Assembly (NCBI GenBank): GCA_964548565.1 | Contig: CAZJTF010000001.1 | Coordinates: forward strand, 212-64,211 | Length of the DNA: 64,000 nt | Reading direction: 5' to 3' | Source: an uncultured Planctomycetales bacterium | GTDB taxonomy: Bacteria > Planctomycetota > Phycisphaerae > UBA1845 > PWPN01 | In this document: in pieces, positions 1 to 64,000 of the stretch | How the letters are laid out: the number at the start of each line of letters is the position of its first letter | Position numbering within the stretch: position 1 is the stretch's first letter | Notes under the pieces: generated by a model | Database searches by the model: none | Seen by the model: the letters and a program-made list of their open reading frames with translations, nothing else | What the model was told of the DNA's origin: nothing | Translations under genes and position numbers: made by a program

Positions 1-40
1 GCTCAAGATGTTCAAGAAGCGTCAGCCGGGGCAGGCGTAA
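1..40 (+). CDS. pntA: 3' end of NAD(P) transhydrogenase alpha subunit, partial at window edge
   Basis: The frame ending at 38-40 reads ..LKMFKKRQPGQA*. The LKMF+K tail is the conserved C-terminus of PntA. The TAA stop overlaps the ATG of the next gene (TAATG). Confidence 0.6.
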   Translation, partial: LKMFKKRQPGQA

Positions 41-1425
41 TGGATACCGTCATCTTCATCTGCTACCTGGCGGCCGCCATCTGCTTCATCCTGTCGCTGA
101 TGTGGCTCAGCGCCGTGCCGACCGCGCGGCGCGGCGTGATCGTCGGCATCATCGGCATGCTGCTGGCGGTTGGCGGCACGCTGATCAAGCCGGAAATCAC
201 GGTCGGTGGTTGGGATTCGTACAAGTGGATCGTAGTGGCATTTGTCGTCGGGACGGTGATTGGTATCCCGATGGCGCTCATGCCGATGACCGCTGTGCCG
301 CAGCGAACTGCCCTCTCGCACGCCTTCGGCGCGCTGGCGGCGGCGCTCGTCGGTACCGCCGAGTATTCGCTGCATTATCACCACCTCGACCACTTCACGA
401 TGGGGGCGCTGGCCCTCGAGACGCTGCTCGGGTTCCTGACGTTTACCGCGAGCCTCATGGCATTCGGCAAGCTGCAGGAGATCCTGCCGACGCGCCCCAT
501 CACGTACCCCCGCCAGAACATCGTGAATCTCGGCATCTTCGCGGCCGCGGTGACGATCGGCGTCATCCTGATCGCACGTCCGCACATGGCGTGGCTCTTC
601 CCGATGATGGCGGTGCTCGCGCTCGTGTTCGGCGTTCTGCTGATCATCCCGATCGGCGGCGCGGACATGCCGACGGTGATTTCGCTGCTCAATTCGTATG
701 CCGGCCTGGCCGCGGCGGCCATGGGTTTTGCCCTCGACAACAAGCTGCTGATCGTGGCCGGCTCCCTCGACGGGGCGTCAGGCCTCATCCTGTCGATCAT
801 CATGTGCCGCGCGATGAACCGCTCCTTCACCAACGTGCTCTTCGGCGCGTTCGGGCAGGTGCAGACGTCGTCGGGCGTGGTTGAACAGCGCACGGTGCGC
901 AGCGCGTCCGCCGAGGAGGCCGCGGGCATCCTGGGCGCCGCGAACTCGGTGATGATTATCCCGGGCTACGGCATGGCGGTCGCGCAGGCGCAGCACAGGG
1001 TGCGCGAACTGTTCGAGGCGCTCCGCAAGCGCGGGGTCGAGGTGAAGTTCGCGATTCATCCGGTTGCGGGCCGCATGCCGGGGCACATGAACGTCCTGCT
1101 GGCGGAGGCGGACATTCCGTACGATCGCCTGCTCGAAATGGAAGACGCCAACGCCGAACTGCCCCAGACCGACGTCGCCCTCGTGATCGGTGCGAACGAC
1201 GTGACCAACCCGGCCGCCCGCCACGACAAGGGGAGCCCCATCTACGGGATGCCGATCATCGACACCGACAAGGCCCGCACGGTGATGGTGATCAAGCGCA
1301 GCATGAACCCCGGCTTCGCCGGCGTGGAAAACGAGCTCTACTACCTCGATCGCACGCTGATGCTGTTCGGCGACGCGAAAAGCTTCGTGGGTGAAATCGT
1401 CAAGGAACTGGCGGCGACGAGCTGA
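40..1425 (+). CDS. pntB: NAD(P) transhydrogenase subunit beta
   Basis: 461-aa ORF. The N-terminal half is multi-TM and the C-terminal half is a soluble NADP(H)-binding domain (GYGMAVAQAQH, VIGANDVTNPAA, MNPGFAGVENELYY), as in PntB. Translationally coupled to the pntA end. Confidence 0.9.
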   Translation: MDTVIFICYLAAAICFILSLMWLSAVPTARRGVIVGIIGMLLAVGGTLIKPEITVGGWDSYKWIVVAFVVGTVIGIPMALMPMTAVPQRTALSHAFGALAAALVGTAEYSLHYHHLDHFTMGALALETLLGFLTFTASLMAFGKLQEILPTRPITYPRQNIVNLGIFAAAVTIGVILIARPHMAWLFPMMAVLALVFGVLLIIPIGGADMPTVISLLNSYAGLAAAAMGFALDNKLLIVAGSLDGASGLILSIIMCRAMNRSFTNVLFGAFGQVQTSSGVVEQRTVRSASAEEAAGILGAANSVMIIPGYGMAVAQAQHRVRELFEALRKRGVEVKFAIHPVAGRMPGHMNVLLAEADIPYDRLLEMEDANAELPQTDVALVIGANDVTNPAARHDKGSPIYGMPIIDTDKARTVMVIKRSMNPGFAGVENELYYLDRTLMLFGDAKSFVGEIVKELAATS

Positions 1426-1510
1426 GGGCGTTCCCGCCGGCCCGATCTCATGACGCCTGCGGCCGGGCGGTCGCCGCAACGGCACGACGTCCGTCGCCGG
1501 GAGAGCGCGC

Positions 1511-2407
1511 ATGCTGAAAACACGCGTGGGAGACGAGATTCGGCTCGTGCAGCAACCCGATCATGCCCGGGTGTCCGGTTATCTCGCGGCACACTGGGGC
1601 GGGGCCAACGGGTTCGCGCGGCCCGGGCAGTACCCCGGCGCCGCGGATCCCGATCGCTGGCGGGAGGAGGTCGTGCTCGCGATTGCCGAGCACGACAACG
1701 GGTGGTGGGAGTGGGAGGCGATGCCGGTGCTCGACGAGCGCGACGGCCTGCCGATCGGCCTGGCCGAGGTCGCCCGCGGCTCCCCCGAGGACGGCTTCAG
1801 GCGGTGGCGCCTCGGCGTGCCGCGGCTGGCGGGGCGGCATCCGTACGCCGCACTCCTGGTGAGCCTGCATGCCTACTGGCTGTACGCCTTTGCGTTCGAA
1901 GACCTGGCAAGCGAGGGGAACGATGGCTGGAGGCATCCGCTCTTCGGCGGGCGCGACAACGCGATGAACCTGGTGATCGACCGCGCAGCAACCCGGGCGT
2001 TTCTCGAAGAGCAGCGCCGCACGCGGGCCGAACTGGAAGCGCGGCTCGAAGGGGACCCGATGTTCGCCCCGGCGCTCCAGCACGAGCACCTGATCCCGCA
2101 CGTCCGCCTGCTGCAGCTGCTCGATTCGCTTTCGCTGCTGCTCGCCTTTGATGAGCGCGGAGAACGCATGCTCCTGGATGTTCCGCGCGCGTCATGGCAC
2201 GACCGCGCGACGATGTCGGTGCGCCGGGAGTCCGAGCAGCGCTTCGTCTGCGATCCGTACCCCTTCGATATGCAGCCGCTTGCGGTGCCTATGCCTGCCC
2301 GCGTGATCGCCGCCGAAGCCGGCAGGCCGGTTCCGCGCCCGTCCCTGATGCGCCTGCACGCCGCTCCGCTCCAGACCATCCTGTTTGAACTGGTCGCAGC
2401 CCGCTGA
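1511..2407 (+). CDS. hypothetical protein, possibly DUF3891 family
   Basis: 298-aa ORF with high GC3. IRLVQQPDHARVSGYLAAHWGG and IAEHDNGWWEWE recall DUF3891. The family call is from memory only. Confidence 0.45.
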   Translation: MLKTRVGDEIRLVQQPDHARVSGYLAAHWGGANGFARPGQYPGAADPDRWREEVVLAIAEHDNGWWEWEAMPVLDERDGLPIGLAEVARGSPEDGFRRWRLGVPRLAGRHPYAALLVSLHAYWLYAFAFEDLASEGNDGWRHPLFGGRDNAMNLVIDRAATRAFLEEQRRTRAELEARLEGDPMFAPALQHEHLIPHVRLLQLLDSLSLLLAFDERGERMLLDVPRASWHDRATMSVRRESEQRFVCDPYPFDMQPLAVPMPARVIAAEAGRPVPRPSLMRLHAAPLQTILFELVAAR

Positions 2408-2548
2408 CCTGGCGCCGGAGTGCCGTTCATCGATTTTTTCTATGAGTCCGGCGCAGTGAATCGAATTGTACTCCACCTCCGCTGCTGCCTATCGTCCTGC
2501 AGGTAGTCCCCGCGTGAACGCATGCGGGGGGTTGAAGGAGCTTCCAGC

Positions 2549-2872
2549 ATGCAGGTCAAAGTCGAATCGGATGGGCTGCTGTTTGAGTCGGGCCTTGCCA
2601 ACTACGTCCGCGGCGAACTCCGCGAGCGACTGGGGACGTCCCGTGTCCAGGATGCCGAGGCGACACTGACGGTCCACGAGCGGACGGGGTCCGCGGGGGC
2701 CGTCGAGAAACTCTGCAACCTGGAGCTGAGACTCGGTTCCGAACGCCTGCTCGGTACCTCTTGTGATACGGACCTTCTCGATGCCGTGGACGGCGCACTG
2801 GATGTCGCGCTGGCCCCGCTGCGCCGAAAGGTGTTCCCTGCCGGCGGTGCCGCCATCGGGCGGGCCGTCTGA
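2549..2872 (+). CDS. ribosome hibernation factor-like (HPF/RaiA, S30AE family) small protein
   Basis: ATG at 2549 lies 8 nt after GAAGGAG. MQVKVESDGLLFESGLANYVRGELRERL...TLTVHE...LELRLGSE...DLLDAVDGALDVALAPLRRK follows the beta-alpha-beta-beta-beta-alpha pattern of short HPF/YfiA (MQI.I.G....T.AL..YV..KL..L ... D.Y.AID...DKL..QL.K). Confidence 0.5.
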   Translation: MQVKVESDGLLFESGLANYVRGELRERLGTSRVQDAEATLTVHERTGSAGAVEKLCNLELRLGSERLLGTSCDTDLLDAVDGALDVALAPLRRKVFPAGGAAIGRAV

Positions 2873-3000
2873 CTGGTTGTCACGCCAGCGAGCGCGGGTT
2901 CGCGACGACTTCACCTCTCTCTTTCGAGCTTCAGATGGGGCATCTCCTGCGATAGAATACTCGTACGGGCTCATGCTTTGCAGAACACAGGAGGTGATGG

Positions 3001-6000
3001 ATGCGCCGCAGATCCGTCTCTGCGCTGCTGGTGTGCGCAACTGCTTCAATGGCTGCCCCGGTGCCGGTTTACGCCGCTCCTCGGGACGTCGTGTTCGGGG
3101 AAGCGGTCGTACCGGCCGGCTTGAGCCCGCCCCCTGGGGTGCGTCGCCTGCGCCCGGTTCGCCTGGACCATGCGGCGCTTGCTTCGATGAGGGCCGGTTC
3201 TACCGGGCGACTGCGGCTGTTTGATGACGCGACCGCAGATATTGTCATCGAGCGGACGGAAGCGACACCGGGGGGTGCCCGGATCCTCTACGGACGCGCG
3301 TCCGACGTCCCTCATTCGAGCGTGACGTTGGTCGTCGACGGCTCCATCGTTGCCGGTGCGATTCGCCTTCCAGGACAGGGGCTGTTCGAGATCCGACCGG
3401 CGCCCGGTGGGCTGTTGCTGGTACGCGAGGCGGACGCGGAGCTGCTGACCTGCGGCGGGGGGCCCGGATGGCCCGCGGGTGCGCGACAGGCCCTCAACGA
3501 CGGCACGGCGGCCATGGAGACGGGCGCCGCCGAGGGTCCCGCCCCGGGTCCATTGGCGACCACGCCGCACGGCTACCGGTGCGACGACGGCAGCGTCGTC
3601 GACCTGATGGCGGTCTACACCCAGGCAGCGCTGAACGCGGCCGGCGGTGTCGCGCAGATCAACGCCTTGATCGATCTCGCCATCGCCGACACGAATGCTG
3701 CCTACGTGCGCAGCCAGGTGAACACCAGCATCCGCAAGGTCTACGCCGGCCTCATCAACTACACGGAGACGGGCGTCGGCGACATCGACGGCCCGCGGCT
3801 CTTCACCGAGGGCGACGGCTACCTCGACGACGTGCACCCTCTCCGCAACCAGTACGGTGCGGACTGCGTGAGCCTCTGGGTGCAGAGCCTCGACTCCGGC
3901 GGCATCGGGTATTACCCGCACCCGTCGCTGGAGGGCATCGGGGCGAGCGGTTTCAGCGCCATGCGCCAGGACAGCGCGGCGTACCTCACGCTCGCGCATG
4001 AGATCGGGCACAACTTCTGGTGCGCGCACGACCTCGCCCATGCCGTGAGCGGCACGCCGTTCGCGAGTTACTCGTATGGCTTCCGCGAGCCCGGCGGCGC
4101 GTGGTACACGATCATGGCGTACCAGAACGACCCGCCGAACCCCCCGGGGACGATGATCCCCTATTTCGCCAACCCGAACGTCAACTGGCCCGGCCCGACA
4201 CCGCCGAACCCGGGGCCGACGGGTGTACCCGAAGGCCAGCCGAATCCGTCCGACGTGGCCCGCACCCACAACGAGCTGAAAGGCTACATCGCGAACTTCC
4301 GTGCGACGGCGGTGGCGGGACTGCCGGGCGTGCTGTACGTCCGTGCCACGGCTCCGGCCGGCGGCAACGGACAAAGCTGGGGCACCGCGCTGCGCGATCT
4401 GCAGGACGCGTTGTGCCTGGCGGCCGGATCAAACGGCGCGGTGCAGCAGATCTGGGTGGCGGCCGGAACGTACAGACCCGATCGCGGCGGCGGCGACCGA
4501 CTGGCGAGCTTTCACCTGCAGAGCGGGCTCGCCATCTACGGCGGATTTGCAGGTACGGAGTCCCAGCTCGCGCAGCGCAACATTGCGGCAAACACGACAA
4601 TCCTGAGCGGTGACATCGGCCTGATCGGCACGGTGGGTGACAACACTTATCACGTCGTGACCGGCACCGGCAGGGACGAGACTGCACGTCTCGACGGGTT
4701 CACCATCACCGGCGGCAACGCAGATGGCGGCACCGACGAGCACGATGGCGGCGGCGGCTTGAGCAACTACGACGGCGGCAATCCCATCATCGCCAACTGC
4801 ACCTTCACCTCCAACCACGCGGCCAGGTACGGCGGGGCCGTCCGCAACTACAAGGCGAGCCCCACGTTCGAGCATTGCACGTTCGCCGACAACGTCTCGA
4901 CGGGAACCGTCTGGCCCGAGGGCGGCGGTGCGGTCTACAGCTACGATCAGTGCCATCCGACGTTCACCAGTTGCACGTTCAGCGGCAACTCCGCCAATAT
5001 CGGCGGCGCGGTGGCCAACCTCTTTGACTCCGGCAGTACCGTGACCGGCTGCACGTTCACCGGGAACGCCGCGATTGGCGCGGACGCCAACGGTGCCGCC
5101 TTCTACGCGTACAGCGACAGCACGCCCGTCATCGAGGGCTGCACGTTCACGGAAAACGACGCCGCGCACGGGGGTGGGCTCTACATTGCGTTTAACTGCG
5201 ACGCCGAGGTCACGGCGTGCACATTCACCGGCAACACCGCAACGGCTGACGGCGGTGGGTTATACGCCTACTCCGAAAGCGACGTGGTCGTGACCGGTTG
5301 TACGTTTAGCGCGAACAGTGCGAACACCGGCGCCGGGATGATTGTGCTGTTCAACGCGGCGCCCACCGTGCGGGATTGCACCTTCGATCAGAATACGGGC
5401 AGTGGTGCGAACAACGGCGGGTCCGGGCTTTACTACTACTCAGCGGTGCACGGCACGGTGACGAACAGCGTCTTCAGCTCCAACAGCGGCGGCTTCGGCG
5501 CCGGCATGGGGACCGCCTTTGACTGCGCGCCGCGTCTCGTGAACTGCGTTTTTCGGCAGAATACGGCCACGGGCGGGAACGGCATTGGCGGCGGCTTGTC
5601 GAACTACTCGAACTGCAACGTCGAGCTCGTGAACGTGCTCTTCACCGGGAACACGGCGGCGTTCGGCGGCGCCATTCTCAACCAGTTCACCAGCAACCCC
5701 GTCCTGACGAACTGCACGCTCAGCGGGAACGCGGCCAGCGCCGCCGCCGGCGGAATCTACAGCGACCAGAGCACGCCGGTAATCCGCAACAGCATTCTCT
5801 GGGGCAACAGCGCCTCCGGCGGCACCTCGCAGAGCGCGCAGATCATCGGGTTCAACGGCGCGGGCGTCGCGATCAGCTCCAGCACCGTGCAGGGATGGAA
5901 CGGCTCGTTCGGCGGCGTGAATAACAACGGCTCAAACCCGCTCTTCGTCGACGCGGACGGCGCTGACAACGTGATCGGCACGGCAGACGACAATCCGCGC

Positions 6001-6351
6001 CCGCAGCCCGGCTCTCCCGCCATCAACACCGGCGACAACGCAAGCGTGCCCACGGGCATCGTGAGCGATCTCGACGGCGGACCGCGCATCCTCGAGGGCA
6101 TCGTGGACCGCGGGGCGTACGAGTCTGTGCCCGCGATTCCCGGCGACTTCAACGACGACGGCGACGTGGACCTCGCGGACTTTGCCCAGTTCCAGGCGTG
6201 CGCGACGCGAGCGACGGTCGCCCAACCGAACCCGGCGTGCGCGGACGCGAAGCTGGATGCTGATGCGGACGTCGACATGAGCGACTTCGGACTGTTCCAG
6301 CGGTGCTACACCGGCGAGAACCGTCCGGGTAGCGTGACGTGTGCGGAATAG
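3001..6351 (+). CDS. secreted metzincin (reprolysin/M12B-like) fused to a right-handed beta-helix repeat region and a C-terminal dockerin-like double EF-hand module
   Basis: Signal peptide MRRRSVSALLVCATASMAAPVPVYAAP. Zinc site HEIGHNFWCAHD (HExxHxxxxxHD). About 13 tandem CTF[TS]GN..x..GG[GA][LIV]Y repeats (Pmp/PbH1-like). The tail at 6136..6348 is DFNDDGDVDLADFAQFQAC...C...DADADVDMSDFGLFQRC...C. Confidence 0.8.
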   Translation: MRRRSVSALLVCATASMAAPVPVYAAPRDVVFGEAVVPAGLSPPPGVRRLRPVRLDHAALASMRAGSTGRLRLFDDATADIVIERTEATPGGARILYGRASDVPHSSVTLVVDGSIVAGAIRLPGQGLFEIRPAPGGLLLVREADAELLTCGGGPGWPAGARQALNDGTAAMETGAAEGPAPGPLATTPHGYRCDDGSVVDLMAVYTQAALNAAGGVAQINALIDLAIADTNAAYVRSQVNTSIRKVYAGLINYTETGVGDIDGPRLFTEGDGYLDDVHPLRNQYGADCVSLWVQSLDSGGIGYYPHPSLEGIGASGFSAMRQDSAAYLTLAHEIGHNFWCAHDLAHAVSGTPFASYSYGFREPGGAWYTIMAYQNDPPNPPGTMIPYFANPNVNWPGPTPPNPGPTGVPEGQPNPSDVARTHNELKGYIANFRATAVAGLPGVLYVRATAPAGGNGQSWGTALRDLQDALCLAAGSNGAVQQIWVAAGTYRPDRGGGDRLASFHLQSGLAIYGGFAGTESQLAQRNIAANTTILSGDIGLIGTVGDNTYHVVTGTGRDETARLDGFTITGGNADGGTDEHDGGGGLSNYDGGNPIIANCTFTSNHAARYGGAVRNYKASPTFEHCTFADNVSTGTVWPEGGGAVYSYDQCHPTFTSCTFSGNSANIGGAVANLFDSGSTVTGCTFTGNAAIGADANGAAFYAYSDSTPVIEGCTFTENDAAHGGGLYIAFNCDAEVTACTFTGNTATADGGGLYAYSESDVVVTGCTFSANSANTGAGMIVLFNAAPTVRDCTFDQNTGSGANNGGSGLYYYSAVHGTVTNSVFSSNSGGFGAGMGTAFDCAPRLVNCVFRQNTATGGNGIGGGLSNYSNCNVELVNVLFTGNTAAFGGAILNQFTSNPVLTNCTLSGNAASAAAGGIYSDQSTPVIRNSILWGNSASGGTSQSAQIIGFNGAGVAISSSTVQGWNGSFGGVNNNGSNPLFVDADGADNVIGTADDNPRPQPGSPAINTGDNASVPTGIVSDLDGGPRILEGIVDRGAYESVPAIPGDFNDDGDVDLADFAQFQACATRATVAQPNPACADAKLDADADVDMSDFGLFQRCYTGENRPGSVTCAE

Positions 6352-6378
6352 TCGCGCCGGCAGATCCGCGGAGCATGA

Positions 6379-7695
6379 TCAGGGCGACTCGGTGAACGTC
6401 GTGACTCCTGACCCGCGGACCCGGGTCGCAAGAGCGGCCGCAATCAGGAGAGCCAGCGAGGCCGCCAGCAGACCCGGGCGGTCATCGTGATAGCGGTCCT
6501 TGAGCACGCCGGTGACCCACGGGCCCATGAACCCGTTCACCAGGTTGCCGAAGGAGTTGATCAGCGCCAGGCCGGTCGCCGCGGCCGTGCCCGTCAGAAA
6601 GGCCGGTGGGATCGCCCAGAACGGCCCCAGCGTGGACCAGATCGCGCCGGCCGCCGCGCAGAGCGCGAGCAGCACGAGAATCGGCGAATGAGCGCGTGTG
6701 CAGGCGAGCAGACTCGCGGCGCCCAGCGCTGCGCAGATCGCCACATGCACGCGTCGCTCGCCGGTGCGATCTGAGTGCCGCCCGACGATCACCATCGCGA
6801 CCATCGCGACGAAAAAGGGAATCGCCGACACCAGCCCGACGCTTCGGTTGTCCGTCAGGCCGGTCGCCTGCTTGATGATCGTCGGCAGCCAGAAGTTGAT
6901 CCCCTGGAAGCCGAACATGATGCCGCAGTAGATGAGCGTGAGCAGCCAGACGCGCCCGCTGCCGAAAGCATCACGGATCGCGGAGTGCCGGTGCGCGTGC
7001 CGCTGGGCTTCCTCCGACGCGAGTGCGCCCGTCAACACCGCACGTTCGTCCGCGGAGAGCCACCGCGCGCGGGCAGGGTTATCCGGCAGGAGGGCGAGAA
7101 TCGCGAAGCCGCCGAGCACGCTCGGGATCCCCTCCAGAAGGAAGAGCCACTGCCAGCCATGAAGGGGATGCCCCAGCAGCGGGCGTCCATCGAGGCCGAG
7201 CAGCAGCCCCGCGAGCGGCGCTCCGACGAGCCCGGACATGGCGGTTGCCGTCAGGAACCACGCGACTGCCCGCGCCTGCTCCCGCACGGGGAACCAGTAG
7301 GTCAGGTAGAGCAGGATCCCTGGTGCGAAGCCCGCCTCGGCCGCCCCGAGGAGAAATCGCAGCAGGTAGAAGCTCGGCGCCCCGCGCACGAACATCATTG
7401 CGGACGAAATAATGCCCCATGTGATCATGATCCGCGCCAACCAGATCCGTGGGCCCACGCGCTGCATAATCAGATTGCTGTGGACTTCGAACAGGCAGTA
7501 GCTGACGTAGAAAACGCCCGCGCCGAACCCGTACACCGCCTCGCTGAAACCCAGGTCCGCGTTCATCGTCAGCTTGGCGAATGAGACGTTCACCCGGTCG
7601 AGGTAGTTGAAGATGTAGAGGATGACGATCGGCGGAATCAGCCGCAGCATGACCCGGTTGATGACGTGATCGGCGGCGACGGCGGTTGCGGGCAT
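6379..7695 (-). CDS. MFS transporter, anion:cation symporter (ACS)-like
   Basis: 438 aa with about 12 TM segments. YLDRVNVSFAKL near TM1 is the ACS-family signature (hexuronate/galactonate/tartrate-type permeases). Confidence 0.8.
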   Translation of the reverse strand: MPATAVAADHVINRVMLRLIPPIVILYIFNYLDRVNVSFAKLTMNADLGFSEAVYGFGAGVFYVSYCLFEVHSNLIMQRVGPRIWLARIMITWGIISSAMMFVRGAPSFYLLRFLLGAAEAGFAPGILLYLTYWFPVREQARAVAWFLTATAMSGLVGAPLAGLLLGLDGRPLLGHPLHGWQWLFLLEGIPSVLGGFAILALLPDNPARARWLSADERAVLTGALASEEAQRHAHRHSAIRDAFGSGRVWLLTLIYCGIMFGFQGINFWLPTIIKQATGLTDNRSVGLVSAIPFFVAMVAMVIVGRHSDRTGERRVHVAICAALGAASLLACTRAHSPILVLLALCAAAGAIWSTLGPFWAIPPAFLTGTAAATGLALINSFGNLVNGFMGPWVTGVLKDRYHDDRPGLLAASLALLIAAALATRVRGSGVTTFTESP

Positions 7696-7720
7696 GAGCG
7701 AATCATAACGCGGAGGATGG

Positions 7721-7845
7721 CTGATTGTTGATTTTCAATTGTCGATCGTCGATTTTTGATTCCCTGGCGGGAGTGCTTGCAGACAGGACGAAGCCGTCGG
7801 ACCCGGATCGAGAATCAACAATCGCACATCGTCGATCGAAATGCC
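7721..7845. repeat. intergenic short-period repeat element: AT-richer repeat arms flanking a GC-rich core
   Basis: The left arm carries gattgttgatttt and gtcgatcgtcgattttt. The right arm carries aatcaacaatcg (reverse complement of attgttgatt) and catcgtcgatcgaaat. The arms flank a ~45-nt GC-rich core (ccctggcgggagtgcttgcagacaggacgaagccgtcggacccgg). It fills the dus-MFS gap. Confidence 0.5.
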
Positions 7846-8994
7846 CTACCCCAGCTCCGCGCCGGCGGCGATCAGGTCGCCCGGGCCGGTCTTGCGCAGG
7901 CCCGGCGGCCACTCCCGGGCGGGGTCGTACCACTCCTCCAGCACGCGGCGCCAGTCTCCCGTCGTCTTCGCGCGGATGAAAGCGTTCCGCACGTGGAGGT
8001 AGTGCGGGTGCAGTTCGCTGTACTTGATCCCGAACTTGCGCATCACCTGCCCGGCCTTCGCCTCGCCGTACACCTCGACGGTCCAGGCGAAATGCTGCGC
8101 GATGGTGCGGCCCTGGGCGGCGACGGAAGGAGCGGGAAATTGCGGATTGCGGATTGCGAATTGCGAATTGCACCGTACGACCGGTGGGTCGACCCCGTCG
8201 ACAGGCTGCTCCGGTTCTCCGTTCCGCAATCCGCGATTCGCAATCCGCAATCCCAGTTTCGCCCGGCACTCCTCGAAGATCCACGGGTTGCCGATGCAGC
8301 CCCGGGCCACGGTCACGCCATCTACCCCCGTCTCGTCCATCATGCGGATGCAGTCGTCGGCCGTGAACAGATCGCCGCTGCCCAGAACCGTCCGGTCGCC
8401 GACGTGCCGCTTCACGCGGGCGAGAAACTCCCAGCGGCTCGGGCCCACATACCGCTGCTTCACTGTGCGTCCATGGACCGTGACACCGTTGATGCCGAGT
8501 GCGAACGCGCCGTCCAGGATCTCGAAGAAGTTCCGCTCGCTCTCCGGGCTGTCGTCCATGCCGCGGCGCATCTTCACCGTGACCGGACGGCGCCTGTCGA
8601 CGGCCGCCAGGACATTCCGCACGATCGCGAGCGCCGTCTCCGGATCCGACAGCAGGAACCCGCCTCGGCATCGCCCGAGCACCTTGCGCACCGGGCAGCC
8701 GAAATTGATGTCCACCACGTCGTAGCCGGCGTTCACCAGTGCGTCGGCCGCGAGCGCGAATGTTTCGGGCTCCGCCCCCATGAGCTGTCCGCCCACGGGG
8801 TGATCATCCGGCGCCACCGTCGTGATCGCCCGCTGCTTCCTGCCCTTCTGGATCACGAGCTTATCGAGCACAACTTCGTTCAGCGTGTAGACGGCGCCAT
8901 GCATCCGAGCGACCCGGCGCATGGGCAGGTCGCTGTAGCCGCTGAGGGCGGCCTGCACGATGGGGAAATCGATTTCAAGCGTCCCGATCTTCAC
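7846..8994 (-). CDS. dus: tRNA-dihydrouridine synthase carrying an in-frame ~38-aa insertion
   Basis: FMN TIM-barrel motifs: QAALSGYSDLPMR, VDINFGCPVRKV, VTVKMRRG, VTVHGRT, GSGD, ARGCIGNPWIF. GTG start. The linker to the helical domain is interrupted by GLRIANRGLRNGEPEQPVDGVDPPVVRCNSQFAIRNPQF. Confidence 0.85.
   Translation of the reverse strand: MKIGTLEIDFPIVQAALSGYSDLPMRRVARMHGAVYTLNEVVLDKLVIQKGRKQRAITTVAPDDHPVGGQLMGAEPETFALAADALVNAGYDVVDINFGCPVRKVLGRCRGGFLLSDPETALAIVRNVLAAVDRRRPVTVKMRRGMDDSPESERNFFEILDGAFALGINGVTVHGRTVKQRYVGPSRWEFLARVKRHVGDRTVLGSGDLFTADDCIRMMDETGVDGVTVARGCIGNPWIFEECRAKLGLRIANRGLRNGEPEQPVDGVDPPVVRCNSQFAIRNPQFPAPSVAAQGRTIAQHFAWTVEVYGEAKAGQVMRKFGIKYSELHPHYLHVRNAFIRAKTTGDWRRVLEEWYDPAREWPPGLRKTGPGDLIAAGAELG
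8142..8253. repeat. palindromic heptad-repeat element embedded in frame in dus
   Basis: The left arm at 8142-8171 is GCGGATT GCGGATT GCGAATT GCGAATT GC. The right arm at 8226-8253 is GCAATCC GCGATTC GCAATCC GCAATCC. The arms are about 27/30 complementary and enclose a 54-nt GC-rich loop. Confidence 0.8.
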
Positions 8995-9025
8995 GAACCT
9001 GCGGCATCCTCTTCAAAAGGGGCGG

Positions 9026-9493
9026 CTACTGCAGCGAAATCCGCGTTCCGCGATACGTCCCCAGCGGCCCGGCGTCGCCGTTCGTATCGTTGAACTCGAC
9101 GCAGAACTCGTCGCCGTCCTCCGTGAAGATAAACGTGACGATCGCGCGATAATCCGGGTCCCCGTTCTTGGGCCGCAGCAGCATGCCGAGCCGATTGCCC
9201 TCCAGGCGCGTCGGATCACTCACCAGGTCGCGATCGCCCGAATTGTCGTACGTCACGCCCGTCACGTGGACAAGCTCACCTTCCTGCACGAAGGTAATCG
9301 TGCCACGCAGCAGGAAGATGGAGTCGCCGGCGTAGCGGTACGTGCCCGCGACGTTAATCGAGGCCGAGGGCTGCTCCGCCGGACAGGTTTCCGCGGTGAG
9401 CGGCGCCCCGGTACACGACAGCATCGCCAGCGCCGCCCCCGCGGTGACGCCCACGAGCGCAAAGACCATCCGGTGAACGCGAACAGGTTGCAT
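9026..9493 (-). CDS. hypothetical lipoprotein
   Basis: Signal peptide with lipobox (VTAGAALAMLSC). GGGAGGA lies 6 nt upstream of the ATG. No recognisable domain. Confidence 0.6.
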   Translation of the reverse strand: MQPVRVHRMVFALVGVTAGAALAMLSCTGAPLTAETCPAEQPSASINVAGTYRYAGDSIFLLRGTITFVQEGELVHVTGVTYDNSGDRDLVSDPTRLEGNRLGMLLRPKNGDPDYRAIVTFIFTEDGDEFCVEFNDTNGDAGPLGTYRGTRISLQ

Positions 9494-9660
9494 GAAGGTC
9501 CTCCCGAGGGCCGCAATTCAATGCTGCTTCAGGATAGCGCGGGTCGACGCGATTCCCAGCAGGAGATCGAGGCCCTGCACCAGTGTACCAGCCTCGCACG
9601 GATCAGGTGGGGCCGGCCGCTCGACAACTGCTGCGGTGCACGTCGGCGGGCGCGTGGAGA

Positions 9661-10404
9661 TCAGTCCGGACGCTCGGCGTCAACGGGGGCCGCCGCAGAG
9701 CGGTCTTCCGGCTCGAGTGGCTCCTCTCCGCCCGGCGGGAGATGCGGCAGCGCCTGCGGAGGCACATTGTCGTCCACGCCGGCCTCCTGCATCATGCCCT
9801 TCTGCCGCCGGTGGAAGTAGACGGCCGCGGCGATGAACGCGGAGACGCCGACCAGGAGGATGATGAGGTGGGACGCCGTGCGAACGTCCTCCTGGATGCG
9901 GTCGAGGTTGTGTCCGAAGTACCGCCCCAGGAGCACGAGCGTGGGAACGCTGATGCAGGCCGCGAACCCGTTCACCGCGGCGAAGGTGATAAACCGCACA
10001 CCCAGCACGCCCGCCGCGACAAAGATCATCGGCCGCAACCCCGGCAGGAAGCGCCCGATGAACACGATCTTGATGCCGTGCCGCTGAAACAGCCGCTCGG
10101 CTGCCAGCAGGCGCGGCGCATTGACGAGCCGGCGCACGAACCGGTGTTCCACGATCTGGTGTCCGAATCGCGCACCCATGCTGTACAGGAGAAAATCGCC
10201 GCCAAGCACGCCCGCCATCGCGATGGGGATCATCACGTAGATGCTGGCCAGCCCCCGGTAGCAGAGAAATCCCGCGGTGAGGAGCGGAATGTCTTCCGGC
10301 AACGGGAGGCCCAGACTGCACGCGAGCAGGACCCCCAGAATGACGAGGTATGGCGCGAGCGTCCCGAGCTGGGCCCACTGCTCCAGTGAGGACTCATCGA
10401 ACAT
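9661..10404 (-). CDS. DedA/VTT-domain membrane protein
   Basis: LGLPLPEDIPLLTAGFL, GHQIVEHRF and FQRHGIKIVFIGRFLPGLR are DedA family motifs. The ATG at 10404 was chosen; the ORF extends to a GTG at 10461. Confidence 0.75.
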   Translation of the reverse strand: MFDESSLEQWAQLGTLAPYLVILGVLLACSLGLPLPEDIPLLTAGFLCYRGLASIYVMIPIAMAGVLGGDFLLYSMGARFGHQIVEHRFVRRLVNAPRLLAAERLFQRHGIKIVFIGRFLPGLRPMIFVAAGVLGVRFITFAAVNGFAACISVPTLVLLGRYFGHNLDRIQEDVRTASHLIILLVGVSAFIAAAVYFHRRQKGMMQEAGVDDNVPPQALPHLPPGGEEPLEPEDRSAAAPVDAERPD

Positions 10405-10528
10405 GCCGACCCGTATACCCGCTGCTATAATGCGAGGCAAATCCGGGCTGCGGGCGACCACATCACGCCGCGCGCCCTCCCCTCCCCGCGTGGGACGGGA
10501 TCGCCGTGTATTCTAGAGGCGTGACCAC

Positions 10529-10999
10529 ATGGAGCCGTCCGTGGCGCAGGAAAAATGGTACAAGGGGGGGCTGCGTTTCACCTGTACACAGTGCGGGAAC
10601 TGCTGCACGGGGGCCCCGGGCTACGTCTGGGTGACACGGGAGGAGATCCGGCGGATCGCTGAGTTTCTCGAGCGGGATAACGAGTGGCTTCCGCCGGACG
10701 AGCTGCGGCGCGTCGGCTTCAAGTACTCGCTGACGGAGAAGTCCAACGGCGACTGCGTTTACCTGCAGTCGGTGAATGGCAGGCGGATCTGCAGCATCTA
10801 CCCTGTCCGCCCGCTGCAATGCCGCACCTGGCCTTTCTGGGACGTCAACCTCAAGAATCCGCAGGCGTGGGCGGATGCCGCGGACAACGTTTGCCCCGGC
10901 ATGAACAACGGCAGGCAGCACGACTTCGTGGCCATCGAGCAGGTGCGGCTCCGCAAGAACTGGGACGACGAGTACCACCCGCCGGGCGGAAAAAAGTGA
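10529..10999 (+). CDS. YkgJ/UPF0153-type cysteine-cluster (zinc/iron-chelating) protein
   Basis: FTCTQCGNCCTGAPGYVWVTREEIRRIAEFL plus a distal CVYL..C..Y..RP.QCRTWPFW motif. Confidence 0.75.
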   Translation: MEPSVAQEKWYKGGLRFTCTQCGNCCTGAPGYVWVTREEIRRIAEFLERDNEWLPPDELRRVGFKYSLTEKSNGDCVYLQSVNGRRICSIYPVRPLQCRTWPFWDVNLKNPQAWADAADNVCPGMNNGRQHDFVAIEQVRLRKNWDDEYHPPGGKK

Positions 11000-11487
11000 G
11001 CCCCGGCGCCGGTCCGAACCTTCCCGTGCACGAATTGCGGGCGGCTGCTGCTCGCGCCGACGTTCTCGAGGCCATGCGCGCGTTCTACCAGGAAGCCGAC
11101 GCGGAGATCGCCGCCCGAAGCCCGACCTGCTGGAACCGGGGGCTCTGCTGCAACTTCGGCGGGTACGGGCATCGTCTCTACGTCACCACGCTCGAAGTGG
11201 CGTACTACCTCGGCGCCGGGGATCTCACCCGGGGCGCTGCATCCGCTGCGGGGCCCGCTGAGCTGGGGTCGGACGGATGTCCGGACGCGCGCGGAGGGAT
11301 TTGCCACGCCCGCGGGCGCCGTCCGCTCGGGTGCCGGATTTTTTTCTGCGATCCTGCGGCGCAGTTCTGGCAGGGCCCGATGACTGAGGAGTGGCTCGTC
11401 CGTTTGCGCCGGCTGCATGAGGAGCTGCAGGTTCCTTACTTCTACGCCGACTGGATGCACGTCCTGCGCGAACTGGCGCGGAGCTGA
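10996..11487 (+). CDS. second cysteine-cluster protein, YkgJ-like
   Basis: The GTG at 10996 overlaps the upstream stop (GTGA). Motifs: TCWNRGLCCNFGGYGHRLYVTTLEVAYYL and CHARGRRPLGCRIFFCDP. The longer ORF (from 10684) overlaps the previous gene and is rejected. Confidence 0.6.
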   Translation: MSPGAGPNLPVHELRAAAARADVLEAMRAFYQEADAEIAARSPTCWNRGLCCNFGGYGHRLYVTTLEVAYYLGAGDLTRGAASAAGPAELGSDGCPDARGGICHARGRRPLGCRIFFCDPAAQFWQGPMTEEWLVRLRRLHEELQVPYFYADWMHVLRELARS

Positions 11488-11815
11488 ACCGGTGCGGCAC
11501 TTCCCCGGTGGCGGCCGAGTTGAACAGTCAGAAGAATGTTTTAGTACCTCCAGCACTCCGATGCCTTGACTTTGCCCTGCGCGGGTCATAAGAGTCAAAG
11601 CACACGACGTGCAACCTCACCCGACAACTCATCAGCGTACGACACGGTTTTCGAACAGAACGCAGGCCCCCCGGGCTTACTGAGCACCGGCATGCGGGCA
11701 GCACGGCAGTCGGTTCCGCGCGCGGCGGAGAAACTGCATGTGCAAAAAGTCGATTGCACGCGAGCATTGTCGGACTCAGCTCAATTGTCGCGCGAGGCGC
11801 GTTCGTAAGTACGGG

Positions 11816-13288
11816 ATGATGAAGAGGAGACCAGGTATGAACAGGTTTGTGAGGCTAGTGGCTGGAGCCGGCTTGTGCGTCGGACTCTCGTGGACGACCT
11901 CTCTCGCGCAGAGCAGCGGCGGATCGAGCGGGTCCGCGGGTTCGAGCGGCAGTGGCACCTCCGGCGGGACGTCCGGGAGCAGCATGAACCAGAGCAGCGG
12001 CTCCACCAACCGCAACACAGGATCCGACACGAATCGCACGTGGAGCAGCGGCACCAACCGCGATACGTGGGGCAGCAGCAACAATCGTGACACGTGGGGC
12101 ACCAGCGACAACCGCAACACGTGGAGCAGCGGGCGCGATCGTGACAGCTGGAGCGACAGCGATCGTGGCGGCCAGAACCGTTCCCGCTACGGCTCACAAA
12201 GTGACCGGTACTCCGGCACCCAGAACCGCTACAGCCAGAATCGGTATCTGTCCGACGACCGCGACCGGAACTCGGACCGGTTTGGCTCGTCCGGCACGGC
12301 CGACCGTTCGCGCTATGGTTCCAGTCGCACGGGATGGAACCAGGACGACCGCAGCTCGGATCGCTACGGTGACAGCGGGCGCTACGGATCGAGCCGGTAC
12401 GGCGATACATACCGCGACCGCTACGGCTCCGACCGGTTCAACTCGTCCGACGATCGGTATGGCTCGACGTACGACTCGGATCGCTACGACTCCAACCGCT
12501 ACGGTTCCTCTTGGGATCGGTCGGATCGCAGCGACCGCAATATGAGCGGGCGATACGGCTCGTCCTACGGGAGCGACCGTGGCTACTCCGGGCAGGATCG
12601 CGCCGATCGCTACGGATCGAGCACCAGCGACCAGACGTGGCGCAGCTCCCGGACGGATCAGTACCGCGATCTCGCCCGCGATGGCAGCGATCGTGACAGC
12701 GAATTCTGGCGGTCGGGCGAAGACGATCGCTATCGCGACAGGGATTGGCGTGACCGCTACACGTCGGATTCCGACACGTACCGCTACAGTTCGCGGTACG
12801 GCTCCGATCGTTACTCGGATGATCGCGACATGGATCGCAGCCGCAGTACCTACGGCACGCAGGACCGCTACGGCTCCTCGTATGACCGCGACCGCAACTA
12901 CACCAGACGGTACGACAGCTCGGGCACGGGTTACGGCAGCAACCGGACCGGCACGGGAAGCTCGTACGACAGCAACCGGTACGGATCAGGAAGCTCGTAC
13001 AACACGAATCGGTACGGGTCAGGGAGCGCGTACGACAGCAGCCGCTACGGCTCGGGCAGTTCTTACGATCGCTCGGACCGCTCGACCAGCGGGTACCGCA
13101 CGTACGGTTCAGACAAGCGCGACAGCGACTGGAACCGCAGCTACCGATCCAGCGGCGACAACGATAACGACCGGTACGACAACCGTTCGTATCGCAGCAA
13201 TCGCTCGTGGGATTCAGACGACGACACCGGGTCGACCTGGCGGACCTCGCGTTCGCGTACGACCTGGAGCGATAACGATCAGGACTGA
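11816..13288 (+). CDS. secreted low-complexity S/R/D/Y/G/N-rich protein (DRYGSS / NRYGSGSSYD repeats)
   Basis: Signal peptide MMKRRPGMNRFVRLVAGAGLCVGLSWTTSLAQS. The following ~460 aa consist almost only of S, R, D, Y, G, N, T and W, with dozens of [DN]RYG[SD]S units. Followed by an intrinsic terminator. Confidence 0.65.
   Translation: MMKRRPGMNRFVRLVAGAGLCVGLSWTTSLAQSSGGSSGSAGSSGSGTSGGTSGSSMNQSSGSTNRNTGSDTNRTWSSGTNRDTWGSSNNRDTWGTSDNRNTWSSGRDRDSWSDSDRGGQNRSRYGSQSDRYSGTQNRYSQNRYLSDDRDRNSDRFGSSGTADRSRYGSSRTGWNQDDRSSDRYGDSGRYGSSRYGDTYRDRYGSDRFNSSDDRYGSTYDSDRYDSNRYGSSWDRSDRSDRNMSGRYGSSYGSDRGYSGQDRADRYGSSTSDQTWRSSRTDQYRDLARDGSDRDSEFWRSGEDDRYRDRDWRDRYTSDSDTYRYSSRYGSDRYSDDRDMDRSRSTYGTQDRYGSSYDRDRNYTRRYDSSGTGYGSNRTGTGSSYDSNRYGSGSSYNTNRYGSGSAYDSSRYGSGSSYDRSDRSTSGYRTYGSDKRDSDWNRSYRSSGDNDNDRYDNRSYRSNRSWDSDDDTGSTWRTSRSRTTWSDNDQD
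12959..13072 (+). repeat. 33-nt tandem repeat (about 3.4 copies) encoding SSY[DN]xxRYGSG
   Basis: Copy 1 at 12959-12991 is agctcgtacgacagcaaccggtacggatcagga. Copy 2 at 12992-13024 is agctcgtacaacacgaatcggtacgggtcaggg. Copy 3 at 13025-13057 is agcgcgtacgacagcagccgctacggctcgggc. A partial copy follows. Confidence 0.7.
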
Positions 13289-13301
13289 GTGAGCGGCCAC
13301 C

Positions 13302-13344
13302 GGATCCGCCGCCTGCCGTCTGCGGGCGGCGGATCCTTTCTTTC
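13302..13344 (+). terminator. intrinsic terminator
   Basis: Perfect 12-bp stem ggatccgccgcc / ggcggcggatcc with an 11-nt loop, followed by tttctttc. Confidence 0.7.
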
Positions 13345-13367
13345 ACATCCGCGACAGAGGAGAACCC

Positions 13368-15254
13368 ATGAACAGAGTATCTGTGCTGATTGCGGCTGCG
13401 CTGCTCACCGCCGGAACGGCCCTCGCGGCGGACGTCACCGGCGGAACAGACGCCGGTGGTCAAACGGGTGCGACCACGCAGCCCGCGCGATCCACTTCGG
13501 CGACCCAGCCGTCCGTCTCGCTGGCAACGCCTTCCACGTCCGCGCAGCGTCGGGACCGTGAGGCGGGGGACCTGCTCGCCAAAGCGACCGACATCATCGA
13601 TGCCCGCGTGCGGACGCGCGACGGTCAGGACATCGGAGAAGTCAAGGACCTGGGCCTCGACACAGACAACGGGCGCGTCGCCATCGCCGTGGTGGAGCGG
13701 GAGTCCGCAACTTCCGGACAGAAACTCGTGGCCGTCCCGTGGAGCGCGATTCGTCAGACCGGTGCTGGCGAAAACCTCCATTTTACAGTAGACTTCGACG
13801 CCGCGCGCCTCGCCAGCGCCCCGTCGTTCGACAGCGACAACTGGCCGGACCTGTCGGACCCACGATGGCTGCATTCCGCATACCGCGCATTCAATCAACG
13901 CCCGTACTGGGAGCGGGTTACGGACCGTCGGAGCCGCAGCGAGTGGTCGGAGGAGGATCGGACCGAGCGTCGGATGTGGGAGCCGCAGCGGGATCGGAAT
14001 CCACAGCCCTGGCTGCGCGAGGACCCGCGTTTCGACGAACGCCGGCAGACGTACGGCGATCGTTGGGACGATGAGCGCGACTGGCGGGAGCGCCAGCGGA
14101 GCTATGCCCGGCCGGACGAGTGGCAAAACGAGCGCCCGTGGCGTGACAATCGCGGTTCCCGCATGTGGGATGATGACGACCGCCGTTACGACGACTACCA
14201 GGAGCGTCCGCGCTGGTCCGAGCGCTGGGACGAGGTCCGACCCGGCAGCGGGCCGCAAAACTGGCGCGATCGCGACGACCGGTATGATGACCGCTACGAC
14301 CACCGCGGCGACCGCGAGTGGAGCCGCGAGCCCGGCCGGGACCGTTTCTGGCGCGAAGGCCAGAATCCACGCCGCGACGAGTGGCAGGATCGGGAAGGCC
14401 CGGTTTCGCGTGACCGGTATGGATCCGGCCCCGGCAATCGGATGGAGCGGCAGCGTTCGATCCCCAGTTACAACACGCCGGTGATCCGCAAAGCCAGCGA
14501 TGTCATTGGAATCGAGGTGACGAACCCCACCGGGCGGGACCTCGGCGACATCGAGGACCTGATGATCGAGACGCGTGAAGGGCGGATCGCCTACGCGGTG
14601 CTCTCGTTCGGCGGTTTTCTCGGGATCGGCGACAAGCTGTTCGCGATTCCCTGGCAGGCCTTCCAGTCGCGTGAGGCCGGCGAGTCGTTCGTGCTCAACG
14701 TTCCCAAGGCGCGCCTGGAACGGGCCCCTGGCTTCGACAAGGATAACTGGCCCGACATGGCGAGCGCCGACTGGGGGCGTGACATTTACGAGTACTACGG
14801 CTTCGAGCCGGATCTGGTGATCTACAGCTACACCATTTACGGCGAGCCGATCTCCGCCACGCAGCCGTCGGGCGCTGAGGACTCCGGCGACCGCGCGTAC
14901 CAGCGGCGGTTTGACCCGGCCGCCATCGAGACGCTCAGCGGCGAGATCGGGAGCATCACCCGGGCGGCTCCAACACCCGGGGCCTCCCGCGTCGTCATCC
15001 TGAGCGTCCGGACCGACGACGGCCGCACGCGGACCGTCCATCTCGGGCCCCCTGCGTTCGTGCGGAGCCGCCTGCCCGGCCTCGAGACCGGCAAGCGCGT
15101 GACCGTTCGCGGCTCGCGCGTGACGATCGACGGGCGGGAGGTCGTCATGGCAACCGAAGTGACCGAAGGCTCCCGCACGGTGCAGTTCCGACAGGGCGAT
15201 GGCAGCCCGCTGTGGGGCAGCCAGATGGACCGTGCCGGTCGCGGGCGCGAGTAA
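13368..15254 (+). CDS. secreted protein with two PRC-barrel domains separated by an R/D/E/W-rich low-complexity region
   Basis: Signal peptide MNRVSVLIAAALLTAGTALAA. PRC-barrel 1: IIDARVRTRDGQDIGEVKDLGLDTDNGRVAIAVVE..KLVAVPWSAI. PRC-barrel 2: VIGIEVTNPTGRDLGDIEDLMIETREGRIAYAVLSFGGFLGIGDKLFAIPWQAF. The ~200-aa linker reads DRWDDERDWRERQRSYARPDEWQNERPWRDNRG... Confidence 0.75.
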   Translation: MNRVSVLIAAALLTAGTALAADVTGGTDAGGQTGATTQPARSTSATQPSVSLATPSTSAQRRDREAGDLLAKATDIIDARVRTRDGQDIGEVKDLGLDTDNGRVAIAVVERESATSGQKLVAVPWSAIRQTGAGENLHFTVDFDAARLASAPSFDSDNWPDLSDPRWLHSAYRAFNQRPYWERVTDRRSRSEWSEEDRTERRMWEPQRDRNPQPWLREDPRFDERRQTYGDRWDDERDWRERQRSYARPDEWQNERPWRDNRGSRMWDDDDRRYDDYQERPRWSERWDEVRPGSGPQNWRDRDDRYDDRYDHRGDREWSREPGRDRFWREGQNPRRDEWQDREGPVSRDRYGSGPGNRMERQRSIPSYNTPVIRKASDVIGIEVTNPTGRDLGDIEDLMIETREGRIAYAVLSFGGFLGIGDKLFAIPWQAFQSREAGESFVLNVPKARLERAPGFDKDNWPDMASADWGRDIYEYYGFEPDLVIYSYTIYGEPISATQPSGAEDSGDRAYQRRFDPAAIETLSGEIGSITRAAPTPGASRVVILSVRTDDGRTRTVHLGPPAFVRSRLPGLETGKRVTVRGSRVTIDGREVVMATEVTEGSRTVQFRQGDGSPLWGSQMDRAGRGRE

Positions 15255-15329
15255 CCGGCGGCGTGGAGCGGGCATCTGCAGACAGCGGCCCGGCTCACGC
15301 AAGCTCATGCATACCTGTGATTTACGCGC

Positions 15330-15364
15330 GGGGCGGGCCGTCACCTTGACGGGCCGCCCCTTTG
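15330..15364 (+). terminator. intrinsic terminator (imperfect stem)
   Basis: Stem ggggcgggccgt / acgggccgcccc (one mismatch) followed by tttg, downstream of the PRC-barrel gene stop. Confidence 0.5.
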
Positions 15365-15374
15365 CTCAGATAAT
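15346..15374 (+). promoter_or_regulatory. sigma70-like promoter for rplU
   Basis: TTGACG (15346-15351), a 17-nt spacer, then GATAAT (15369-15374). It lies about 100 nt upstream of the rplU start, and the -35 sits inside the upstream terminator hairpin. Confidence 0.4.
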
Positions 15375-15472
15375 GCTGCGCTCGCATGTGCGGCAACCGG
15401 CCGCATGCGCCGGGTCGCCCCGCGATCCGGGCAAATTTGCAGACAGCGGATCTCCTCGAGGGAGTTTGGAAC

Positions 15473-15787
15473 GTGTACGCGATCTTTGAAGACGGCGGCA
15501 GGCAGTACAAGGTTTCGGCCGGTGACAAGGTCTACGTGGATGTGCGTGACCTGCCGGAGGGCCAGGAAACGATCGAGTTTGACCGCGTTCTCGCCCTGGG
15601 CGAGGGCGAGGCCGCCCGGATCGGGCAGCCGTTCGTGGACGGCGCCCGGGTGGTCGCCAAAGTGGATGGCGAACTGAAAGGCCCGAAGACGACCGGGATC
15701 AAGTATCGCCGCCGCAAACGCTATCGTCGCAAGTTCGGCCATCGCCAGAACCATCTGCAGGTCACGATCAGCGATATCATCGGCTGA
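15473..15787 (+). CDS. rplU: 50S ribosomal protein L21
   Basis: GTG start 8 nt after GGAG. (M)YAIFEDGGRQYKVSAGDKVYVD...GPKTTGIKYRRRKRYRRKFGHRQNHLQVTI matches the canonical L21 MYAI.E.GGKQYKV ... K.+KRK.Y++K.GHRQ. Confidence 0.9.
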   Translation: MYAIFEDGGRQYKVSAGDKVYVDVRDLPEGQETIEFDRVLALGEGEAARIGQPFVDGARVVAKVDGELKGPKTTGIKYRRRKRYRRKFGHRQNHLQVTISDIIG

Positions 15788-15924
15788 GATCCGTCCAGGC
15801 GGTGCCGGCCCCGCCGGCAGCCCGGGCGACCTGTCCATCCTTGACTTGATCTCCCGGCTTCCCGCACACTCTCGGGGACGCCGGGAGTTTTCGTATTCAG
15901 GCCCTGGCTTGCAGGAGGCTTTCC

Positions 15925-18132
15925 ATGACCTTTGGGCTGTCGCAGCGGGACGACGATTTCCTCCGACTCACAATTCTCACCTGTGTGTTCCTGCTCGCTG
16001 CCGGTACCGCCCTTGCCGCCTCCGGCTCCACCGGCCAGGCGGCAGGAGAGGGGCAGGCCACCGGCGCGCTCTCTCCCGAGGATTCCGCCAAGGCGGATCG
16101 CCTGCGCGAGGATCTCCGCCGCATGATTGCCTCCGCCCGCGACCGCGTCTTCCCGGCCCTGATCAACATCAACGTCGTGACGCTCGGCTACTGGGACGGC
16201 AAGGAGCGCAAGGGCCGATCCGTCGGCAGCGGTACTATTATCTCGCCGGAGGGATACGTCCTCACCAACCAGCACGTCACCGACAACGGCAAGAAGTTCA
16301 AGTGCATCCTCTCGGACAAGCAGGAGATCACCGCCGACCTGGTGGGCGAGGATCCGCTGACCGACCTGGCGGTGCTCAAGCTGCATCTGGGCGAGCTGCG
16401 GGACCCCGGCGCGCCCCTGCCCGTCGCCACGTTCGGCCGGTCAGACGATCTCCAGATCGGTGACTACGTGATGGCAATGGGCTCCCCATTCGCGCTGGCA
16501 CGCTCGGTGACGCTCGGCATCGTCTCTAACACCGAGCGCGTGCTGGCAGGCGGTGTCGGCGGCAGCGACGTTGAAGACATGGAGCTCGGCGAGGGCCAGC
16601 GCACCGGCCTCTTTACGCGGTGGATCCAGCATGATGCCCTGATCAATCCCGGCAACAGCGGTGGCCCGCTGGTGAACCTCAAGGGCGAGATCATCGGCAT
16701 CAATGAGCTCGGCGGCTCCGCCACGGGCTTCGCGATTCCGAGCGGACTCGCCCGGACTGTCGCCGAGGCGCTCATCCGGCATGGCGAGGTCCCGCGGAGC
16801 TGGATCGGAGCGAGTTTCCGCTCGATCGAGAAGACCGGCCTCGAAAAGGGTGTCCTCGTCAACTCCATCGTGAAGGGCGGGCCGGCCGAAAAAGCGGGGT
16901 TGCAGGCTGGCGACGTGATCCTCGCCATGAACGGCGAACCGGTGACCGTCCGTTTCGCCGAGGAAATCCCGCCGCTGCTCAAGCGGATCGCGGACCAGCC
17001 GATCGGCTCCGAGCTGCGGATTGCGTACACCCGCGGCGATGCCTCCCGGAATGCGACCATCACGACCGAGAAGCTCAAGAAAGACCGCGGCGACGAGAGT
17101 GCGTTCCGCGGCTGGGGCTTCACCGCGACCGAGATTACCGACAGGATTGCCCTCAACTGGCGCCTGGACAATAAGGAGGGCGCGATGCTCTCGGGTGTCC
17201 GCGACGGCGGCTCCGCCCAGCTGGCCGAACCACCCCTGCAGGCGGGCGACATCATCCGCTCCATTGATCGCCAGCCGATTCGCACGCTCGACGCCCTCGT
17301 CGCGCGCTACGAGAAAATCATGGAGACCAAGCCCCTCCCCGAGTACCTGCTTGTCGAGTTCGACCGCCGGGGCCGCAACCACGTGACGCTGCTCAAGCCC
17401 AAGCCGGACGAGGAGGAGCCGCCGCCGCGCGAGGTCCCCAAGGCGTGGATCGGCATCGCGACGCAGCCGGTGCTCGACAAGCTGGCCACCCGCCTGAAGG
17501 AATCGGGGGCCCGCGGTTTCCGCATCACGCGCGTCTACCCCGGCACAACCGCCGCCGAGAGCGGGCTGCAGGTCGGCGACATCGTGACCGCACTCAACGG
17601 CGAGAAGATCACCCCCCGCGGCATGCAGGACGCCGGCCTGCTCGCGCTCCGCGTGCGCAAGCTGAACATCGGCGACAAGGCGCGGCTCTCCGTCCTCCGC
17701 GGTGGCCAGCGCGAAGAGGTCACCGTCACGCTCGATCGCACCCGGATCACGCAGGAGGAGGCCCGCGTCGAGCGCAACCGCGACTTTGAGCTCACCGTGC
17801 GGGAGGTGACCTTCTTCGATCGCGACGAGAACCGCTGGGGCGACGACATCCAGGGCGTGATCGTGCAGCAGGTCGAGTCGGCCGGCTGGGCGGGGCTCGG
17901 CGGCGTCGAGACCGGCGACCTGATCCAGTGGATCCAGGGACGCGAGATCCGCGACCCCGCCGGCTTCAAGGCGGCCATGCAGGCCGTTTCGCAGGCGCAG
18001 CCCGAGCGCGTGGTCGTTGTCGTGCTCCGCGGCTCCCGCACGCGTTACCTCTATCTCGAGCCAGACTGGAAACCCGCGGCGGACCCGAAGAAAACCACGA
18101 CGACATCGTCGCCGGCAACTACAAAGGAGTGA
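15925..18132 (+). CDS. htrA: HtrA/DegP-family serine protease with four PDZ-like domains
   Basis: Signal/TM segment. Catalytic triad contexts are LTNQHV, TDLAVLKL and NPGNSGGPLVNL. Four G[LV]x.GD[IV]I-type PDZ segments follow: GLQAGDVILAMNG, LQAGDIIRSID, GLQVGDIVTALNG, VETGDLIQWIQG. Confidence 0.85.
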   Translation: MTFGLSQRDDDFLRLTILTCVFLLAAGTALAASGSTGQAAGEGQATGALSPEDSAKADRLREDLRRMIASARDRVFPALININVVTLGYWDGKERKGRSVGSGTIISPEGYVLTNQHVTDNGKKFKCILSDKQEITADLVGEDPLTDLAVLKLHLGELRDPGAPLPVATFGRSDDLQIGDYVMAMGSPFALARSVTLGIVSNTERVLAGGVGGSDVEDMELGEGQRTGLFTRWIQHDALINPGNSGGPLVNLKGEIIGINELGGSATGFAIPSGLARTVAEALIRHGEVPRSWIGASFRSIEKTGLEKGVLVNSIVKGGPAEKAGLQAGDVILAMNGEPVTVRFAEEIPPLLKRIADQPIGSELRIAYTRGDASRNATITTEKLKKDRGDESAFRGWGFTATEITDRIALNWRLDNKEGAMLSGVRDGGSAQLAEPPLQAGDIIRSIDRQPIRTLDALVARYEKIMETKPLPEYLLVEFDRRGRNHVTLLKPKPDEEEPPPREVPKAWIGIATQPVLDKLATRLKESGARGFRITRVYPGTTAAESGLQVGDIVTALNGEKITPRGMQDAGLLALRVRKLNIGDKARLSVLRGGQREEVTVTLDRTRITQEEARVERNRDFELTVREVTFFDRDENRWGDDIQGVIVQQVESAGWAGLGGVETGDLIQWIQGREIRDPAGFKAAMQAVSQAQPERVVVVVLRGSRTRYLYLEPDWKPAADPKKTTTTSSPATTKE

Positions 18133-18134
18133 AC

Positions 18135-19022
18135 ATGAAGCGCGTCCTGTGCATCCTGACGGCCCTTGCGCTGATCGCCAGCCCCGCTGTCGCCGCGGCC
18201 GCAGATCAGCCCGATACCGAGCTCTACGCGAAGTTCGTGGACACCCGCGCGCCGGCGCTCGTCACAATCAAGTGCGTGCTGAAGATGAAGTCGGCCCGCG
18301 GCGAGCAGGAAATGGAGAGCGAGAACACCGGCGTGATGATCGACCCCAGGGGCATCGTGCTCTGCTCGAACACGAAGTTGAGCGGACCGATCGGCACCCT
18401 CCGCCGGCTGGCGGGCTCGAGTGCGAGCGGCATCACGGTCACGCCAACCGACCTGAAAGTGCTGATTGGCGATGCCGTCGACGGCCTCGAGGCCCGCTTT
18501 ATCGCCCGCGACACCGAGCTCGACCTGGCGTGGATCCAGATCAAGGAGCCGGGAGATCGCACGTTTGCTTACGTGGATTTCACCAAGTCCGTGCAGCCGA
18601 AGCCCGGACAGATCGTCTACAGCGTCTTCCGCATGAGCAAGCATTACGACCGCCTGGCCGTGGTATCGCAGCAGCGGATCGGAGCCATCGCCCGCAAGCC
18701 CCGCGATCTCTACATCGGCGAGGACTTCTCCAGCAGCTTCGGCCTGCCGGCGTTCACGGCGGCGGGTGAAGTGGTCGGCGTCGCCGTGCTGCAGGTCCCC
18801 GAAGAGGAGGACGAGTCGAGCGGCCAGCTCGGGATGCTCAGCCGGCTGACGAACACCCACGAGATGAGCGGCGCGCTCCTGCCGGCCGCGGACGTGGTCC
18901 GCGCGACGCAGCGGGCGCGCGAGGCCCCGGAATCGCAGCCGTCCGAGAGCCAGGAGGACGAGAAGAAGCCGACCACCCAAGAGACCAGGAAGGAAAAGGC
19001 TGAGGACAAGGAATCGGAGTGA
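18135..19022 (+). CDS. secreted HtrA-like pseudoprotease (trypsin fold, His and Ser replaced) with an acidic/lysine-rich tail
   Basis: The ATG at 18135 lies 3 nt after the htrA stop, with AAGGAG upstream. Signal peptide MKRVLCILTALALIASPAVAAA. It aligns to htrA as follows: GVMIDPRGIVLCSNTKL vs GTIISPEGYVLTNQHVT (H->T), LDLAWIQI vs TDLAVLKL (D kept), SSFGLPAFTAAGEVVGV vs GNSGGPLVNLKGEIIGI (S->F). Confidence 0.6.
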   Translation: MKRVLCILTALALIASPAVAAAADQPDTELYAKFVDTRAPALVTIKCVLKMKSARGEQEMESENTGVMIDPRGIVLCSNTKLSGPIGTLRRLAGSSASGITVTPTDLKVLIGDAVDGLEARFIARDTELDLAWIQIKEPGDRTFAYVDFTKSVQPKPGQIVYSVFRMSKHYDRLAVVSQQRIGAIARKPRDLYIGEDFSSSFGLPAFTAAGEVVGVAVLQVPEEEDESSGQLGMLSRLTNTHEMSGALLPAADVVRATQRAREAPESQPSESQEDEKKPTTQETRKEKAEDKESE

Positions 19023-19026
19023 GCGC

Positions 19027-19515
19027 GTGGCCCGGGCTCGCAAGGCGCGACTGACGCATCTCGATGACCGCGGGACTGCCCGCATGGTTGATGTCGGAGG
19101 CAAGTCCCCGACGCGCAGAGAGGCAGTCGCCACCGCCCGCGTCTCGGTCGGGCCAGAGGTGATGCGCCTGCTGCAGGACCGCTCACTGCCGAAGGGCGAC
19201 GCGCTGGCGGTCGCGCGGATCGCCGGCATCACCGGGGCGAAGCAGACGTCCTCGCTCATCCCGCTCTGTCATCCGCTGCCGATCGAGTCCATCGATGTGG
19301 ATGTGCGGCTCGAGCCCCCCGGCGACGTGCTTATCACCGCCACCGTGCGGATCACCGGGCGTACCGGCGTGGAAATGGAAGCACTCACCGCGGTGTCCAC
19401 GGCCGCGCTGGCCGTCTACGATATGTGCAAGTCGGTCACCAAGGATATCGTGATCGGGCCGATCCGTCTCGAGAGCAAGACCGGCGGCAAATCGGGAGCG
19501 TACCGCCGCAAATAG
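19027..19515 (+). CDS. moaC: cyclic pyranopterin monophosphate synthase MoaC
   Basis: LTHLDDRGTARMVDVGGK, KGDALAVARIAGITGAKQTSSLIPLCHPLPI and GVEMEALTAVSTAALAVYDMCK are canonical MoaC motifs. Confidence 0.9.
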   Translation: MARARKARLTHLDDRGTARMVDVGGKSPTRREAVATARVSVGPEVMRLLQDRSLPKGDALAVARIAGITGAKQTSSLIPLCHPLPIESIDVDVRLEPPGDVLITATVRITGRTGVEMEALTAVSTAALAVYDMCKSVTKDIVIGPIRLESKTGGKSGAYRRK

Positions 19516-19562
19516 CGGCGGATACGGTGACTCGTAGTGGCGGCCCGTCGACCGGGGATGAC

Positions 19563-19922
19563 ATGCCGGAAATCTTTCCTGACGCCGATCTGACGACGCA
19601 GCAGTGTCAGCCCGTCAGTCTCGACCTCGACCTGCCCGGCCAGCACCTCCGCATCACCTGGGCGGACGGTGCTGACAGCGCACTGCCGCTCCCGTACCTG
19701 CGAAGGAACTGCCCCTGCGCGACCTGCCGCACCGAGCGGGAGAAGCAGACGACGACGCTGCTGCCCATTCTGTCGGCCGGACAGGCGAAGGCAACCGGCG
19801 CCGCCACGGGCGGCCACCTCGTCGGCAACTACGCGATTCAGATCGACTGGGCAGACGGCCACGCGACCGGCATTTACGACTTCCGGCTCCTTCGCACCAT
19901 GCACCAGCTGCTTCAGAAGTAA
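19563..19922 (+). CDS. DUF971 (gamma-butyrobetaine hydroxylase N-terminal-like) protein
   Basis: L.ITWADG....LP..YLRRNCPCATC and GNYAIQIDWADGHATGIYDFRLLR fit the DUF971 pattern. Confidence 0.65.
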   Translation: MPEIFPDADLTTQQCQPVSLDLDLPGQHLRITWADGADSALPLPYLRRNCPCATCRTEREKQTTTLLPILSAGQAKATGAATGGHLVGNYAIQIDWADGHATGIYDFRLLRTMHQLLQK

Positions 19923-19964
19923 AAAACACCTTCTGCGGCGACTCGTGCCGCCACCGGTCGTCAC

Positions 19965-20459
19965 CTACAGCTCGATCTTGCGGTTTTCGCCCGGTTCGTA
20001 GCGCTCCCCCGTCAGCGCCGCCTTCACGAAGCCCACCAGGTGCACCATCTTGCTCGACGGCGCGTCCCAGTACTCCGCGCGGTCCACTTCCACGCAGATG
20101 AGGCCAAGATTCGGATCGTCCAGACCCAGCGGGAACCACGCCTCGTACGCCGGGTGCCACAATTCGCGCACCTTTGCGGGCTCGGTCACTACGCTCGCCC
20201 GCCCGGAGATGGACACGTAGCGCTGATTGTCCGGATCCGCGTAGCTGAGGTTCACGCGTTGCTGTTCGCGAACCTCGTCGACCTTCATCGAGTCGAGCGC
20301 GGTGAAGAACCAGAGCTGGCCGTCGAATTCCGTCCGCTGCGTCGCCATCGGGCGACCCCGCAGCGACCCATCCGGCATGACCGTGATCATCATCGCCACG
20401 CGGATGTCCTTGATCAGTTCCGCGAGCCTCTGCACGTTCTCGGCATAATCCTGCAGCAT
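19965..20459 (-). CDS. pyridoxamine 5'-phosphate oxidase-family protein (general stress protein 26-like)
   Basis: Starts at MLQDYAENVQRLAELIKDIRVAMMITVMPDGSLRGRPM..DGQLWFFT......RVNLSYADP...YVSISGRA. The upstream part of the ORF is arginine-rich non-coding read-through. Confidence 0.7.
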   Translation of the reverse strand: MLQDYAENVQRLAELIKDIRVAMMITVMPDGSLRGRPMATQRTEFDGQLWFFTALDSMKVDEVREQQRVNLSYADPDNQRYVSISGRASVVTEPAKVRELWHPAYEAWFPLGLDDPNLGLICVEVDRAEYWDAPSSKMVHLVGFVKAALTGERYEPGENRKIEL

Positions 20460-20588
20460 GTCCGGGCCTCCGTTGTTCCTGGTTGCAGATGCAACCTGCC
20501 GGATTGTTGCCCCGCCGCCGCAGCATCGCCAGTCTCCAGCGCGGTGAAGATCTTTCATGTATGGCGGCTGTGCCGTAGAATCCACCGC

Positions 20589-20990
20589 ATGGCGGCCACG
20601 ACGCACTGGTGGACGGCGCTGACGGCGATTTGCCCGCATTGCGGAGCCGAGGGCAACCACCGCTACCTCTTGAGTCTCGGGAATGTGTTCAGGGCAACGG
20701 GGAACGTGCTGCTCTTCGTGATCGGGCTTCCTGTCTCGTTTCTGCTCGAAGACGGAACGCCCTTGCTCTCCATGCCGATCGCATTGCGGCGCCGGTGCTC
20801 ATCCTGCCGGATGTTGTTCCATACCGACCCTGAAGTCCTCGAGCGCCCGCCAATCCGACCCGTGTGCCGGAGCTGCAACTACGACCTGCGAGGAAACACG
20901 TCAGGCGTGTGCCCGGAGTGCGGCTGGAAACTCAGCGAAGAAGTGCAGGAGAGCGTCGCAGGGGCCGGAGCCGCGAGAACAACCGACTGA
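20589..20990 (+). CDS. hypothetical membrane-associated double zinc-ribbon protein
   Basis: Cysteine pairs CPHCG...CSSC and CRSCNYDLRGNTSGVCPECG, with one hydrophobic segment between them. The rest of the 316-aa ORF is antisense to the previous gene. Confidence 0.45.
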   Translation: MAATTHWWTALTAICPHCGAEGNHRYLLSLGNVFRATGNVLLFVIGLPVSFLLEDGTPLLSMPIALRRRCSSCRMLFHTDPEVLERPPIRPVCRSCNYDLRGNTSGVCPECGWKLSEEVQESVAGAGAARTTD

Positions 20991-21004
20991 ACGAGCGTGC
21001 CGAG

Positions 21005-22093
21005 TCACGACGGCCGTCCTGACGCCTCGATCGGCCAGACGTCGACCACACGCCCGTTCTCGTGGACGTGCATCTCCCGGTACAGGTTGCAGGTGGTGCA
21101 CGCGTGGCTGGGGATCAGCTCGATTAACTCTCCGGTCCGCCAGTCCGGAGCGCTGCGGATCACGCAGTGCTCCTCGGACTTGAACGCGGGAATCTGCGCG
21201 CTCGCACAGTCCTTCACCTGCGGCACGCCGAACTCGCTGGCCATGCCCTTGAGCCCGACATCCGCCACCGCGACGCCCGGTTTCGGCCGGCTGATCACGC
21301 GCGCTGCCACCGTGAGGGCCTGTTCGAACTCCGGCCGCAGTTGCCGATAGGTCCAGTCCATCGTCGGGTAGGTGCCGGCCTGGATCTCGTCGATCCCCTC
21401 GATCATGCTCGTGATGTCGTAGGTCGAGGTGGAGCCGCCGCTGATCACGCCGACGGGGATGCCCGCACCCTCGATCATTCGCCGCGTCCGGACGGCCGGC
21501 GCAAACGCATCCAGCACCTTCTGCCGGCGCTCCGCCCCATCGGCGACGCTCACCAGGTGCCCCTCGTAGGCCTGCAGTCCGTCGAATCTCACGCCCGCCA
21601 GCCCGGCGAGTTGTCGCGCGAGTGCCAGCACTGCGTCACCGGGCGGGAGACCGCAGCGACCCATGCCGATATCCACCTCGATGAGCAGCCCGACGGTGAC
21701 GCCCGCCCGCGCCGCCGCCGCCGAAATCGGCTCGGCCTGGGCAAGGTCGTCGATGGCCACCGTCATGCGTGTTTTCGCCGCCAGCGCCACCAGACGCTCA
21801 ATTTTGCGTTCGCCGACCACCTGGTTGGCGATCAGAATATCCTGCACACCGGCCGCCGCGAGCGCCTCCGCCTCGCTCACCTTCGCGCACGTCATGCCCA
21901 CGGCGTTGCCGGCCGCGAGCTGCATCCGGGCGATGTGTGTGCACTTGTTGTTCTTGAAATGCGGCCGAAGCTTCACCCGCCGTCCGTCGAAGGTCTTTGC
22001 CATGCGGTCGATGTTGCGCTGCAGGGCCGCACGGTCGACGAGGAGGACGGGCGTATCGAGATCCTGGATGGGGGCGCCGATGGGAAAGGCCAT
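21005..22093 (-). CDS. DSD1-family PLP enzyme (D-serine dehydratase / D-threonine aldolase-like, alanine racemase N-terminal fold)
   Basis: DTPVLLVDRAALQRNIDRMA...VKLRPHFKNNKCTHIA...GMTCAKVSEAE, with a C-terminal ...IPSHACTTCNL. Confidence 0.7.
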   Translation of the reverse strand: MAFPIGAPIQDLDTPVLLVDRAALQRNIDRMAKTFDGRRVKLRPHFKNNKCTHIARMQLAAGNAVGMTCAKVSEAEALAAAGVQDILIANQVVGERKIERLVALAAKTRMTVAIDDLAQAEPISAAAARAGVTVGLLIEVDIGMGRCGLPPGDAVLALARQLAGLAGVRFDGLQAYEGHLVSVADGAERRQKVLDAFAPAVRTRRMIEGAGIPVGVISGGSTSTYDITSMIEGIDEIQAGTYPTMDWTYRQLRPEFEQALTVAARVISRPKPGVAVADVGLKGMASEFGVPQVKDCASAQIPAFKSEEHCVIRSAPDWRTGELIELIPSHACTTCNLYREMHVHENGRVVDVWPIEASGRPS

Positions 22094-22103
22094 TCCGCTG
22101 CTC

Positions 22104-23585
22104 TCACTCCGGCCACGGCGACTTCTGCGTTGCGAGCGAGTACAGAATCGCCTTGCTGGCCGTGTATTCGTGGACCGTCTCGTCGAAGCCGAGCTCGGCG
22201 CCGACACCGCTCAGTTTGTACCCGAAAACCGGCACGTTCGCCCGCAGGTAACCGCCGCCGTTGATCGCGATCCGCCCGGCGCGGAGCCGGCGCGCGACGC
22301 GGCGCGCCCGCCCGCCGTCCCCCGTCCACACGTTCGCCATCAAACCGAACGCGCAGTCGTTGGCGATCCGCACCGCCTCCTCCTCATCGCGGAACGTCAT
22401 CACCGAGAGAACCGGCCCGAAGACTTCTTCGCGGGCAATCGTCATTGTGGGTGTCACGCGGTCGAAGATCGTCGGGCGGTAGTAGCAGCCCCGCGCCAGC
22501 GCGCCGCCGGGACGTTCCCCGCCGATCACCATGGCCGCACCCTCGCCACGGGCCTTGTCGACGTAGCGCTCGATGGTCTGCAGGTGCACCGGCGTGGCGA
22601 TGCACCCGAGATGGTTCGTCTCGTCGAGCGGGTCGCCCTGGCGCAGGCCTTTGGCCTTCGCGACAAGCCGTTCCAGTAATTCCTCGTGCTGGGTTTCGTG
22701 CACCAGCAGGCGCGAACCGGCGACGCACACCTGCCCGAGGTTGAAGAAGATCCCGGTGAGCGCTCCGTTTACCGCATGCTCGATCGGTGCGTCAGGGAAC
22801 ACGATGCTCGGACTCTTGCCGCCGAGTTCGAGCATCACGCCCTTCATGCCGATCTTGGCCGCGTCCATGATGTGCCGCGCCGTTTCGAGCCGCCCGGTGA
22901 AGCTGATCTTGTCCACGCCCGGGTGCTCGACCAGCGCCTTGCCCGCGGTAGCGCCGAGTCCGTTGATGACGTTGAGTACGCCCGGCGGCAGGCCGATCTC
23001 GTCGGCGATCTCGCCCAGCATCAGCGACGAGAGCGGAGCGAGCTCCGACGGTTTGAACACGACGCAGTTCCCGCACGCCAGGGCCGGCGCGAGCTTGATG
23101 GCGGCGTTCGTCAGCGGGAAGTTCCACGGTGCAATCGATGCAATCACGCCGAGCGGCTCGCGGATCTGCAGCGTCACGTTGTCCGGCAGCGCGCCGAAGC
23201 ACCTGCCGGAGATCTTGTCCGCCAGCCCCGCGTAACTCTCGAACAGGTCGGCCGCGCAGGGAACGTCGAAGCCCCGCGTGTCGCGGATCGGCTTGCCGAT
23301 GTTGAGCGTGTCCGTCTGCGCGAACTCTTCGAGTCGGAGCCGGATCGCCTCGGCCAGGCGGTACAGGTATCGCCCGCGCTCGAGCGCATCCATCCGCGGC
23401 CAGGGACCCTCGTCGAAAGCCCGACGCGCCGCGCCCACCGCCGCCTGCACGTCCGCTGCGCCGGCGAGCGCGACCTCTGCGAGCTTCTCACCGGTTGCCG
23501 GATTGTGCACCGGCAGCATCCCCCCATCGGCGGCCGGCGTCCACCGCCCGTCGATATACATCCGCGTCGGCCAGTTGAGTTTCAT
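22104..23585 (-). CDS. NAD(P)-dependent aldehyde dehydrogenase
   Basis: MYIDGRW, PWNFPL, VMLELGGKSP and NLGQVCVAGSR (catalytic Cys context). The ATG overlaps the upstream stop (ATGA). Confidence 0.85.
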   Translation of the reverse strand: MKLNWPTRMYIDGRWTPAADGGMLPVHNPATGEKLAEVALAGAADVQAAVGAARRAFDEGPWPRMDALERGRYLYRLAEAIRLRLEEFAQTDTLNIGKPIRDTRGFDVPCAADLFESYAGLADKISGRCFGALPDNVTLQIREPLGVIASIAPWNFPLTNAAIKLAPALACGNCVVFKPSELAPLSSLMLGEIADEIGLPPGVLNVINGLGATAGKALVEHPGVDKISFTGRLETARHIMDAAKIGMKGVMLELGGKSPSIVFPDAPIEHAVNGALTGIFFNLGQVCVAGSRLLVHETQHEELLERLVAKAKGLRQGDPLDETNHLGCIATPVHLQTIERYVDKARGEGAAMVIGGERPGGALARGCYYRPTIFDRVTPTMTIAREEVFGPVLSVMTFRDEEEAVRIANDCAFGLMANVWTGDGGRARRVARRLRAGRIAINGGGYLRANVPVFGYKLSGVGAELGFDETVHEYTASKAILYSLATQKSPWPE

Positions 23586-24691
23586 GCGCGCGGCTCCCAG
23601 ATCGGCACCATGGCGTTCCGCAGGTCGTGGATGAATTCGCGGACGTCGGCCGGCGTCGTGTCCCACGAGCACATGAGCCGTGCGCCGCCGCATCCGATGA
23701 ACGAGTAGAAATGCCAGCCCTGCTCGTGCATGCTCTCGCACACCGCGGGGGGCAGTTCGACGAAGACCGAATTCGCCTGGCGCGGAAAGAGGATCCGCAC
23801 GTTCGGCACCAGGCGAAGCTCCTTCTCCAGGAGTTCCGCGCACCGGTTGGCCTGCTCCGCGTAGCGGATGTACGCACCGCTCTGGAGCATCGCCGGCCAT
23901 GGCGCCGCGAGAAACCGCATCTTGCTGGCGAGCTGTCCTGCCTGCTTGCAGCGGTAGTCGAACTCCTGCGCCATCTCGCGGTCGAAGAACACGACCGCCT
24001 CGCCGACCGCCATGCCGTTCTTCGTACCGCCCAGGCAGAGGACGTCCACCCCCGCCTTCCAGGTGACCTCCGCCGGGCCGACGCCGAGCGATGCCAGCGC
24101 ATACGGCAGCCGTGCGCCGTCCATGTGCACGCGGAGCCCCAGCCGGCGCGCCAGGTCGCCGAGCGCCTTCAATTCATCCACGGTATAGACGGTGCCGAGT
24201 TCCGTGGCCTGGGTGACGCTCAGCGCGTGCGGCTTGGGATAATGGATGTCCGACCGTCGCTTGACCGTGTGCTCGATGGCGCCGAGGTCCATCTTGCCGT
24301 CAGCCCCGCCGACGAGCAGCACCTTGCTTCCGTTCGAAAAGAATTCCGGCGCCCCACACTCGTCCGTCTCGATGTGCGACGTCTCCTGGCAGATCACGCT
24401 GTGATATGGCTGGCAGAGCGTCGAGATGACGAGCGAGTTTGCCGCCGTTCCGTTGAAGACGAAGAAAACGTCGCACTCCGTGCCGAGAAACTCCCGGATG
24501 GCATCACAGGCTTTTCGCGTCCAATCGTCGTCCCCGTAGGAGGGCGCGTGCCCCACGTTGGCGGCCGCCATCGCCTCCCACGCCTCCGGGCAGATTCCGG
24601 CGTAATTGTCACTGGCAAACTGGCGACGTTCGGGTCCGCCCTTACGGCGCGGCCGGGCCAGTGGCTCGTCCTCCGCTTTCCTGGAACGCAT
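23582..24691 (-). CDS. ltaE: low-specificity L-threonine aldolase (beta-eliminating lyase fold)
   Basis: FASDNYAGICPEAWEAM....YGDD, VFFVFNGTAANSL, DGARL and LCLGGTKNG (PLP lysine context). Confidence 0.7.
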   Translation of the reverse strand: MRSRKAEDEPLARPRRKGGPERRQFASDNYAGICPEAWEAMAAANVGHAPSYGDDDWTRKACDAIREFLGTECDVFFVFNGTAANSLVISTLCQPYHSVICQETSHIETDECGAPEFFSNGSKVLLVGGADGKMDLGAIEHTVKRRSDIHYPKPHALSVTQATELGTVYTVDELKALGDLARRLGLRVHMDGARLPYALASLGVGPAEVTWKAGVDVLCLGGTKNGMAVGEAVVFFDREMAQEFDYRCKQAGQLASKMRFLAAPWPAMLQSGAYIRYAEQANRCAELLEKELRLVPNVRILFPRQANSVFVELPPAVCESMHEQGWHFYSFIGCGGARLMCSWDTTPADVREFIHDLRNAMVPIWEPRA

Positions 24692-24790
24692 CGAGTGCTC
24701 TCCTCAAACTCCCGCGGCCTGTATGCGCACTCTATTGGCCCGAACCGCCGCAGGCAAGGTATTATGGGCCCCGCACGCTGAGGCGCATGA

Positions 24791-25978
24791 ATGGAGCGAT
24801 TCGCTATACAAGCCGAAATCTGGCCCGGGGATGGCCAGCGAATGGAGGGGCACCTCGTCATCGAGGGCGGCAGGATCTCCGCCGTGGAGCCCGGCCCCTA
24901 CCACGGCTCCCTGCCCGTGACCCGCCTCGACGAGATGTCCGTTTCGCCCGGAATGATCGACTTGATGGTGTTGGGAGGCTTCAACCGGAGCATCCTGCGC
25001 GACGATCCGCTGGATATCGCGCGGGCCTGCGTGCGGCTCGGCGTCACCGGCTGCCAGTTCTGCATCGCCTCGCTGCCCATTGAATCCATGCACCGCGTGG
25101 CCGACAACGTGCGCGCGGCGATGGGCGCCGACGACCCCCTAGCGGCCCGTGTGCTCGGCCTGTACCTCGAAGGACCCTTCCAGCAACCGGATCTCACCGG
25201 CGCCAGCATGCGGCAGTTCGCGCTCGATCCCACAGAGGAGACAGTGCGCTCGCTGCTGGACGCCTGCGGACCCGCCGTCACCATGGTCAACGTCGCCCCC
25301 GGCCTGCCGGGTGATGCCCGGGCCGTCCGGCTGGTTCGTGCCGCCGGCAAGGTCGTCTCGATGGCGCACTCCAACGCGCCGGCCGAACGCGTCCTCGCGT
25401 GCATCGACGCCGGGGCCACGGTGCTCGGCCACGCCTGGGACAACAACTCGGGCCTGCTCGGCGACACCAATGTCCAGCAGCCGACGCTTGAGCACGTGGC
25501 GCTGACCGATGAGCGCGTGCGTTTCCTGCACCTCATCTGCGATGGCGCGCATGTGCATCCGATCCTGATCCGCATGATGCTGCGTTGCCGTGGCTTCGAG
25601 TCGCTGTGCCTCGTGACGGACGCAGTCATTCGTGCCGGCTGCCCGGACGGTCCCTACGTCAACGACGACGGGCGCACGTTTGTGAAGCGCGGCGGCGTCG
25701 GACGCACCGACCGGGGAACGCTCTGCGGCAGCGCGCTGCTCCTGCCGGACCACTTCCGGAACCTGGTGAAGTTCACCGCCCTCCCGCCGGAGCAGGCTGT
25801 TCGTGCGGTGACGTTCAATCCCGCGGCATCCCTGGGGCTCGATGGTACGCTGGGCCTGCTCGCGCCCGGGCGTACGGCCGACGTGGTGGCATGGGATCGG
25901 GGCCTGCGCGTGCGGCGCGTGTGGAAAGCGGGGCGCGAGCTTCCTGACGTCAGCGACTATGCGGAGGTAATCCTGTGA
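24791..25978 (+). CDS. N-acetylglucosamine-6-phosphate deacetylase-like amidohydrolase
   Basis: PGMIDLMVLGGF (no HxH, as in E. coli NagA), YLEGPF, VVSMAHSNA, ICDGAHVHP, CLVTDAV and GTLCGSALL. Confidence 0.6.
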   Translation: MERFAIQAEIWPGDGQRMEGHLVIEGGRISAVEPGPYHGSLPVTRLDEMSVSPGMIDLMVLGGFNRSILRDDPLDIARACVRLGVTGCQFCIASLPIESMHRVADNVRAAMGADDPLAARVLGLYLEGPFQQPDLTGASMRQFALDPTEETVRSLLDACGPAVTMVNVAPGLPGDARAVRLVRAAGKVVSMAHSNAPAERVLACIDAGATVLGHAWDNNSGLLGDTNVQQPTLEHVALTDERVRFLHLICDGAHVHPILIRMMLRCRGFESLCLVTDAVIRAGCPDGPYVNDDGRTFVKRGGVGRTDRGTLCGSALLLPDHFRNLVKFTALPPEQAVRAVTFNPAASLGLDGTLGLLAPGRTADVVAWDRGLRVRRVWKAGRELPDVSDYAEVIL

Positions 25979-26784
25979 GTGCATCCGAGCGTTTTGGCCT
26001 CAGCGGGCGCGTTGCTCTCGTGACGGGCGGCAGCCGCGGCATCGGTCGCGGAATCGCCATCGGCCTGGCCGAGCACGGCGCCGACGTGGCGATCGTTTAC
26101 CGGTCGGCGGCCGCGGAGGCGAAAACCGCCGCCGAGGCAATCCGCGCGGTGGGCCGGCGCTGCTGGATGTACCAGCAGGATCTGGCGGATCTCGAGGCGC
26201 TGCCCGCGCTCGCCGACCGTGCGTGGAAGGACTGCGGCCGCATCGACATCCTCGTCAACAATGCAGGGATGGCATACCTCGAGCACTACGACGAGGTTAC
26301 CCCCGAGCACTGGCGGCGCGTCCTCGCGGTCAACCTCGACGCGGTGTTCTTCCTGACGCAGCACATCGCGCGTCGCATGGTGACGGAGCGGGTAAAGGGC
26401 CGGATCATCAACCTCTCGAGCAAAAACGGTTTTGTCGCCGAGGCCGGCCTCGCCCACTACAACGCCTCGAAAGGCGCGCTCGAGCTGCTGACGCAGTCGC
26501 TGGCGATCGAACTCGGCCGGTACGGCATCACGGTCAACACCATCGCGCCGGGGGTCATCGAGACGGAGATTGCTGGCGAGTTCCACCTCGATCCCGAGTT
26601 CTTCCCCTATTACAGGGAGCACATCCCGCTCGAGCACCGCTTCGGCAATGTAGAAGACTGCGTCGGCGCCGCCGTCTTCCTCGCATCGCGCGCCGGCGCG
26701 TACATGACCGGCCAGCACCTCATCATCGACGGCGGCGTACTCTGCGAGCAGGTCCCGCGGTTGCAGTTCATGCCCCATACATGA
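25975..26784 (+). CDS. SDR-family oxidoreductase
   Basis: VALVTGGSRGIGRGIA, NNAG and YNASKGAL. The GTG overlaps the upstream stop. Confidence 0.85.
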   Translation: MSASERFGLSGRVALVTGGSRGIGRGIAIGLAEHGADVAIVYRSAAAEAKTAAEAIRAVGRRCWMYQQDLADLEALPALADRAWKDCGRIDILVNNAGMAYLEHYDEVTPEHWRRVLAVNLDAVFFLTQHIARRMVTERVKGRIINLSSKNGFVAEAGLAHYNASKGALELLTQSLAIELGRYGITVNTIAPGVIETEIAGEFHLDPEFFPYYREHIPLEHRFGNVEDCVGAAVFLASRAGAYMTGQHLIIDGGVLCEQVPRLQFMPHT

Positions 26785-26817
26785 TCGGCGGTGTGGCCTC
26801 CAGGCGTATCGTGGTGA

Positions 26818-26913
26818 ATCATCCGCCATCTTATTGGCGTTGCATTGCTCGTGCACGGACTGACAAAGGAAACGGAGGTCGCATCGGCCGACATCGAACG
26901 TGCGATTCACGTT
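26818..26913 (+). pseudogene. 5'-truncated remnant of a Gp49/HigB-like RelE-superfamily toxin
   Basis: After an in-frame TGA at 26815 the frame reads IIRHLIGVALLVHGLTKETEVASADIERAIHV. This is the ..(I/V)VLLHGF.KKTQKTP..EIE.A C-terminal signature of Gp49-like toxins. It has no start codon and no stop of its own. Confidence 0.5.
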
Positions 26914-27250
26914 ATGGACCCGAAAAAGCACCGCTACGAGGAAGTGACCGGCCCGGAATCGATCCGCTGACGCTGTCGCGATCCTCGAGAAGCGCGATCG
27001 GCGCGATCCGAAAAGCGGCGGTTGTTCGCCGGGGCGCGGCTGTGCGGCGACATTGCCCAGATGATCTATGAGGCCCGCACGGCTGCGGGGCTGACACAGG
27101 GCAACTCGCGCGACTTGTCGGCACCAGGCAGTCAGCGATTTCGCGCCTTGAAGACGCTGATTACGAGGGCTACTCCCTCGCTACGATCCAGCGGATCGCC
27201 AGGTCGCTGAGGTTTCGCGTGAAGATTGCCCTCGTGCCCGACAGCGGCCA
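26914..27250 (+). pseudogene. XRE-family HTH antitoxin (HigA-like) with an internal stop and a frameshift
   Basis: MDPKKHRYEEVTGPESIR*(TGA 26968)...IAQMIYEARTAAGLTQ continues in the -1 frame as QLARLVGTRQSAISRLEDADYEGYSLATIQRIARSLRFRVKIALVP. The frameshift is near 27090. Confidence 0.55.
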
Positions 27251-27381
27251 GGATGCCGCTTGGCCGCCTCATCGGACAGCCCACCCGCCCGGGGTGAGTT
27301 CCCTTGGACTCTTGAGGGCAACCCCTCTCGCCGGATACAATCAGGCCAGCGGATCTCCCTTCGTCCTCCGGAGCAGGCACC

Positions 27382-27867
27382 ATGCCCGACTGGCAGGAAA
27401 ATGACGACACCCCCGAATCCGAATGGTCGGAATGGCGCGGCCTTGCATCCGGTGCGGTCTGGGGCCTTGCCGCGGCAATCGTGATCGCGTGGCTCTCGTG
27501 TTCCCTCGCCTCGTACGCCCCGCACATGATCCTCAACTTCTGGCTCAGGATGGCTTTCGGGTTTCTCTGCGCGGCGCTGCTGTTCAGCGTTGTGCATTGG
27601 GCGGCGGGCATGGCGGGGCCGGCCTGCACCGCGATTGTGGTCGTGCTCACGCTGGCCGTCCTGCTCTCACACAGTGTCATCTTCGCACTGGAAGGGGTGA
27701 CCACGCGCAGCGGTGTGGTGAGCGGCTGGGAGTGGCTGCGCCCGGAGGCGCTCGCGATCGTGAACATCTCGTCCGCGATCGGCATCGTTTTCGCAGTTCT
27801 GCTCTACCGCGAGGGTGGATCAATCGCTTCCAACATCGTCGACGTGCTGTCCGCCCGAATCCGATGA
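27382..27867 (+). CDS. hypothetical membrane protein (about 4 TM)
   Basis: 161-aa ORF with four hydrophobic segments. No recognisable family. Confidence 0.5.
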   Translation: MPDWQENDDTPESEWSEWRGLASGAVWGLAAAIVIAWLSCSLASYAPHMILNFWLRMAFGFLCAALLFSVVHWAAGMAGPACTAIVVVLTLAVLLSHSVIFALEGVTTRSGVVSGWEWLRPEALAIVNISSAIGIVFAVLLYREGGSIASNIVDVLSARIR

Positions 27868-27917
27868 GGCCCTCACGCCGCGACCGGGGCGCCGGGAGTC
27901 CACTATAATGAGCGGCA

Positions 27918-29480
27918 ATGACCGACCAGACGCCGCACCATGAGCTGCCGCCGGAGGAGCCTGCAGCTCAGCCGCGCATGCCGTCCACCGCCGGGGAAGA
28001 AGCGCCCGCCGAGCGCGCTGGCCCCAGCGTGACCCCCGACGTCTCGATCGACCGGGCGGCCGCCCCTGTCGATGCCTCCCCTGAAAACGAGACGGCAAAG
28101 GGCCGCGACTGGACCATCCAGGACCTCTTCAACAAGATCGCCCACCTGCCCAAGTCGCCCGGCGTGTACCTCTTCAAGGACGCCAGGGGCACGGTGCTCT
28201 ACGTCGGCAAGGCCAAGGATCTCCGCAGCCGCGTCAGCAGCTATTTTCAGAATTCTGCCGATCTCATGCACACCCGGGGCCCCGAAATCGCCCGGATGGC
28301 CGGCATGGTGCGCGACCTCGAGTTCCTCGACTGCGAAACCGAAGTCGATGCGATGCTGCAGGAAGCGCGGCTCATCAAGGATATCCAGCCGCCGTACAAC
28401 GAACGCCTCCGCGACGACAAGACTTTCCCCTACCTGGAGATCACCACCTCGGACGATTTTCCCGGCGTGTACGTTACCCGCAAGCCGCGCCTCAAGGGCA
28501 GCAAGCTGTATGGCCCCTTCACCAGTGCTGCCGGCCTGCGCGACGCCGTCAACGCCATGCAGAAGGTCTTCAAGTTCCGCACGTGCGAGTTGGAGATCCG
28601 CGCCGACGACGAGCGCCGCCGGCATTTTCGCCCCTGCCTGCTGCACGCGATCAATCAGTGCACGGCTCCCTGCGGCGACCTGATCTCGCCCGAGGCTTAT
28701 GCCAGCGACATCGAGCGTCTTCGCAAGTTCCTTGCCAGCAAGCGGAGCGTCGTACTTCGCGCGCTCACGAAGGAGATGGAAACCCATGCGGCCGAGCGGC
28801 GCTACGAGGAGGCCGCCCGCCTGCGCGACCAGATCAAGGCCCTGCAGGCGCTGAGCCTCTCGGGCGATGTCGATGAGGACGTGCAGCCGGAAGTCTTCTA
28901 CATCGATCCGAAGGAGGGTCTTTCGAAACTCGGCGAAATCCTCGATCTCGGCGGCGTCCCGCGCACGATAGAGGGCATCGACATTGCCAACCTGCACGGC
29001 GGCGAGTCGGTGGGTTCGCTCGTGTGCTTCATCGACGGACGTCCGTTCAAGAACGGTTACAAGCGCTTCCGCATCAAGACGGTCGAGGGCATCGACGATT
29101 ACGCAATGATCCGCGAGGTCGTGCTGCGGCGCTACCGCTACGCCGCCGAGGGCGAGGAACTCTACCCCGACGTGATCCTCATCGACGGCGGCCTCGGTCA
29201 GCTCCACGCAGCCGAGTCGGCGTTCGCCGATATGGACGTCCGCCCGCCAATGGTGATTTCACTCGCCAAGCGGGAAGAGGAGATCTACCTCCAGGCCCGC
29301 AGTCGCCCGATCCGCCTGGCCCGCAACAACCCCGCTTTGCGCCTGCTGCAGCAGGTCCGCGATGAGGCCCACCGCTTCGCTCAGCACTACCACCACATCC
29401 TGCGTCGGAAGCGCACGTTCGACGACGATGTCGCCGCCGGTCGTCGCCCCCCGCGCTCCCGCCGTCGCCGCGGAGACTGA
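27918..29480 (+). CDS. uvrC: excinuclease ABC subunit C lacking the C-terminal (HhH)2 domain
   Basis: GIY-YIG domain (PGVYLFKDARGTVLYVGKAKDLRSRVSSYF), UVR motif (YEEAARLRDQIKAL) and endonuclease domain (IEGIDIANLHG..., ILIDGGLGQL, VRDEAHRFA). It ends about 25 aa after RDEAHRFA. Confidence 0.85.
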   Translation: MTDQTPHHELPPEEPAAQPRMPSTAGEEAPAERAGPSVTPDVSIDRAAAPVDASPENETAKGRDWTIQDLFNKIAHLPKSPGVYLFKDARGTVLYVGKAKDLRSRVSSYFQNSADLMHTRGPEIARMAGMVRDLEFLDCETEVDAMLQEARLIKDIQPPYNERLRDDKTFPYLEITTSDDFPGVYVTRKPRLKGSKLYGPFTSAAGLRDAVNAMQKVFKFRTCELEIRADDERRRHFRPCLLHAINQCTAPCGDLISPEAYASDIERLRKFLASKRSVVLRALTKEMETHAAERRYEEAARLRDQIKALQALSLSGDVDEDVQPEVFYIDPKEGLSKLGEILDLGGVPRTIEGIDIANLHGGESVGSLVCFIDGRPFKNGYKRFRIKTVEGIDDYAMIREVVLRRYRYAAEGEELYPDVILIDGGLGQLHAAESAFADMDVRPPMVISLAKREEEIYLQARSRPIRLARNNPALRLLQQVRDEAHRFAQHYHHILRRKRTFDDDVAAGRRPPRSRRRRGD

Positions 29481-29548
29481 CCCTCCGGCCGGCAATCTTG
29501 TGGATTCTTCCGGAGGGGCTAAACTGTACGGATACCTGGAGGCACGGC

Positions 29549-30505
29549 ATGCCAGAACTGACCGAGGGCCCGTTCCGCGAGCCGGAAGTCGCACCACCCC
29601 ATGATGCCGGTGTAACCGCCACGGCCGGGAGCCCTTCGCCCCCACGCGCGCCGGGAATGGGCTTTCTCGCTCTGGCCGGCACTTTTCTGTGGCCGGGACT
29701 TGGGCACGCGCTCGTCGGCCGCCTTCGGCGCGGAATCTTCTGGTTCCTGGTTACGGGTCTTGTGAATCTCGCGGTGCTTGCGCTCCTGCTGCGACCGCGG
29801 ATGATACTCCTGGCGATGGCGCTTCCCGTCTGCGTCATTCTCGTGCTCTGGGTGTATGCGGACGCATTCGTCGCCGGGCGACGCGCACGCCCGCGCTGGG
29901 GTGGCGCCGCCGGCCGCTTCCTTTTTGGGGGAGGACTGATTGTCCTGGGCATCCTTCTCAGTCCGACAACCGAGCTGGCTCTCTGGTTTCGCGACAGGTA
30001 CGCCGAGAGTTTCGCAATTCAATCGCGGTCCATGGCCCCGGCCCTCGAGCCCGGAGACAAAGTACTTGTGTGCAAGGGAGTGCCGATCCGCCGGTGGGAT
30101 ATGGTCGTCTTTCGACACCCCGAGTACGAAGGGGGTCTCCCAATCGTCTTCCGCGTCGCGGGTCTGCCCGGAGAAACGATCGAGATTCACGACGACTCGC
30201 TCCTCGTGAATGGGCAGCCCACCGTCACGCCTGAGGGCGTCGGCCCGTACCGCTCGATTCCACAGCAGGGACACTGGGACGTCTCCCGTCGCGGGCAGCC
30301 CTGCAACGGTTGCGCCGGAAACCCGATTACTCTCCGCAATTCGGAGTACTTCGTTCTGGGAGACGCCTCCGGCATTGCCCGCGACGCGCGACTCTGGGAA
30401 ATCCCTGCCGGCGACCACCAACCGGGGGCTTTGCCGTCCGAGGCGATTGTCGGACGCGTCGCCGCCATTTACTGGCCGCCCAGCCGCTGGCGGGACCTGC
30501 CATAG
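29549..30505 (+). CDS. lepB: signal peptidase I
   Basis: ATG at 29549 lies 7 nt after GGAGG. TM segments, then the S26 boxes QSRSMAPALEPGDKVLV, FRVAGLPGE and YFVLGDASGIARDAR. Confidence 0.8.
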   Translation: MPELTEGPFREPEVAPPHDAGVTATAGSPSPPRAPGMGFLALAGTFLWPGLGHALVGRLRRGIFWFLVTGLVNLAVLALLLRPRMILLAMALPVCVILVLWVYADAFVAGRRARPRWGGAAGRFLFGGGLIVLGILLSPTTELALWFRDRYAESFAIQSRSMAPALEPGDKVLVCKGVPIRRWDMVVFRHPEYEGGLPIVFRVAGLPGETIEIHDDSLLVNGQPTVTPEGVGPYRSIPQQGHWDVSRRGQPCNGCAGNPITLRNSEYFVLGDASGIARDARLWEIPAGDHQPGALPSEAIVGRVAAIYWPPSRWRDLP

Positions 30506-30752
30506 GGAGATCCGCTGTTCAGCTTCGGCAGGGCGGCGGACCTCGTCGCAATGACGGGTGATCTTGCTTCCCTCCCAATTCCCCCAGCTTGCCACCACAA
30601 ATAAGGCTGGCGATCGGATCCAGCTGCCCGTGCAGTCCTTATCGGCCGGTCAGAAGTCCAGCGCTCCGACAAGAACCGGCTGCCGGAGCACGGATTTGTC
30701 TTGACATGACCTGTGTGTGTGTCAATAACAGAACAGAGGGAGAGACAAGCCA

Positions 30753-31709
30753 ATGAAGAAGCTCATTGCGGCGGTTGTCGCCATTTCCATCGCCTGCTGC
30801 ACGGGCATTTCCTGCAGTCCCGGTGCCCTGAATCTGCACGACTGGCAACGAGATCTGCTGTTCAGCGGCGGTGCGCTCGCGGCGGCACTCCTGGCCGACC
30901 AGGCTCAGCACAACGCAGATAACACCACGGACGGTGACGGCGCGGAGCAGGAGATCCCCACCATAGAGGGTCCCCAGGGCCCGCCAGGGCCGGAGGGGCC
31001 ACAGGGTCCACAAGGCCCGCAGGGAGACACCGGCGCGACAGGTGCGACCGGGGCCGCGGGGGCAACCGGCGCCACCGGTGAGACTGGTCCTCAGGGACCG
31101 GCAGGCCCGGCCGGCCCCCAGTATTTCGACCTGTTCATTGACGACTTCTTCGCGGCCGAAGGCAACGGGATGGTTCCGCTGCCCATCGATATTCCCGGCA
31201 CGACAGGCTTTGTCGAGATCGCCGAACCCGCACTGGGCCAGCCGGACATCACCTCCGGCGAGGCCCGCGTGCTGGCGTTCCGGTTCTCCGTTCCGCAGAG
31301 CTATACGACCGGCAACCCCGTGACGATGCGGCTGTCGCTCTACCGCAGCGGTGCCGCGCCGGCGGGCTGCTTCAGCTTCCGGCTGGACGCGCGTCGCCTC
31401 CGCGCCGGCTCGGACATCGAGGTGTACGGCGAACCGCGGTGGGTACTGTCGACACTCGACCCGGCGGCGATCAGCGGCACCGGCCACGTGTTCTGGCTGA
31501 TCGATCTGCCAGTCAACTCGGCCGACGGGCTGAACTTCCCGAACGATTTGGTCGCCGGTCAGATGCTGGCATTCGAACTGGGCTCCGATCTGAACGACAA
31601 CGGAGTGTATACGCTCCTGAGCGTTGAAATCTTCGAGTCGGGAACGCCCGCGCCCACGAGCGGAGGCACGATTTCGAGCAACCCGCCGACGTGCGGCGGC
31701 CCCGCGTAA
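30753..31709 (+). CDS. collagen-like triple-helix-repeat lipoprotein
   Basis: Lipoprotein-type signal [16 protein letters not shown]. 17 uninterrupted G-X-Y triplets, then a ~195-aa non-repetitive C-terminal domain. Confidence 0.75.
30969..31121 (+). repeat. G-X-Y collagen-like repeat tract (17 triplets)
   Basis: [51 protein letters not shown]. Confidence 0.85.
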
Positions 31710-31789
31710 TTTCGGCCCGGGGGAGAGAAACCGGGCGCAACCCCAGCCCGGCCAGACTCCGGGCTGGTCACATAGAGGGAGTACGAACC

Positions 31790-32635
31790 GTGAGACGCGC
31801 CTCTGCCATTCACCAACTGGTTTGTGCGTTCGGCGCCGTCTGCGTCATGTCCTCGGGCCCCGCCATGGCGACCCTCATCGGGGTGGACTGGGACGACGGC
31901 CAGCTCTACCAGGTCTCCACTGTCGACGGATCGATGACCAGCCTGGGGAATCTCGGCATCCCCGCCATGTCCGACCTGACCATGGCCCCCGACGGCACGG
32001 TCTACGGCCTCACCTGCACGACCATCAACGCCGCCGCCGGCCTGTACCGGATTGATCTCGCGACAGCGCAGGCGACGCGCCTCTTCGACATCGACTCCTT
32101 CCTCTATGAAGGCGGTCTCGCGGTCGATACCGGCGGCACGTTTGCGTACGGCTCCAACTTCGGCAAGGTTTCGCAGGCCTCCCTGTTCCGGATCGATCTC
32201 GGGACGGGTGTCACGCAGGCCATGCCGCCCCTGACCGGCTCGCACGACATCAATGGGCTCGTCGTCCGCAGCGACGGGATGTTGATCGCTCTCGACCGCG
32301 TGCAGTCGGGGCTCATTCTCATTGACCCGGCCACCAGCACCTGGTCGATGCTCGCGCCGATCGCCGATCCGGACGGCCTGGGCTCCGTCGGTGCCGTGAC
32401 GATCAAGGACGGCGTGGGCTATGCCGTGACGGCCGCTCTTGGCGCTCCCGTTCCCGGCTCGAGCAAACTGTACAGCTTCGACCCGTTCACCGGGGGGGCG
32501 GCCATGGTCGGAGCGCTGTCCCCCGCGTTTGACGCCGGCGCTGCTGGAATCGGCGGACTGGTCGTCCCCGAACCCGCCACCGCGATCTTCCTCGTCGGCA
32601 GCCTGCTCCTCCTCGCGCACCGGCGACGTCGCTGA
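31790..32635 (+). CDS. PEP-CTERM-anchored secreted protein (repetitive LY.ID / beta-propeller-like body)
   Basis: GTG at 31790 after GAGGGAG. Signal peptide. C-terminus VVPEPATAIFLVGSLLLLAHRRRR (32561..32632) has the PEP motif, a TM segment and an Arg cluster. Confidence 0.75.
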   Translation: MRRASAIHQLVCAFGAVCVMSSGPAMATLIGVDWDDGQLYQVSTVDGSMTSLGNLGIPAMSDLTMAPDGTVYGLTCTTINAAAGLYRIDLATAQATRLFDIDSFLYEGGLAVDTGGTFAYGSNFGKVSQASLFRIDLGTGVTQAMPPLTGSHDINGLVVRSDGMLIALDRVQSGLILIDPATSTWSMLAPIADPDGLGSVGAVTIKDGVGYAVTAALGAPVPGSSKLYSFDPFTGGAAMVGALSPAFDAGAAGIGGLVVPEPATAIFLVGSLLLLAHRRRR

Positions 32636-32698
32636 TCACGCGCGGAATCGCCTCGGATCGTGCGCGCGGACCGCCCCCTGTGGCGAATCGTTGCGTGA

Positions 32699-33451
32699 TC
32701 AACCTTGGCCGGAAACGGTCTTGATCAGTGAAACGAGTGCCCGCAGCAGCAGACTCACAATCAGCAGGAACAGCAGCACCGCCACGCTGAACGTGATCAG
32801 CGGCCATGCCGTGCCGAACGGCCCCGTGCCCGTCTGCATGATCCGCCCGAGCAGGTACATCAGCACGCCGGAAATGAAGATCGCCCCGAGCGAGCCCCGC
32901 ACGTTTCCGGTCAGCGGCGCCATCCGCACCGTCAGGCAGATCGCCAGGTACAGAAACAGGAGTTGCTGCCAGTCTCCGAGGTCCTGCGCGCGGACCACGA
33001 TCACCAGGTTCTCGACGAGCGTCACACTCGCGCGAAGCAGGTCGAAGAAGTGAGGGATCGTGGTCGGCAGGGCGACCTGCTGAAGCGTACTTTTCTCCAT
33101 CCCCGCCAGCACTGACTCGCCGAAGTAACGGGCCGACCAGTAGATCGCTGCCGCGCATCCGATCATCGGCAGTAGCGCGATCAGAATCGTCCCGACCAGC
33201 GGAACCTTCGGCTTCTCCTCCGTACCGGTCTGCGGCTCACCGGAGTCGTCGTCCTTGATGAGCGCCGTGTTGTTTACCGTGCCGCCGGTGATGAGCACGC
33301 CGAGCATGTACCCGATCTGCGCGACTAGCGTCCCCGGCAAGAGGATGGAGTTCACGACCTTGGGCTGGATGAGCGAACTCCACAGCTGGTGGACGCCCAT
33401 CGCGGCGAAAACGATCACGAGCAGCCAGAATGTCATGGCCGCGTATTCCAT
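32699..33451 (-). CDS. hypothetical polytopic membrane protein
   Basis: 250 aa with about 6 TM segments and an acidic loop (DDDSGEPQTGTEEKPK). No family recognised. Confidence 0.55.
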   Translation of the reverse strand: MEYAAMTFWLLVIVFAAMGVHQLWSSLIQPKVVNSILLPGTLVAQIGYMLGVLITGGTVNNTALIKDDDSGEPQTGTEEKPKVPLVGTILIALLPMIGCAAAIYWSARYFGESVLAGMEKSTLQQVALPTTIPHFFDLLRASVTLVENLVIVVRAQDLGDWQQLLFLYLAICLTVRMAPLTGNVRGSLGAIFISGVLMYLLGRIMQTGTGPFGTAWPLITFSVAVLLFLLIVSLLLRALVSLIKTVSGQG

Positions 33452-33644
33452 GCGAGTCCTCTCCTTGTTTTCTCAATCGTTATCGGCCGCTCGCGGGTCC
33501 TCGTGTGAGCGGAACTGGGATTGGCGCAAGCTCAAGGTGGCGCGATACTTGTGGCATGTGCCCGGTCGCCCGGGGCAGCCCGAACGCAAGCGGGAGCCGA
33601 TGTCGCGGCTCCCGCTCACAAGACCACGGCTGAGACCAATTCGG

Positions 33645-34469
33645 TCAGAGAAGTCCCTTGAGGTAATCGAGGCTGCTGGCCGCCTGATCGATCGTGCCGC
33701 ACTCAACGCTCAGGCAGATCGGGCGTTCCACCTTGCGGACCAGGCGGATGACTTCTTTCCAGTCAATCACACCATCCCCGCACGCGCAGCCTACCGGTGT
33801 GCCGGTCACCTTGCCGCGCTCGGCGTCGCTCTGCTGGACGGTGATGTCCTTGGCATGCACGTGCACCAGGTGGTTGCCGACGTCCGCCAGCCACTTGTAT
33901 GGATCCTGCCCGGCCAGGTACGCGTTGCCGGTGTCGAAATTGATCCCCATCGCCGGCGATTTCACCAGGTTGAAGATGCGCTCCATGCCCGCCGGCGTCC
34001 TGGTGTACTGCTGGTGCTGTTCGAGGCCGATCTTGATCCCGCGGTGCTCGGCCACGCGCGTGACTTTCGTCAGCGTGTACTTCATCAGCACGTGGTCGGT
34101 TTCCACGTCGGTGAACTCGGCCTTGGGGCCCTCGTCCGTATTGACGACGGGCGTTCCCAGTTCGGCCGCGTAGCGGATCGCCGACGTCAGGTAGAGGACG
34201 CTCACGTCCGGGCGGCCCAGCGGGCAGTGTGCACTGATCCCCGAGCACTGCACGCCGTGCTTGCGGCACAGATCGCGCACGTCCATCGGGTCGTCAAACA
34301 TCGACTGCGTATGGAAATACTGCGCTTCGCTCATCAGCTCGCGGCCCCAGTGGACCATCGGCTCGATGAACTTGTAGCCCATCTTCGCCGCCTTCTCGAC
34401 GCCGACGGAAAACGGCAGATCGTGGTGGCGCACGAACTCCATGTTGATGCCGATCTGGATCTCGCCCAT
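33645..34469 (-). CDS. sugar phosphate isomerase/epimerase (xylose isomerase-like TIM barrel)
   Basis: ATG at 34469 after GAGGAGG. IGINMEF....GYKFIEP, HAKD and the overall pattern fit the AP endonuclease 2/xylose isomerase-like fold. Confidence 0.7.
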   Translation of the reverse strand: MGEIQIGINMEFVRHHDLPFSVGVEKAAKMGYKFIEPMVHWGRELMSEAQYFHTQSMFDDPMDVRDLCRKHGVQCSGISAHCPLGRPDVSVLYLTSAIRYAAELGTPVVNTDEGPKAEFTDVETDHVLMKYTLTKVTRVAEHRGIKIGLEQHQQYTRTPAGMERIFNLVKSPAMGINFDTGNAYLAGQDPYKWLADVGNHLVHVHAKDITVQQSDAERGKVTGTPVGCACGDGVIDWKEVIRLVRKVERPICLSVECGTIDQAASSLDYLKGLL

Positions 34470-34665
34470 TGCTGACCTCCTCTGCTGCCCGGCCATGGCA
34501 CAGCGGCGGAAGGCCGGGGCTGCCGCCGGGATGATGTGTCCGTGCGCCGCATCGTAGAATCCGCCCGCCCGACGTGCAATCCACCCTGCTTGCAGCCAGC
34601 GCGAATGCGATTATGCTCGATTCGCCACCGTAAGGCTAAAAACACGTCCAGCAGGGGGTGTTCAG

Positions 34666-36873
34666 GTGCAGGCGACAAGCCAGACCCACGCAGAGAGGCG
34701 ATTCCGCATCGGGGCGGTCGCGCCGGGAGGGGCGCTCGCCCTCTGTCTTCTCGTTCTCCCGGCGCCGTCTGCCTTTGCGGCCGACACGGGCGCCGCCGCC
34801 GTATTCCGCGCGGGCGCCGCAGCCATCGACATCACGCCGCGGGAACTTCCCGTCCGCGTGTCCGGCAGCTTTCTCGAACACTCGACCAGCCAGGTCAAAG
34901 ACCGCCTCCACGCCCGGTGCCTGGTGCTCGATGACGGGCGGGAGCGCGTGGCCATCGCGACTGTCGACAACTGCGTCATTCCGCAGGATGTCTTCGACGC
35001 CGCCAAGAAGCTTGCGCACGAAGTTACCGGCATCCCGACAGACCGCATGCTGATGTCGGCCACGCACACCCACTCCGGCCCGGCACTGGACCCGCTGCTC
35101 GGTTCCGACGGCAACCCGCAGTATCGCCAGTGGCTTCCCGGTCGCATCGCGGAATCCGTGCAGGGCGCGTTACGGAACCTGGCCCCCGCGCGGATCGGCT
35201 GGGGCGTTGTCTCCGTCCCTGAGCTCACGCATTGCCGCCAGTGGATTCGCCGCCCGGACCGCATCGACCTCGATCCCTTCGGACGTCAAACGGTGCGGTC
35301 GATGATGCACCCCGGCTACCAGAATCCCGATTACCTCGGCCCCGCCGGCCCCGTGGATCCCGAGCTCTCGCTCGTCGCGGTGCAGTCGCGCGGGGGCAGG
35401 CCCATCGCCGTGCTCGCGAACTACTCCATGCATTACGTCGGCGCGGAGCCGCTGTCCGCGGACTACTTCGGCGCCTTCGGCGACAAGTTTGCCGCCCAGA
35501 TCGGCATCGATCACACCGACCCGCCCTTCGTTGGGATGATGTCAAACGGCACCAGCGGCGACCTGCACTGGATGGACTACAACCGTCCGAAACCGGCCCA
35601 GGCGCCGACGCACCTGCAATATGCCGAACTCATCGCGAAGCATGCGGTCAGGGCTTACTCGGACATCAGGTACAGCGATCACGTGCCCCTCGCGATGCGA
35701 GAAACCGTGCTGGCCCTTGAAAACCGCCCGATCAGCGACGCCGATTTGGATGCCGCGCGCCGGCTCTTCGAAACCTTCAAGGAGCGCCAGCCGAAAACGT
35801 TGCCCGAAGTCTACGCCCTCGAGCAGCTGCGGATGAGCGAACGCCCCTCCCGGCATGAGCTGAAGCTGCAGGCGCTCCAGATCGGTGACCTCGGCATCGC
35901 GGCCATCCCCTGTGAAGTGTTCGGCATCACCGGGCTGCAGATCAAGGCGCTCAGCCCGCTCACGCCGACCTTCACGATCGAGCTCGCCAACGGCTACCAC
36001 GGTTACATTCCGCCGCCGGCGCAGCATCCGCTCGGCGGCTACACCACGTGGCGGGCTCGTTCTGCCTGCCTGGAAGTTGATGCAGCCCCGAAAATCACCC
36101 GGGCGATCGTGAAGTTGCTCGAGGAGGTCTCCGGCCGGCCCCGTCGCACGCTCACGGATAACGATTACGGGATGACGCGGTACGCGGAGACGGTGCTGGC
36201 GTCGAAGCCCACTGCGTACTGGCGTCTGAACGATTTTGAGGGTCCGACTGCGTCCGATGCGAGCGGCAACAACGTCGCCGCCACCTTCGAGCCGGGCGTT
36301 GTCTTCTATCTCGAGGGACCGAAGGGCGAAAGAGATGATACCAGGCGCCCGAATCGTGCCCCGCACTTCGCCGGCGGGCGTCTCGTTGCCGATATTCCGG
36401 GCCTGGGCGACGCCTACACGGTTGAACTGTGGTTCAGCAACTTCCTGCCGACGGACGCACGCGCCGTGACAGGTTACCTGCTGGCGCGCGGAGCCATCGG
36501 CGATGACGGACGGGCGGATCAGCTCGCCATTGCCGGCAAGGGCTCCGCCGAGGGCCGACTGATCTTCTGCCGGGGCGCCTCGACGGAAAACTGCATGGAG
36601 GGGCGGACTCCGATCGCAACGAAGAAGTGGCAGCGCGTGACGCTGGTGCGCGACGGGCCGCGGCTGACCGTCTATCTCGATGGCGAGCCGCAGGCAGAGA
36701 TCTCCGGCCAGGTCGGTGACCCGGCGTCCGGCGGACAGCGGCTGTTCATCGGCGGACGCGGTGACGGCACCGCGAGGTTCGAAGGCCGGATCGACGAGGT
36801 GGCGGTCTACACCCGCGCCCTCACGCCGCAGGAACTCACCCGGCACCTCCAAGCCGCCCCGAAGATCGATTAA
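34666..36873 (+). CDS. neutral/alkaline ceramidase N-terminal-like hydrolase fused to a LamG (Laminin_G_3) domain
   Basis: Signal peptide. GAAAIDITP...LHARCLVLDDG..VAIATVD......SATHTHSGP is the ceramidase-like signature. The C-terminal YWRLNDFEG...YTVELWF...WQRVTLVRDG.RLTVYLDG...FEGRIDEVAVYTRALT is LamG. Confidence 0.65.
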   Translation: MQATSQTHAERRFRIGAVAPGGALALCLLVLPAPSAFAADTGAAAVFRAGAAAIDITPRELPVRVSGSFLEHSTSQVKDRLHARCLVLDDGRERVAIATVDNCVIPQDVFDAAKKLAHEVTGIPTDRMLMSATHTHSGPALDPLLGSDGNPQYRQWLPGRIAESVQGALRNLAPARIGWGVVSVPELTHCRQWIRRPDRIDLDPFGRQTVRSMMHPGYQNPDYLGPAGPVDPELSLVAVQSRGGRPIAVLANYSMHYVGAEPLSADYFGAFGDKFAAQIGIDHTDPPFVGMMSNGTSGDLHWMDYNRPKPAQAPTHLQYAELIAKHAVRAYSDIRYSDHVPLAMRETVLALENRPISDADLDAARRLFETFKERQPKTLPEVYALEQLRMSERPSRHELKLQALQIGDLGIAAIPCEVFGITGLQIKALSPLTPTFTIELANGYHGYIPPPAQHPLGGYTTWRARSACLEVDAAPKITRAIVKLLEEVSGRPRRTLTDNDYGMTRYAETVLASKPTAYWRLNDFEGPTASDASGNNVAATFEPGVVFYLEGPKGERDDTRRPNRAPHFAGGRLVADIPGLGDAYTVELWFSNFLPTDARAVTGYLLARGAIGDDGRADQLAIAGKGSAEGRLIFCRGASTENCMEGRTPIATKKWQRVTLVRDGPRLTVYLDGEPQAEISGQVGDPASGGQRLFIGGRGDGTARFEGRIDEVAVYTRALTPQELTRHLQAAPKID

Positions 36874-36945
36874 CCGGCCGCGCACGCGGCCTGGGCCATT
36901 CGGATGACTCGCCCGCCGGGCGCGGGCACTCTCAGGAGAAGCAAC

Positions 36946-38244
36946 ATGTCCAACGGCATCTCGCGTCGCACGTTCATGCAGTCCACCCTGGCGACCGGCG
37001 CGGCGCTGGCCGCCCTGCGCCCCGGCCTGGCCGCGCTCGGCGCCAACGACCGCATCCGCATCGGCATCATCGGAACCGGCGGACGGGGCAACGCCCACAT
37101 GGCGGACCTCCAGGCGCGCAAGGACGTCGAGATCGTCGCGATCTGCGACGTGGACGACGCCCAGCTCGACCGTGGGTCGAAGAGCGCCGCCGAACTCGGC
37201 AGCCGCCCCCAGCGGTTCAAGGACTTCCGCCGCCTGATCGACATCAAGGACACCGACGCCGTCTTCATCACCGCGTGTTGCCACTGGCACGCCATCCCGG
37301 CGATCGCCGCCATGCGGGCTGGCAAAGACATCTACCTTGAGAAACCCGCCGGCCACACCATTCACGAGTGCCGCGTGATCGCGGACGTGGCGAAGGAAAC
37401 CGGCCGCATCGTCCAGATTGGCACCCAGCACCGCTCGTGCCCGCACTGGACGCACGCCGTCGAGCGCATCAAGGCCGGCGAACTCGGCCAGGTGACGGCC
37501 GCCCACGTCTGGAACGCCTGGAGCCTCAAGGAAATGGGCGGCGGCCTCGGCAATCCGCCGGACAGTGATCCGCCCGCGGGCGTCGATTACGACATGTGGC
37601 TCGGCCCGGCGCCGAAACGCCGCTTCAACCCGGCGCGCTTCCACTTCGGATTCTACTTCTTCCAGGATTATTCCAGCGGTATGACCGTGGCGTGGGGCGT
37701 GCATCTCTTCGACGTGGTGATGTGGGCCCTGGGCTACACGGTGAAGTCAGCCGCGGCGACCGGCGGCATCTACGTCCTCAAGGACGCCCGCGACACGCCC
37801 GACACGCTGCAGGCAGTGTTCGACTGCGGCGACTTTGTCATGGATTACACGCTCAGCCAGACGAACGGCTGGCGCCAGTTCGGCGACATGGACCATGGGA
37901 TCACGTTCGTCGGCACGAAGGGCGCGCTCGAGATCAACCGCCGCGGCTACCAGGTCTACCACGAGCCCGACCGCGGCACGCGCAAGCCGTACCACACCGA
38001 GCCGGTGCAGGGCAACGACACCGTCCACCACCACGCGAACTTCTTCGACTGCATGCGCTCCCGCAAGCCCACCCACGCCGACGCCGAGGCCGGCTATGTC
38101 GGCGCCGTCCCGGGCTACCTCGCGCTCATCTCCTGGCGCGTCGGACGCATGGTCCACTGGGACACGAAAACCGGCACAATCCTGAATGACCCCGAGGCTG
38201 CCCGTCTCCTCACCAAGGAGTACCGCGCGCCCTGGAGTCTGTAA
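36946..38244 (+). CDS. Gfo/Idh/MocA-family oxidoreductase with a twin-arginine signal
   Basis: MSNGISRRTFMQSTLATGAALAAL (TAT signal), the Rossmann motif IRIGIIGTGGRG, and EKP. Confidence 0.8.
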   Translation: MSNGISRRTFMQSTLATGAALAALRPGLAALGANDRIRIGIIGTGGRGNAHMADLQARKDVEIVAICDVDDAQLDRGSKSAAELGSRPQRFKDFRRLIDIKDTDAVFITACCHWHAIPAIAAMRAGKDIYLEKPAGHTIHECRVIADVAKETGRIVQIGTQHRSCPHWTHAVERIKAGELGQVTAAHVWNAWSLKEMGGGLGNPPDSDPPAGVDYDMWLGPAPKRRFNPARFHFGFYFFQDYSSGMTVAWGVHLFDVVMWALGYTVKSAAATGGIYVLKDARDTPDTLQAVFDCGDFVMDYTLSQTNGWRQFGDMDHGITFVGTKGALEINRRGYQVYHEPDRGTRKPYHTEPVQGNDTVHHHANFFDCMRSRKPTHADAEAGYVGAVPGYLALISWRVGRMVHWDTKTGTILNDPEAARLLTKEYRAPWSL

Positions 38245-38305
38245 CAATCGACATCCGATCTGGCTCGCGTCTGCCTCCTTGCCGCCGTGGCTGGAGGAGG
38301 CGAAG

Positions 38306-41212
38306 ATGATCCGCGACATGACGTCTTCCAGGATCAACCCCGTCGAGAAAGGTGCAGGTCTCATGTTCGGAGCCTCTCTTGTTGTCCTGTCCAGCGTGAC
38401 CGCCATGGCCCAGATGACTCCCGTCCAGCTGCGGTGCGAGTACCTCGTGAACCCACTTGGTCTTGACGTGCGCCAGCCCCGTCTGAGCTGGGTTCTGCAG
38501 GCGTCCGGGCGTGCGCAGGTCCAGACTGCCTACCGGATCCTCGTGGCCGACAGTCGCGACGCACTCGCGAAGGACGACGGTAACCTGTGGGACAGCGGTA
38601 AGGTCGACTCCGACGAGACCATCCACATCGCGTATGACGGCAAACCGCTCACGTCAGGCCAGACCGTCTTCTGGAAGACCCGCGTCTGGGATAAAGCCGG
38701 CGCCGAATCCCCGTGGAGCGAGCCCGCCTCCTGGCAGATGGGCCTGCTCGAGCCGGATGACTGGACGGCGAAGTGGATCGGCAAGTCCGACACGCCGCCG
38801 AACGGCCCGCTGCCCTCGCTGCCGCCCGCGATGCTCCGCAAGGACTTCAACGTCGCGAAGCCAGTGGCCCGGGCGACCGCGTTCGTGACTGCGCTCGGTC
38901 TCTACGAACTCCGTCTCAATGGTCAGAAGGTCGGCCAGGCGCTCCTCACGCCCGAGTGGACGGACTACGCCACCCGCGTGCAGGTCCAGGCGTACGACGT
39001 CACCCCGATGCTCAAGGAGGGTGATAACGCCGTGGGCGCGCTCCTCGCCGACGGCTGGTACGCCGGGCGCATCGGGATCTCCGTCATCCTCGGCGCCGGC
39101 GGCCAGGTACGCGGCTTCTACGGACGCTGGCCGCACCTCCGCATGCAGATGCAGATCGAGTACGCCGACGGCAGCCGCGAAACGGTGATCACCGACGAGA
39201 GCTGGCAGTCAACGACAGACGGACCAATCCGTAAAGCGTGCATTCTCGACGGCGAAGTCTACGACGCGCAAAAGGAGCAGCCAGGTTGGGACGGGCCAGG
39301 CTTCAAGGCCGAGGGGTGGAAGTCCGCGCACATCGAGCCGTCATTCCCGGTCAAGCTCGTCGCGCAGCGGCACGACCCCATCCGCGTCACGCAGGAGCTC
39401 AAGGCCGTCGCCGTCACGGAGCCCGCGAAAGGCATCTACGTCTTCGATTTCGGCCAGAACATCGCCGGCGCCTGCCGACTGAAGATCCAGGGCAAGGCCG
39501 GACTGAAGGTCCGCCTGCGTCACGCCGAAGTGCTGCAACCCGACGGCAACATTTACCGCGACAACCTGCGGATTCACGGCGAGCTCGGCGCGCGCCAGGA
39601 GGACGAATACACCTGCCGCGGCGAGGCCGAGGAAACGTGGGTACCGCGTTTCACCTACCACGGCTTCCGCTACGTCGAGGTCGCCGGCCTGCCGGCGAAG
39701 CCCGCTCCCGAGTTGCTCACCGGGCTGGCCTTCCACTCGGCCCCGCCGATGACCAGCGGCTTCGAGTCTTCGAGCGCGCTGCTGAACAAGCTGATGCTCA
39801 ACACCGTCTGGACGCTCCGCGACAACCTGCACAGCATCCCGACCGACTGCCCGCAGCGAGACGAGCGCATGGGCTGGACGGGCGACATTCTCGCCTTCGG
39901 TCAGACCGCCTGCTTCCAGATGGACATGGCCGCGTTCCTCGCCAAGTGGCTGCAGGATCTGCGCGACGACCAGGCCAGGGACGGGCGTTTTCCTGACTTC
40001 GCCCCGCACCCCTTCGACCCGGACAAGCGTTTCAGCGGCGTACCCGCCTGGGGCGATGCCGGCGTGTTCGTGCCCTGGTACCTGTGGGTCAGCTACGGCG
40101 ACAAGCGTGTCCTCGACGAGCACTACGACGCCGCCCGGCGCTGGGTCGACTGGATCCACTCGAACAACCCCGACCTCCTCTGGAAGAACAACCGCAACAA
40201 CGATTACGGCGACTGGCTCAACGGCGACACGCTCAAGCTCACCGGCTTCGGCTTCCCGGAGGGCAAGGCCCAGATGTCACCGGAGGTGGTGGGGACGGCC
40301 TTCTTCCGGCAGTCCGCGCTGCTCGTCTCGAAGATGGCCGGCATCCTCGGCCGGACGGAGGACGCCGCCCGGTACGGCAAGCTCGCCGCCGACATCAAGT
40401 CCGCGTTCAACCGGGCGTACGTGAAGGAAGACGGCACGATCGAAAACCTCGATCCGCCCAAGGACCCGAACCAGAAGCCGGTCCTCCACGGCAACACGCA
40501 GTCCGACTACGCGCTGGCGCTCGATCTCGACCTGCTGCCGCCGGAGAAACGCCCGCTGGCCGCCAACCTGATGGTCAAGGCGATCGAGAACTACAAGTGG
40601 CACATCTCGACGGGCTTCCACACGACGGTCCGCCTCATGAAGGAGCTCACAAAAGCCGGGCGCAACGACGTGGCCTATCGCCTGATCAACAACCGCACGA
40701 TCCCCTCGTGGGGCTATGAGATCGACCACGGCGCGACCACCATCTGGGAACGCTGGGACGGCTGGGTGGAGGGCCGCGGATTCCAGGACCCCGGCATGAA
40801 CTCGTTCAACCACTATGCGATCGGCGCGGTGGCCGAGTGGATGCTCCGGGTGATCATCGGCATCAATCCTGACGAGGACAGCCCCGCGTACAAGCGCTTC
40901 ACGCTCCGCCCGATGCCGGGGGGAGGCCTGACGTGGGCCAGGGGGCATTACGACTCGATCCGCGGCCGGATCGCCTGTGACTGGCGTATGGAGGGCGACA
41001 CGCTGCACGTCGTCGTCACGATTCCGCCGAACACCAGTGCCACAGTCTGCATCCCCGCTCGCGACCGTACCGCCGTCCAGGAAATCCCCCAGGCCGGCAC
41101 GCAGAGCATGCAGGGCGTCACCTTCAAGGGTATGCAGGACGGCGCCGCCGCCTTCGAAGTCGGCTCTGGCACGTACCACTTCACCTCCGCCGGCTACAAG
41201 ATCCCCGGCTGA
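38306..41212 (+). CDS. alpha-L-rhamnosidase (glycoside hydrolase family 78)
   Basis: ATG at 38306 after GGAGGAGG. LRCEYLVNPLGLDVRQPRLSWVL, QTAYRILVA, LWDSGKV, FWKTRVWD, WSEP..W.MGLL and CPQRDERMGWTGD are GH78 hallmarks. Confidence 0.85.
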   Translation: MIRDMTSSRINPVEKGAGLMFGASLVVLSSVTAMAQMTPVQLRCEYLVNPLGLDVRQPRLSWVLQASGRAQVQTAYRILVADSRDALAKDDGNLWDSGKVDSDETIHIAYDGKPLTSGQTVFWKTRVWDKAGAESPWSEPASWQMGLLEPDDWTAKWIGKSDTPPNGPLPSLPPAMLRKDFNVAKPVARATAFVTALGLYELRLNGQKVGQALLTPEWTDYATRVQVQAYDVTPMLKEGDNAVGALLADGWYAGRIGISVILGAGGQVRGFYGRWPHLRMQMQIEYADGSRETVITDESWQSTTDGPIRKACILDGEVYDAQKEQPGWDGPGFKAEGWKSAHIEPSFPVKLVAQRHDPIRVTQELKAVAVTEPAKGIYVFDFGQNIAGACRLKIQGKAGLKVRLRHAEVLQPDGNIYRDNLRIHGELGARQEDEYTCRGEAEETWVPRFTYHGFRYVEVAGLPAKPAPELLTGLAFHSAPPMTSGFESSSALLNKLMLNTVWTLRDNLHSIPTDCPQRDERMGWTGDILAFGQTACFQMDMAAFLAKWLQDLRDDQARDGRFPDFAPHPFDPDKRFSGVPAWGDAGVFVPWYLWVSYGDKRVLDEHYDAARRWVDWIHSNNPDLLWKNNRNNDYGDWLNGDTLKLTGFGFPEGKAQMSPEVVGTAFFRQSALLVSKMAGILGRTEDAARYGKLAADIKSAFNRAYVKEDGTIENLDPPKDPNQKPVLHGNTQSDYALALDLDLLPPEKRPLAANLMVKAIENYKWHISTGFHTTVRLMKELTKAGRNDVAYRLINNRTIPSWGYEIDHGATTIWERWDGWVEGRGFQDPGMNSFNHYAIGAVAEWMLRVIIGINPDEDSPAYKRFTLRPMPGGGLTWARGHYDSIRGRIACDWRMEGDTLHVVVTIPPNTSATVCIPARDRTAVQEIPQAGTQSMQGVTFKGMQDGAAAFEVGSGTYHFTSAGYKIPG

Positions 41213-41223
41213 CACTGATGTGG

Positions 41224-41244
41224 GAAGTGCGAAGTGAGAAGTGC
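41224..41244. repeat. three tandem heptads GAAGTGC GAAGTGA GAAGTGC
   Basis: Read directly from the sequence, immediately upstream of a GC-rich hairpin. Confidence 0.6.
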
Positions 41245-41257
41245 CCCCGTTCCAGTA

Positions 41258-41281
41258 GCGTCCGCCCCCCATGGCGGACGC
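41258..41281 (+). terminator. GC-rich hairpin downstream of the GH78 gene (no clear T-tract)
   Basis: Perfect 9-bp stem gcgtccgcc / ggcggacgc with a 6-nt loop. Confidence 0.3.
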
Positions 41282-41473
41282 AAAGGTCCGGAGGTGTCAT
41301 CCCGTCTGCGCGGCCGAAGTCACAAGCAGAAGGCCGGGGACAACCGCCCAGGGTGCCGCCAGTGCCCTCAGCGACGGTCAGCCAGCCGCTGCGGTGCGAA
41401 TTTCGCGCCGCCTCACGTATTTCCGGACCAGTATCAGGCACCTGCACCACCACCTGGCCTGATCCCTCTCATA

Positions 41474-41503
41474 TTGAGGCGGCTCCGCAAGGTGCGCTAT
41501 AAT
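41474..41503 (+). promoter_or_regulatory. sigma70-like promoter of vapBC
   Basis: TTGAGG (41474-41479), an 18-nt spacer, then consensus TATAAT (41498-41503), 28 nt upstream of the antitoxin ATG. Confidence 0.5.
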
Positions 41504-41530
41504 GAGGCAGGTTCGTCGGTGGAGTACGTC

Positions 41531-41752
41531 ATGAGCCACGTGGAAGCCGTCTTTCGAGGTGGTGTGTTTGAACCGCTCACTCCGGTCGATCTTCGCGAGA
41601 ACCAGCGGGTTTGCCTCAGTTTTGAACAGGCTTCTGCCCAGGATCCACAGCGCTGGCTTGATCAGGTGAGAAGGCTCCATGCCGCTTTAGCCAGGCGACC
41701 CCGGCCCTTCCCCGACAGCACCCCTGATATCGCAGCAGATCGCCAGCGATGA
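41531..41752 (+). CDS. DUF104/AF2212-like antitoxin
   Basis: MSHVEAVFRGGVFEPLTPVDLRENQRVCLSF is the typical DUF104 N-terminus. The stop overlaps the PIN gene start (ATGA). Confidence 0.7.
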   Translation: MSHVEAVFRGGVFEPLTPVDLRENQRVCLSFEQASAQDPQRWLDQVRRLHAALARRPRPFPDSTPDIAADRQR

Positions 41753-42183
41753 GTGACCTTGTGATCGACAGCAGCGTCGTTGCCAAATGGATTCTGCCCG
41801 AGTCTGACTCCGAGCAGGCACAGCGAATTCTTGCCGAGTCAGCCAAGGCCGCTGACCGCCTGGTCGTGCTTGACCTTGCCTTTTCCGAAGTAGTCAACGT
41901 GATATGGAAACGGTATCGGCAGCAGCTGATCACTGAGGACGAAACCCGCGCACTGCTTGAGGCCCTCGAAAGCTGCCCGTTACAGGTGGAGTCCGCTCGT
42001 CCATTGCTCGCGCCGGCGCTCGCGATTGCAGTCAAATATGACCGCGCAATTTATGATGCGCTGTTTGTCGCACTCGCGCAGAAGCTGCAGGCCGTCGGCA
42101 TCACGGCCGACGAACCGCTGTTCAACACGATCCACGGCGACTTCCCCACCATCGTCCTCCTGCGAAACTGGCGTTCACAATAG
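41749..42183 (+). CDS. vapC: PIN-domain type II toxin VapC
   Basis: LVIDSSVVAKW (first acidic residue), LDLAFSEVVNV and AIYDALFVALA. Confidence 0.8.
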   Translation: MSDLVIDSSVVAKWILPESDSEQAQRILAESAKAADRLVVLDLAFSEVVNVIWKRYRQQLITEDETRALLEALESCPLQVESARPLLAPALAIAVKYDRAIYDALFVALAQKLQAVGITADEPLFNTIHGDFPTIVLLRNWRSQ

Positions 42184-42203
42184 GACTTCGGTGTCGAAGG
42201 CGG

Positions 42204-44222
42204 TCAATTGTTCACCCGCTCCGGCTTCGCCGTCTGCCCTTCCATCGTGACAGGAAGACGGAAAACATCCCCGGCTTTGTTACAGAAGTACAGGCGCGAG
42301 TCGGAGGGCTTTCGCCCGTGGCCGTCCGCCCAGAAGCCGTAGAAATCCGGGTGCGCGTTCACCGGACGCCGAACGTACGTGTGGTTGTACTCGCTGGCCG
42401 ACGTCATCTGCCGCGCCAGCTTCCAGCTCTTGCCGTGGTCGGTACTCTCCCACATGGCGATCTCGCCGCCGGGGTTGTACGCCTGCGGGCCCTGCTGCGT
42501 CGGCCCGATGATCCGCCAGCGGTCCGCTTCGATGTAAAGCGACCCGGTGTCGTAGTTGTTGTCGGAGATGATGTCGCCGCCGTTCAACTCCCAGCTCCGG
42601 CCGTTCCAATAGGCGGTCGTCCACGTCCGCGGCATGTTTTTGGGCCCGGATTCGTAGCCCTTGCTCGTCGTGTAGAGGACGACTGGGCGCCCCTCGGCGT
42701 CGCTGGCGAGATCCTGGATGTAGACGAGCAGCCCCTTGCTCTCGTACTCCTGCACGAGGGCGGGATTGACGATGTCGGTGAGCGGAATGTTCAGCGATTC
42801 ACCGCCGGCCGTCCTCCACGTCGCCCCGAAATCGTCCGATTCCATGTAGTACAGATTGGTCCGCCAGTTCAGGCCCTTGCCTTTGGGGTGGTACATGAAA
42901 CTCGTGCCGACGCGTCCGCGCCCGAGCGGACGGCTCACCTGATAATGCCCCTGGGCGATGGAGGAGAGCAGCCGGCGCTCGCTCCACTTCACGCCGTCCT
43001 CGCTCGTCATCATGCAGATGGTGCGCCCGGGGTTGTAGTACGTGTGCATCAGCAGGAAGCCGTGCCCGGAGAGATACCACGGCTGCGGGTACGAGTAGTT
43101 GCCCGTCCACACGAGTTCGAACGCGTCCACCGAGTACGGCTTCGTGCTCCGCGAGATGTACGACGGACGCGACCGCCCGTGGCTGCTCGAGAAGATCCAG
43201 ATCGTCCCCGCGTCATCGACGTTGATCACCGGGTTGTCGTGCGCGTCGTCGGTCTTCTTGTCGAGCAGGATCGTGGGGCGGGGCACCATGCCGGTCGCGT
43301 GGTCGTAGTACGACACCATGTGGATCAGGCGCGTGCTGTCTTCGGGCAGGCTCCCGCCGTACGTGAAGAACGTCTTGTTCACTTTGGGGACATACCACGC
43401 GTACGGCGTGTGATTGGCCGGGTAGGTGCCCATCCCGCCGCTGTATTTATATACGTACTCGTCGCCCGAGGGCTGATTCATGTACCAGATCCCGCGGTAG
43501 CCGGTGTCCCTGCGGTTGATCAGCACCTGCGGCGGGGCGGGCGTGAAACGCGTCGCGATCGGCGCTCCCGCCGGCTCGGCTTTCCAGGTCGTGCCCGAAC
43601 GTCCGCTCGCCGCCCAGTGTGCCACCAGCTTCTCGGAAGAGGCATCCCCCTTGCCGGCCGCCACGGCCGCGATTTCCTGGTCGCTGAGCACGCGCCTCCA
43701 GATGCGAACATCGTCGATGCTCCCGTGCAGCGGCCGTTCGCTCTCGTTGAGCGCGCCGATGAACAGCGTCTTCCCGAGGCCGTGCATCCGGCCGGGCGCC
43801 GGCGTCGATTTCGCCAGCTTCCCGTCCACGTACACGCGGATGGCCTCGCCGTCGTAGGTCCCCGCGTAGTGCACCCACTTGCCGGCGGTCGGCGCCGGTG
43901 CGACGGCGTACAGGTAATCGTTCGGTTTGTTGCGAATCAGCATCCGCACGTTGTCGCTGTACAGGTACAGCGTGAAACCGCTGTTCGCCTCTCCCGTGTT
44001 GAGGAGCACCTGCGATCCGGTGACATCCGCGAGCCGCACCCGTGCCGCAACCGTGATCGCCCTGGCGTCCAGCGCCGGCAGCGGGGCCGAGAAGCCCGTC
44101 TTGCCGTCCAGCGCGACGCCCTCGTTGCCGGCGGCGTGCAGTGCGGCCGCCGGGCAGAGCGCCGCCAGCAGAATTGCGGTTGAATGCAGGAGCGAGGTCA
44201 GGTGCGTGCGTCTGTTCGTCAT
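42204..44222 (-). CDS. secreted LamG + BNR_4-family protein
   Basis: Signal peptide. The LamG part has WVHYAGTYDGEAIRVYVDGKL and HGSIDDVRIWRRVLS. The next ~450 aa (YRGIWYMNQPSGDEYVYKYSGGMGTYPANHTPYAWYVPKVNKTFFTYGG...YYDHATGMVPRPTILL...DAHDNPVI) resemble the BNR_4 family. Confidence 0.7.
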   Translation of the reverse strand: MTNRRTHLTSLLHSTAILLAALCPAAALHAAGNEGVALDGKTGFSAPLPALDARAITVAARVRLADVTGSQVLLNTGEANSGFTLYLYSDNVRMLIRNKPNDYLYAVAPAPTAGKWVHYAGTYDGEAIRVYVDGKLAKSTPAPGRMHGLGKTLFIGALNESERPLHGSIDDVRIWRRVLSDQEIAAVAAGKGDASSEKLVAHWAASGRSGTTWKAEPAGAPIATRFTPAPPQVLINRRDTGYRGIWYMNQPSGDEYVYKYSGGMGTYPANHTPYAWYVPKVNKTFFTYGGSLPEDSTRLIHMVSYYDHATGMVPRPTILLDKKTDDAHDNPVINVDDAGTIWIFSSSHGRSRPSYISRSTKPYSVDAFELVWTGNYSYPQPWYLSGHGFLLMHTYYNPGRTICMMTSEDGVKWSERRLLSSIAQGHYQVSRPLGRGRVGTSFMYHPKGKGLNWRTNLYYMESDDFGATWRTAGGESLNIPLTDIVNPALVQEYESKGLLVYIQDLASDAEGRPVVLYTTSKGYESGPKNMPRTWTTAYWNGRSWELNGGDIISDNNYDTGSLYIEADRWRIIGPTQQGPQAYNPGGEIAMWESTDHGKSWKLARQMTSASEYNHTYVRRPVNAHPDFYGFWADGHGRKPSDSRLYFCNKAGDVFRLPVTMEGQTAKPERVNN

Positions 44223-44394
44223 CAGTGCTTCCTTTCGCGCGAGGAGTGGATCCGCAGTATCACCTCTGGCGCAGGACGTGGCAACTCTGGGATGTCGATG
44301 GACCGCCGCCCAGGACCCGCGCGCCGCGCCGGGCCGGGGCCTTCAGTGGCGGAAGAGCGGCGGGGTGCCAGCGCCCCCTCCCGCGATAACGCCG

Positions 44395-47300
44395 TTACGG
44401 CACGCACGTCGGAGCAGCCGAGTGCCGCCACGGGACGGCTGGTCCGCTGACGCACCGCACGAACTGCTCGAAATCCGCCGCGCCGATGATGTGGTCGCCG
44501 TCCCGGTCAAAACAGAGGCAGGCCGGGTCCGCGCCCGCCGCCCAGCCGCCCGGTCCGGTGATGCAGGCTTGAAATGCGCCGAAATCCGAATGATCCACAT
44601 CGAGATCGCCGTCCGCGTCCGCAAAGGGGAAGGCGCATGCCGGCCGGCACGGCTCGTCGGGCTGCTGGATCGGGCGCAGGAAATCCCCCCGCCCGAGCGC
44701 GCGATCCACGATACGGATCTCGTCGATCATGCCATAGAACCCGCGGTCCGCCATACCTCCGCCGCGTCGGTTCCCGATGATCAGGGGAGCCGGGCCGGCA
44801 GGCGCGAGTGAAACGCCCGTGACGTGCCCCTCGAGCTGCCCGTCAAGGTACCAGCGCAACTCGCCGCCCTGCGCGACGAGCGCGAAGTGGTGCCACGTCC
44901 CGGCGGTGACCGGCGTCTGCCCAGGCTCGACGTGGTCCGCCTCGTCATCCCCCCGCCAGAAGACCGACAGCACGTTCCCGCCCGCCCCCGCGTGCAGTCC
45001 GATGGCCAGGCGCGACTCGGTATCGAGCGATGATCGCTTCTGCGTCACCAGCCTGCGTCCGACGGACATGGGCGCGGTGATCGGAGATGTGTCGAACGTG
45101 TTGAAGAAGCCTTCGAATGTGAGCGTCTCCTGCAGCGAGCCGGCGTTGCTCGGCAGGTGCGTGTCAATGGCCGCGCTCAGGTTGCCCGGCAGCAGCATGG
45201 CGAATTGCCCGGCGCTCGTTGCCGGAGCATCTCCAACGCCCGGCTGCCCATAGGCGACGTACGTCAGTGGTGAGCCCGCGCCTGCCGTTCCGTCGGCGCC
45301 GTGAATGTTCTCGATCGCCCCGCACAGTCCGCTGTCAACGAGCCCGTGGCTGACCGCCGCCCCTGGCTCGGCCTCGAACCCCGAGCACCACAGGACGCCC
45401 GTTCCGGCCGCTCCGCATGCCGCGTCGCACGACCCGCCGTCCAGCAGGAACTCCGCCGGCGCCCGCACCTGGTCTGAGATCCGCACCTCGTCGAGCAGTC
45501 CGTAGAACCCGCGGTCCTCGACGCCCGACAGACGGTTGTTCGCGAGGCTCACCGGGCCGGAGCCCGCCGCCACGAGCGTCGACGCCGGCACCTGCCCCTG
45601 GAGGTTGCCGTCGAGGTACCACGTGATCGCGGCTCCGTCGTACACGAGCGCGAAGTGGTACCATCGATCCGCCAGGACCGGCGTCGTTCCCAGCTCGAGA
45701 TGGTTCGTTCCGCTGGTGTCGTACCAGAACACCGACAGCAGGTTCGCCGGGCCGCCGCCGCCTGCGATCGGTGCATTGCGATCGGTGACCGCCGCGTATG
45801 TGTTCCCCACGCGGATCTCGTCGATCTCGCCCTTGTTGCTGTTGAGCCCCATGACGAGCCGAATGTGCGAAATCGTGGCCGTGCTCGACGTCTGGTTGCT
45901 CAACATCCACGTCGCGGGCTCCGTGACGGGCACCGCGGCTCCGGCCGGGTAGAAGTTCATGAAGAACTCGTCCGCCGAGGATGCGTGTGCGACGATTTTG
46001 CCGATCACCAGGTAGGTCGTGCCCGCTGTCACCGTCCCCGCGACGTTTGTGGACGCGTTGAGGAAGAACTGGTCCGGCGTGGTGGAGCCTCCGCTCGTCA
46101 TGCCGAACCGCGCGACCTGCGTGCTCGTGCCCGGCGTGAAACTGATCTCGAGGTTCTCCGCGCTGTTCGCGGACGTCGACGTTTTGCGCAGCAGCCCGCT
46201 GACATACAGGACCCCGCCCTCCTGCGCCAGGTTGATGCTGCGGCTCAGGGCTCGCACCGCTTCCACCGTCCCCGACGCGCCGGCGTTCACGCCGCTCAGG
46301 CGCGAACCCACGGACGGAAACAGCGGCGTCGTAAGGCTGACGGAATCATTGGTCAGGATGGCAAAATCCGCATCGGCGTCATCCCAAGCCCCTCCCCAGC
46401 CGATCCCGCCCGCCTGCTGGTGGAGAGTCGTGCCACTGTATTGGAACCCCTCGTAGTCAAAGAGGCCGTCGGTCCCGGGCGCGGATCCGCCGTGCAGCCC
46501 GATCGCCAGGCGCGACTCGCCATCGCCGTCACTGCGTTTCTGCGTCACCAGGCGGCGCCCGACATACGTCGGCGACGTGATCACCGCGCTCTCTTGCGTG
46601 CGGAAGAACCCCTCGAACGTCAGTGTGTTCTGCAGGTTGCCCGCGTTGCTCGCCAGGGCCGTGTTGATCCCGACGCTGCGATCGTTCGGGAGTGCAATAG
46701 CGAAGGCGCCGGCGTCGCCCGTCGGTGCCGTGCCGGTCGCCGGCTGCCCGTACGCGGCGTACGTCAGCGGCACCGTCCCCGCCGGGGTGCCGCTCGCCCC
46801 CGCGGCGTTGCGCACGATCGAAACCGGCTGCCCGTTCGTGACCGGACCGATCGCGAGCGTTTCAAACGGCGAGCGCCACAGCGGCGGCGCGGAGTTCGAC
46901 ACCTCGCCGAAGTCCGTGACGCGCTCCGGGCGCGCCGAATCGCCTGCCATCGTCCAGGGGAGCCGCCACACGTTCGCCCCGGAGCGGTCGCAGAAGTACA
47001 GCCGCGAATCCGTCTTCATCAGGGCGTTGCCGTCCGCCCAGAACGCGTAAAACGGGTCGCGGGCGTGCCGCGGACGACGGACGTACGAGTGGTTGTACAC
47101 GCTGCCCGTCGTCACGTCGCGCACCTTCGTCCACGTCGCCCCGAGGTCCTGGCTGATCCACACCCCGACCTCGCCGCCGGTGCCGTACACCTGCGGGCCG
47201 TTCTCCGTCGGACCGATGATGCGGAGCGTCTCGCCCTCGAGATAGAGGTTCCCCACGTCATAATTGTGGTCCGACACGGTGACCACGCTGTGGACCCACT

Positions 47301-48360
47301 CAGCGCCCGACCACCGCGCCAGCCGCCAGGTGCGGGGGTCGCCTGCGGGGCCGGCGGCGTAGTTCTTCGACGTGATGTACAGGATGTACGGTTTACCTTG
47401 CGCGTCGAGCTGGGTGTCGTTGATGTAGCACAGCATGCCCTGCGCCTCGTAGTTCACCACGAGGGCCGGGTTGCTGACCTGGCTGAGCGGCAGCGTCAGG
47501 GGCGTGCCGTTCACCGTTGTCCACGTCTGACCCCTATTCACTGTCTGCATGTAGTACAGATTCGTCCGCCGGTCGACATTGCCGCCGGGGTGGTAGTTGA
47601 ACGCCGTCCCGATCCTGCCATCGCGCTCCATTGAGGTCTGGTAATGGCCGCCAAATCCGACCATCTTCGAATGCGGCGTCCAGTTCACGCCGTCGGCGCT
47701 GGTGGCCCAGTACAACTCGCGTCCGGCCGTGTACTTCGTGAACATGTGCAGGAAAAGCGGCGGGTTCACACCGTCGTCGAGATACCACGGCTGCGGGTAC
47801 GTCCGCTCGTCGGTCACCTGGTGCTCGAACGCCTCAGTCGAGTACGGCTGTGTGCTCCGGTAAATAAACCCCGGCCGCGCCGTGCCGCGCCCGCTGATGA
47901 AGACCCACAGGTAACCGTCTCGGTCAATCAGCAGCGAGCCATTGTCGTGCGGATCGTTAATGCCCACCTTATGGTAGACTACAGTGGGGCGGGGGACGGT
48001 GCACGTCGCGTGGTCATACCACGACGCCAGGATGAGCAGGTCGCCCGTGGCAGCGTCCACGCCGCCGTAGACGAAGAACGTCTTGTCGACGGCCGGCGCG
48101 TAAATGGCGATCGGGACGTGATTGGCGGTGTACGTGCCCAGCCCGCCCGAATACTTCGGGCCCCATTCATTGTCCTGGCCGATCGTGAACCAGATGCCGC
48201 GGTAGCCGTCGAGTTTGGTGTTCGGCTCGACCGCCGCCGTGGCTGTCGCGAGCGTCGCGAGTACCGTCGCGACGATTGCAGCCTTTCCCGACACGGATCG
48301 CGACCACCATCCCGATACGCTCGTGCGGACTGCCTCCGCTGCACCCTGTTGCCCACACAT
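44395..48360 (-). CDS. 1321-aa secreted BNR_4 + two LamG domains (the first split by a nested module) + dockerin-like tail
   Basis: The N-terminal YRGIWFTIGQDNEWGPKYSGGLGTYTANHVPIAIYAPAVDKTFFVYGG is paralogous to 42204..44222. LamG motifs: WYHFALVYDGAAITWYLDGNL, FYGLLDEVRISD, WHHFALVAQGGELRWYLDGQL, FYGMIDEIRIVD. The nested module is at 45781..46470. The tail at 44398..44637 is FADADGDLDVDHSDFGAFQAC...CLCFDRDGDHIIGAADFEQFVRC...C. Confidence 0.75.
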   Translation of the reverse strand: MCGQQGAAEAVRTSVSGWWSRSVSGKAAIVATVLATLATATAAVEPNTKLDGYRGIWFTIGQDNEWGPKYSGGLGTYTANHVPIAIYAPAVDKTFFVYGGVDAATGDLLILASWYDHATCTVPRPTVVYHKVGINDPHDNGSLLIDRDGYLWVFISGRGTARPGFIYRSTQPYSTEAFEHQVTDERTYPQPWYLDDGVNPPLFLHMFTKYTAGRELYWATSADGVNWTPHSKMVGFGGHYQTSMERDGRIGTAFNYHPGGNVDRRTNLYYMQTVNRGQTWTTVNGTPLTLPLSQVSNPALVVNYEAQGMLCYINDTQLDAQGKPYILYITSKNYAAGPAGDPRTWRLARWSGAEWVHSVVTVSDHNYDVGNLYLEGETLRIIGPTENGPQVYGTGGEVGVWISQDLGATWTKVRDVTTGSVYNHSYVRRPRHARDPFYAFWADGNALMKTDSRLYFCDRSGANVWRLPWTMAGDSARPERVTDFGEVSNSAPPLWRSPFETLAIGPVTNGQPVSIVRNAAGASGTPAGTVPLTYAAYGQPATGTAPTGDAGAFAIALPNDRSVGINTALASNAGNLQNTLTFEGFFRTQESAVITSPTYVGRRLVTQKRSDGDGESRLAIGLHGGSAPGTDGLFDYEGFQYSGTTLHQQAGGIGWGGAWDDADADFAILTNDSVSLTTPLFPSVGSRLSGVNAGASGTVEAVRALSRSINLAQEGGVLYVSGLLRKTSTSANSAENLEISFTPGTSTQVARFGMTSGGSTTPDQFFLNASTNVAGTVTAGTTYLVIGKIVAHASSADEFFMNFYPAGAAVPVTEPATWMLSNQTSSTATISHIRLVMGLNSNKGEIDEIRVGNTYAAVTDRNAPIAGGGGPANLLSVFWYDTSGTNHLELGTTPVLADRWYHFALVYDGAAITWYLDGNLQGQVPASTLVAAGSGPVSLANNRLSGVEDRGFYGLLDEVRISDQVRAPAEFLLDGGSCDAACGAAGTGVLWCSGFEAEPGAAVSHGLVDSGLCGAIENIHGADGTAGAGSPLTYVAYGQPGVGDAPATSAGQFAMLLPGNLSAAIDTHLPSNAGSLQETLTFEGFFNTFDTSPITAPMSVGRRLVTQKRSSLDTESRLAIGLHAGAGGNVLSVFWRGDDEADHVEPGQTPVTAGTWHHFALVAQGGELRWYLDGQLEGHVTGVSLAPAGPAPLIIGNRRGGGMADRGFYGMIDEIRIVDRALGRGDFLRPIQQPDEPCRPACAFPFADADGDLDVDHSDFGAFQACITGPGGWAAGADPACLCFDRDGDHIIGAADFEQFVRCVSGPAVPWRHSAAPTCVP

Positions 48361-48476
48361 GATGAGACAATCCTCCTGGCGCGGGACAGGCCGCGCTGCA
48401 CTTCTCCACAGGAGAGGACTTCACTGTTGTCCCGGCCGGAATCCTGCAACCGCGCGGCTCCGCCCGGTCCCCGCGA

Positions 48477-49307
48477 TCATCTCGTATCCCGGCGGCGCAT
48501 GCCGAGCAGGCCCGCCACGCCGAGCAGCGCCAGCGTCGCCGGCTCCGGGACGGCCACCGACGCCCAGTCGCTGCCGATCCGGATCTCGTCGATCTCGGCG
48601 TACGAATTGCTTGCCCCCACGTTCACGCGCAGCTGGGTCAGCACATCGCTGCGCGCACCACTGGTGGTCAGGCTCCAGGCAGCCGGTTCCGAGGCGGGCA
48701 CCGTATCGTTCGGGCCGTACACCTTCAGGAACAGCTGGTCCGATCCGGCCGCGGAGGAGACGAGCTTCGCGACCAGGAAGTATACGGTGTCCGCGCCGAT
48801 CGGCGCCGCGCCGTTGTTGGTATCCACCGCGTTGAGGCCAACGTAGAACACGTCGGCGGCGCTCACGCCGAAGCGAAAGCCGATTGTGCCGCCGGTGGTC
48901 CGGAACTGGAACTGCACGTCCGAGCCGGCCGTCGCGGCGCCGTCCGCCCCCCGGCGAACCAGGGTGCTGGCGTACAGGACGCCGTCCTCGGCCAGGCTGA
49001 CATTCTGGGCCAGATTTCGGACCGCCGCCCGGTCCACCGTGGCGCCGTCGCTCGGCGGGATGCGGATCAGCCGCGAGCCGACGGGCGCAAACGGGAACGC
49101 AGCCGAATCGAGGCTGACCCCGTCGTTGGTCAGCCGCGGATCACCCGTCGTGTTCACCCACGGGCCGCCCCAGCCGATCCCGCCGTTCTGGTCCGCGATG
49201 GCCGTGCCCGTGTAGTCGAACCCGTCGTAATCCAGCAGGGCGGCTTGCGCCGCTCCCGCGGCCGCAAGGCACAACACCCCGCACACAAGAGTGCACGTCA
49301 TTTTCAT
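48477..49307 (-). CDS. PEP-CTERM protein consisting of one free copy of the GIGWGG module
   Basis: ATG at 49307 after GGAGAAG. Signal peptide. LLDYDGFDYTGTAIADQNGGIGWGGPW ... YAEIDEIRIGSDWASV. The tail VAVPEPATLALLGVAGLLGMRRRDTR is at 48480..48557. Confidence 0.75.
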   Translation of the reverse strand: MKMTCTLVCGVLCLAAAGAAQAALLDYDGFDYTGTAIADQNGGIGWGGPWVNTTGDPRLTNDGVSLDSAAFPFAPVGSRLIRIPPSDGATVDRAAVRNLAQNVSLAEDGVLYASTLVRRGADGAATAGSDVQFQFRTTGGTIGFRFGVSAADVFYVGLNAVDTNNGAAPIGADTVYFLVAKLVSSAAGSDQLFLKVYGPNDTVPASEPAAWSLTTSGARSDVLTQLRVNVGASNSYAEIDEIRIGSDWASVAVPEPATLALLGVAGLLGMRRRDTR

Positions 49308-49417
49308 AGCTTCTCCTTCCGCTCCGAAAAGCACTCAGCCGATCTCGTTGCGTCAATTGCTCCGAAAAGGCGTCCCGCCGTCTCCGGACCTCACGTCCTC
49401 CCCGTGACTGCTCCACC

Positions 49418-52048
49418 TCACTGCGGGCAGCCTGGAGTCGCCGTCCACACGATGCCGGGCCCGGTCGCGCACAGTTTGAACGCGCCAAAATCGGCCACGT
49501 CGACATCCTCGTCGCCATCCCGGTCAAAACACTTGCATTCGTTCGGAATGGCCGGCGTCTCCGAGAAACACCGCTGGAACGCCCCGAAGTCGTCCATGTC
49601 GACGTCGTCGTCATTGTCGTCATCCGCGAACGGCACATTGCACCACATGCCCAGGCACGGGTCGAAGCCGACTCCCGCCGTCATGAACTCCGTCGGGGCG
49701 ATCACGTGGTCGCTGATCACGATCTTGTCGAGCAGGCCGTAGAACCCGCGCGTACCGTTGCCGGCCGTCCGATCGTTGCCGATCGCGATGGGCGCGCTGC
49801 CCGGCCCTATCAGGTTCGGCGCCAGCACCTCGCCTTCCAGTGTCCCGTTCAGGTAAAAGCGGATGTCCGTTCCGTCGTACACCATCGCGAAGTGGTACCA
49901 CGTGTTCGGCTGCACCGCCGTCGTGCCGCGGACGACGGTCAGCGTCGACGTATCCGCCTCCGCCCAGACGATCGCCAGCACGTTATTCGTCGGCACGGCC
50001 TCCGTGTTGCCGGTCAGCCCGATCGCCAGCCGCGATTGCCCTTCGGAAGCCGACCGCATCATGCTCACGAGGCGGTCGCCGATGGGCGCGGTGCTGTCAA
50101 CTACGGTCGAGGAGTGATTGAAATAACCCTGGACGGTCAGTGCGTTCGCCAGGTTCCCCGCGTTGCTTGGCAACGTTGTGTTGATCGCCGTGTTCTGCAG
50201 GTCGGGCATGGAAACCGCGAAACTCTGGGCGAGTGCGCCGGGATCGATCAGCGCCGGGATCGCCGGAATCCCCGTCTGGCCGTACTGCACGTACAGGCTG
50301 GCCACGACGCCGGCCGGCGTGCCGTCCGGCGGCCCCGCGGAGTTGTCGATGCAGCCCGGCGTCTCCGCCGGCTGGCCTGACGTGACTGCCTGCCCGTCGT
50401 TCGTCTCGAATCGCGACCGCCAGAGCAGGCCTGCTCCGGGCGCGCCGCCCTTGACCGCGAGTTCATCGACCGTCAGGGCACGATCCCACAGGCGGATTTC
50501 GTCCATCACCCCGTAGAAGCCGCGGTCGTTGGTCGCACCGCTGGTCCGGTTGTTGCCGATCCCGATCTTGGCCGTCCCGGGCGTCACGATGCCCGGAGTG
50601 TTCGCCGTGCCTTCAAGCGCACCGTTCAGGTACCACGTCAGCGTCGTTCCGTCATGGATGGCGGCAAAGTGGTACCAGGTGTTCGCCGCAAGCGGTGTGC
50701 TGCCGACTTCCAGGTGATTGACGAGCGTCGGGTCGACGGCCGGCGGCACCGGCGGAATCGACTCCACCCAGAACGTCGAGAGGACGTTGCGAAGCTCGCC
50801 CGGGTCGCCGCGCGGTGCGTTGGGGTCCGTCACCGCCGCGTACGTCGACCCGATGCGGATCTCGTCGATGTCGGCCTTGTTATTGTTCGCTCCAACGATC
50901 AGGCGGAGGTGAGAAATCACCGAGTTGCTCGCCGTCTGATTCGTCAGCATCCACGTCTCCGGCTCCGTGACCGGCACCGGGTCGCCTGACGCATAGAAGT
51001 TCATGAAAAACTCATCGTTCGTGGAGGTATGTGCGACGATCTTGCCGACGACCAGGTATGTCGTACCAGCGGTAACGGTCCCCCCGATGTTCGTCGACGC
51101 ATTCAGGAAAAACGCATCCGGCACCGTGGCGCTTCCGCTGGTGATGCCGAACCGCGCGACCAGCGTCGTGTTTCCCGGCGTGAAGGCGATCTCCAGGTTC
51201 TCCGCGCTGTTCGCCGAGGTCGAACCCTTGCGCAGGAGTCCGCTCACGTACAGCACCTTGCCCTCCTCCGACAGGTTCAGCGGAATGCTGAGCGGACGTA
51301 CCCCTTCAATGGTGCCCGTCGCGCCGGCATTCGGGCCGCTCAGGCGCGAGCCCACCGACGTGAACAGAGGCGAGGTCAGGCTCACCGAGTCGTTGCTGAG
51401 GAATGCAAAGTCGCCGTCTGCGTCGTCCCACGCGCCGCCCCAGCCGATCCCGCCTGACTGCCCGTGAATTGCGGTACCGGTGTAGTCGAACCCCTCGTAG
51501 TCAAACAGCCCCTCCACGACACCCACTCGCACCGCCTGCAGACCCACCGCCAGACGCGATTGGCCGTCATCCGCGGACCGCTTCTGGCTGACCAGACGCT
51601 GCCCCACGAACGTGCCGCCTACCGGGGTCGCTGTCGGCACGTAGAAGTAGCCTTCAAACGTGAGCGCGCTGGCCAGGTTGCCGGCGTCGCTCCGCAAGTT
51701 GCTGTTGATCCCGGTGCGCCGATCGTCGGGGGAGGAGATCCCGAAGGATCCCGCGGCATTGCCCGGATCGATCAGGCCGGGAATGCCCGGCAACGCCACC
51801 CCATACTGCACGTACACCAGCGGTGCGAGGCTCGCGATGCTGCCGGTCGCCTGCCCCTCGGGCCCGACCAGGTTTTCCACCGGCCCTGCGACCTGCTCGT
51901 GCGTGACGGCCACACCATTCTCCGTCTCGAAAGGCGAGCACCAGACCGGCTCTGCCTGCAGAACGCCGGCCGGCACCAGGATTGCCACGGCAATCGCGCC
52001 CGCGGCCAGCGTGGTGCCAAGAATCTGCGCAACACGGGTTGACGTCAT
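49418..52048 (-). CDS. 876-aa secreted double-LamG protein (the first LamG split by the nested GIGWGG module) + dockerin-like tail
   Basis: AGGAGG lies 6 nt upstream of the ATG. Signal peptide. WYHFAAIHDGTTLTWYLNGAL, FYGVMDEIRLWD, WYHFAMVYDGTDIRFYLNGTL and FYGLLDKIVISD. The nested module is at 50825..51517. The tail at 49421..49645 is FADDDNDDDVDMDDFGAFQRC...CKCFDRDGDEDVDVADFGAFKLC...C. Confidence 0.75.
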   Translation of the reverse strand: MTSTRVAQILGTTLAAGAIAVAILVPAGVLQAEPVWCSPFETENGVAVTHEQVAGPVENLVGPEGQATGSIASLAPLVYVQYGVALPGIPGLIDPGNAAGSFGISSPDDRRTGINSNLRSDAGNLASALTFEGYFYVPTATPVGGTFVGQRLVSQKRSADDGQSRLAVGLQAVRVGVVEGLFDYEGFDYTGTAIHGQSGGIGWGGAWDDADGDFAFLSNDSVSLTSPLFTSVGSRLSGPNAGATGTIEGVRPLSIPLNLSEEGKVLYVSGLLRKGSTSANSAENLEIAFTPGNTTLVARFGITSGSATVPDAFFLNASTNIGGTVTAGTTYLVVGKIVAHTSTNDEFFMNFYASGDPVPVTEPETWMLTNQTASNSVISHLRLIVGANNNKADIDEIRIGSTYAAVTDPNAPRGDPGELRNVLSTFWVESIPPVPPAVDPTLVNHLEVGSTPLAANTWYHFAAIHDGTTLTWYLNGALEGTANTPGIVTPGTAKIGIGNNRTSGATNDRGFYGVMDEIRLWDRALTVDELAVKGGAPGAGLLWRSRFETNDGQAVTSGQPAETPGCIDNSAGPPDGTPAGVVASLYVQYGQTGIPAIPALIDPGALAQSFAVSMPDLQNTAINTTLPSNAGNLANALTVQGYFNHSSTVVDSTAPIGDRLVSMMRSASEGQSRLAIGLTGNTEAVPTNNVLAIVWAEADTSTLTVVRGTTAVQPNTWYHFAMVYDGTDIRFYLNGTLEGEVLAPNLIGPGSAPIAIGNDRTAGNGTRGFYGLLDKIVISDHVIAPTEFMTAGVGFDPCLGMWCNVPFADDDNDDDVDMDDFGAFQRCFSETPAIPNECKCFDRDGDEDVDVADFGAFKLCATGPGIVWTATPGCPQ

Positions 52049-52165
52049 GGCAGCCTCCTTCCGTTTCGGGCGGGTTTGCCCTTCCCCCGCTCTCCATCGG
52101 GCGGCCTGATGGAATGCCGCTCTCCGCGATTCGAAGCTTCTACATCTCAGCCCACGCCGGTCCGA

Positions 52166-53029
52166 CTACGGGATCCGGTCGAGAACCTTGTAATACGCAG
52201 CCTGCTCCTCGGGCTTGGGTGCAACCGAGGTGATGGGTCGCAGTGCCTTCAGCAGATCCGGCCGCGCCCATCGCACCGACCCGTCTCCGAACAGCCGCAT
52301 GTAGCCTTTCCCCTGGTGCGGTGCGGAAACGTAGCCGACATCAATGCCTCCGCCCTTGAACTGGTCCACTCCCGTGAAGTCGGAGTAGATGACTTTCTGG
52401 GCGAGGCTCGTCGTGATCAGTCTTGCGGGGTTTGCGTTGAGCATCGTCTCGGTGTAGCGCCCCAGCCGCCAGTAGGTGATGACGCCGGCCGGCATCGGGT
52501 CGGTCCGGGCGCCCGCGCCGATCTGTGCATTGGCGGCCATGACCTCGATGAGGCGCGCGGGATACGAGCAGCGGAGCTGCACCTTCGGGTTCAGGGCCTC
52601 CCACTCGCTCTCCCAGTACCACTTGTTGTCGGGGCCGTTGAATGCGAGGCTCGCGCTGTGCGAGGCATGCTGGCCGGGGCAGTAGAAAGCCCGCGGGTCC
52701 TTGATGTACTTGCGGTTGGCCAGTTTCCCCAGGTTGATCGTCCCGACCGCCGGGCTCCGCATGTAGTAGGTCGTGAATGAGCTCGCCGTTCGGTACAGCG
52801 GCGGCAGGTTTTCGCGCGAATCGTTGGCGTAGGCAAGGATCGCCAGGCTGAGCTGGTGCAGGTTGCTGCTGCATTGGGAGCGCTTGGCTGACTCCCGTGC
52901 CGATTTCAGGCTCGGAATCAGGATGGCGACCAGCAGGGCGATGATCGCGACAACCACCAGCACTTCAATGAGCGTGAATGCCCGAACTTGTCGGCTCGGT
53001 CGTGAACCCTGCAACGTCGGCATGGGCAT
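52166..53029 (-). CDS. DUF1559 / HX9DG-type prepilin-like protein (type II secretion/type IV pilus pseudopilin-like)
   Basis: ATG at 53029 after GGAGG. The prepilin leader and methylation site are [36 protein letters not shown]. The C-terminus is [17 protein letters not shown] (an H-x(9-10)-DG motif). Confidence 0.8.
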
Positions 53030-53278
53030 GAGGCTGCCTCCGACAACGAGATAACAACGCCGCCTGAAAAGACTTGCATGGCCGGACCTGCCGCGGCCGA
53101 TCTGACATTCCTGCGCCCCGGGCCGGATCGATATGAACCGGATCCGACACGGGGACAGACCGTCGGCAGTCCACCTGTTCCCCTGCAGCTTATGCTTTGC
53201 CGCCCAGCCATTCAAGACAGAAATCGGTGGTAACCGGTAACTCCGATCCGCGGGCGTTTTGATGTTGGGCGTCAGAGC

Positions 53279-53309
53279 AAAACGCACCGCACCTTTTTTG
53301 ATGTGGTGC
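53279..53309 (-). terminator. possible intrinsic terminator between the two cassettes
   Basis: The minus strand reads gcaccac-atcaaaaaag-gtgcggtgc-gtttt (7/9-bp stem with one bulge, followed by a T-tract), about 75-100 nt downstream of the stop at 53381. Confidence 0.3.
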
Positions 53310-53380
53310 TCGTCCACCTGGCCCAACGGCACGGCTGCGACAAGGGGTAACCGCACCGGATCGGTCTGCCCGGTCCGAAA

Positions 53381-56300
53381 TCAATTGAGGCAGTTGGTAT
53401 CGATGTCCCGGTTCGCCCCTGAGAGGCAGTCGAGCAGCATCTCCACGTCCGCCTGGTCGACGAGGGGGTCGAGGTTGAAATTCACCGGCTCACAGCCGGG
53501 CAGCACCTCGATGTTCCCGTTCGGCGTCAGGCAGATCTGGACATATCCGAAGTCCGTCTGGTCCACATCGCCATCCTTGTCGACGTCCGTCGGAATCGCA
53601 AACGCCGAGCGGCTGGCCAGCGCGTAAACGTTGCCGTCGAATGCCGTCAGGTACATCACGTTGCCGATGATGCACGGTGCCGAGAGCAGGGGGGTTCCGA
53701 ACCGCATCGACCAGACTTCGGCTCCTGTATCGAGGTTGAGGGCGTACAATCGCCCGTCGCCGCAGGGCACGTAAGCGATGCGATCCGCGATCGTGGGGCT
53801 TCCGGCCAGCGCCGCGAACGTGTTGTTGTACGGCGCCATCTTCAGGGCCGACGTCGCGAGCTGCTTTTCCCAGATCTGCGCGCCCGTATCGAGCCGGAAG
53901 CCGCGAATGTACCCCGTGCCGCCCGCGACCACAATGCCGTTCGCCACCGCCGGGGTCGACGCGGAACGCCCGCCACCCAGTGGGCGCGTCCACCTTGAGG
54001 AGCCGTTAGCCAGCACAGCGCAGTGCAGCGTGCCGCTGTAGTCGGTGAAGAGCACGTCATTGCCGACAATCACCGGGCTGCCGTGCAGCCCCTGGACCGA
54101 GTACTGCCAGATCGTCGCCCCCGTCGCAGCGTTTACTGCCCGCACGTTGTTGGCCCAGTTGGCCGGCACCACCACGATGTTGCCCGTCCCCGACGGGCAG
54201 GCGTTTGAACTGATCCAGTCCGCCCCGTAACTCTGTGGCCAGTTCTTCGAGCCGGTGGCGGGGTTGAACGAGGCGAAATACGCGTACGTTCCCGCGAACA
54301 GCGCGCCGTTGAGCAGAAGCGGCCCGCTGTACTGGAACCGCTGGTACGGCGACCCCAGCTCAGAACTCCAGATCGGCGCGCCCGTCGTCCGGTTCAGCGC
54401 GTGCACGACGCCGCCGTGCGAGCAGGCGTACACGCGATCCTGGTCCAGCGTCACGCTGTGCGAGACTGCCGCCGGCGTGGGCGTGAACCACACGCGGGAC
54501 CCATCCTCCGCCTTGAGCGCGAGCACGCCGTTCTTCTCGAGGTCCCCGCGATCCTTCACGCCGACATAGACCGTCTTATCCTTCACGACGGGGGAGCCGA
54601 AATCGATCGTCCCTTCCGTATCGGCCGCCCAGACCGGCCCCAGGGGAGGCTCCAGTGCACCTGCGGCCACCCCGCCCCGCGCCGGCCCGCCGCCGAACTG
54701 CGTCCACTCGCCGTCTGGAGCCGTCCGCGGCTTCCGCAGCCCGAGCACGGTGAACGTCGTCTGCGCGGTGGATGTTTCGCCGCGGTCATTCGTCGCCGTC
54801 ACGTGCAGATCATATGCACCGCGCGGAATCTGCGCCGCCGGCAGCATCGTCCGCCAACTCCACTGCCCCTGCCGCGTGAGCGAGCCCTCCGCGACCACTT
54901 CGCCGGAATGCTCGACGCGATAACCCACCGACTCCACGTCCGCCGACGTTTCGTACGCGTTAACGATCACCAGCACGTCGTCATTCGGCACGAGCACGGA
55001 GTTCGACGGCGTCACGATCTGCAGCTGCTTGCCGTCGGCGATCCATCGCATCCGGCTCGTCGACCGGTCCGTCGTGACGCTGATCACCTTGAACCCGGCC
55101 GGCGAGCAGTCGATCCCACCGAAGAGGAAGGTCGCGGTGTTGTAGGACGTCATGCTGCCGACAGACACCGTGTGCTGCGAGTGCCAGTGGCCGCTGAACA
55201 CCGCTTCCGCTGACCACGACTGGAATTGCGTGTGCTCTTCCTGAGACGGCGAGTAGTGCTGGAAGATGAACAGCCGCTTGCTGCCGCGAAGAAGCTGCAG
55301 ATCCTTGGCGACCCACGCCTGCTGCTGCGTCGTCTTCTGGATCGCGTTCAGGATCAGGAAGTGGCAGTCCGCGTAGTCGAACGAGTAGTAGTCGGGCCCC
55401 AGGTACTTGCGGTAATTCGAGGCGCCGCCGCTGTTCGCGTCGTGGTTGCCGAACACGCTGAATACAGGCACCGCCGAGCTGTTCACGCCCGCCACGTACC
55501 CGTCGAAGTGCGACAGGTTGCTGCCCGAGTCCGCCAGATCTCCCGTGGCCAGGATGAATTTCGGCGGGCTCTTCAATGCCGCCACCTCGCCCAGGGCCGA
55601 CGTGAGAAGCGCGGTCGTCCCGTTCCCGCCGATGTGAATGTCGGAGATCTGCGCGAAGTCGAACGGTCGCGACTCCTCGGCCGACGCCAGTGCGAAGCTG
55701 AAATCCGCCGGCGCCGAGCTTCCGCTGATTCGCTTGTACCACGTGTTTGTCTTTGCGTACCCGCTCGGAAGCGAGATGTAGATCAGCCGGGCGTCTCCTG
55801 CCGCGTTGGGCAGCGTGTACGTGCCGTCGCCCGCCGTCACCGCGAGGTCTATCGTGTCCGACACACCTACGCCGGCGATGCCCGCCTCACCCTCGTCTTT
55901 CACGCCGTCGCCGTCAGCATCATTGAACACGGTGCCGGTGATCGGTCCGCTCCACCCGCCTCCCCGGTAGATCACGATCGGCGGAACCGTCCCCGCCTTC
56001 ACGTCTTCGGCATACTTGAGCATGTTGCGCATCAGTCGCGGGGCCTGCAGCTTCGCCTGGGTGTTGCCGATGTTCCGCGCCTTGTCCGGCGCCAGTGACA
56101 GGAACAGCGCCCGCCCGGTCCCCCAGCCTGCCTCGACGATGCTGGCCAGCGACACATCCGTGGCGCCGTCGCCCGCGAGCACGCCCACCTGCTCGAACGT
56201 GACGATGCTCTCCCAGGATGTCGACCACGTGGCGCTCCCCGTGTATCGCCACCCCTGGAGATTCGAATCAGAGATGACGTTCGGCGTGCTGAACAGCTGG

Positions 56301-56791
56301 TGCCCGGTCTGCACGCGATAGACCAGGTCGAAATCCGGGTCCCCGCGGACCACGCGCGCCGGCAACGGGACCCAGCTCTCCTGCGCGACGGTCTGGTCAG
56401 CCTGCGTCAGCATGATGACCGTCCCGCCGTTGTTCACGAACTGGTTGAGCGTCGTCGCGGCGCTCGCCAGGGCCGATTTAATCGTGCTTTGCTGCGTGCA
56501 GAAGCTGCCGACGATAAACGTGTCGAAACCGGCGAGATTGATCGCCTGACCGCTCTGCACCTGGGCAGTCTTGTCGGTATAGCTCTGCCCGATGTCCGTG
56601 AGCAGCTGGCCGAGCCCCTTCGTGTTCGAGAACTGGTCCTGGTAGTCCAGAATCGCCACGGTAACCGCCCCGCGCGCCGACAGGGACACCGCCAGCGCGA
56701 CCAGGATCGCGAGTGCGCCCGCGCTTCTCCCTGCCCGCCCTGGTCCCGCTGTGTTGACCTGCTCCGCGGAACGAACGACCGATCCCGACAT
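53381..56791 (-). CDS. 1136-aa secreted multidomain protein: GATase1/ThuA-like + SdrD-B-like + metallophosphoesterase + Ig-like + PQQ-type beta-propeller + dockerin-like tail
   Basis: Start at MSGSVV (56791). Signal-like segment ALAILVALAVSLSARG. GTVFNDADGDGVKDEGEAGIAGVGV is the SdrD-B-type motif. The calcineurin-like phosphoesterase motifs are ISDIHIG, ATGDLADSG, VFGNHD and FSGHWH. Repeated V(Y/F)xGxxxGx(L/V)xA beta-propeller blades (BamB/PQQ-like). The tail at 53384..53602 is DVDKDGDVDQTDFGYVQIC...C..C. Confidence 0.7.
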   Translation of the reverse strand: MSGSVVRSAEQVNTAGPGRAGRSAGALAILVALAVSLSARGAVTVAILDYQDQFSNTKGLGQLLTDIGQSYTDKTAQVQSGQAINLAGFDTFIVGSFCTQQSTIKSALASAATTLNQFVNNGGTVIMLTQADQTVAQESWVPLPARVVRGDPDFDLVYRVQTGHQLFSTPNVISDSNLQGWRYTGSATWSTSWESIVTFEQVGVLAGDGATDVSLASIVEAGWGTGRALFLSLAPDKARNIGNTQAKLQAPRLMRNMLKYAEDVKAGTVPPIVIYRGGGWSGPITGTVFNDADGDGVKDEGEAGIAGVGVSDTIDLAVTAGDGTYTLPNAAGDARLIYISLPSGYAKTNTWYKRISGSSAPADFSFALASAEESRPFDFAQISDIHIGGNGTTALLTSALGEVAALKSPPKFILATGDLADSGSNLSHFDGYVAGVNSSAVPVFSVFGNHDANSGGASNYRKYLGPDYYSFDYADCHFLILNAIQKTTQQQAWVAKDLQLLRGSKRLFIFQHYSPSQEEHTQFQSWSAEAVFSGHWHSQHTVSVGSMTSYNTATFLFGGIDCSPAGFKVISVTTDRSTSRMRWIADGKQLQIVTPSNSVLVPNDDVLVIVNAYETSADVESVGYRVEHSGEVVAEGSLTRQGQWSWRTMLPAAQIPRGAYDLHVTATNDRGETSTAQTTFTVLGLRKPRTAPDGEWTQFGGGPARGGVAAGALEPPLGPVWAADTEGTIDFGSPVVKDKTVYVGVKDRGDLEKNGVLALKAEDGSRVWFTPTPAAVSHSVTLDQDRVYACSHGGVVHALNRTTGAPIWSSELGSPYQRFQYSGPLLLNGALFAGTYAYFASFNPATGSKNWPQSYGADWISSNACPSGTGNIVVVPANWANNVRAVNAATGATIWQYSVQGLHGSPVIVGNDVLFTDYSGTLHCAVLANGSSRWTRPLGGGRSASTPAVANGIVVAGGTGYIRGFRLDTGAQIWEKQLATSALKMAPYNNTFAALAGSPTIADRIAYVPCGDGRLYALNLDTGAEVWSMRFGTPLLSAPCIIGNVMYLTAFDGNVYALASRSAFAIPTDVDKDGDVDQTDFGYVQICLTPNGNIEVLPGCEPVNFNLDPLVDQADVEMLLDCLSGANRDIDTNCLN

Positions 56792-56940
56792 AGGACAGCT
56801 CGACAAATAAGGGCGCTGCCGGGTCAGACAGAAACTTTCCAGCCGACCCGGCAGCGCCGGCCCTGAAAACTGTCTACCGGGAAGCGGGCTGCTCTCCCCA
56901 TCGCCCGCTCCCCCGGTAGAAGCGTGACTCCGCCTGCCCC

Positions 56941-58515
56941 TCAGCGCGACAGGCTGCGGCGACGCCTCGCCGCGACGATCCCGCAGGCGGCCATCATCAT
57001 CAGGCACAGCCCGGGTTCCGGAATCTCGACGACCAGCGGCGTGCCCGGAATCCCGCCGTACCACGTGTAGTAAGCGCCATTGTCGGCGCCGCCGTTGCCC
57101 CAGCTCGCCAGCCCGACGCTGCCCGCCAGGATCGGGTCGTTCAGGTCGGTGATGACCGGGTAGTTGATCGGCAGGCCCCCGACGGGGGTCACCTGCACGA
57201 ACAGCTGGTTTCCGATGGCCTTGACGCTCAGGTCGAACGGAACTTCCGTCCCCGCCCCGCCCGAATCATCCATGAACACGAACAGAGGATTCGACTGGTT
57301 GTCGCGGAACAGCTCGGACCAGACGCCGTCCTTGAACTTCTGCACCGACAGCCCCTGCGGCGCCCGCTCCCACATGTTCGTCGCCGTGATCGTCTGCCGG
57401 GCGAAGTTGACCCGGTAGAATGCGCTGTCGTTCTCCTGCACGCGCACGAGCACACCCACCCCGTCGTCGTCCAGGTTGGCGACCCGCACCTTCATTTCGT
57501 AGTTCGACATCGCGCTGCTGCCGGGCTCGTTGACAACGACGGCGGGGCTGATGAAGTCCACGTTCGGCGTGGCCTGCGTCGCCCATTCGTAACCGTTGCT
57601 GTCCTCACCGATCCGGCCCTTCGGGAACTGCAGGCGGAAATTGCCCAGGTCGTCTCCCTGGCCGCCCGTGTTGCCGGCGGAATTCCGCATCGTCACCGCG
57701 CGCCAGCTCACCGGCGACGTGAACGATTCCGAAAACAGCGTGTTCGCGTTGTTCGCGTCGGTGACCGTGACCTGGCTGGCCTCGACACCCCAGAGCGCCC
57801 GGAGAGCCGAGGGCGAATTGGCGGTGCCGCCATTGCGCTCATACCAGGAGTGAACGCCGATCTTGCCGGCCTTCAGGTCGGCATCCGTGCCGCTGTGGAT
57901 CAGCGTGTTGTCCACGTAGACCGACCAGGCCGTCCCATTCACCTCGACTTTGACGTTCATGGGGAAGTAATTTGCCGCGTCATTGTCGGTGATCTTCGGC
58001 ACGAACGTTGTGCTGGGGGCGGCGATCTGCGTGATGGCGTTGTTGACCACCTTCTGGACCGACACGCCCCTGCCGAAACCGAGGTTGCTGCTCTGGTTGC
58101 GCAGCCCCACGCGGAAGTAGTTCCCCGTGTCCTGCCAGCCGAACACGACCCCGAATCCGTCGTCGTCGTTCGTCGTCAGGGTCGTCGTGAAGTTGTACGC
58201 GTCCGGGGTCGTGAAATTGTCGTTGATCATGATGTACGGGGTGTACCGGCCGTCCGTCGAGGAGGTGCTGTCACCCCACCGTCCGCCGCCCGATTCCTGC
58301 AGCGCGCCGGTCCGCAGGTGGATGCCCCAGTTCGGCTTCTCAACCGTCGCCGGCGCCAGGGTCGGCGACTGGTTGGGGTTGGTCGGGTTCGGATCGACCC
58401 ATCCGTTGTAGCTGTTGATAAAGGGGTCGCTGATCAGCGGGTCCCCCGGGGCGCCGAGCGCCGGCAGCGCCGCCGCCGCGAGCGACAACAAGGCAAGAAT
58501 TCGCACGATCGTCAT
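56941..58515 (-). CDS. 524-aa PEP-CTERM protein built from two DDDG-motif beta-sandwich modules
   Basis: AGGAGGG lies 7 nt upstream of the ATG. Signal peptide MTIVRILALLSLAAAALPALGAP. NDDDGFGVVFGWQDTGNYFRVGL and LDDDGVGVLVRVQENDSAFYRVNF. The tail VEIPEPGLCLMMMAACGIVAARRRRSLSR is at 56944..57030. Confidence 0.75.
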   Translation of the reverse strand: MTIVRILALLSLAAAALPALGAPGDPLISDPFINSYNGWVDPNPTNPNQSPTLAPATVEKPNWGIHLRTGALQESGGGRWGDSTSSTDGRYTPYIMINDNFTTPDAYNFTTTLTTNDDDGFGVVFGWQDTGNYFRVGLRNQSSNLGFGRGVSVQKVVNNAITQIAAPSTTFVPKITDNDAANYFPMNVKVEVNGTAWSVYVDNTLIHSGTDADLKAGKIGVHSWYERNGGTANSPSALRALWGVEASQVTVTDANNANTLFSESFTSPVSWRAVTMRNSAGNTGGQGDDLGNFRLQFPKGRIGEDSNGYEWATQATPNVDFISPAVVVNEPGSSAMSNYEMKVRVANLDDDGVGVLVRVQENDSAFYRVNFARQTITATNMWERAPQGLSVQKFKDGVWSELFRDNQSNPLFVFMDDSGGAGTEVPFDLSVKAIGNQLFVQVTPVGGLPINYPVITDLNDPILAGSVGLASWGNGGADNGAYYTWYGGIPGTPLVVEIPEPGLCLMMMAACGIVAARRRRSLSR

Positions 58516-58566
58516 CTTCTGCCCTCCTGAGGCTGCTGCCTCGGTTGAATGTCGAACACCTCCAGC

Positions 58567-61500
58567 CTACTCATTGGCACAGTTCGCGTCCAGAGGCATA
58601 TCGCCTGAATAGCATGCCTGAAAGATCGCAAAGTCATCCATATCGACGTCCGTGTCGCCGTCGCTGTCCGCCCGGTTGCACCGTACGTCCGGGTTGGTCC
58701 GCGGAATGGTGGGCCCGCTCGCGCAGGTCTTCCAGAGAATAAAGTCGAGATCGTTCACCCGGTTGTCGTCGTTCAGATCCGGGATGGGCCGTCCGGCAAC
58801 ACCGACGACACGCACATTGTCGAAAACGCCGGCCGTATCGATGTACTTCGTCCAGTCGAAGCCGATCCCCAGGTAGTTGTTGATCTCGTCGACGCGGCCG
58901 TCGGCGTCTCCCATCCCCCACACTGTCGCGCCGATCTTGCCCTGCAGCAGGGGGTTCGACGGATCGGAGAACGACCACATGTACTGTGTGACGCCGTCCG
59001 CCGTCGCGTTCGGCCCGCCGTAATCGCACTCGGAGTCGCTGTCCAGACAGAGCTCGGTCACCTTGATGTTGAAGTCAGCCCCGGTGGCCTGCAGTTCCAG
59101 GCGCCATCTCTGCCCCGGGCGATACACGAAGCCGGCGTTGTAAAACATCTCCTGGTAGGTGCCCGCCAGCCGCTTCTGGACCGACACGCCCTGCGGCGGG
59201 CCGCCGTTCGCGTTGTTCGCCTGGCTCATGAACATCAGGCGGTAAAAGTTCTCCTCGTTCTGGTAGCGGAACAGCACGCCGATCCCGTCGTTGTCCAGCG
59301 CCTGTATGTCCACCGTGTACGTGTAGTCGATCCAGTGGCTCTCGCCGGCCACCGCCCGCGGACCGTCGAAATTGGTCGTGCCCCGCGTGTTGTTGCCCTC
59401 TTCCAGGAAGGCTGTCCCGACAATGTAGCGGTTGTCGCGCGCGCCCAGCGCCTTCAGATCCTCGCGGATGCCGATCCCCGAGGTCTTCGCTCCCGTCCAT
59501 GCCTGGCTGTACGACGCCGACTCGCCCAGTACCGAGTCCACATCGGACATCGTCTCCTGCGTGGCATCCACCCAGCCTTTCGGATCGGGCGCACCCATCC
59601 CGTCGGTGAACACAGGCTGGCTCTGGCCCGCCAGCGTCAGCTTGATCTCGCGGAACTCGTTGACGTTGTTGCCCCAGGTGTGCAGGCCCACCGTGCCGCG
59701 CGTGAGCGGCGCGGGATCCACCACCGTCGCCTGGTAATAGTTGTCCTGTTCGTATCCGGTATCGAGCGTGTCGATCTGGATCCGGAACGTCCCGCCGGTG
59801 CAGATCACCCGCGCCCGCCAGATCTTGAACCCCTCCTCGATACCTCCGCCCGCCGCCCAGCCGGCCGAGTTGTACTTGAAGCCCGCCAGCGGCGTGCTAT
59901 CGTTGTCCCCGGGCGCGGTCGAATCGATATCGCTGAACAGCTCCGAGTACACGCCGTTCACGACCCGCTGAACGCTGATGCCCGACGGCGGCGCGCCCGT
60001 GCTGACCTGCGCCTCGTCCTGGAACGTCAACCGGTAGAAGTTCTTCTCGTCCTGGAACCGGAACAAGAGACCGATGCCGTCGTCATCGTGCGCCTCGATC
60101 ACGGCCTCGTATGTGTAGTCCGTCCAGTTGGTCGCCCCCGGATCCATGCGGACCAGCCGCGGCCCCTGGAACTCCCGCCGCTGACCCGTACCGTCCGCCA
60201 TGTTGGCATTGCTCGACATCTCCAGGGCGGAGTTCTGGAATTTGCGGATCCAGCTTCCGGTCAGGCTGGTTCGGATGGGCACGCCCCGCGCGATGTTCGT
60301 TGCGACTCCGCCCACGACCTTCTGGGCCGAGGCGCCCTGGGCAAAGCCGTAGCTCCCGGTCGCCTCGTTTCGGAAGCCGACCCGGAAGTAGTTGTTGTCA
60401 TCCACGTGCCCGAATACGAGCCCCAGCCCGTCATTGTCGTAACTTCGCAGGCGGGCACGGAGCGTGTAGTCCGCCCCGGCGTTGAACCCGTCCTTCACGA
60501 GCACGTACGGAACGTACTTCCCGTCACCATTCGTGCCGCCGTCGAGCGAGCCGCCGTTCCTCTGGCGACCGTCCGTGGGATCGAGAAGGTTTGCCGTCGA
60601 CAGCAGGCGGATGCCCCATGCGGCGGGCCGCCCCGCGATCTGCGGAACCGCCGGGTCGTACGTGCTTCGCCAGTTGTTGTAACCCTTCGGCAACACGTCC
60701 CCGACCAGCGTGATCGGCGTCGCGTCCGTGGTCACAATGAACGGCGTGCTGACCCCCCCGTAGCTGTAGAAGAACGTCGCGTCATTACCCCACGCGTGCA
60801 GTCCGGCCGTGCCGGCGGGCACCGGGTCGCTGGCGTCCACGATGTCCGGATACGTGATGGTCTGAGGTGACGGGCCGGCCGGATCGTTCACAACCGTCAG
60901 TTGGATTGTCGCCGTCCCGCCGCTGCCCGTGATCCGCGCCCGCACATCGAACGGGATGTTTGAGGCGTACGTGAACAGCGGGCTACCCTGGTTGTCCCGG
61001 AAGATTTCGCTCCAGACACCGTTGCGGCACTTCTGGACCGAGACGCCCTGGGGGGCCCGCTCCCACGCGTTGGTCGCGGTAATCGCCTGACGGACAAACG
61101 TGATCCGGTAGAAGTTCGTATCATCCTGCGCCCGGAGTAACACGCCCATGCCGTCGTCGTCCGTGGCCAGCAACCGGACCTTCGCTTCGTAATCGGCCCA
61201 GGCAGAACTGCCGGCCGCGTCGTACGCGACAGCAATGCCCATGAAGTCCACGTTGGGGGCGTTGTTGGTGGCCCACGTAAAGTAATTGCTGTCGTCCGTG
61301 TAGGCGCCCCGGTGGAAATCCCACCGCAGGTCCCCCAGGCTTCCCAACTCGGTCACCGCCGCGCCCATCGCGTTGGTCGTGAGCATCCGCCGCCATTTGC
61401 CTGCGATGATCGCCGGAAGCTCCCACGTCTCCTGCAGCAGGGTCGCCCCGGCGCCGTCCTCCACAGTTAAGTACTCGCACTCCGTCCCCGAAATGGGGCT

Positions 61501-61833
61501 TCCACCGCGCTGAGCCCAGGACATCACGCCCACCGACCCCGCATGCAGATCCGGATCCGTTCCCGACAGCGTGGCGCTGCCGTTCACGGTAATGGTGAAC
61601 GTCTGCCCCACGACCCGCACCTCCACGTCGAAGGGCGTCCCGTCGATCGGGGGCGAAAAGTCGTGCGGAACAGACCACGCCGGCAGCGCCGCGTGCGTCA
61701 TGGCGTTCTGCCACGGGGCCCGGTTGAAATCGTCCTCGAAGAGCAGGCTCTGCCCGGCCGTGGTCGAGACCACCCCCAACAGCAGCGCGCAGAACAACCC
61801 TTTCCCCATGAAGGCTCCGTGCCGTTGTGACAT
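58567..61833 (-). CDS. 1088-aa secreted protein with four or more DDDG-motif beta-sandwich modules + dockerin-like tail
   Basis: ATG at 61833 lies 7 nt after AGGAG. Signal peptide. Motif copies: TDDDGMGVLLRAQDDTNFYRITF, YDNDGLGLVFGHVDDNNYFRVGF, HDDDGIGLLFRFQDEKNFYRLTF, LDNDGIGVLFRYQNEENFYRLMF. The tail at 58570..58785 is DLNDDNRVNDLDFILWKTC...C..DSDGDTDVDMDDFAIFQAC...C. Confidence 0.75.
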   Translation of the reverse strand: MSQRHGAFMGKGLFCALLLGVVSTTAGQSLLFEDDFNRAPWQNAMTHAALPAWSVPHDFSPPIDGTPFDVEVRVVGQTFTITVNGSATLSGTDPDLHAGSVGVMSWAQRGGSPISGTECEYLTVEDGAGATLLQETWELPAIIAGKWRRMLTTNAMGAAVTELGSLGDLRWDFHRGAYTDDSNYFTWATNNAPNVDFMGIAVAYDAAGSSAWADYEAKVRLLATDDDGMGVLLRAQDDTNFYRITFVRQAITATNAWERAPQGVSVQKCRNGVWSEIFRDNQGSPLFTYASNIPFDVRARITGSGGTATIQLTVVNDPAGPSPQTITYPDIVDASDPVPAGTAGLHAWGNDATFFYSYGGVSTPFIVTTDATPITLVGDVLPKGYNNWRSTYDPAVPQIAGRPAAWGIRLLSTANLLDPTDGRQRNGGSLDGGTNGDGKYVPYVLVKDGFNAGADYTLRARLRSYDNDGLGLVFGHVDDNNYFRVGFRNEATGSYGFAQGASAQKVVGGVATNIARGVPIRTSLTGSWIRKFQNSALEMSSNANMADGTGQRREFQGPRLVRMDPGATNWTDYTYEAVIEAHDDDGIGLLFRFQDEKNFYRLTFQDEAQVSTGAPPSGISVQRVVNGVYSELFSDIDSTAPGDNDSTPLAGFKYNSAGWAAGGGIEEGFKIWRARVICTGGTFRIQIDTLDTGYEQDNYYQATVVDPAPLTRGTVGLHTWGNNVNEFREIKLTLAGQSQPVFTDGMGAPDPKGWVDATQETMSDVDSVLGESASYSQAWTGAKTSGIGIREDLKALGARDNRYIVGTAFLEEGNNTRGTTNFDGPRAVAGESHWIDYTYTVDIQALDNDGIGVLFRYQNEENFYRLMFMSQANNANGGPPQGVSVQKRLAGTYQEMFYNAGFVYRPGQRWRLELQATGADFNIKVTELCLDSDSECDYGGPNATADGVTQYMWSFSDPSNPLLQGKIGATVWGMGDADGRVDEINNYLGIGFDWTKYIDTAGVFDNVRVVGVAGRPIPDLNDDNRVNDLDFILWKTCASGPTIPRTNPDVRCNRADSDGDTDVDMDDFAIFQACYSGDMPLDANCANE

Positions 61834-61901
61834 GTTGAGCTCCTCTACCCTGACGTCAGACCACAATTCTCAACCGGCGTCTGAAAACGTCCCCGCTGGT
61901 C

Positions 61902-62795
61902 CTATCGCTTGATGTACTCCTGCGGGACGTGGCTGACCGACATGTCGCTCCGGTCCAGCGTCCTGTATGTGTTCTCGCGGGTGATCCAGCCGGCGTGCAT
62001 GTCGGCAAACAGCATGTTCCAGCCCTTCGGCCCGTGGTTGTCCAGCGGGCTGTCCGGCCAGTTGTTGATGTCGGCGGTCCCGAGGATCTCCGGATCGTCT
62101 CCGTCCAGCACCAGGATGACGTACGCGGCCCTCTTCTGAACGATCCGGGGCCGCTTCAGCGAATCGGGGAAGCCGTTGTTGTCCGTGTCCACGTCGCCCC
62201 GCCCGGTGTACAGCGCGTACGGAAGCCGTGGATTCTGCGTCTCGGCCGATCCCGGTCCGGCATAGTCGTACTTCTGGAATCCGTTCCAGAACTCGTAACT
62301 GTGGCCGTAGTGGCCGTCCGCGCCGCCGTGGTCCCGGCTGTCGGCGTTGTTGTTCAGGTCGGCCGCCTTCATGAGCCGGTTGTTCGTCCCCGGGCAGATC
62401 AGGAGGCCCCAGTCCCGGATGTACCGCCGGCTCGGTGAGCCCTTCGATGCGCCCGGGTTCCCTCCGCCGCCCGGGCGTGGAATGCTCTTCATATCCAGCG
62501 CGAGCGCCACGACCGAGTCCCCGCCGATCGTGTCCTTTCCCCAGCGCCAGGTGGTGAAGTCGAACGGGTGGTTGTACATGAAGTAGTCCTGGTTGTGGTC
62601 CTCCGAATAGAGCGTCATGGCCTGGCCCATGCCGCGGAGGTTGGCCTGGCATCCCACGCGGTAGGCCTGCTCCCGCGCCTGGCGCAGGGATGGCAGCAGG
62701 ATCGAAACAAGCAATGCGATGATGGCCACGACAACGAGGACTTCAATCAGGGTGAACCCTGACGTTGACCGGCGTCCGACGTCGGCTCTTCTCAT
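61902..62795 (-). CDS. DUF1559-type prepilin-like protein (variant C-terminal motif)
   Basis: [40 protein letters not shown]. The C-terminus is [17 protein letters not shown], with the DG of the HX9DG motif replaced by AD. Confidence 0.8.
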
Positions 62796-63246
62796 GGGCA
62801 GCCCCTTTCATCAGTTGCGCACAGAACGGATGCGCAGAAAAGGCCTTCCACTGCCTCACCAGATGCACGATGATGGCAGAGCCTCAAGCTGAACTGTCGC
62901 GGCGCCCAGCCCGCGGCACAGGCGGCACTGCCGAGTTGATAAACCCAGCGTACGCCGGGGCCGGGGCCGGATCAAGCAAAAAATGGATGAGCGGGAGGTA
63001 AGATTTGCATTGTTATCGGTCTCTCAGCCGGGCAGTGCTCCCGGCGTCGTCTCCCGGTCGGAGGCATCGTCAGCCGGGTGGGCCAGCGACCACAGCTCTT
63101 TTCAGCCATAGGGGATGGTCGGGTTCGTGTGGGGCGTCGGACGATGAGTTGGCCGGCCGCGCTCCCGGCTTCACCTCGTAAGAACACTCGACCCCGAAAG
63201 ATTTTTTTCGACATCCCGTAATTTACACCACACGCTTCCAATTCTG

Positions 63247-63255
63247 TGCTATATT
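63247..63255 (+). promoter_or_regulatory. possible extended -10 promoter element
   Basis: TGcTATATT lies 50 nt upstream of the ATG at 63305, in an AT-richer 509-nt divergent intergenic region. Confidence 0.3.
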
Positions 63256-63304
63256 CCATGCGTCACCGCTCACGGATGAGCACAGGGGTTCACGGAGTCG
63301 AACC

Positions 63305-64000
63305 ATGAACGGGGTCCTGGCTCGGGCCTGGCGTTTCCAGGCTGTCGTTGTCGCTGTCAACATTCTGGGGATCATCTGGATCCATCACGACCTGACGCGG
63401 GGAAGTGGTCCGCGTCTGCGCGTGCTGTCGGCACTCCCGGCCCATGATGCGTACGGGGCGGACCGCCTCACGCTCATTTTTGACGATGCACTCCCCCTCG
63501 GCGGCGAGCCGGGTCGTGGCCTCGAGCAGCCACCATTCGTCCTCGAGCCCGCGGTGGCCGGACAGTGGTTCTGGCCCGTCGCCGACCGCCTTGAATACCG
63601 TCTCCGCGAGCCGCTTCCGCCGGGCCGCCGATTCAAACTCGTACCTTCGCCTGATCTCGAACGTCTGACCGGCCGCACCCTGGTCGGACCCCGCGAGTTC
63701 AAATTCGAAACCCGCCCGCTCCGTCTGGAATCGTGCGTTCCCACCGGTCCCGATCGCACGCACGTCAGCCTTGAGCTGCGGTTCAACCAGCCGGTCAATC
63801 CCGGCGCGCTCCTCCGCTATGTGCGCCTCCAGGACGTCGCCGCGCGGTCGCTCGAGCCGCGATGCCTGACGCAGAAGCCATCCGAGACGATCACCCTCCG
63901 CGTTCCCCGCGGCATGGGCGACTCTATCGGTGTCTTCGTGGGAAGAGGCCTCACCGGCAGCGGCGGCGAACTTCCACTCGGCGTCGACGCGCAGCACCAG
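63305..64000 (+). CDS. N-terminal 232 codons of a membrane-anchored extracellular protein, continuing past the window end
   Basis: Hand translation from the ATG at 63305 is open to the last base. It has an N-terminal TM segment (AWRFQAVVVAVNILGIIWI) and high GC3. It is not in the ORF track because it has no stop inside the window. The listed minus-strand ORF 63290..63997 is its exact codon-for-codon antisense. Confidence 0.55.
   Translation, partial: MNGVLARAWRFQAVVVAVNILGIIWIHHDLTRGSGPRLRVLSALPAHDAYGADRLTLIFDDALPLGGEPGRGLEQPPFVLEPAVAGQWFWPVADRLEYRLREPLPPGRRFKLVPSPDLERLTGRTLVGPREFKFETRPLRLESCVPTGPDRTHVSLELRFNQPVNPGALLRYVRLQDVAARSLEPRCLTQKPSETITLRVPRGMGDSIGVFVGRGLTGSGGELPLGVDAQHQ

Follow-up and report, generated by a model that had tools for sequence, protein, structure and literature searches.

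How does a long palindrome built of simple repeats come to lie within the reading frame of a conserved enzyme: does it land there as a mobile element, or does it arise and change in place? The question is raised by the tRNA-dihydrouridine synthase gene (dus) of a Phycisphaerae bacterium, in which two inverted arrays of 7-nt units enclose a G+C-rich core (Table 1). The gene was analysed within a continuous stretch of 64,000 nucleotides, referred to here as the window. The sequence-only reading of this stretch had proposed a REP/MITE-like palindrome that landed in a permissive surface loop; an in-frame insertion in the linker of the enzyme was indeed found, whereas its arrival as a mobile element found little support.

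Table 1. Positions of the dus gene, of its heptad hairpin and of the other heptad loci in the window.
Feature	Position	Strand	Basis	Remarks
tRNA-dihydrouridine synthase gene (dus)	7846..8994	-	ORF, Pfam, orthologue alignment	382 aa, intact
Heptad hairpin	8138-8255	-		118 bases, in frame in dus; host a Phycisphaerae bacterium
Sense-strand 5' arm, G-rich	8223..8255	-	TRF, inverted-repeat search	G GGATTGC GGATTGC GAATCGC GGATTGC GGAAC; peptide GLRIANRGLRN
Sense-strand 3' arm, C-rich	8138..8171	-	TRF, inverted-repeat search	GCAATTC GCAATTC GCAATCC GCAATCC GCAATT; peptide CNSQFAIRNPQF
Hairpin core/loop, G+C-rich	8172..8222	-	Direct reading, fold	Peptide roughly GEPEQPVDGVDPPVVR
Second heptad palindrome, degenerate	7713..7841	n/a		GATTGTC-type units, core ~45-50 nt; intergenic, directly past the dus stop
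Third heptad locus	41215-41245	n/a		Intergenic, just past the stop of ORF 38186-41212

A heptad hairpin in the Dus linker

The dus open reading frame runs through the element without a stop (as ...GLRIANRGLRNGEPEQPVDGVDPPVVRCNSQFAIRNPQF...), as had been noted from the sequence alone, and its product matches the Pfam family Dus (PF01207) with E = 5.9e-51 and 173.9 bits (gathering cut-off 20.4). The columns that are invariant in an alignment of 32 sequences (31 orthologues and the window protein) are retained, for example C100, K141, H174 and R176. Against the solved structures 1vhn and 6ei9 (DusB), Dus residues 10-244 correspond to the barrel and the match restarts at 281-290, so that by this structure match the linker between the TIM barrel and the helical domain has ~45 residues compared to ~12 in E. 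coli DusB, and the location that had been proposed for the insert is borne out. Of 115 close homologues, 99 have a linker of 47 aa, as do practically all metagenome loci that allowed a measurement, whereas in window Dus it comprises 80 aa; the net gain is 33 residues (99 nt) and the frame is exactly kept. The alignment shows the dus element to be a derived insertion relative to a 47-aa ancestral linker, in agreement with the expectation that orthologues would lack the insert, and what is found is thus an in-frame palindrome in a conserved ORF that is missing from orthologues, as in elements of the Rickettsia palindromic element (RPE) type. In an AF2 model of the protein (mean pLDDT 84.6) the extra residues form a low-confidence coil (pLDDT 35–68) and are predicted to be disordered, which fits the permissive loop that had been postulated.

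On the plus strand the arms read GCGGATT GCGGATT GCGAATT GCGAATT GC (8142-8171) and GCAATCC GCGATTC GCAATCC GCAATCC (8226-8253), just as first described. TRF reports two arrays of period 7, at 8138-8171 (4.9 copies of AATTGCG, 92% matches) and at 8223-8253 (4.4 copies of TCCGCAA), and a repeat search pairs 8144-8171 with 8226-8253 as inverted arms of 28 nt (93% complementary, 54 nt spacing) that constitute the longest inverted repeat in the window. A small GTCGAC...GTCGAC sub-hairpin lies inside the core. Allowing up to 2 mismatches, GCGRATTGCGRATT has 10 matches in the window compared to 1.97 expected (none of 100 shuffles reaches 10), and at the threshold applied the window contains 3 heptad-periodic runs, whereas 200 Markov simulations gave 0.25 on average and never more than 2. 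As in long simple sequence repeats (SSRs), a 7-nt unit is thus repeated head to tail in at least 3–4 copies and above chance, but here inside a reading frame and not in the intergenic location typical of that class. The unit GCGGATT is stop-free in all six frames, any of which translates to ADCGLRI or NPQSAIR. A protein query of (NPQSAIR)x6 retrieved nothing but short ORFs that overlie long arrays and are probably spurious, and is uninformative on genuine genes.

The sense RNA of the element folds with -70 kcal/mol (z = -5.7; 0 of 200 shuffles as stable) into a predicted mRNA stem of ~30 bp, the stem that the sequence-only reading had anticipated. G-U pairs favouring the sense strand are absent, and the antisense fold is slightly more stable (approximately equal). 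Rfam 15 gave 0 matches over the whole window at gathering thresholds, and at E <= 1 between 7600 and 8400 it returned only sub-threshold, chance-level plant miRNA precursor hairpins (25.7 bits vs 168). A terminator and promoter consensus scan of 7500-9300 left the dus element unflagged. The second palindrome of the window has the architecture of the dus element (TRF period 7, 4.6 copies, 72% matches; inverted repeats of 27–30 nt, 77–78% complementary), yet it is no copy of it, since BLAST finds no similarity to the dus-element core; its fold is not significant (z = -0.67).

The same site in relatives

A sister lineage (L002; 77.6% nt identity over dus), assembled independently from another run (Logan SRR22910561), carries a collinear hairpin whose borders are identical to those of the window element: CTG is followed by (AATGCGG)x4, a 26-nt core and (CCGCATT)x3, and then by TTTT CCC. 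The dus element is thereby shown, at the level of sequence, to be common to the window organism and this sister lineage. The two heptads differ by one base, which is matched in both arms and corresponds to three A-U to U-A double changes; 82.9% of cells are paired in the comparison, against 24–47% in slid controls. In a shuffle control this covariation, for which two sequences and a single heptad position are available, was not significant (55/500). The left part of the core aligns with the core of the sister lineage, where the other 32 nt are missing, and the encoded peptide differs (KMRNAECGMRDEENARSPAPHSELRIPS) while the hairpin persists. A further relative (L001) has at the same site a single array, (AATCCGC)x5, hence one arm and no stem. 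Both the number and the sequence of the units consequently vary among relatives at one locus, as in long SSRs: 4 + 5 in the window (GGATTGC/GCAATYC), 4 + 3 in the sister lineage (AATGCGG/CCGCATT) and 5 in L001. The collinear but diverged hairpin of the sister lineage, together with the one-array relative, indicates inheritance and in-place change and not repeated transposition.

In an unbootstrapped NJ tree L001 groups with an insert-free relative, so it is not established that the three lineages with heptads share one origin. Most orthologues, members of the same subclade included, are without such a structure. The non-heptad inserts of three other relatives (L003, L004 and L005) were considered as decayed hairpins and rejected, and they are treated as separate linker expansions because none of their folds reaches significance (z = 0.0, 0.3 and -1.6). 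The longest linker insert is that of P0005. No further arrays were found in the flanks of the relatives (~53 kb in total).

Heptad arrays across phyla

Among the matches listed for (GCRATYC)x3 there are more than 120 stretches from many phyla, and these include 31 inverted pairs with cores of 12–240 nt that are visibly unrelated when compared by eye. The G-rich arm is located 5' in 31 pairs to 1 for the unit of the dus element and in 39 to 5 for other units. This shows that the dus element belongs to a widespread class in which heptad arrays are paired around unrelated cores and keep a fixed polarity. Array stretches of the dus heptad number 86, compared to 50, 16 and 39 for permuted control heptads. 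That the controls are also common is consistent with a general slippage-prone 7-nt unit, as proposed in PMC4692102 and PMC4679880; the dus heptad family, however, is found again in distant phyla and exceeds the controls 2–5 times in frequency, which leaves room for a sequence-specific process. Stop-free heptads are not enriched among the array units (48% vs 58% expected). An ORF-depth proxy for coding versus intergenic arrays discriminated weakly in G+C-rich genomes. At their outer ends several of the listed arrays give way to incomplete, degenerate units (not quantified).

In-frame heptad hairpins also occur in UvrA (L066 and L113), TruB, a Ser/Thr kinase, PSD1 and ArsA, with hosts in Planctomycetota, Acidobacteriota, Gemmatimonadota and others. 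Two orthologous PSD1 genes switch between GGATTGC and GGAATGC at matching positions. In TruB and PSD1 the arms flank native conserved coding sequence, from which it follows that arms and core do not travel as a unit. Identical arm sequences are present at several loci per genome in three cases among the matches listed (L036/L054, L018/L055 and L038/L065), and an Opitutaceae contig (L019) harbors a composite element in two copies with related cores, 1.1 kb apart. Heptad hairpins additionally yield spurious small ORFs, annotated by JGI as 'major type 1 subunit fimbrin (pilin)', and leave odd inserts of low complexity in protein databases.

Origin and maintenance of the dus element

The best explanation, which we hold to be somewhat probable, is that the dus element is a hairpin of heptanucleotide SSRs (GCGGATT/GCGAATT and their complement) that evolves in place, the permissive linker tolerating it. 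The element would have arisen in a single event before the window organism and the L002 lineage split, in a linker whose length seems unstable within this subclade. Replication slippage would add and remove 7-nt units and homogenise each array, and the complementarity of the arms may be upheld either by intrastrand template switching (quasipalindrome correction) or by selection for pairing. In template switching, one arm of an imperfect inverted repeat serves as the template for the other. Such quasipalindrome-templated mutation was reportedly described by Ripley and by Lovett and co-workers in E. coli reporter genes that contain short quasipalindromes; it would keep drifting heptad arms complementary, and the action of both slippage and template switching at the dus element is inferred from its sequence. 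The element may persist without harm to the enzyme because its unit contains no stop codon, its net length is divisible by three and the interdomain linker is flexible. Likely side effects are a dsRNA stem of ~30 bp in the dus mRNA, which might be a substrate of RNase III or an obstacle to ribosomes, and a cruciform-prone site in the DNA. The polarity rule is not predicted by simple slippage and hairpin formation, and it hints at an extra directional mechanism or at selection.

On the model of what has been proposed for Rickettsia palindromic elements and intragenic REPs, a non-autonomous mobile element (REP-, REPIN- or MITE-like), its heptad arrays acting as terminal inverted repeats, might instead have been inserted into dus by a transposase encoded elsewhere; this appears unlikely. 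A palindrome with AT-richer arms does resemble terminal inverted repeats, the arm polarity of 31 to 1 is what defined transposon ends would produce, and the same arms at multiple loci of single genomes as well as the two related cores of the Opitutaceae composite speak in its favor, while in-frame intragenic REPs are documented, with uvrA among their hosts (Di Nocera et al., 2013, PMC3733652). Yet no target-site duplication is seen at the dus element, whose junctions (CTG/GGATTGC and GCAATTT/CCC, with slashes at the borders) lack a direct repeat, and compared to the empty site in L206 the native AGxPxP codons (~5–6) were replaced and not interrupted. No GTAG/CGTC tag is present, the arms finishing in partial heptads (GGGAAATT... 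/ ...CCCAGTTTC), and at 118 bp with a 54-nt core the element is outside the 20–40-bp size of REP palindromes. BLAST revealed no second copy of the core in the 64-kb window or in the retrieved loci (~1.6 Mb): the cores and full sequences of the two elements, compared with the window and all loci, gave arm matches only, plus one 19-nt match (31279-31297, with adjoining arm bases; 16-nt exact for the arm-proximal end of the core alone) that is probably due to chance, as the site is itself weakly heptad-periodic and located in coding sequence. Internal sequence conserved in a family, as in MITEs, was not detected by BLAST or by eye, and in the loci examined the arm unit alone, not the whole element, recurs beyond dus. 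Mobility is further disfavored by the visibly unrelated cores of the 31 same-arm elements (by eye, among the matches listed), by arms that may enclose native coding sequence (TruB, PSD1), by the unquantified fading of outer ends that are not sharp in several arrays, by permuted control heptads that form arrays almost as often, and by relatives' flanks free of further arrays. With a sister hairpin at identical borders added to the missing duplication, tag and second core, the proposal of a mobile insertion is not supported by the sequences searched.

Selection might alternatively act on the nucleic-acid structure, the peptide being a by-product: an mRNA stem that tunes dus through RNase III or through ribosome pausing at the domain boundary, aiding co-translational folding, or a DNA or RNA site for a heptad-reading protein. 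Stems of 28–30 bp suffice for RNase III, pairing was kept in two lineages despite the changed unit and peptide, the polarity rule suggests a constraint at the transcript or single-strand level, and several in-frame cases lie in loops or where domains meet (the linkers of Dus and ArsA, the activation loop of the kinase). We find this improbable, given that most orthologues do without any such structure even in the same subclade, that L001 has no stem, that equally stable sense and antisense folds carry no strand-specific signal, that Rfam has no match above threshold, and that insertion tolerance explains the locations equally well. Very unlikely is a function of the inserted peptide itself, for example as an Arg-rich linker extension contacting tRNA. 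The helical domain of Dus enzymes binds tRNA, the insert adjoins this domain and the arm-encoded parts are basic (LRIANRGLRN, AIRNPQ); on the other hand, not even the sister lineage conserves the peptide, no database protein was found to share three 5-mers with a 60-aa query of the insert plus its immediate flanks, the residues are modelled as disordered coil, and the repeat unit determines their sequence. Short-read assemblers are known to have difficulty with palindromes and short tandem repeats, so a chimeric or fold-back join at the repeat in this metagenome contig was also weighed; the exactly preserved frame (net +99 nt), the collinear hairpin with the same borders in an independent assembly and the heptad array at the same site in an NCBI MAG make such an artefact scarcely credible.

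A broader reading, possible but doubtful, is that paired inverted heptanucleotide arrays are a distinct, largely undescribed class of elements found across phyla, produced or maintained by a dedicated directional mechanism or selected as a signal in the transcript or in single-stranded DNA, and not the outcome of generic slippage; the dus element would then be one translated member. This idea draws on the polarity (G-rich arm 5', on either strand), on arms that are complementary despite the change of unit, on placement around new or native sequence and on the repeated in-frame invasion of housekeeping genes. No description of the polarity together with the recurrent in-frame housekeeping hosts was found in the searchable literature.

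Palindromic elements within genes have precedents. Ogata et al. are said to have reported in 2000 the Rickettsia palindromic elements, in-frame palindromic repeats in protein-coding genes. Like these and intragenic REPs, heptad hairpins are palindromic DNA of tens to ~150 bp placed in frame in housekeeping genes at tolerated sites, where they add 20–45 residues, and two elements per ORF are possible; uvrA is a recurrent host both in the REP survey (PMC3733652) and here (L066, L113). REPs are 20–40-bp palindromes with a GTAG or CGTC tag that occur in near-identical copies and are linked to RAYT transposases (Di Nocera et al., 2013, PMC3733652), whereas the dus element has arms of tandemly repeated 7-nt units and lacks both a tag and a conserved core. 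RPEs form families of homologous sequences; in the loci examined, heptad hairpins share the arm unit alone. Unlike REPs and RPEs, heptad arms may lie around native coding sequence, and in relatives the locus changes in situ. MITEs have target-site duplications, internal sequence conserved in the family and a parent IS (review PMC10969869); the dus element is similar in its size range, its inverted terminal sequences and its possible in-frame placement in genes, but those three features were not found for it. According to the summaries in PMC4692102 and PMC4679880 of the work of Mrazek (2007), heptanucleotide long SSRs are over-represented in bacteria, mostly intergenic, and an origin by polymerase slippage on a 7-nt register has been proposed; examples are GGGAATC in Xanthomonas, GGGGA(C/T)T and STRR in Nostoc, and TAACTGA in Beggiatoaceae, where one inverted repeat is found among 170 sets (PMC4679880). 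The dus element shares their tandem 7-nt units. The published repeats are described as single direct intergenic arrays, however, whereas those considered here are paired in inverted orientation, with a fixed polarity, and form long hairpins, and the dus element is translated inside an enzyme.

For Dus itself the consequences are probably small, as the enzyme looks intact and the extra loop floppy. The locus provides a clean, dated example of a simple-repeat hairpin that entered a conserved enzyme and stayed in frame, with the stem kept while the peptide changed completely between sister lineages. Should the polarity have a mechanistic basis, it would be relevant to how long hairpins are made and tolerated in bacterial genomes and to how protein linkers gain length.

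The heptad hairpin and its host enzyme

The element was resolved by Tandem Repeats Finder into two period-7 arrays (8138-8171, 4.9 copies with 92% matches; 8223-8253, 4.4 copies), and an inverted-repeat search of the window returned two 28-nt arms that are 93% complementary and spaced by 54 nt; nowhere in the window is there a longer inverted repeat at spacings up to 150 nt. The arm sequences were as the sequence-only reading had given them. A degenerate two-unit heptad pattern had 10 matches in the window vs 1.97 expected, and heptad-periodic runs numbered 3, where 200 Markov simulations averaged 0.25. The mRNA stem of about 30 bp that had been proposed is borne out as a predicted fold (sense-strand RNA, -70 kcal/mol, z = -5.7); sense and antisense RNAs are about equally stable, and the fold therefore gives no specific pointer to the mRNA.

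Translation through the element without a stop, also claimed from the sequence, agrees with the continuous minus-strand ORF 7846-8994. The encoded Dus (382 aa) matches PF01207 at residues 15-244 (Pfam, E = 5.9e-51), and its closest homologues are annotated Phycisphaerae/Planctomycetota tRNA-dihydrouridine synthases. In the solved structures 1vhn and E. coli DusB (6ei9), the TIM barrel is covered by residues 10-244 of the window Dus, and the alignment restarts at residue 281 (1vhn) or 290 (6ei9), so that about 36-45 residues lie at the junction compared with 2-12 in the solved enzymes. An AlphaFold2 model (32-orthologue input, mean pLDDT 84.6) places there a coil between helices 239-253 and 291-309, with pLDDT of 52, 35 and 68 by 10-residue block; the interdomain position first suggested for the element thus holds.

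The linker from GNPW to RKFGIKY measures 47 aa in 99 of the 115 top homologues and 80 aa in the window Dus, as expected of a derived insert absent from orthologues, and among metagenome loci with both motifs it is 47 aa in all but one copy of the P0038 type. The 16 homologues with longer linkers (48-94 aa) fall nearly all in the subclade of the window protein in a neighbour-joining tree (linker masked, no bootstrap), where the 47-aa members P0010, P0011, P0016 and P0025 are interleaved with them. Heptad DNA occupies the linker in the window, in the sister lineage (L002) and in a third relative (L001). The inserts of loci L003, L004 and L005 are non-repetitive and G+C-rich, with fold stability that is not significant. 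Non-heptad expansions of 1-47 aa were seen in P0004, P0005, P0006, P0008, P0014 ('GYPPP...' group), P0020/P0038/P0044, P0007, P0009 and P0017/P0037/P0049 and at L003, L004, L005 and L207. Since the expansions differ in kind, the linker is read as a site where several of them arose independently, the heptad element being one; it appears to be a general hot spot of length change in the window subclade.

Heptad arrays, hairpins and other repeats in the window and in the loci compared (L-numbers)
Feature	Position	Description
Left-hand heptad array	8142-8171	GCGGATT GCGGATT GCGAATT GCGAATT GC
Right-hand heptad array	8226-8253	GCAATCC GCGATTC GCAATCC GCAATCC
Window element, coding strand		CTG, GGATTGC x4 (one unit GAATCGC), 49-nt core, GCAATYC x5, TTT CCC
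L002 element, coding strand		CTG, AA AATGCGG x4, 26-nt core, CCGCATT x3, GAGTTTT CCC
L001, coding strand		CTG GGC (AATCCGC)x5 GCG TTG; one array without core or partner
UvrA	L066:4410-4530	in-frame hairpin encoding ALIADCGLAIADSTGRTPDQQSAIRNPQSAI
UvrA	L113:6018-6062	in-frame single array
TruB	L076:1035-1320	in-frame arms
Ser/Thr kinase	L060:1160-1290	hairpin in activation-loop region
PSD1/DUF1553	L049:3245-3420; orthologue L035:5225-5440	in-frame arms
ArsA ATPase	L075:5145-5255	hairpin in linker joining its two halves
Degenerate heptad palindrome	7713-7841	GATTGTC-like units, arms 77-78% complementary, core about 45-50 nt; intergenic, between dus stop codon and MFS-type gene start at 7695; fold not significant (z = -0.67)
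Sigma-70-like hexamer pair	7731-7702, minus strand	TCAACA-18-TATGAT, in AT-rich arm of the 7713-7841 palindrome
Heptad-like units	9035-9057, minus strand	GCGGAAC GCGGATT, 3' end of ORF 9026-9493 (small, lipoprotein-like, immediately upstream of dus); could be remnant or chance
19-nt exact match TCCGGTTCTCCGTTCCGCA	8210-8228 (core end of element) and 31279-31297 (in ORF 30753-31709)	both weakly 7-periodic; probably a chance match, or else a degenerate GCGGAAC-type mini-array common to the two
Single heptad array	41215-41245	GTGGGAA GTGCGAA GTGAGAA GTGCC, 3 nt past stop of 1008-aa ORF 38186-41212; no inverted partner array found
G+C-rich hairpin	41258-41281	GCGTCCGCC-CCCCAT-GGCGGACGC, 3' of array 41215-41245
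Longer-period tandem repeats	12037-12162 (27/54 nt), 12932-13068 (33 nt), 30966-31075 (9/27 nt)	presumably coding repeats

Comparison with the sister lineage

L002, taken from an independent Logan assembly, encodes a Dus 78% identical to that of the window (dus, 77.6% nucleotide identity). The two elements are collinear: left arms, left third of the core and right arms align, the core alignment containing a 32-nt gap. For L001, it is the right arm to which the array aligns. The empty site of L206, the closest insert-free relative, reads TTG TTG GCG GGT ACG CCT GTA CCT GCG CCG CCC; its AGxPxP codons are replaced in both window and L002, and against this site neither element has a target-site duplication. 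The window element is thus inserted in frame into a permissive linker, predicted to be disordered, and is shared with the sister lineage by inheritance.

The repeat unit differs between the two at one position (GGATTGC in the window, GGAATGC in L002), and the other arm differs at the matching position (GCAATCC and GCATTCC). Over the alignment of these two sequences, 82.9% of the cells of a 35-pair helix were paired vs 24-47% with the partner slid by 1-3 columns; three pairs changed on both sides (A-U to U-A) and six changed on one side while keeping pairing. The shuffle control was not significant with two sequences (55/500), and for this reason the coupling is graded suggestive, not proven: the arms may evolve together. 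The encoded insert peptides are unrelated (GLRIANRGLRNGEPEQ... in the window, KMRNAECGMRDEENAR... in L002) and the hairpin folds have z = -5.9 and -3.7, respectively. What is retained between window and L002 is the nucleic-acid hairpin, not the peptide sequence.

Heptad arrays and their polarity in other genomes

A (GCRATYC)x3 scan of one genome per species returned at least 120 stretches (about 17 by chance under uniform composition, our own estimate). The matches listed include Planctomycetota (among them Phycisphaerae, Phycisphaerales and Tepidisphaerales MAGs), Acidobacteriota, Verrucomicrobiota, Gemmatimonadota, Chloroflexota, Cyanobacteria, Bacteroidota and others; many of the listed 8-kb loci hold several more arrays of different units, at most 12-13 in one locus, and 123 distinct units were counted among 332 arrays. 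IMG/VR held 86 (GCRATYC)x3 stretches vs 50, 16 and 39 for three permuted control heptads of the same composition; the controls being frequent too, heptad arrays are common generally and the GCRATYC unit is only moderately favoured. This agrees with two papers that describe 7-nt units as prone to slippage (PMC4692102; PMC4679880; both citing Mrazek et al. 2007), and with the published case of related Xanthomonas, where arrays between the same genes vary in both length and sequence (PMC4692102). Across 623 kb of DNA flanking dus in Phycisphaerae, array density was 24 per Mb vs about 4 per Mb simulated, and several arrays lie directly 3' of the dus stop codon, like window 7713-7841. Short ORFs of 31-74 aa over long AATCCGC arrays (P0121-P0220) carry the JGI label 'major type 1 subunit fimbrin (pilin)', and one the NCBI label 'fimbrial subunit'; here repeat DNA has almost certainly been miscalled as genes.

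In-frame members were sought in stop-to-stop ORFs spanning arrays; coding or intergenic assignment in other loci comes from ORF spans, with Pfam confirmation of five proteins. The hosts of in-frame GCGGATT-family arrays and hairpins belong to other phyla, and their stems are predicted and significant (z -2.9 to -7.7). In TruB and both PSD1 orthologues it is native conserved coding sequence (e.g., HDWDVKHxIRLIVTSHTYRQSS) that lies between the arms, which therefore did not come in with a core. The PSD1 arms stand at the same positions, with GGATTGC-type units in one orthologue and GGAATGC-type in the other, which is the unit switch of window and L002. (GCGGATT)n is stop-free in all six frames and always encodes cyclic ADCGLRI or NPQSAIR; stop-free heptads are not enriched across all array units (123 units, 332 arrays), and neither peptide string had a match in open-access literature text.

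The paired arrangement (GCGGATT)n, core, (AATCCGC)n occurs at a minimum of 31 loci with cores of 12-240 nt, which seem unrelated on visual comparison. In the genome and viral contigs listed (L006-L125 and L208-L397), inverted pairs of arrays follow a polarity rule by which the 5' arm is the G-rich one. Neighbouring GCGGATT-type arrays at distances of 8-250 nt in the genome loci stood 31 times in the order GCGGATT...AATCCGC, once in reverse and five times as direct pairs. Inverted pairs on other units had a 5' arm with G>C in 16/20, 14/15 and 9/9 cases in three sets (pooled, 39 to 5 with the G-rich arm 5', p about 1e-7), whereas ordinary perfect hairpins of the same loci showed little bias (35 to 30 and 110 to 67). 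Since the favoured order reads as its own reverse complement, the G-rich arm comes first in any transcript or single strand, whichever side it is taken from. The window element follows the rule. At L019 (Opitutaceae MAG) a composite element occurs twice, 1.1 kb apart (344-515 and 1459-1631), its inner part in opposite orientation. Its outer arms are GCGGATT/AATCCGC and enclose a CCGGAAT array and G+C-rich palindromes; it is the sole case among loci listed in which complete elements, with their cores, resemble copies.

Origin of the element and its meaning

The element is a long hairpin of heptanucleotide-repeat build and a member of a broad heptad-hairpin class. On balance we lean towards a slippage-born heptad hairpin, corrected between its arms and tolerated in the linker. 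It would have originated and been kept up by slippage on a 7-nt register, one arm being corrected from the other by intrastrand template switching, a known mutational process for quasipalindromes, under a filter by which the element must remain in frame and stop-free. Mainly because of the polarity rule, a mechanism more specific than generic slippage may be at work.

The sequence-only reading had proposed a REP/MITE-like mobile palindrome, which could not be upheld: the element has neither the tag nor the short palindrome of REPs, and neither the target-site duplication nor the conserved interior of MITEs. Intragenic REPs and Rickettsia palindromic elements (PMC3733652) are likewise palindromes translated within housekeeping genes, including uvrA, but differ in anatomy. 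On the 64 kb of the source genome covered, a mobile element is considered unlikely here. Selection for a nucleic-acid structure is equally unlikely; the hairpin is kept in L002, and both strands fold about equally well. A functional peptide, its sequence being unrelated in the two lineages, is very improbable, and an artefact of assembly, with L002 assembled independently, is scarcely credible. Bacterial heptameric SSRs (PMC4692102; PMC4679880) share unit length and locus-bound variability with the slippage-born hairpin that we prefer but lack its paired, polar, hairpin-forming arrangement and in-frame location; in open-access literature text the paired architecture is apparently undescribed.

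The consequence for Dus biology is probably little. A 28-30-bp dsRNA stem in a coding region, such as is predicted here, could attract RNase III or slow ribosomes, and a DNA inverted repeat of such length could extrude a cruciform; these are the possible effects of the element. Its interest is moderate and lies in giving access to a repeat architecture that recurs and follows a rule.

Follow-up and report, generated by a model that had tools for sequence, protein, structure and literature searches.

Two adjacent open reading frames in a 64,000-nucleotide stretch of DNA from an uncultured Planctomycetales bacterium (hereafter the window) encode products of extremely low complexity, which raises the question of whether both are genuine genes and what such proteins might do once exported. 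In the ORF listing of the window, the frames 11738/11816..13288 (gene 1) and 13368..15254 (gene 2) both lie on the + strand. The GC3 values of gene 1 and gene 2 were 0.80 and 0.81, respectively, compared with 0.67 for an antisense 968-aa ORF (12438..15344) that the original prediction had named as the competitor, and a sliding profile of codon position 3 agreed with both + frames along their entire length. Both ORFs are thus genuine genes. The GAGGAG ribosome-binding site ahead of ATG 11837 (MNRF...) makes this codon the most likely start of gene 1, rather than the further in-frame ATGs 11816, where it had been placed earlier, or 11738; the stop at 13288 was retained. The AGAGGAGA motif at this Shine-Dalgarno site recurs ahead of gene 2. 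The positions of all features are listed in Table 1.

Table 1 Signals and protein features of the two-gene locus, in window coordinates
Feature	Position	Strand	Basis
Gene 1 Shine-Dalgarno GAGGAG	11824..11829	+	7 nt before ATG 11837; sequence read
Gene 1 signal peptide, MNRFVRLVAGAGLCVGLSWTTSLA/QS	11837..11908	+	Basic N-terminus, hydrophobic core, A-x-A-like site (SLA/Q); read from sequence
Gene 1 Ser/Gly/Thr-rich spacer (SSGGSSGSAGSSGSGTSGGTSGSS...)	11909..12004	+	Translation
Gene 1 nonapeptide repeats N-R-x-T-W-(G/S)-S-S, 27/54-nt DNA tandem repeat	12037..12162	+	Tandem Repeats Finder, translation
Gene 1 degenerate (D/N/S)-R-Y/F-G-(S/D) zone	12164..12631	+	Motif counts; R-aromatic enriched, z = 6.7
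Gene 1 core aligning with orthologue fragment P0122, including FWRSGEDDRYRDRDW	12566..12889	+	BLASTP
Gene 1 undecapeptide repeats (SSYDSNRYGSG), 33-nt DNA tandem repeat, 4.2 copies	12932..13068	+	Tandem Repeats Finder
Gene 1 C-terminal Trp-punctuated D/S/N/R tail and stop	13121..13288	+	Tail aligns with end of P0122
Intergenic intrinsic terminator or attenuator, 15-bp GC-rich hairpin then TTTCTTTC	13302..13344	+	Folding energy
Gene 2 Shine-Dalgarno GAGGAG	13357..13362	+	Sequence read
Gene 2 signal peptide, MNRVSVLIAAALLTAGTALA/ADV	13368..13427	+	Basic N-terminus, hydrophobic core, ALA/A; read from sequence; AlphaFold2 helix, residues 4-15
Gene 2 T/A/S/Q/G-rich N-terminal spacer, predicted disordered	13428..13568	+	pLDDT < 50, residues 15-64
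Gene 2 first PRC-barrel and helical extension (..APSFDSDNWPDLSDPRW..PYW)	13569..13907	+	PF05239; pLDDT about 90-96; Foldseek match 3htr
Gene 2 R/D/E/W polyampholyte linker, 191 aa (aa 182-372), 14 Trp, net charge about 0	13911..14483	+	pLDDT 35-50
Gene 2 second PRC-barrel and extension (..APGFDKDNWPDMASADW..YYG)	14484..14810	+	Pfam, AlphaFold2, Foldseek
Gene 2 C-terminal MamS_MamX-type OB-fold domain	14883..15215	+	PF26390 on orthologue P0022; NCBIfam MamS; AlphaFold2; Foldseek
GC-rich hairpin after gene 2, weak T tract	15330..15361	+	z = -3.7

It is highly improbable that gene 1 is no gene at all but a repeat-generated open frame, or that the antisense ORF is the one truly coding. Long ORFs on both strands arise easily from GC-rich repeats, gene 1 was not found in a protein collection under three candidate starts, and libraries of 5.8e9 and 1.84e9 proteins contained no homologues of it beyond repeat noise. 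Against this reading stand the consistent frame signal along gene 1, its signal peptide, and the overlap that the antisense ORF would have with gene 2 and its strong Pfam domains. Together with GC3, the ribosome-binding site and the terminator directly after the stop, an orthologue conserved in the gene 1 frame only (E = 1e-11; 50 bits versus at most 17 bits in every other frame pair, which is noise) largely refutes it already.

A strong intrinsic terminator had been predicted between the genes, and the hairpin at 13302-13336 indeed has 15 pairs, a folding energy of -37.6 kcal/mol and z = -6.0 and, with the TTTCTTTC behind it, qualifies as a good intrinsic terminator. For the second proposed terminator (15330..15364), the hairpin was confirmed, but its T tract CCCCTTTGCTC is poor, and a terminator scan did not call the site. 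This hairpin overlaps the -35 box of an rplU promoter-like site at 15346-15374. No stress-type promoter motif, including the EcfG type, was found upstream of the pair.

After its signal peptide, gene 1 encodes about 460 aa, 94% of which are S, R, D, G, Y, T, N and W (23, 16, 16, 12, 9, 8, 6 and 3%, respectively), which bears out the description of the protein as made almost only of these residues; C, H, I, P and V are absent from the mature protein. AlphaFold2 gave a mean pLDDT of 34 and no secondary structure. An aromatic residue occurs about every 7 residues, mostly with Arg just before it. The "dozens" of [DN]RYG[SD]S units reported earlier were an overstatement: we counted 4 exact units, 15 RYG, 28 R-aromatic pairs and 20 matches to the loose pattern [DNS]R[YFW][GDST]. 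The 33-nt tandem repeat, originally placed at 12959..13072, was recovered at slightly different borders (Table 1), and this stretch is absent from the orthologue in the alignment.

Gene 2 encodes, in order, a signal peptide, a PRC-barrel, an R/D/E/W linker, a second PRC-barrel and a MamS_MamX-type OB fold. The signal peptide and the two PRC-barrels (two Pfam matches, 88 bits in total versus a cut-off of 21) agree with the original prediction, as does the Trp-recurrent R/D/E linker, which had been estimated at about 200 aa. The linker contains 25% R, 16% D, 11% E, 8% P and 7.5% W, and no sequence relatives were found when it was used as the sole query. The three folded domains were predicted with pLDDT values of about 90, compared with 35-50 for the linker. 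The C-terminal domain, previously described as beta-rich, is a real domain (pLDDT about 90 for residues 510-615) that is better assigned to the MamS_MamX-type OB folds. Its Foldseek matches were the OB folds of Stn1, SSB, RPA and LysRS-N, and the NCBIfam MamS profile matched gene 2 with E = 0.016 and the family member P0025 with E = 4e-7; the PF26390 assignment is a precomputed Pfam match on the orthologue P0022.

The low-complexity parts of the two proteins have composition in common, but no homology. Net charge per residue was +0.004 for gene 1 and -0.016 for the gene 2 linker, the charged fraction was 0.33-0.51, and the GRAVY values were -1.99 and -2.49, respectively. Charge segregation and aromatic-spacing variance were both below those of all 500 shuffles, and RD/DR (z = 5.7) and R-aromatic (z = 6.7) dipeptides were enriched. 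The grammar suspected earlier is thus borne out: both parts are predicted to be disordered and are neutral polyampholytes in which the charges are well mixed and the aromatic "stickers" recur at even intervals. The regular aromatic spacing is partly owed to the tandem-repeat origin, and the high, well-mixed charge can equally hold the chains in solution without condensing.

Conservation of the pair, on which the original prediction had made its reading depend, was found in a second carrier, one metagenomic organism (contigs L018 and L020) with identical gene order. L018 carries a gene-1-like ORF, then a hairpin (z = -3.5) and then P0022, the gene 2 orthologue, with 44% identity, identical architecture and an R/D/E/W/F/Y linker. 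Gene 1 matched the orthologue fragment P0122 with 48% identity over 111 aa (BLASTP, E = 2e-12), and on L020 the pair is followed by a third secreted protein, of R/D/Y/W composition. Neither gene turned up in searches of about 680 related genomes and of protein libraries at billion scale. Conservation of the pair rests on this single further organism. Two congeneric genomes have neither gene, which indicates that the system is dispensable and patchy. We conclude that the locus very probably consists of two genes in the same orientation whose products are exported by Sec, gene 1 encoding a fully disordered orphan and gene 2 a PRC/PRC/OB protein, and that the pair is kept in the sole other known carrier.

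Gene 2 belongs to a mostly planctomycetal, uncharacterised PRC-barrel/PRC-barrel/MamS_MamX family with variable linkers. Planctomycetota proteins with PF05239 and PF26390 (P0022, P0025, P0057 and P0074; annotated "PRC-barrel domain-containing protein") resemble it in their signal peptide, in the two PRC-barrels with a GFDKDNWPD...PYW extension and in the OB fold at the C-terminus, with 35-44% identity over the folded parts. The long R/D/E/aromatic linker recurs only in P0022; in the other members the linker is short, G/S/T-rich or Q-rich, or the domains follow another order, for example PRC-OB-PRC-OB. The gene 2 linker may therefore be a mere spacer. In the family member P0102, a gene-1-like R/D/Y/S tail is fused to PRC-PRC-OB. 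Mixed-charge segments adjoining PRC are common in the subfamily, with 61 of 120 homologues having one among the matches listed, and the neighbours of this wider subfamily showed no recurring stress context.

These observations bear on a possible, if doubtful, alternative in which neither gene depends on the other for its function. Gene 1 would then be a repeat protein that evolves fast, is specific to the lineage and has no particular partner, and the gene 2 linker would serve only as a flexible or entropic spacer that keeps functional folds apart. The strong terminator dividing the genes is compatible with independence, as are the missing homology between gene 1 and the linker, the congeners devoid of both genes and the free replacement of family linkers (G/S/T, Q-rich or RD-rich). 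Mixed-charge segments are, moreover, very widespread in the PRC subfamily, including helical ERLARLERER repeats in Methanosarcina. However, the sole other carrier still has the two genes side by side, in the same order and with a hairpin between them, at a protein identity of 44-48% and with DNA similarity otherwise eroded, and its cluster contains a third protein of the same odd composition. The collinear conserved blocks of gene 1 indicate constraint at the protein level. The occurrence of the same pair in one other uncultured organism suggests that the two proteins work jointly outside the cytoplasm.

As to what this joint work might be, the original prediction proposed matrix, condensate or desiccation protection, which we likewise infer. 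Our tentative best guess is that the proteins form a multivalent hydrogel or condensate outside the cytoplasm, which would shield the envelope from osmotic or water stress. In the periplasm or at the cell surface, exported gene 1 molecules would be held together by numerous weak contacts of the Arg-aromatic (cation-pi), aromatic-aromatic and Arg-Asp types, giving a hydrated multivalent network, either a gel or a condensate. Gene 2 would enter this network via its matching linker, and its PRC and OB folds would tether it to some envelope ligand. The intergenic terminator may set the ratio of an abundant scaffold (gene 1) to a scarcer anchor (gene 2). The role would be hydrophilin-like, with water retention and envelope shielding in osmotic, ionic or drying stress. 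In keeping with this reading, the genome itself encodes more secreted R/D/aromatic proteins and a paralogue with two PRC-barrels and an RD-repeat tail.

Under the hydrophilin definition of Gly > 6% and hydrophilicity > 1 (PMC7448490), gene 1 qualifies compositionally on both counts (Gly 12.2%), and the gene 2 linker, with 5.8% Gly, falls slightly below. Gene 1 resembles hydrophilins and LEA-like proteins in its disorder, extreme hydrophilicity (GRAVY -2.0) and Gly content (12%), but Arg/Asp/Tyr/Trp abound in it instead of Lys/Glu/Ala/Thr, and a Pfam search gave no LEA match. The signal peptide of bacterial Zmo0994 suggests export, as for gene 1 (PMC7448490). The PRC-barrel is shared with the AvaK family (PRC-barrel plus DUF2382), whose member AvaKa is required for Anabaena to tolerate dehydration (PMC9804601), and with a PRC-barrel gene in the alphaproteobacterial EcfG general-stress regulon (PMC6599016). 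These cases appear to be the only experimental tie of stand-alone PRC-barrel proteins to water or general stress. Gene 2 differs in lacking DUF2382 and in being an exported protein with an OB domain and a polyampholyte linker, and no EcfG-type motif was found upstream.

Eukaryotic "sticker-and-spacer" low-complexity domains, such as the prion-like domains of FUS and hnRNPA1 and RGG domains, and Arg-rich mixed-charge domains share with the pair evenly spaced aromatics, Arg-aromatic pairing, Gly/Ser spacers and well-mixed charge. The proteins described here are, by contrast, bacterial, exported, far more highly charged and without homology to these domains, and their main polar partner is Asp, not Gln/Asn. 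Exported bacterial examples paired with PRC-barrels had been thought undescribed; the general claim of exported, phase-separating bacterial domains is not new, because the secreted, disordered, low-complexity anionic domain of LbpB from Moraxella and Neisseria has been shown to form phase-separated droplets (PMC11022072), a precedent for condensates outside the cytoplasm. LbpB is strongly anionic and helical and condenses with host cationic peptides, whereas the present proteins are neutral polyampholytes from an environmental bacterium.

An unlikely alternative to such a gel or condensate is an adhesive or matrix at the surface, with polyanions or glycans as its ligands (exopolysaccharide, sulfated algal polysaccharide, eDNA or peptidoglycan), with Arg and Tyr/Trp side chains gripping sugars or anions and the OB and PRC folds acting as specific binders. 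Such a mode of binding would resemble that of mussel foot protein 3 (Mfp-3), which is rich in Arg/Tyr/Gly. Both proteins of the pair are predicted to be exported, and R-Y-G and R-W motifs are strongly enriched. P0121, a secreted protein of perfect DRYGS repeats from an unrelated organism, also fits adhesion and suggests that the unit itself is useful outside cells. OB folds, the class matched by gene 2 in Foldseek, typically bind oligosaccharides or oligonucleotides (PMC3905215). However, the net charge is about zero, Asp equalling Arg, unlike in cationic adhesives, and polyanion binding would be poor; no glycan-active or adhesion genes adjoin the pair, and no carbohydrate-binding module was detected in the proteins.

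An improbable reading likens the proteins to Asp/Ser-rich biomineralisation proteins, as an organic matrix that would bind cations or minerals (of Ca, Fe or some other metal), with the MamS-like domain acting as in magnetosome crystal maturation. The disordered Asp/Ser-rich sequence is consistent with it, as is the profile-level kinship of the gene 2 C-terminal domain to the OB-like domain of MamS/MamX of magnetotactic bacteria, which together with the YgiW-type periplasmic OB fold is among its closest known counterparts; MamS deletion alters crystal size (PMC3905215). Asp is, however, offset by Arg, leaving no net acidic charge, and no metal transporters or magnetosome genes adjoin the pair. 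The MamS match, the sole one in the genome, reached 15 bits versus an equivalog cut-off of 200, and gene 2 has neither an N-terminal membrane anchor nor a magnetochrome. The MamS_MamX domain is, in addition, widespread among non-magnetotactic planctomycetes.

The original prediction described two tandem genes for exported proteins in the window, namely, gene 1 for a low-complexity RYGS-repeat protein and gene 2 for a PRC-barrel protein with an R/D/E/W linker, and codon statistics support both as real ORFs on the plus strand. The GC content at third codon positions (GC3) was 0.80 for gene 1 and 0.81 for gene 2, close to that of the neighboring genes (0.78–0.88), and a sliding three-phase profile tracked both plus-strand frames over the full length of the two genes. 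An antisense ORF of 968 amino acids (12438..15344) was rejected as the coding frame because its GC3 was 0.67, it had no match in Pfam, and its frame was not conserved. The window (C1:212-64211) belongs to a metagenome-assembled genome of 7.35 Mb in 679 contigs that is 93% complete, and the closest homologs bear planctomycetal names. Since GAGGAG is located 7 nt before ATG 11837, this codon is most likely the start of gene 1, rather than 11816. From this ATG, the N-terminal sequence of gene 1 is MNRFVRLVAGAGLCVGLSWTTSLA before QS, and that of gene 2 is MNRVSVLIAAALLTAGTALA before ADV, with putative signal-peptide cleavage at these junctions; by sequence, both N-termini resemble Sec signal peptides. 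Gene 1 is preceded by about 350 nt (window 11488-11836) in which no convincing ORF was recognized and a promoter-like TTGACT-17-TAAGAG is present near 11567, and gene 1 may therefore have a long leader.

Table. Features of the gene 1–gene 2 locus with their positions in the window
Feature	Position	Strand	Basis or detail
Gene 1 ORF	11738/11816..13288	+	ORF reading of the window
Ribosome-binding site GAGGAG	7 nt 5' of ATG 11837	+	Sequence
Gene 1 module 1		+	Ser/Gly spacer; translation
Gene 1 module 2	12037-12162	+	N-R-x-T-W-(G/S)-S-S nonapeptides; 27/54-nt tandem repeat
Gene 1 module 3		+	Long degenerate (D/N/S)-R-Y/F-G-(S/D) zone
Gene 1 module 4		+	R/D/W core (…FWRSGEDDRYRDRDWRDRY…)
Gene 1 module 5	12932-13068	+	SSYDSNRYGSG undecapeptides; 33-nt repeat, 4.2 copies
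Gene 1 module 6		+	Tail punctuated by Trp
Intergenic hairpin	13302-13336		15 pairs, −37.6 kcal/mol, z = −6.0, then TTTCTTTC
AGAGGAGA motif, as before gene 1	5 nt 5' of ATG 13368 (gene 2)	+	Sequence
Gene 2 ORF	13368..15254	+	ORF reading of the window

Eight amino acids (S, R, D, G, Y, T, N, and W) account for 94% of the residues of the mature gene 1 protein, which is free of C, H, I, P, and V and is built from the modules listed in the table. Units of the RYG type do recur in it, but the "dozens of [DN]RYG[SD]S" originally reported were an overstatement: four exact units were counted, along with 15 RYG, 28 R-aromatic, and 20 loose units. Gene 1 matched no Pfam family at E ≤ 0.1, LEA profiles included, and no NCBIfam family. 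Its AlphaFold2 model, with a mean pLDDT of 34 and no secondary structure, is consistent with a protein that is disordered over its length; because the underlying alignment contained two sequences only, the low pLDDT fits disorder but is not proof of it.

Gene 2 matched the PRC-barrel family (PF05239) in two stretches, scoring 88.3 bits where 21.2 is the gathering cut-off, and in the genome search the scores were 55.7 and 40.8 bits. AlphaFold2, based on a 16-sequence alignment, predicted confident domains at residues 70 to 180, 370 to 480, and 510 to 615 (pLDDT of approximately 90 each), whereas the N-terminal spacer and segments 188 to 367 and 484 to 504 had a pLDDT below 50. The best Foldseek match of the barrels was 3htr, a PRC-barrel protein from Rhodopseudomonas palustris (42–46% identity, E = 5e-7); CdpB1/2 and reaction-centre H subunits ranked next. 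Residues 510 to 615 matched the OB folds of Stn1, SSB, RPA32, PriB, and the LysRS N-domain (anticodon-binding), and the last domain is accordingly modeled as an OB-like β-barrel. The linker (residues 182–372) consists of R (25%), D (16%), E (11%), P (8%), and W (7.5%, 14 residues) for the most part. In the AvaK family, DUF2382 is C-terminal to the PRC-barrel (PMC9804601); gene 2 differs in that no DUF2382 match was found in Pfam at E ≤ 0.1.

The C-terminal region of gene 2 aligns with P0022, its ortholog on a metagenome contig, and 14 other family members that carry PF26390 (MamS_MamX) in a precomputed public collection. Gene 2 was also the only match in its genome to the NCBIfam MamS model (NF040991), with a weak score of 15.3 bits (E = 0.016), and its relative P0025 matched the same model with E = 4e-7. 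A YgiW-like OB fold has been predicted earlier for MamS (PMC3905215). The assignment of gene 2 as MamS was rejected, since the score is far below the equivalog cut-off of 200 bits, there is no N-terminal membrane anchor, and there is no magnetosome gene cluster; the MamS-like domain lies at the C-terminus, and the protein has a putative cleavable signal peptide. A matrix for cations or minerals, which the MamS similarity might bring to mind, is a very unlikely role; the link to MamS is confined to the shared OB domain.

A search for homologous gene pairs, suggested along with the original prediction, yielded a second carrier. Among the relatives of gene 2, only P0022 (675 amino acids, 44% identity) has the long linker rich in R/D/E and aromatic residues; it is encoded on contig L018 (2,785 nt) of an ENA metagenome. 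Directly upstream on the same strand is the ORF for P0122, which is incomplete at the contig end and finishes …DRYGSDRYDSDRFSRYGSS…SSFWRSGDENRFRDRDWDDY…SSWND before the stop. P0122 showed 48% identity to gene 1 over 111 residues (E = 2e-12, BLASTP with compositional adjustment), and a MAFFT alignment placed it collinear with the C-terminal 240 residues of gene 1, with gaps where the window has extra repeats. In a six-frame by six-frame comparison, the gene 1 frame pair scored 50 bits (E = 1e-11) and every other pair 17 bits or fewer, and DNA similarity between the window and L018 (blastn) was confined to the folded part of gene 2. This alignment, together with the conservation of a single frame, supports protein-level constraint on gene 1, and the alternative that gene 1 is not a gene at all is extremely improbable. 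A hairpin is also located between P0122 and P0022 (z = −3.5). L020, a JGI contig that shares its source organism with L018, overlaps the end of P0022 and encodes, immediately 3' of it (L020:910-1629, +), a third secreted protein of 239 amino acids that is rich in R/D/Y/W (MMIRPFRLMHLLCVSAVLLAVPAVAQTYIDDDDWDDDDYYRYRYDSDRRY…). In this organism, the genes for three exported polyampholyte/aromatic proteins form one cluster; in the window, the third position is taken by rplU.

Searches for gene 1 in 40 relatives (two of them congeneric genomes, 88–91% complete) and in 400 genomes of the class found nothing, and no P0022-type gene 2 was detected at E ≤ 1e-40 in the 279 genomes of the order searched, its own genome excepted. 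Searched against 5.8e9 proteins, gene 1 retrieved P0121 alone, a marginal match by repeats to a protein of an unrelated organism; with a profile built from gene 1 and P0122, the only match among 1.84e9 representatives was a spurious one to RGTWGS repeats, and the gene 2 linker as the sole query retrieved nothing at E ≤ 1. P0121 (L019:3747-4571, +) is a secreted metagenomic protein of 274 amino acids with approximately 30 perfect DRYGS pentapeptides, and its N-terminal domain is common to the adjoining DUF4344 protein (L019:4721-5848). It looks like a convergent use of the DRYGS unit. By sequence comparison, gene 1 is an orphan with one known ortholog fragment, and gene 2 is a variant, distinguished by its linker, of an existing uncharacterized family.

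The PRC-barrel subtype of gene 2, with a GFDKDNWPD…PYW extension, occurs in Nitrospira, Acidobacteriota, Pseudomonas, Methanosarcina, and others and is, to judge from these homologs, extremely widespread. Its combination with MamS_MamX is mostly planctomycetal, in the orders PRC-PRC-OB, PRC-OB-PRC, and PRC-OB-PRC-OB. Linkers vary freely among the relatives: G/S/T-rich in P0025, short in P0057 and P0074, Q/D/R-rich in P0105, and RD-rich in P0078, P0102, and P0110. In P0102, a tail resembling gene 1 (…SRDRYESDVDYRSDSRSRYESDRNRSESYGRERD…DDRYDRDRRYDRSRDDRYAD) is fused to PRC-PRC-OB. A 40-residue stretch with at least 50% R plus D/E was present in 61 of the 120 PRC homologs listed, which indicates that mixed-charge segments recur beside this PRC-barrel subtype and that the aromatic R/D version is unusual. 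Archaeal multi-PRC-barrel proteins of the same subtype, from Methanosarcina (P0002-P0014, P0047, P0058, P0070), contain long mixed-charge repeats of the ERLARLERERMEAE type; such ERLARLERER-type repeats are probably helical, forming single α-helices or coiled coils.

The wide alignment of the family (A1) diverged too much to serve for retrieving loci; with a narrower one (A2), most of the loci retrieved were of a generic PRC-barrel kind and came from many phyla. Among 81 ORFs that flank PRC genes of the subfamily, a Pfam survey revealed no recurrent partner (PRC, 5; BON, 2; others, singletons). In Nitrospira (L101:2177-3811, −; likewise L102 and L103), a small stand-alone PRC-barrel gene adjoins a gene for a secreted protein of 470 to 570 amino acids, in which a PRC-like segment and a long low-complexity tail of R/D/Y/N/S/Q (…RDRYYEDTP…GYDRYDQNRSRMSRSGDDRQRQYQ…) were recognized by eye. 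In two related genomes of the Phycisphaerae order, a helical protein of approximately 150 to 170 amino acids (…DSDKGFQQAAE…IEAERGEDAIKERYE…) is encoded directly 3' of a gene with two PRC-barrels (L009:2426-2887, +; L010:536-1057, −); it presumably resembles stress proteins of the DUF2383/PA2169 type.

The strong intrinsic terminator predicted between genes 1 and 2 (13302-13344) was borne out, as a GC-rich 15-pair hairpin stands directly before TTTCTTTC; by sequence, the element is a convincing candidate for a terminator or attenuator separating the two genes. For the terminator proposed after gene 2, the hairpin itself is present (15330-15361, z = −3.7), with only a poor run of T residues behind it. 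This hairpin holds the −35 box of the promoter-like TTGACG-17-GATAAT of rplU (15346-15374). The pair is flanked by two YkgJ-type cysteine-cluster genes upstream and by rplU and htrA downstream, and these neighbors give no functional context. No EcfG-type motif (GGAAC-N15-18-CGTT) was located close to genes 1 and 2, and its count in the window equaled that expected by chance.

Mature gene 1 and the gene 2 linker have the same kind of sequence grammar. Aromatic residues make up 13% of each, the net charge per residue is +0.004 for gene 1 and −0.016 for the linker, and charge segregation in each was lower than in all 500 shuffles. The variance of aromatic spacing was 8.9 in gene 1 (48 ± 12 when shuffled) and 12.2 in the linker (47 ± 19 when shuffled), and none of the 500 shuffles was as low in either case; the even spacing is partly due to tandem repeats. 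Adjacent aromatic pairs are avoided in gene 1 (1 versus 7.5 expected), whereas RD/DR (z = 5.7) and R-aromatic (z = 6.7) dipeptides are enriched. Both segments are thus well-mixed polyampholytes with evenly spaced stickers, yet homology between them was not detectable by direct comparison. Even aromatic spacing is shared with prion-like or sticker-spacer domains. However, prion-like domains are polar and nearly uncharged (Q/N/S/G/Y), whereas the fraction of charged residues is 0.33 in gene 1 and 0.51 in the linker, and Q and N are minor. A surface adhesive, or a binder of a glycan or polyanion, would be another use for such exported proteins, but their zero net charge speaks against this role, and we regard it as rather unlikely.

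In composition, hydrophilins are delimited by a glycine content above 6% and a hydrophilicity index above 1.0 (PMC7448490). Accumulation under water deficit is a further defining trait. Mature gene 1 contains 12.2% glycine and the gene 2 linker 5.8%, just below the limit, and both are sufficiently hydrophilic, with Kyte–Doolittle means (GRAVY) of −1.99 and −2.49, respectively. The bacterial LEA-like protein Zmo0994 likewise has a signal peptide (PMC7448490).

We tentatively suggest, as a possibility short of an even chance, that the exported pair forms a hydrated network with gene 2 as its anchor and confers hydrophilin-like protection on the envelope under osmotic or drying stress. Both proteins would be exported, and gene 1 would form a hydrated multivalent network by Arg-aromatic, aromatic-aromatic, and Arg-Asp contacts. 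Gene 2 would join this network via its similarly patterned linker, its PRC and OB domains would attach the network to an envelope ligand, and the intergenic terminator would lower the ratio of gene 2 to gene 1. This reading is favored by the sequence grammar, the conserved adjacency, and the fusion in P0102, as well as by the glycine content and hydrophilicity of gene 1, both in the hydrophilin range (PMC7448490). It is also in line with other PRC-barrel proteins, which have been tied by experiment to dehydration or general stress (PMC9804601, PMC6599016), and with LbpB, a precedent for secreted bacterial condensates (PMC11022072). On the other hand, only one other carrier is known and the pair is absent from congeners, no stress-promoter motif was found, and no recurrent stress neighbors surround the wider PRC subfamily. 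The non-homology of linker and gene 1 and the replaceability of linkers across the gene 2 family also count against the network. Genes 1 and 2 might instead be independent, with the linker as a spacer, which we consider doubtful beside the conserved adjacency; the locus would then comprise a lineage-specific low-complexity protein next to an uncharacterized domain protein.

Phase separation encoded in sequence is well worked out for intracellular eukaryotic proteins, and to our knowledge bacterial cases are few and mostly cytoplasmic. LbpB, an exported bacterial example, acts on host peptides (PMC11022072). A further reading, which we hold to be improbable, is that the pair and the third L020 protein are a dedicated extracytoplasmic condensate or hydrogel system, in which a sticker-spacer scaffold and a PRC/OB anchor with a matching linker would build a layer that is phase-separated and holds water, in the periplasm or at the surface. 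Eukaryotic low-complexity-domain condensates would thereby have an exported counterpart in bacteria. If real, an exported scaffold and anchor pair would allow a test of whether bacteria organize their periplasm or surface by condensates or gels, and it would offer a route to the ligands of the widespread, functionally blank secreted PRC-barrel and MamS_MamX domains and a simple natural polyampholyte/aromatic sequence for work on materials or desiccation protection. In the papers searched, we found no account of a conserved pair or trio of exported, disordered Arg/Asp/aromatic proteins joined to PRC and OB domains; the locus is a testable lead rather than a discovery.

The genome of the window seems unusually rich in aromatic low-complexity proteins. 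Contig C9 (7007-7774, +) encodes a secreted R/D/E/Y/W protein of 255 amino acids that has DDDW... at either end along with numerous RY/YR units. Its composition places it in one class with the third L020 protein, to which it shows no significant similarity. A secreted paralog with two PRC-barrels and without the OB domain (C20:9333-10712, −) ends in a C-terminal RDRD/NRNRD repeat tail (…DRDLQNRNRDVRDRDRAMQDRDRDLQNRNRDLQDRDRATQDRDRARSD…), and the C-terminal half of a 148-residue protein (C121:16228-16674, +) consists almost only of D/Y/W/E/G. Finally, a G/Y/S/Q-rich, FUS-like protein of 457 amino acids (C181:11231-12604, +), apparently without a signal peptide, ends in a domain that by eye is BON-like.

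Follow-up and report, generated by a model that had tools for sequence, protein, structure and literature searches.

Two genes for prepilin-type proteins each stand at the head of a run of secreted-protein genes in an uncultured planctomycete (class Phycisphaerae), an arrangement that raises the questions of whether each pilin belongs with the genes behind it, whether the two runs make up one system, and what a pilin would do there. The window, i.e., the whole 64-kb stretch of DNA analyzed, contains nine consecutive ORFs, all on the minus strand between 42204 and 62795, which we number g1 to g9 and divide into block 1 (g1-g4) and block 2 (g5-g9):

61902..62795, minus strand: g1, a prepilin-type protein of 297 aa that heads block 1 (N_methyl match and leader)
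58567..61833, minus strand: g2, a secreted protein of 1088 aa with about four TSP_C-like (ConA/L-lectin-like) modules and a C-terminal dockerin-like tail (TSP_C match)
56941..58515, minus strand: g3, a PEP-CTERM protein of 524 aa with two g2-type modules (sequence motif and hhalign)
53381..56791, minus strand: g4, a secreted metallophosphoesterase/PQQ-propeller protein of 1136 aa (MetallophosN, Metallophos and PQQ_2 matches)
53265..53325, minus strand: a stem-loop and then UUUU, in the 351-nt spacer between g4 and g5 (MFE)
52166..53029, minus strand: g5, a DUF1559 prepilin-type protein of 287 aa that heads block 2 (DUF1559 and N_methyl matches)
49418..52048, minus strand: g6, a secreted non-catalytic protein of 876 aa with two LamG repeats and a four-Cys dockerin-like tail (Laminin_G_3 match)
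48477..49307, minus strand: g7, a PEP-CTERM protein of 276 aa consisting of a free-standing ConA-like lectin module (PEP-CTERM match)
44395..48360, minus strand: g8, a secreted predicted enzyme of 1321 aa with BNR_4, two LamG repeats and a dockerin-like tail (Pfam)
42204..44222, minus strand: g9, a secreted predicted enzyme of 672 aa with LamG and BNR_4 and no tail (Pfam)
34558..41212, plus strand: convergent neighbors encoding a ceramidase-like protein with LamG, a TAT-exported GFO/IDH/MocA oxidoreductase and a GH78 alpha-L-rhamnosidase (domain scan)

Each ORF of the initial annotation of this DNA is present at its coordinates, and its claim of an export signal on all nine products was borne out, by prepilin motifs on two (g1 and g5) and by signal-peptide-like N-termini on the other seven, as judged by a hydropathy heuristic only. 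The run is bordered on one side by a convergent antitoxin/PIN pair on the plus strand (41234-42183) and on the other by a divergent plus-strand gene starting at 63305. Judging from gene spacing (gaps of 51-172 nt), the two blocks would be operon-like cassettes. Genes for prepilin peptidase, secretin, ATPase, exosortase or cohesin were not found among the ORFs scanned in the 64-kb window, nor were domains of SusC (a TonB-dependent transporter) or SusD found in the nine genes or the scanned neighbors.

Both pilins had been assigned to DUF1559 (PF07596, SBP_bac_10), an assignment that stands for g5 (37.6 bits) but not for g1 (18.7 bits), the cutoff being 23.3; in either case the match spans only ~30-45 residues after the helix. 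Both are of prepilin type, with N_methyl (PF07963) scores of 30.7 bits for g1 and 27.3 bits for g5 (cutoff 21.2), TIGR02532 scores above cutoff, and leaders of G|FTLIE in g1, where a long hydrophobic helix and a divergent head domain follow, and A|FTLIE in g5. They are just 25% identical to one another over 100 aa (SEG masking on). The H-X9-DG prepilin domain TIGR04294 had no NCBIfam match in g1 or g5 at E <= 0.01; inspection by eye shows H-X10-DG in g5 and H-X10-DM in g1, so only a variant of that motif is present. The AF2 model of g5 (pLDDT 89.9) has a helix at residues 20-70 and a globular head that returned no PDB fold match; lacking structural relatives, the head gives no hint of a binding function. 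These proteins thus share with type II pseudopilins and type IV pilins, modular pilins included, the class III signal peptide [GA]|FTLIE and the long N-terminal helix predicted in g5, but differ in a ~200-aa head unmatched among solved pilins, in gene positions beside cargo and apart from machinery genes, and in having dozens of paralogues per family. We rejected both as candidates for the major pseudopilin GspG: matches to GspG and ComGC models were below cutoffs and confined to the N-terminal helix, the GspG equivalog TIGR01710 scoring 35.5 and 37.3 bits, far under its cutoff of 88.85, over model residues 1-55 only.

In block 1, TSP_C matched g2 at 39.7 bits over the DNDGIGVLFRYQ..FYR stretch, a motif repeated in g2 and g3, while a 3keto-disac_hyd match to g2 was weak. 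The sharing of modules between g2 and g3 that had been claimed was confirmed (41% over 355 aa, E 4e-69), and g3 is predicted to be a cell-surface-anchored copy of the g2-type modules. The g4 protein reads, in order, unassigned N-terminal domain, MetallophosN (39.6 bits, cutoff 35.6), Metallophos (PF00149, 45.1 bits, cutoff 21.5), Ig-like domain, PQQ_2/BamB-like beta-propeller and one-loop dockerin-like tail, and its translation shows all five metallophosphoesterase motifs (DIH, GD, GNHD, H and GHWH).

Block 2 is likewise built on shared modules. The two Laminin_G_3 domains of g6 (110.9 bits) are 52% identical to one another apart from a ~250-aa insert at residues 171-420, and this insert (nucleotides ~50804-51526) is a g7-type module nested in the first LamG; g8 too carries a nested module in the first of its two LamG repeats. 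Similarity was high between g6 and g7 (44% over 236 aa, E 5e-36), g7 and g8 (E 5e-25), g6 and g8 (50% over 861 aa) and g8 and g9 (48% over 443 aa). All of these comparisons, and that of g2 with g3, were run with SEG masking of low complexity and stayed highly significant. The view of g7 as a free copy of the LamG-nested module is therefore upheld as to nesting and similarity, but not as to recent copying, as a neighbor-joining tree places g7 in its own clade of free-standing PEP-CTERM proteins. The AF2 model of g7 (pLDDT 85.5) is a ConA-like sandwich whose Foldseek matches include PL20 glucuronan lyase, calreticulin, L-type lectins and GH131.

The C-terminus of g7 matched PEP-CTERM models PF07589 (23.5 bits, cutoff 20.7) and TIGR02595 (23.7 bits, cutoff 16). 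That of g3 had no Pfam match, yet an IPEP, a hydrophobic stretch and an RRRR can be read in it, and it aligned with the g7-family tail at an hhalign probability of 94%; in its family, of ~510-530-aa proteins from Pirellulales and Phycisphaerae, several members have PF07589. Both proteins thus end as substrates of PEP-CTERM/exosortase sorting do (Haft 2006, PMC1569441), with PEP ahead of a hydrophobic helix and Arg-rich residues. No exosortase was found among the window ORFs scanned, and an association with pilin-led enzyme cassettes does not belong to the system as described.

Of the claimed dockerin-like tails, that of g2 is the only one to pass Dockerin_1 by itself (24.2 bits, cutoff 22.9): g4, with one clear loop, scored a sub-threshold 16.3 bits, and g6 and g8 gave weak, sub-threshold EF-hand matches. 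A profile of all four (g2, g4, g6, g8) matched the CelS type I dockerin at E 2e-4, and calmodulin EF-hands as well. As in cellulosomal type I dockerins, a duplicated Ca-binding loop ends secreted proteins; in contrast, the tails have four conserved cysteines, are equally similar to EF-hands, and come from a Gram-negative host with no cohesin seen in the window.

We then compared relatives, whose loci were located by way of the cassette genes and hence are not a sample of all DUF1559 genes. Block 1 occurs in parts at 27 Planctomycetota genome loci, and in its full order (pilin, g2-like, g3-like, g4-like) on a metagenome contig (L007). L008 and L010 have the g3-g4 pair, and in L036 a g1-like pilin is followed by g2-like genes; g1 homologues (42-57% identity) lie before the g2-like genes of L007 and L036, where g2 orthologues align at 51% over 713 aa and 41% over 1037 aa, respectively. 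Orthologues of g4 follow the g3-like genes of L007, L008 and L010 at 56-68% identity, in all three segments queried (N-terminal, Metallophos-containing and PQQ). Aeoliella loci bring together a DUF1559 pilin, a short PEP-CTERM protein, a long paralogue and a phosphoesterase. A prepilin-leader ORF lay no more than 4 kb from the g3-like gene in 14 of 24 genome loci, and the 182 kb searched up to 4 kb from g3-like genes held 15 such ORFs, as against none in 202 kb farther off.

Block 2 was found as pilin, g6-like, g8-like and g9-like genes in three Phycisphaerae lineages (L037, L038 and L039-42). Its g5 orthologues head these cassettes at 41-60% identity; g6 orthologues of L037-L039 are 54-58% identical and keep both insert and tail; g8 orthologues are 62-74% identical; and g9 orthologues of L037, L038 and L039 are 65-68% identical over 643 aa and again come last. 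The tails persist in orthologues of g6 and g8, as well as in L007 and L036. In none of the orthologous block 2 cassettes (L037-42) does a g7 separate the g6-like from the g8-like gene, and g7 is a lineage-specific addition outside the conserved block 2 core. The strictly parallel order that had been drawn for the two blocks accordingly broke down, the positions of PEP-CTERM genes also being variable, whereas gene order within each block proved conserved in relatives (block 1 in L007, block 2 without g7 in three lineages), and the proposal that each block is a unit gained support from joint inheritance of its genes (L007, L008, L010 and L036; L037, L038 and L039-42). That each pilin subfamily keeps to its own cassette speaks for a functional link between the two.

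The pattern extends to other cassettes. A pilin of 42% identity leads two BNR_4 genes in L044, near a GH106 rhamnosidase, and one of 39% identity leads GH39 and PQQ_2 genes behind an ECF sigma factor in L043. Pilin, PEP-CTERM lectin-like protein and secreted enzymes come together from non-homologous parts in L003, L043 and L037/38. Next to block 2 in L039-42 lie GH127 and, again, a ceramidase-like gene, and regulators of the types used for sugars (GntR/LacI, two-component system, ECF/FecR, RpiR) flank the relatives' cassettes.

We favor, with a probability of about 0.6, the reading that these are two separately inherited, pilin-led, operon-like cassettes, each specialized for one extracellular polymer. 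Each consists of its own prepilin subfamily first, Sec-exported, non-catalytic proteins with ConA-like lectin modules next, one version being PEP-CTERM-anchored and another a giant that ends in a dockerin-like Ca-loop tail, and secreted predicted enzymes last.

For block 2 the substrate would most likely be a rhamnose-uronate glycan, to judge from the BNR_4 matches and the GH78 rhamnosidase next door. The BNR_4 domains of g8 and g9, of the seven-bladed-propeller type in g8, scored 59.4 and 60.1 bits (cutoff 27.3), and the BNR_4 profile matched structures of PL25 (5UAM, E 1e-13), GH145 (5MUM, 1e-12; 5MUK, 5e-12; 5MVH, ~1e-12) and PL42 (7ESK, E 6e-5). Characterized enzymes related to BNR_4 (GH145, PL42 and the PL24/PL25 ulvan lyases) act on glycans containing rhamnose-uronate (PMC8377490, PMC13193363). 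Of the PL25 catalytic residues His123, Tyr188 and Arg204 (PMC8377490), the first two align with invariant H94 and Y144 of the BNR_4 family alignment, to which g8 and g9 belong, while Arg204 aligns with a hydrophobic residue, an invariant arginine lying about six positions off. Unlike the PL25, GH145 and PL42 enzymes, to which their similarity is remote only, g8 and g9 are fused to LamG repeats and g8 also to a dockerin-like tail. We suggest that the two propellers would cleave L-rhamnose-(1,4)-uronate linkages in an ulvan-, arabinogalactan-protein- or EPS-like glycan bound by the LamG and g7-type modules, with the neighboring GH78 completing rhamnose release; the ceramidase-like, oxidoreductase and GH78 neighbors likely serve the same substrate. 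In block 1, the TSP_C-like lectin modules would hold a polymer that the metallophosphoesterase and beta-propeller protein processes; this may, as a guess, be a phosphodiester-containing glycan.

An extracellular glycan role, as initially proposed, is thus well supported for block 2, but the accompanying remark that no described system with this logic was known holds only in part: the cassettes are a variant of PVC glycan-utilization clusters, and related ideas are already in print. A 'fishing rod' hypothesis exists for planctomycete pili (Boedeker 2017, as summarized in PMC12078418). The verrucomicrobium Verruconatronum alginivorum has a PulG-like pseudopilin gene inside an alginate-induced cluster and 67 homologous proteins in its genome, and it over-expresses a pseudopilin on alginate (PMC13274419). 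Common to that work and ours are a pseudopilin paralogue within a glycan-degradation cluster of a PVC bacterium (substrate-induced there), many paralogues per genome, and pilin-like proteins proposed for polymer acquisition. The present cassettes differ in adding PEP-CTERM lectin-like proteins and module-sharing giant paralogues, and in the co-occurrence of pilin subfamily and cassette across lineages.

Once cleaved by prepilin peptidase, the pilins would become part of a fiber encoded elsewhere, either of type II secretion or like a type IV pilus, and give it a cassette-specific function. We tentatively take that function to be capture or retention of the polymer, in preference to cargo-specific export. 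Under the latter, which we hold possible but rather doubtful, the pilins are adaptors of the type II secretion pseudopilus that never touch the polymer, each enabling a shared secreton to recognize and export the large folded proteins of its own cassette. All seven partners, with their signal-peptide-like N-termini, must cross the outer membrane, and the pilin helices do match GspG and ComGC models; moreover, type II secretion export was suggested for the analogous verrucomicrobial cluster by its authors (PMC13274419), and fucoidan up-regulates the type II secretion system of a planctomycete (PMC11685898). Against this, the GspG equivalog scores are only 35-37 bits, and g5-type pilins at ~40% identity accompany quite different cargo (L043, L044). 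Classical type II systems, furthermore, export many cargos with one pseudopilin set.

It is improbable that the pilin head instead docks the dockerin-like tails, as the equivalent of a cohesin, to display the giants on the pilus in the manner of a cellulosome on a fiber. Each cassette does pair one pilin with two tail-bearing proteins, and the tails are dockerin-like and conserved; yet g9 is tailless, as is the cargo of the pilin-led cassettes L003, L043 and L044, and dockerin-like tails are common among planctomycetes.

A broader proposal, at present speculative, is that DUF1559 pilins are interchangeable substrate-specific subunits that program one shared planctomycetal pilus/type II secretion-like machine, each cassette supplying a pilin, a PEP-CTERM-anchored lectin and soluble enzymes that share lectin modules. 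If true, these parts together would do by way of a pilus what the Sus system does in Bacteroidota, and the standing of DUF1559 as the family with most paralogues in these bacteria would be explained. Sus-like polysaccharide utilization loci resemble the cassettes in being substrate-specific, in regulators such as those flanking the relatives' cassettes (ECF sigma/anti-sigma, GntR/LacI, two-component), and in coupling enzymes that are secreted or on the surface to a cell-anchored, non-catalytic protein whose binding module is of the same kind as theirs; the cassettes differ in lacking SusC/SusD, in a PEP-CTERM anchor instead of lipidation, in the prepilin-type protein at their head, and in their planctomycete host with its different envelope. 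The recurrence of cassettes in distant relatives provides a testable handle on the function of the very large DUF1559 pilin family.

As for the two blocks together, the same strand for all nine genes and the similar grammar of the halves could suggest one integrated 20.6-kb island, possibly horizontally acquired, with the halves as parallel arms of a single system. This is very unlikely: L007, L008, L010 and L036-L042 never have the blocks side by side, and one MAG (GCA_018003015.1) has them on different contigs; GC within the run (0.64-0.69) is that of the remaining window, its base composition not being anomalous; the upstream regions of the two blocks have no common motif of 11 nt or more; and a 351-nt gap with a hairpin parts the blocks. 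The region is two adjacent, independently inherited cassettes, not one island. The hairpin in the gap is present, as reported (-27.6 kcal/mol, z -3.1), but its T-tract amounts to only four U, the terminator scan did not call it and it had no Rfam match; it is a possible terminator between the cassettes.

Least credible is that two of many DUF1559 genes, the largest paralogue group of Planctopirus limnophila with 68 copies (PMC10632474), merely happen to precede unrelated secreted-protein genes, an idea already contradicted by the synteny of orthologous pilins with orthologous cassettes across lineages whose pilin divergence shows them not to be near-identical strains, and by the clustering of prepilin ORFs near g3-like genes.

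The nine ORFs of the gene run were recovered at exactly the coordinates given in the initial annotation, every one on the minus strand, in two blocks:

61902-62795, minus: g1, pilin (block 1)
58567-61833, minus: g2, giant protein
56941-58515, minus: g3, PEP-CTERM protein
53381-56791, minus: g4, phosphoesterase/propeller protein
52166-53029, minus: g5, DUF1559 pilin (block 2)
49418-52048, minus: g6, double-LamG protein, with a nested g7-type module at ~50804-51526
48477-49307, minus: g7, PEP-CTERM protein, the free g7-type module
44395-48360, minus: g8, with a nested g7-type module at ~45766-46482
42204-44222, minus: g9

The run is closed on one side by a convergent plus-strand antitoxin/PIN pair (41234-42183) and on the other by a divergent plus-strand gene starting at 63305, across a spacer of ~500 nt. 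The pair (AF2212-like antitoxin and PIN-domain toxin, VapBC-like) is wedged between a GH78 gene and g9. The window is chromosomal, carrying PntB, ribosomal protein L21, Dus and UvrC; its GC content is 64-69% throughout, the region showing no compositional anomaly, and the cassette proteins have their nearest relatives in uncultured Phycisphaerae and Pirellulales. Export signals had been read in all nine proteins: g1 and g5 do carry the prepilin N-methylation motif, and seven of the seven non-pilin proteins begin with a charged segment and then a hydrophobic one, by a heuristic only. The hairpin noted in the 351-nt gap between g4 and g5 exists as a stem-loop (-27.6 kcal/mol, z -3.1) with four U on its 3' side, but a simple terminator scan did not call it. 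Across the region, terminator matches fell below shuffle level, sigma-70 promoter matches were at shuffle level, and Rfam gave no hits; the upstream regions of the two cassettes, compared for a common operator motif, shared no word of 11 nt or longer. Pilus, secretion and exosortase genes were absent among the window ORFs scanned.

Pfam and NCBIfam confirmed most of the original domain calls, except that g1 falls below the DUF1559 cutoff, which g5 passes. MetallophosN, Metallophos and a PQQ_2/BamB-like propeller were found in g4, which retains five of five metallophosphoesterase motifs; g6 has two Laminin_G_3 repeats, g7 a PEP-CTERM domain, g8 BNR_4 plus two LamG repeats, and g9 LamG plus BNR_4. 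The C-terminal tails of g2, g4, g6 and g8 are dockerin-like in a loose sense: only that of g2 passes the Dockerin_1 cutoff, while a profile of all four matched cellulosomal dockerins (E ~2e-4) and calmodulin EF-hands (E 0.002-0.02). A TSP_C match in g2 (39.7 bits) covers the DNDGIGVLFRYQ..FYR stretch, a motif repeated in g2 and g3.

Anchored and giant forms have modules in common, and these similarities survive low-complexity masking, far beyond chance (g2 vs. g3, E 4e-69; g6 vs. g7, E 5e-36; g7 vs. g8, E 5e-25; g6 vs. g8, 50% over 861 aa; g8 vs. g9, 48% over 443 aa). Aligning LamG repeats 1 and 2 of g6 (52% identity) leaves a ~250-residue insert at 171-420, which is the g7-like module; the nesting is therefore real, although g6 and g8 with the module cut out still lacked a LamG_3 Pfam match over the full length. 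A PDB sequence search with the g3 family returned one spurious antibody hit and otherwise nothing, and hhalign limited the relatedness of the g3 and g7 families to their PEP-CTERM tails, so that no body module common to both blocks is detectable.

Pfam has no match over the g7-type module in g7, g6 or g8. The g7 model (pLDDT 85.5) is a ConA-like beta-sandwich resembling PL20 and PL7 glucuronan lyases, calreticulin, L-type lectins and GH131. A full HMM search found 11,807 cluster representatives at E <= 1e-3 (630 at E <= 1e-30), the module being either free in ~270-aa proteins, often with PEP-CTERM, or repeated in giants that reach 7,987 aa, with up to ~13 matched stretches per protein; it typically starts Y[ED]GFxY...GGxGWxGxW and ends DEIRIG. 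The proposal that g7 is a free copy of the nested module did not hold: a rough neighbour-joining tree places g7 in a free-standing clade with P0002-P0004 and the nested modules in a clade of their own, so g7 is a lineage-specific addition rather than a fresh copy of the insert. The block 2 context of g7 relatives comes from three loci (L003, L005 and L006). In the same rough tree, the nested modules of g6-like and g8-like proteins group by genome, not by gene (including L039, 10911-17648), and the free PEP-CTERM copy of L005 groups as a pair with the module from the adjacent BNR_4 protein; these patterns suggest that neighbouring genes were locally duplicated or underwent gene conversion.

Each block is conserved across relatives, which supports reading it as a functional unit. 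The order of block 1 is matched on a 180-kb metagenome contig (L007) with a g1-like pilin and g2-like (51%), g3-like (56%) and g4-like genes (62-67% over all three queried g4 segments). In a stop-to-stop ORF scan the pilin of this best block 1 relative (5130-6128) appears as two adjacent ORFs of 209 and 122 aa, which may reflect a frameshift, pseudogene formation or faulty assembly. The g3-g4 pair is kept in two further loci (L008 and L010), and in L036 two g2-like giants come after a g1-like pilin (42% over 271 aa). Members of the g3 family are PEP-CTERM proteins of ~510-530 aa in Pirellulales and Phycisphaerae, and at no fewer than seven genome loci (>=7) a long paralogue lies within ~3 kb after the short anchored form. 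Over 27 genome loci, 15 prepilin-leader ORFs lay within 4 kb of a g3-like gene (182 kb), against none in the 202 kb beyond. The set in cultured Aeoliella comprises an RpiR-type regulator, DUF1559, a small lipoprotein, a short g3-like PEP-CTERM protein, a ~1200-aa paralogue, a weak-Metallophos protein and an MFS transporter. At L012 and L013, which are other Aeoliella loci, the equivalent protein has ~790 aa and a dockerin-like tail. A strict metallophosphoesterase motif scan of the related loci recovered the g4 orthologues of L007, L008 and L010 and, from L036, a single unrelated ORF of 373 aa. The Aeoliella phosphoesterases belong to another family, with weaker matches. Block 1 would serve lectin-guided processing of a polymer, possibly one containing phosphodiesters.

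Two proteins from these loci fall outside the window's cassettes. Between the DUF1559 and g3-like genes of an Aeoliella locus (L009, 9529-9921) lies a 130-aa protein with a lipoprotein-like N-terminus, absent from the cassettes here, whose 'GTVTMDGKP...' stretch we take to be carboxypeptidase-regulatory-like. In a Phycisphaerae MAG (L008, 16603-18948, minus strand), a 781-aa protein starts with a Sec-type signal peptide instead of a prepilin leader and joins GH172 domains to an internal T2SSG (GspG globular) domain, so that a glycoside hydrolase has had a pseudopilin head grafted onto it.

The order of block 2 recurs in part: a series of g5-, g6-, g8- and g9-like genes is found in L037, L038 and L039-42, but g7 is missing between g6 and g8 in all of them, and the strictly parallel build once seen in the two blocks is lost with it. 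Heading the series are g5 orthologues of 58-60% identity (L037, L038) or 41% (L039-42), followed by g6-like (54-58%), g8-like (62-74%) and g9-like (65-68%) proteins; for the L039-42 protein, 56 blocks are on record in the assembly collection. L037 and L038 have an unrelated 247-aa PEP-CTERM protein directly upstream of the pilin. In L044, where the pilin has 42% identity, it still heads a pair of BNR_4 genes, and a GH106 rhamnosidase is close by; in L043 (39%) it heads GH39 and PQQ_2 genes, preceded by an ECF sigma factor and a PEP-CTERM protein of g7-like type.

The BNR_4 profile matched the PL25 ulvan lyase 5UAM (E 1e-13), three GH145 structures (E ~1e-12) and the PL42 Rha-GlcA lyase 7ESK (E 6e-5). 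Catalytic His123 and Tyr188 of PL25 (roles from PMC8377490) align with invariant residues of the family; Arg204 has no clean alignment. Characterised BNR_4 relatives act on rhamnose-uronate-containing glycans (PMC8377490, PMC13193363), and we infer that block 2 is a candidate set for degrading such glycans. It is adjoined by four genes, the last three immediately downstream of block 2:

33645-34610, minus: xylose-isomerase-like TIM barrel gene, adjoining the cassettes
34558-36873, strand opposite to the cassettes: ceramidase-like protein with LamG
36904-38244, strand opposite to the cassettes: TAT-exported GFO/IDH/MocA oxidoreductase
38186-41212, strand opposite to the cassettes: GH78 alpha-L-rhamnosidase

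Comparable neighbours flank block 2 in relatives, and the genes of 33645-41212 may form one rhamnose-glycan regulon with it. The oxidoreductase/TIM-barrel pair and a weak 3-keto-disaccharide-hydrolase-like match in g2 recall pathways of oxidative 3-keto-glycoside cleavage.

The initial annotation had treated the run as a single 20.6-kb island. In the related loci, which were found through the cassette genes themselves, the blocks are never adjacent, and in one MAG (GCA_018003015.1) the block 1-like locus L008 and the block 2 locus L037 lie on different contigs; we therefore regard them as two cassettes that are neighbours here by happenstance. A single horizontally acquired island was rejected, since the blocks are apart in relatives and the GC content is not anomalous.

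The confident g5 model (pLDDT 89.9) has an N-terminal helix of 50 residues and a globular head. The Pfam short name SBP_bac_10 (DUF1559), as we read it, implies a solute-binding-protein relationship; a Foldseek search of the model against the PDB found no match at E < 2 (best E ~2) and so lends this no support, and a PDB sequence search with the DUF1559 head matched pilin N-terminal helices only. The pilins g1 and g5 share just 25% identity over 100 residues, yet the orthologues of each stay with their own cassette across lineages. This tie between pilin subfamily and cassette, on which we reject chance adjacency of the pilin genes, is our chief reason for linking the pilin head functionally to its cassette.

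What the pilins do is the weakest step of the mechanism. To us, the likeliest role is to capture or retain the polymer on a fibre (probability about 0.4), with cargo-specific export somewhat less probable, because g5-type pilins accompany different cargo proteins and because, to our knowledge, classical secretons need no cargo-specific pseudopilins. It is improbable that the dockerin-like tails serve in docking, since other pilin-led cassettes are without them. DUF1559, treated in the literature as a family of unknown function, is the largest paralogue family in Planctopirus limnophila, with 68 copies, two of them essential (PMC10632474). One proposal casts pilin-like proteins as 'fishing rods' with which polysaccharides are taken up (PMC12078418), an alginate-induced cluster contains a PulG-like pseudopilin in a genome with 67 homologous proteins (PMC13274419), and fucoidan up-regulates the type II secretion system in a planctomycete (PMC11685898); all three point the same way.

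All non-pilin partners would be exported via Sec, and g3 and g7 would be anchored by exosortase. The cassettes are a new variant of PVC glycan-utilisation clusters. They are of moderate interest in that they open the function of DUF1559 to experiment: pilin subfamilies bound to given lectin-like/enzyme sets across lineages allow concrete experiments, and they bear on how planctomycetes without Sus-type transporters capture and import whole polysaccharides. Three uncharacterised items are flagged: the conserved lectin-plus-phosphoesterase cassette, a candidate cassette for rhamnose-uronate glycan degradation outside Bacteroidota, and the large, Pfam-unmatched family of ConA-like modules.

Elsewhere in the window, a collagen triple-helix repeat protein followed by a DUF4394/DUF6923 protein (30729-32635, plus strand) lies upstream of the glycan genes, and a 1117-aa protein (2998-6351) combines a reprolysin-like M12B metallopeptidase domain with right-handed beta-helix and Chlamydia PMP-like repeats.
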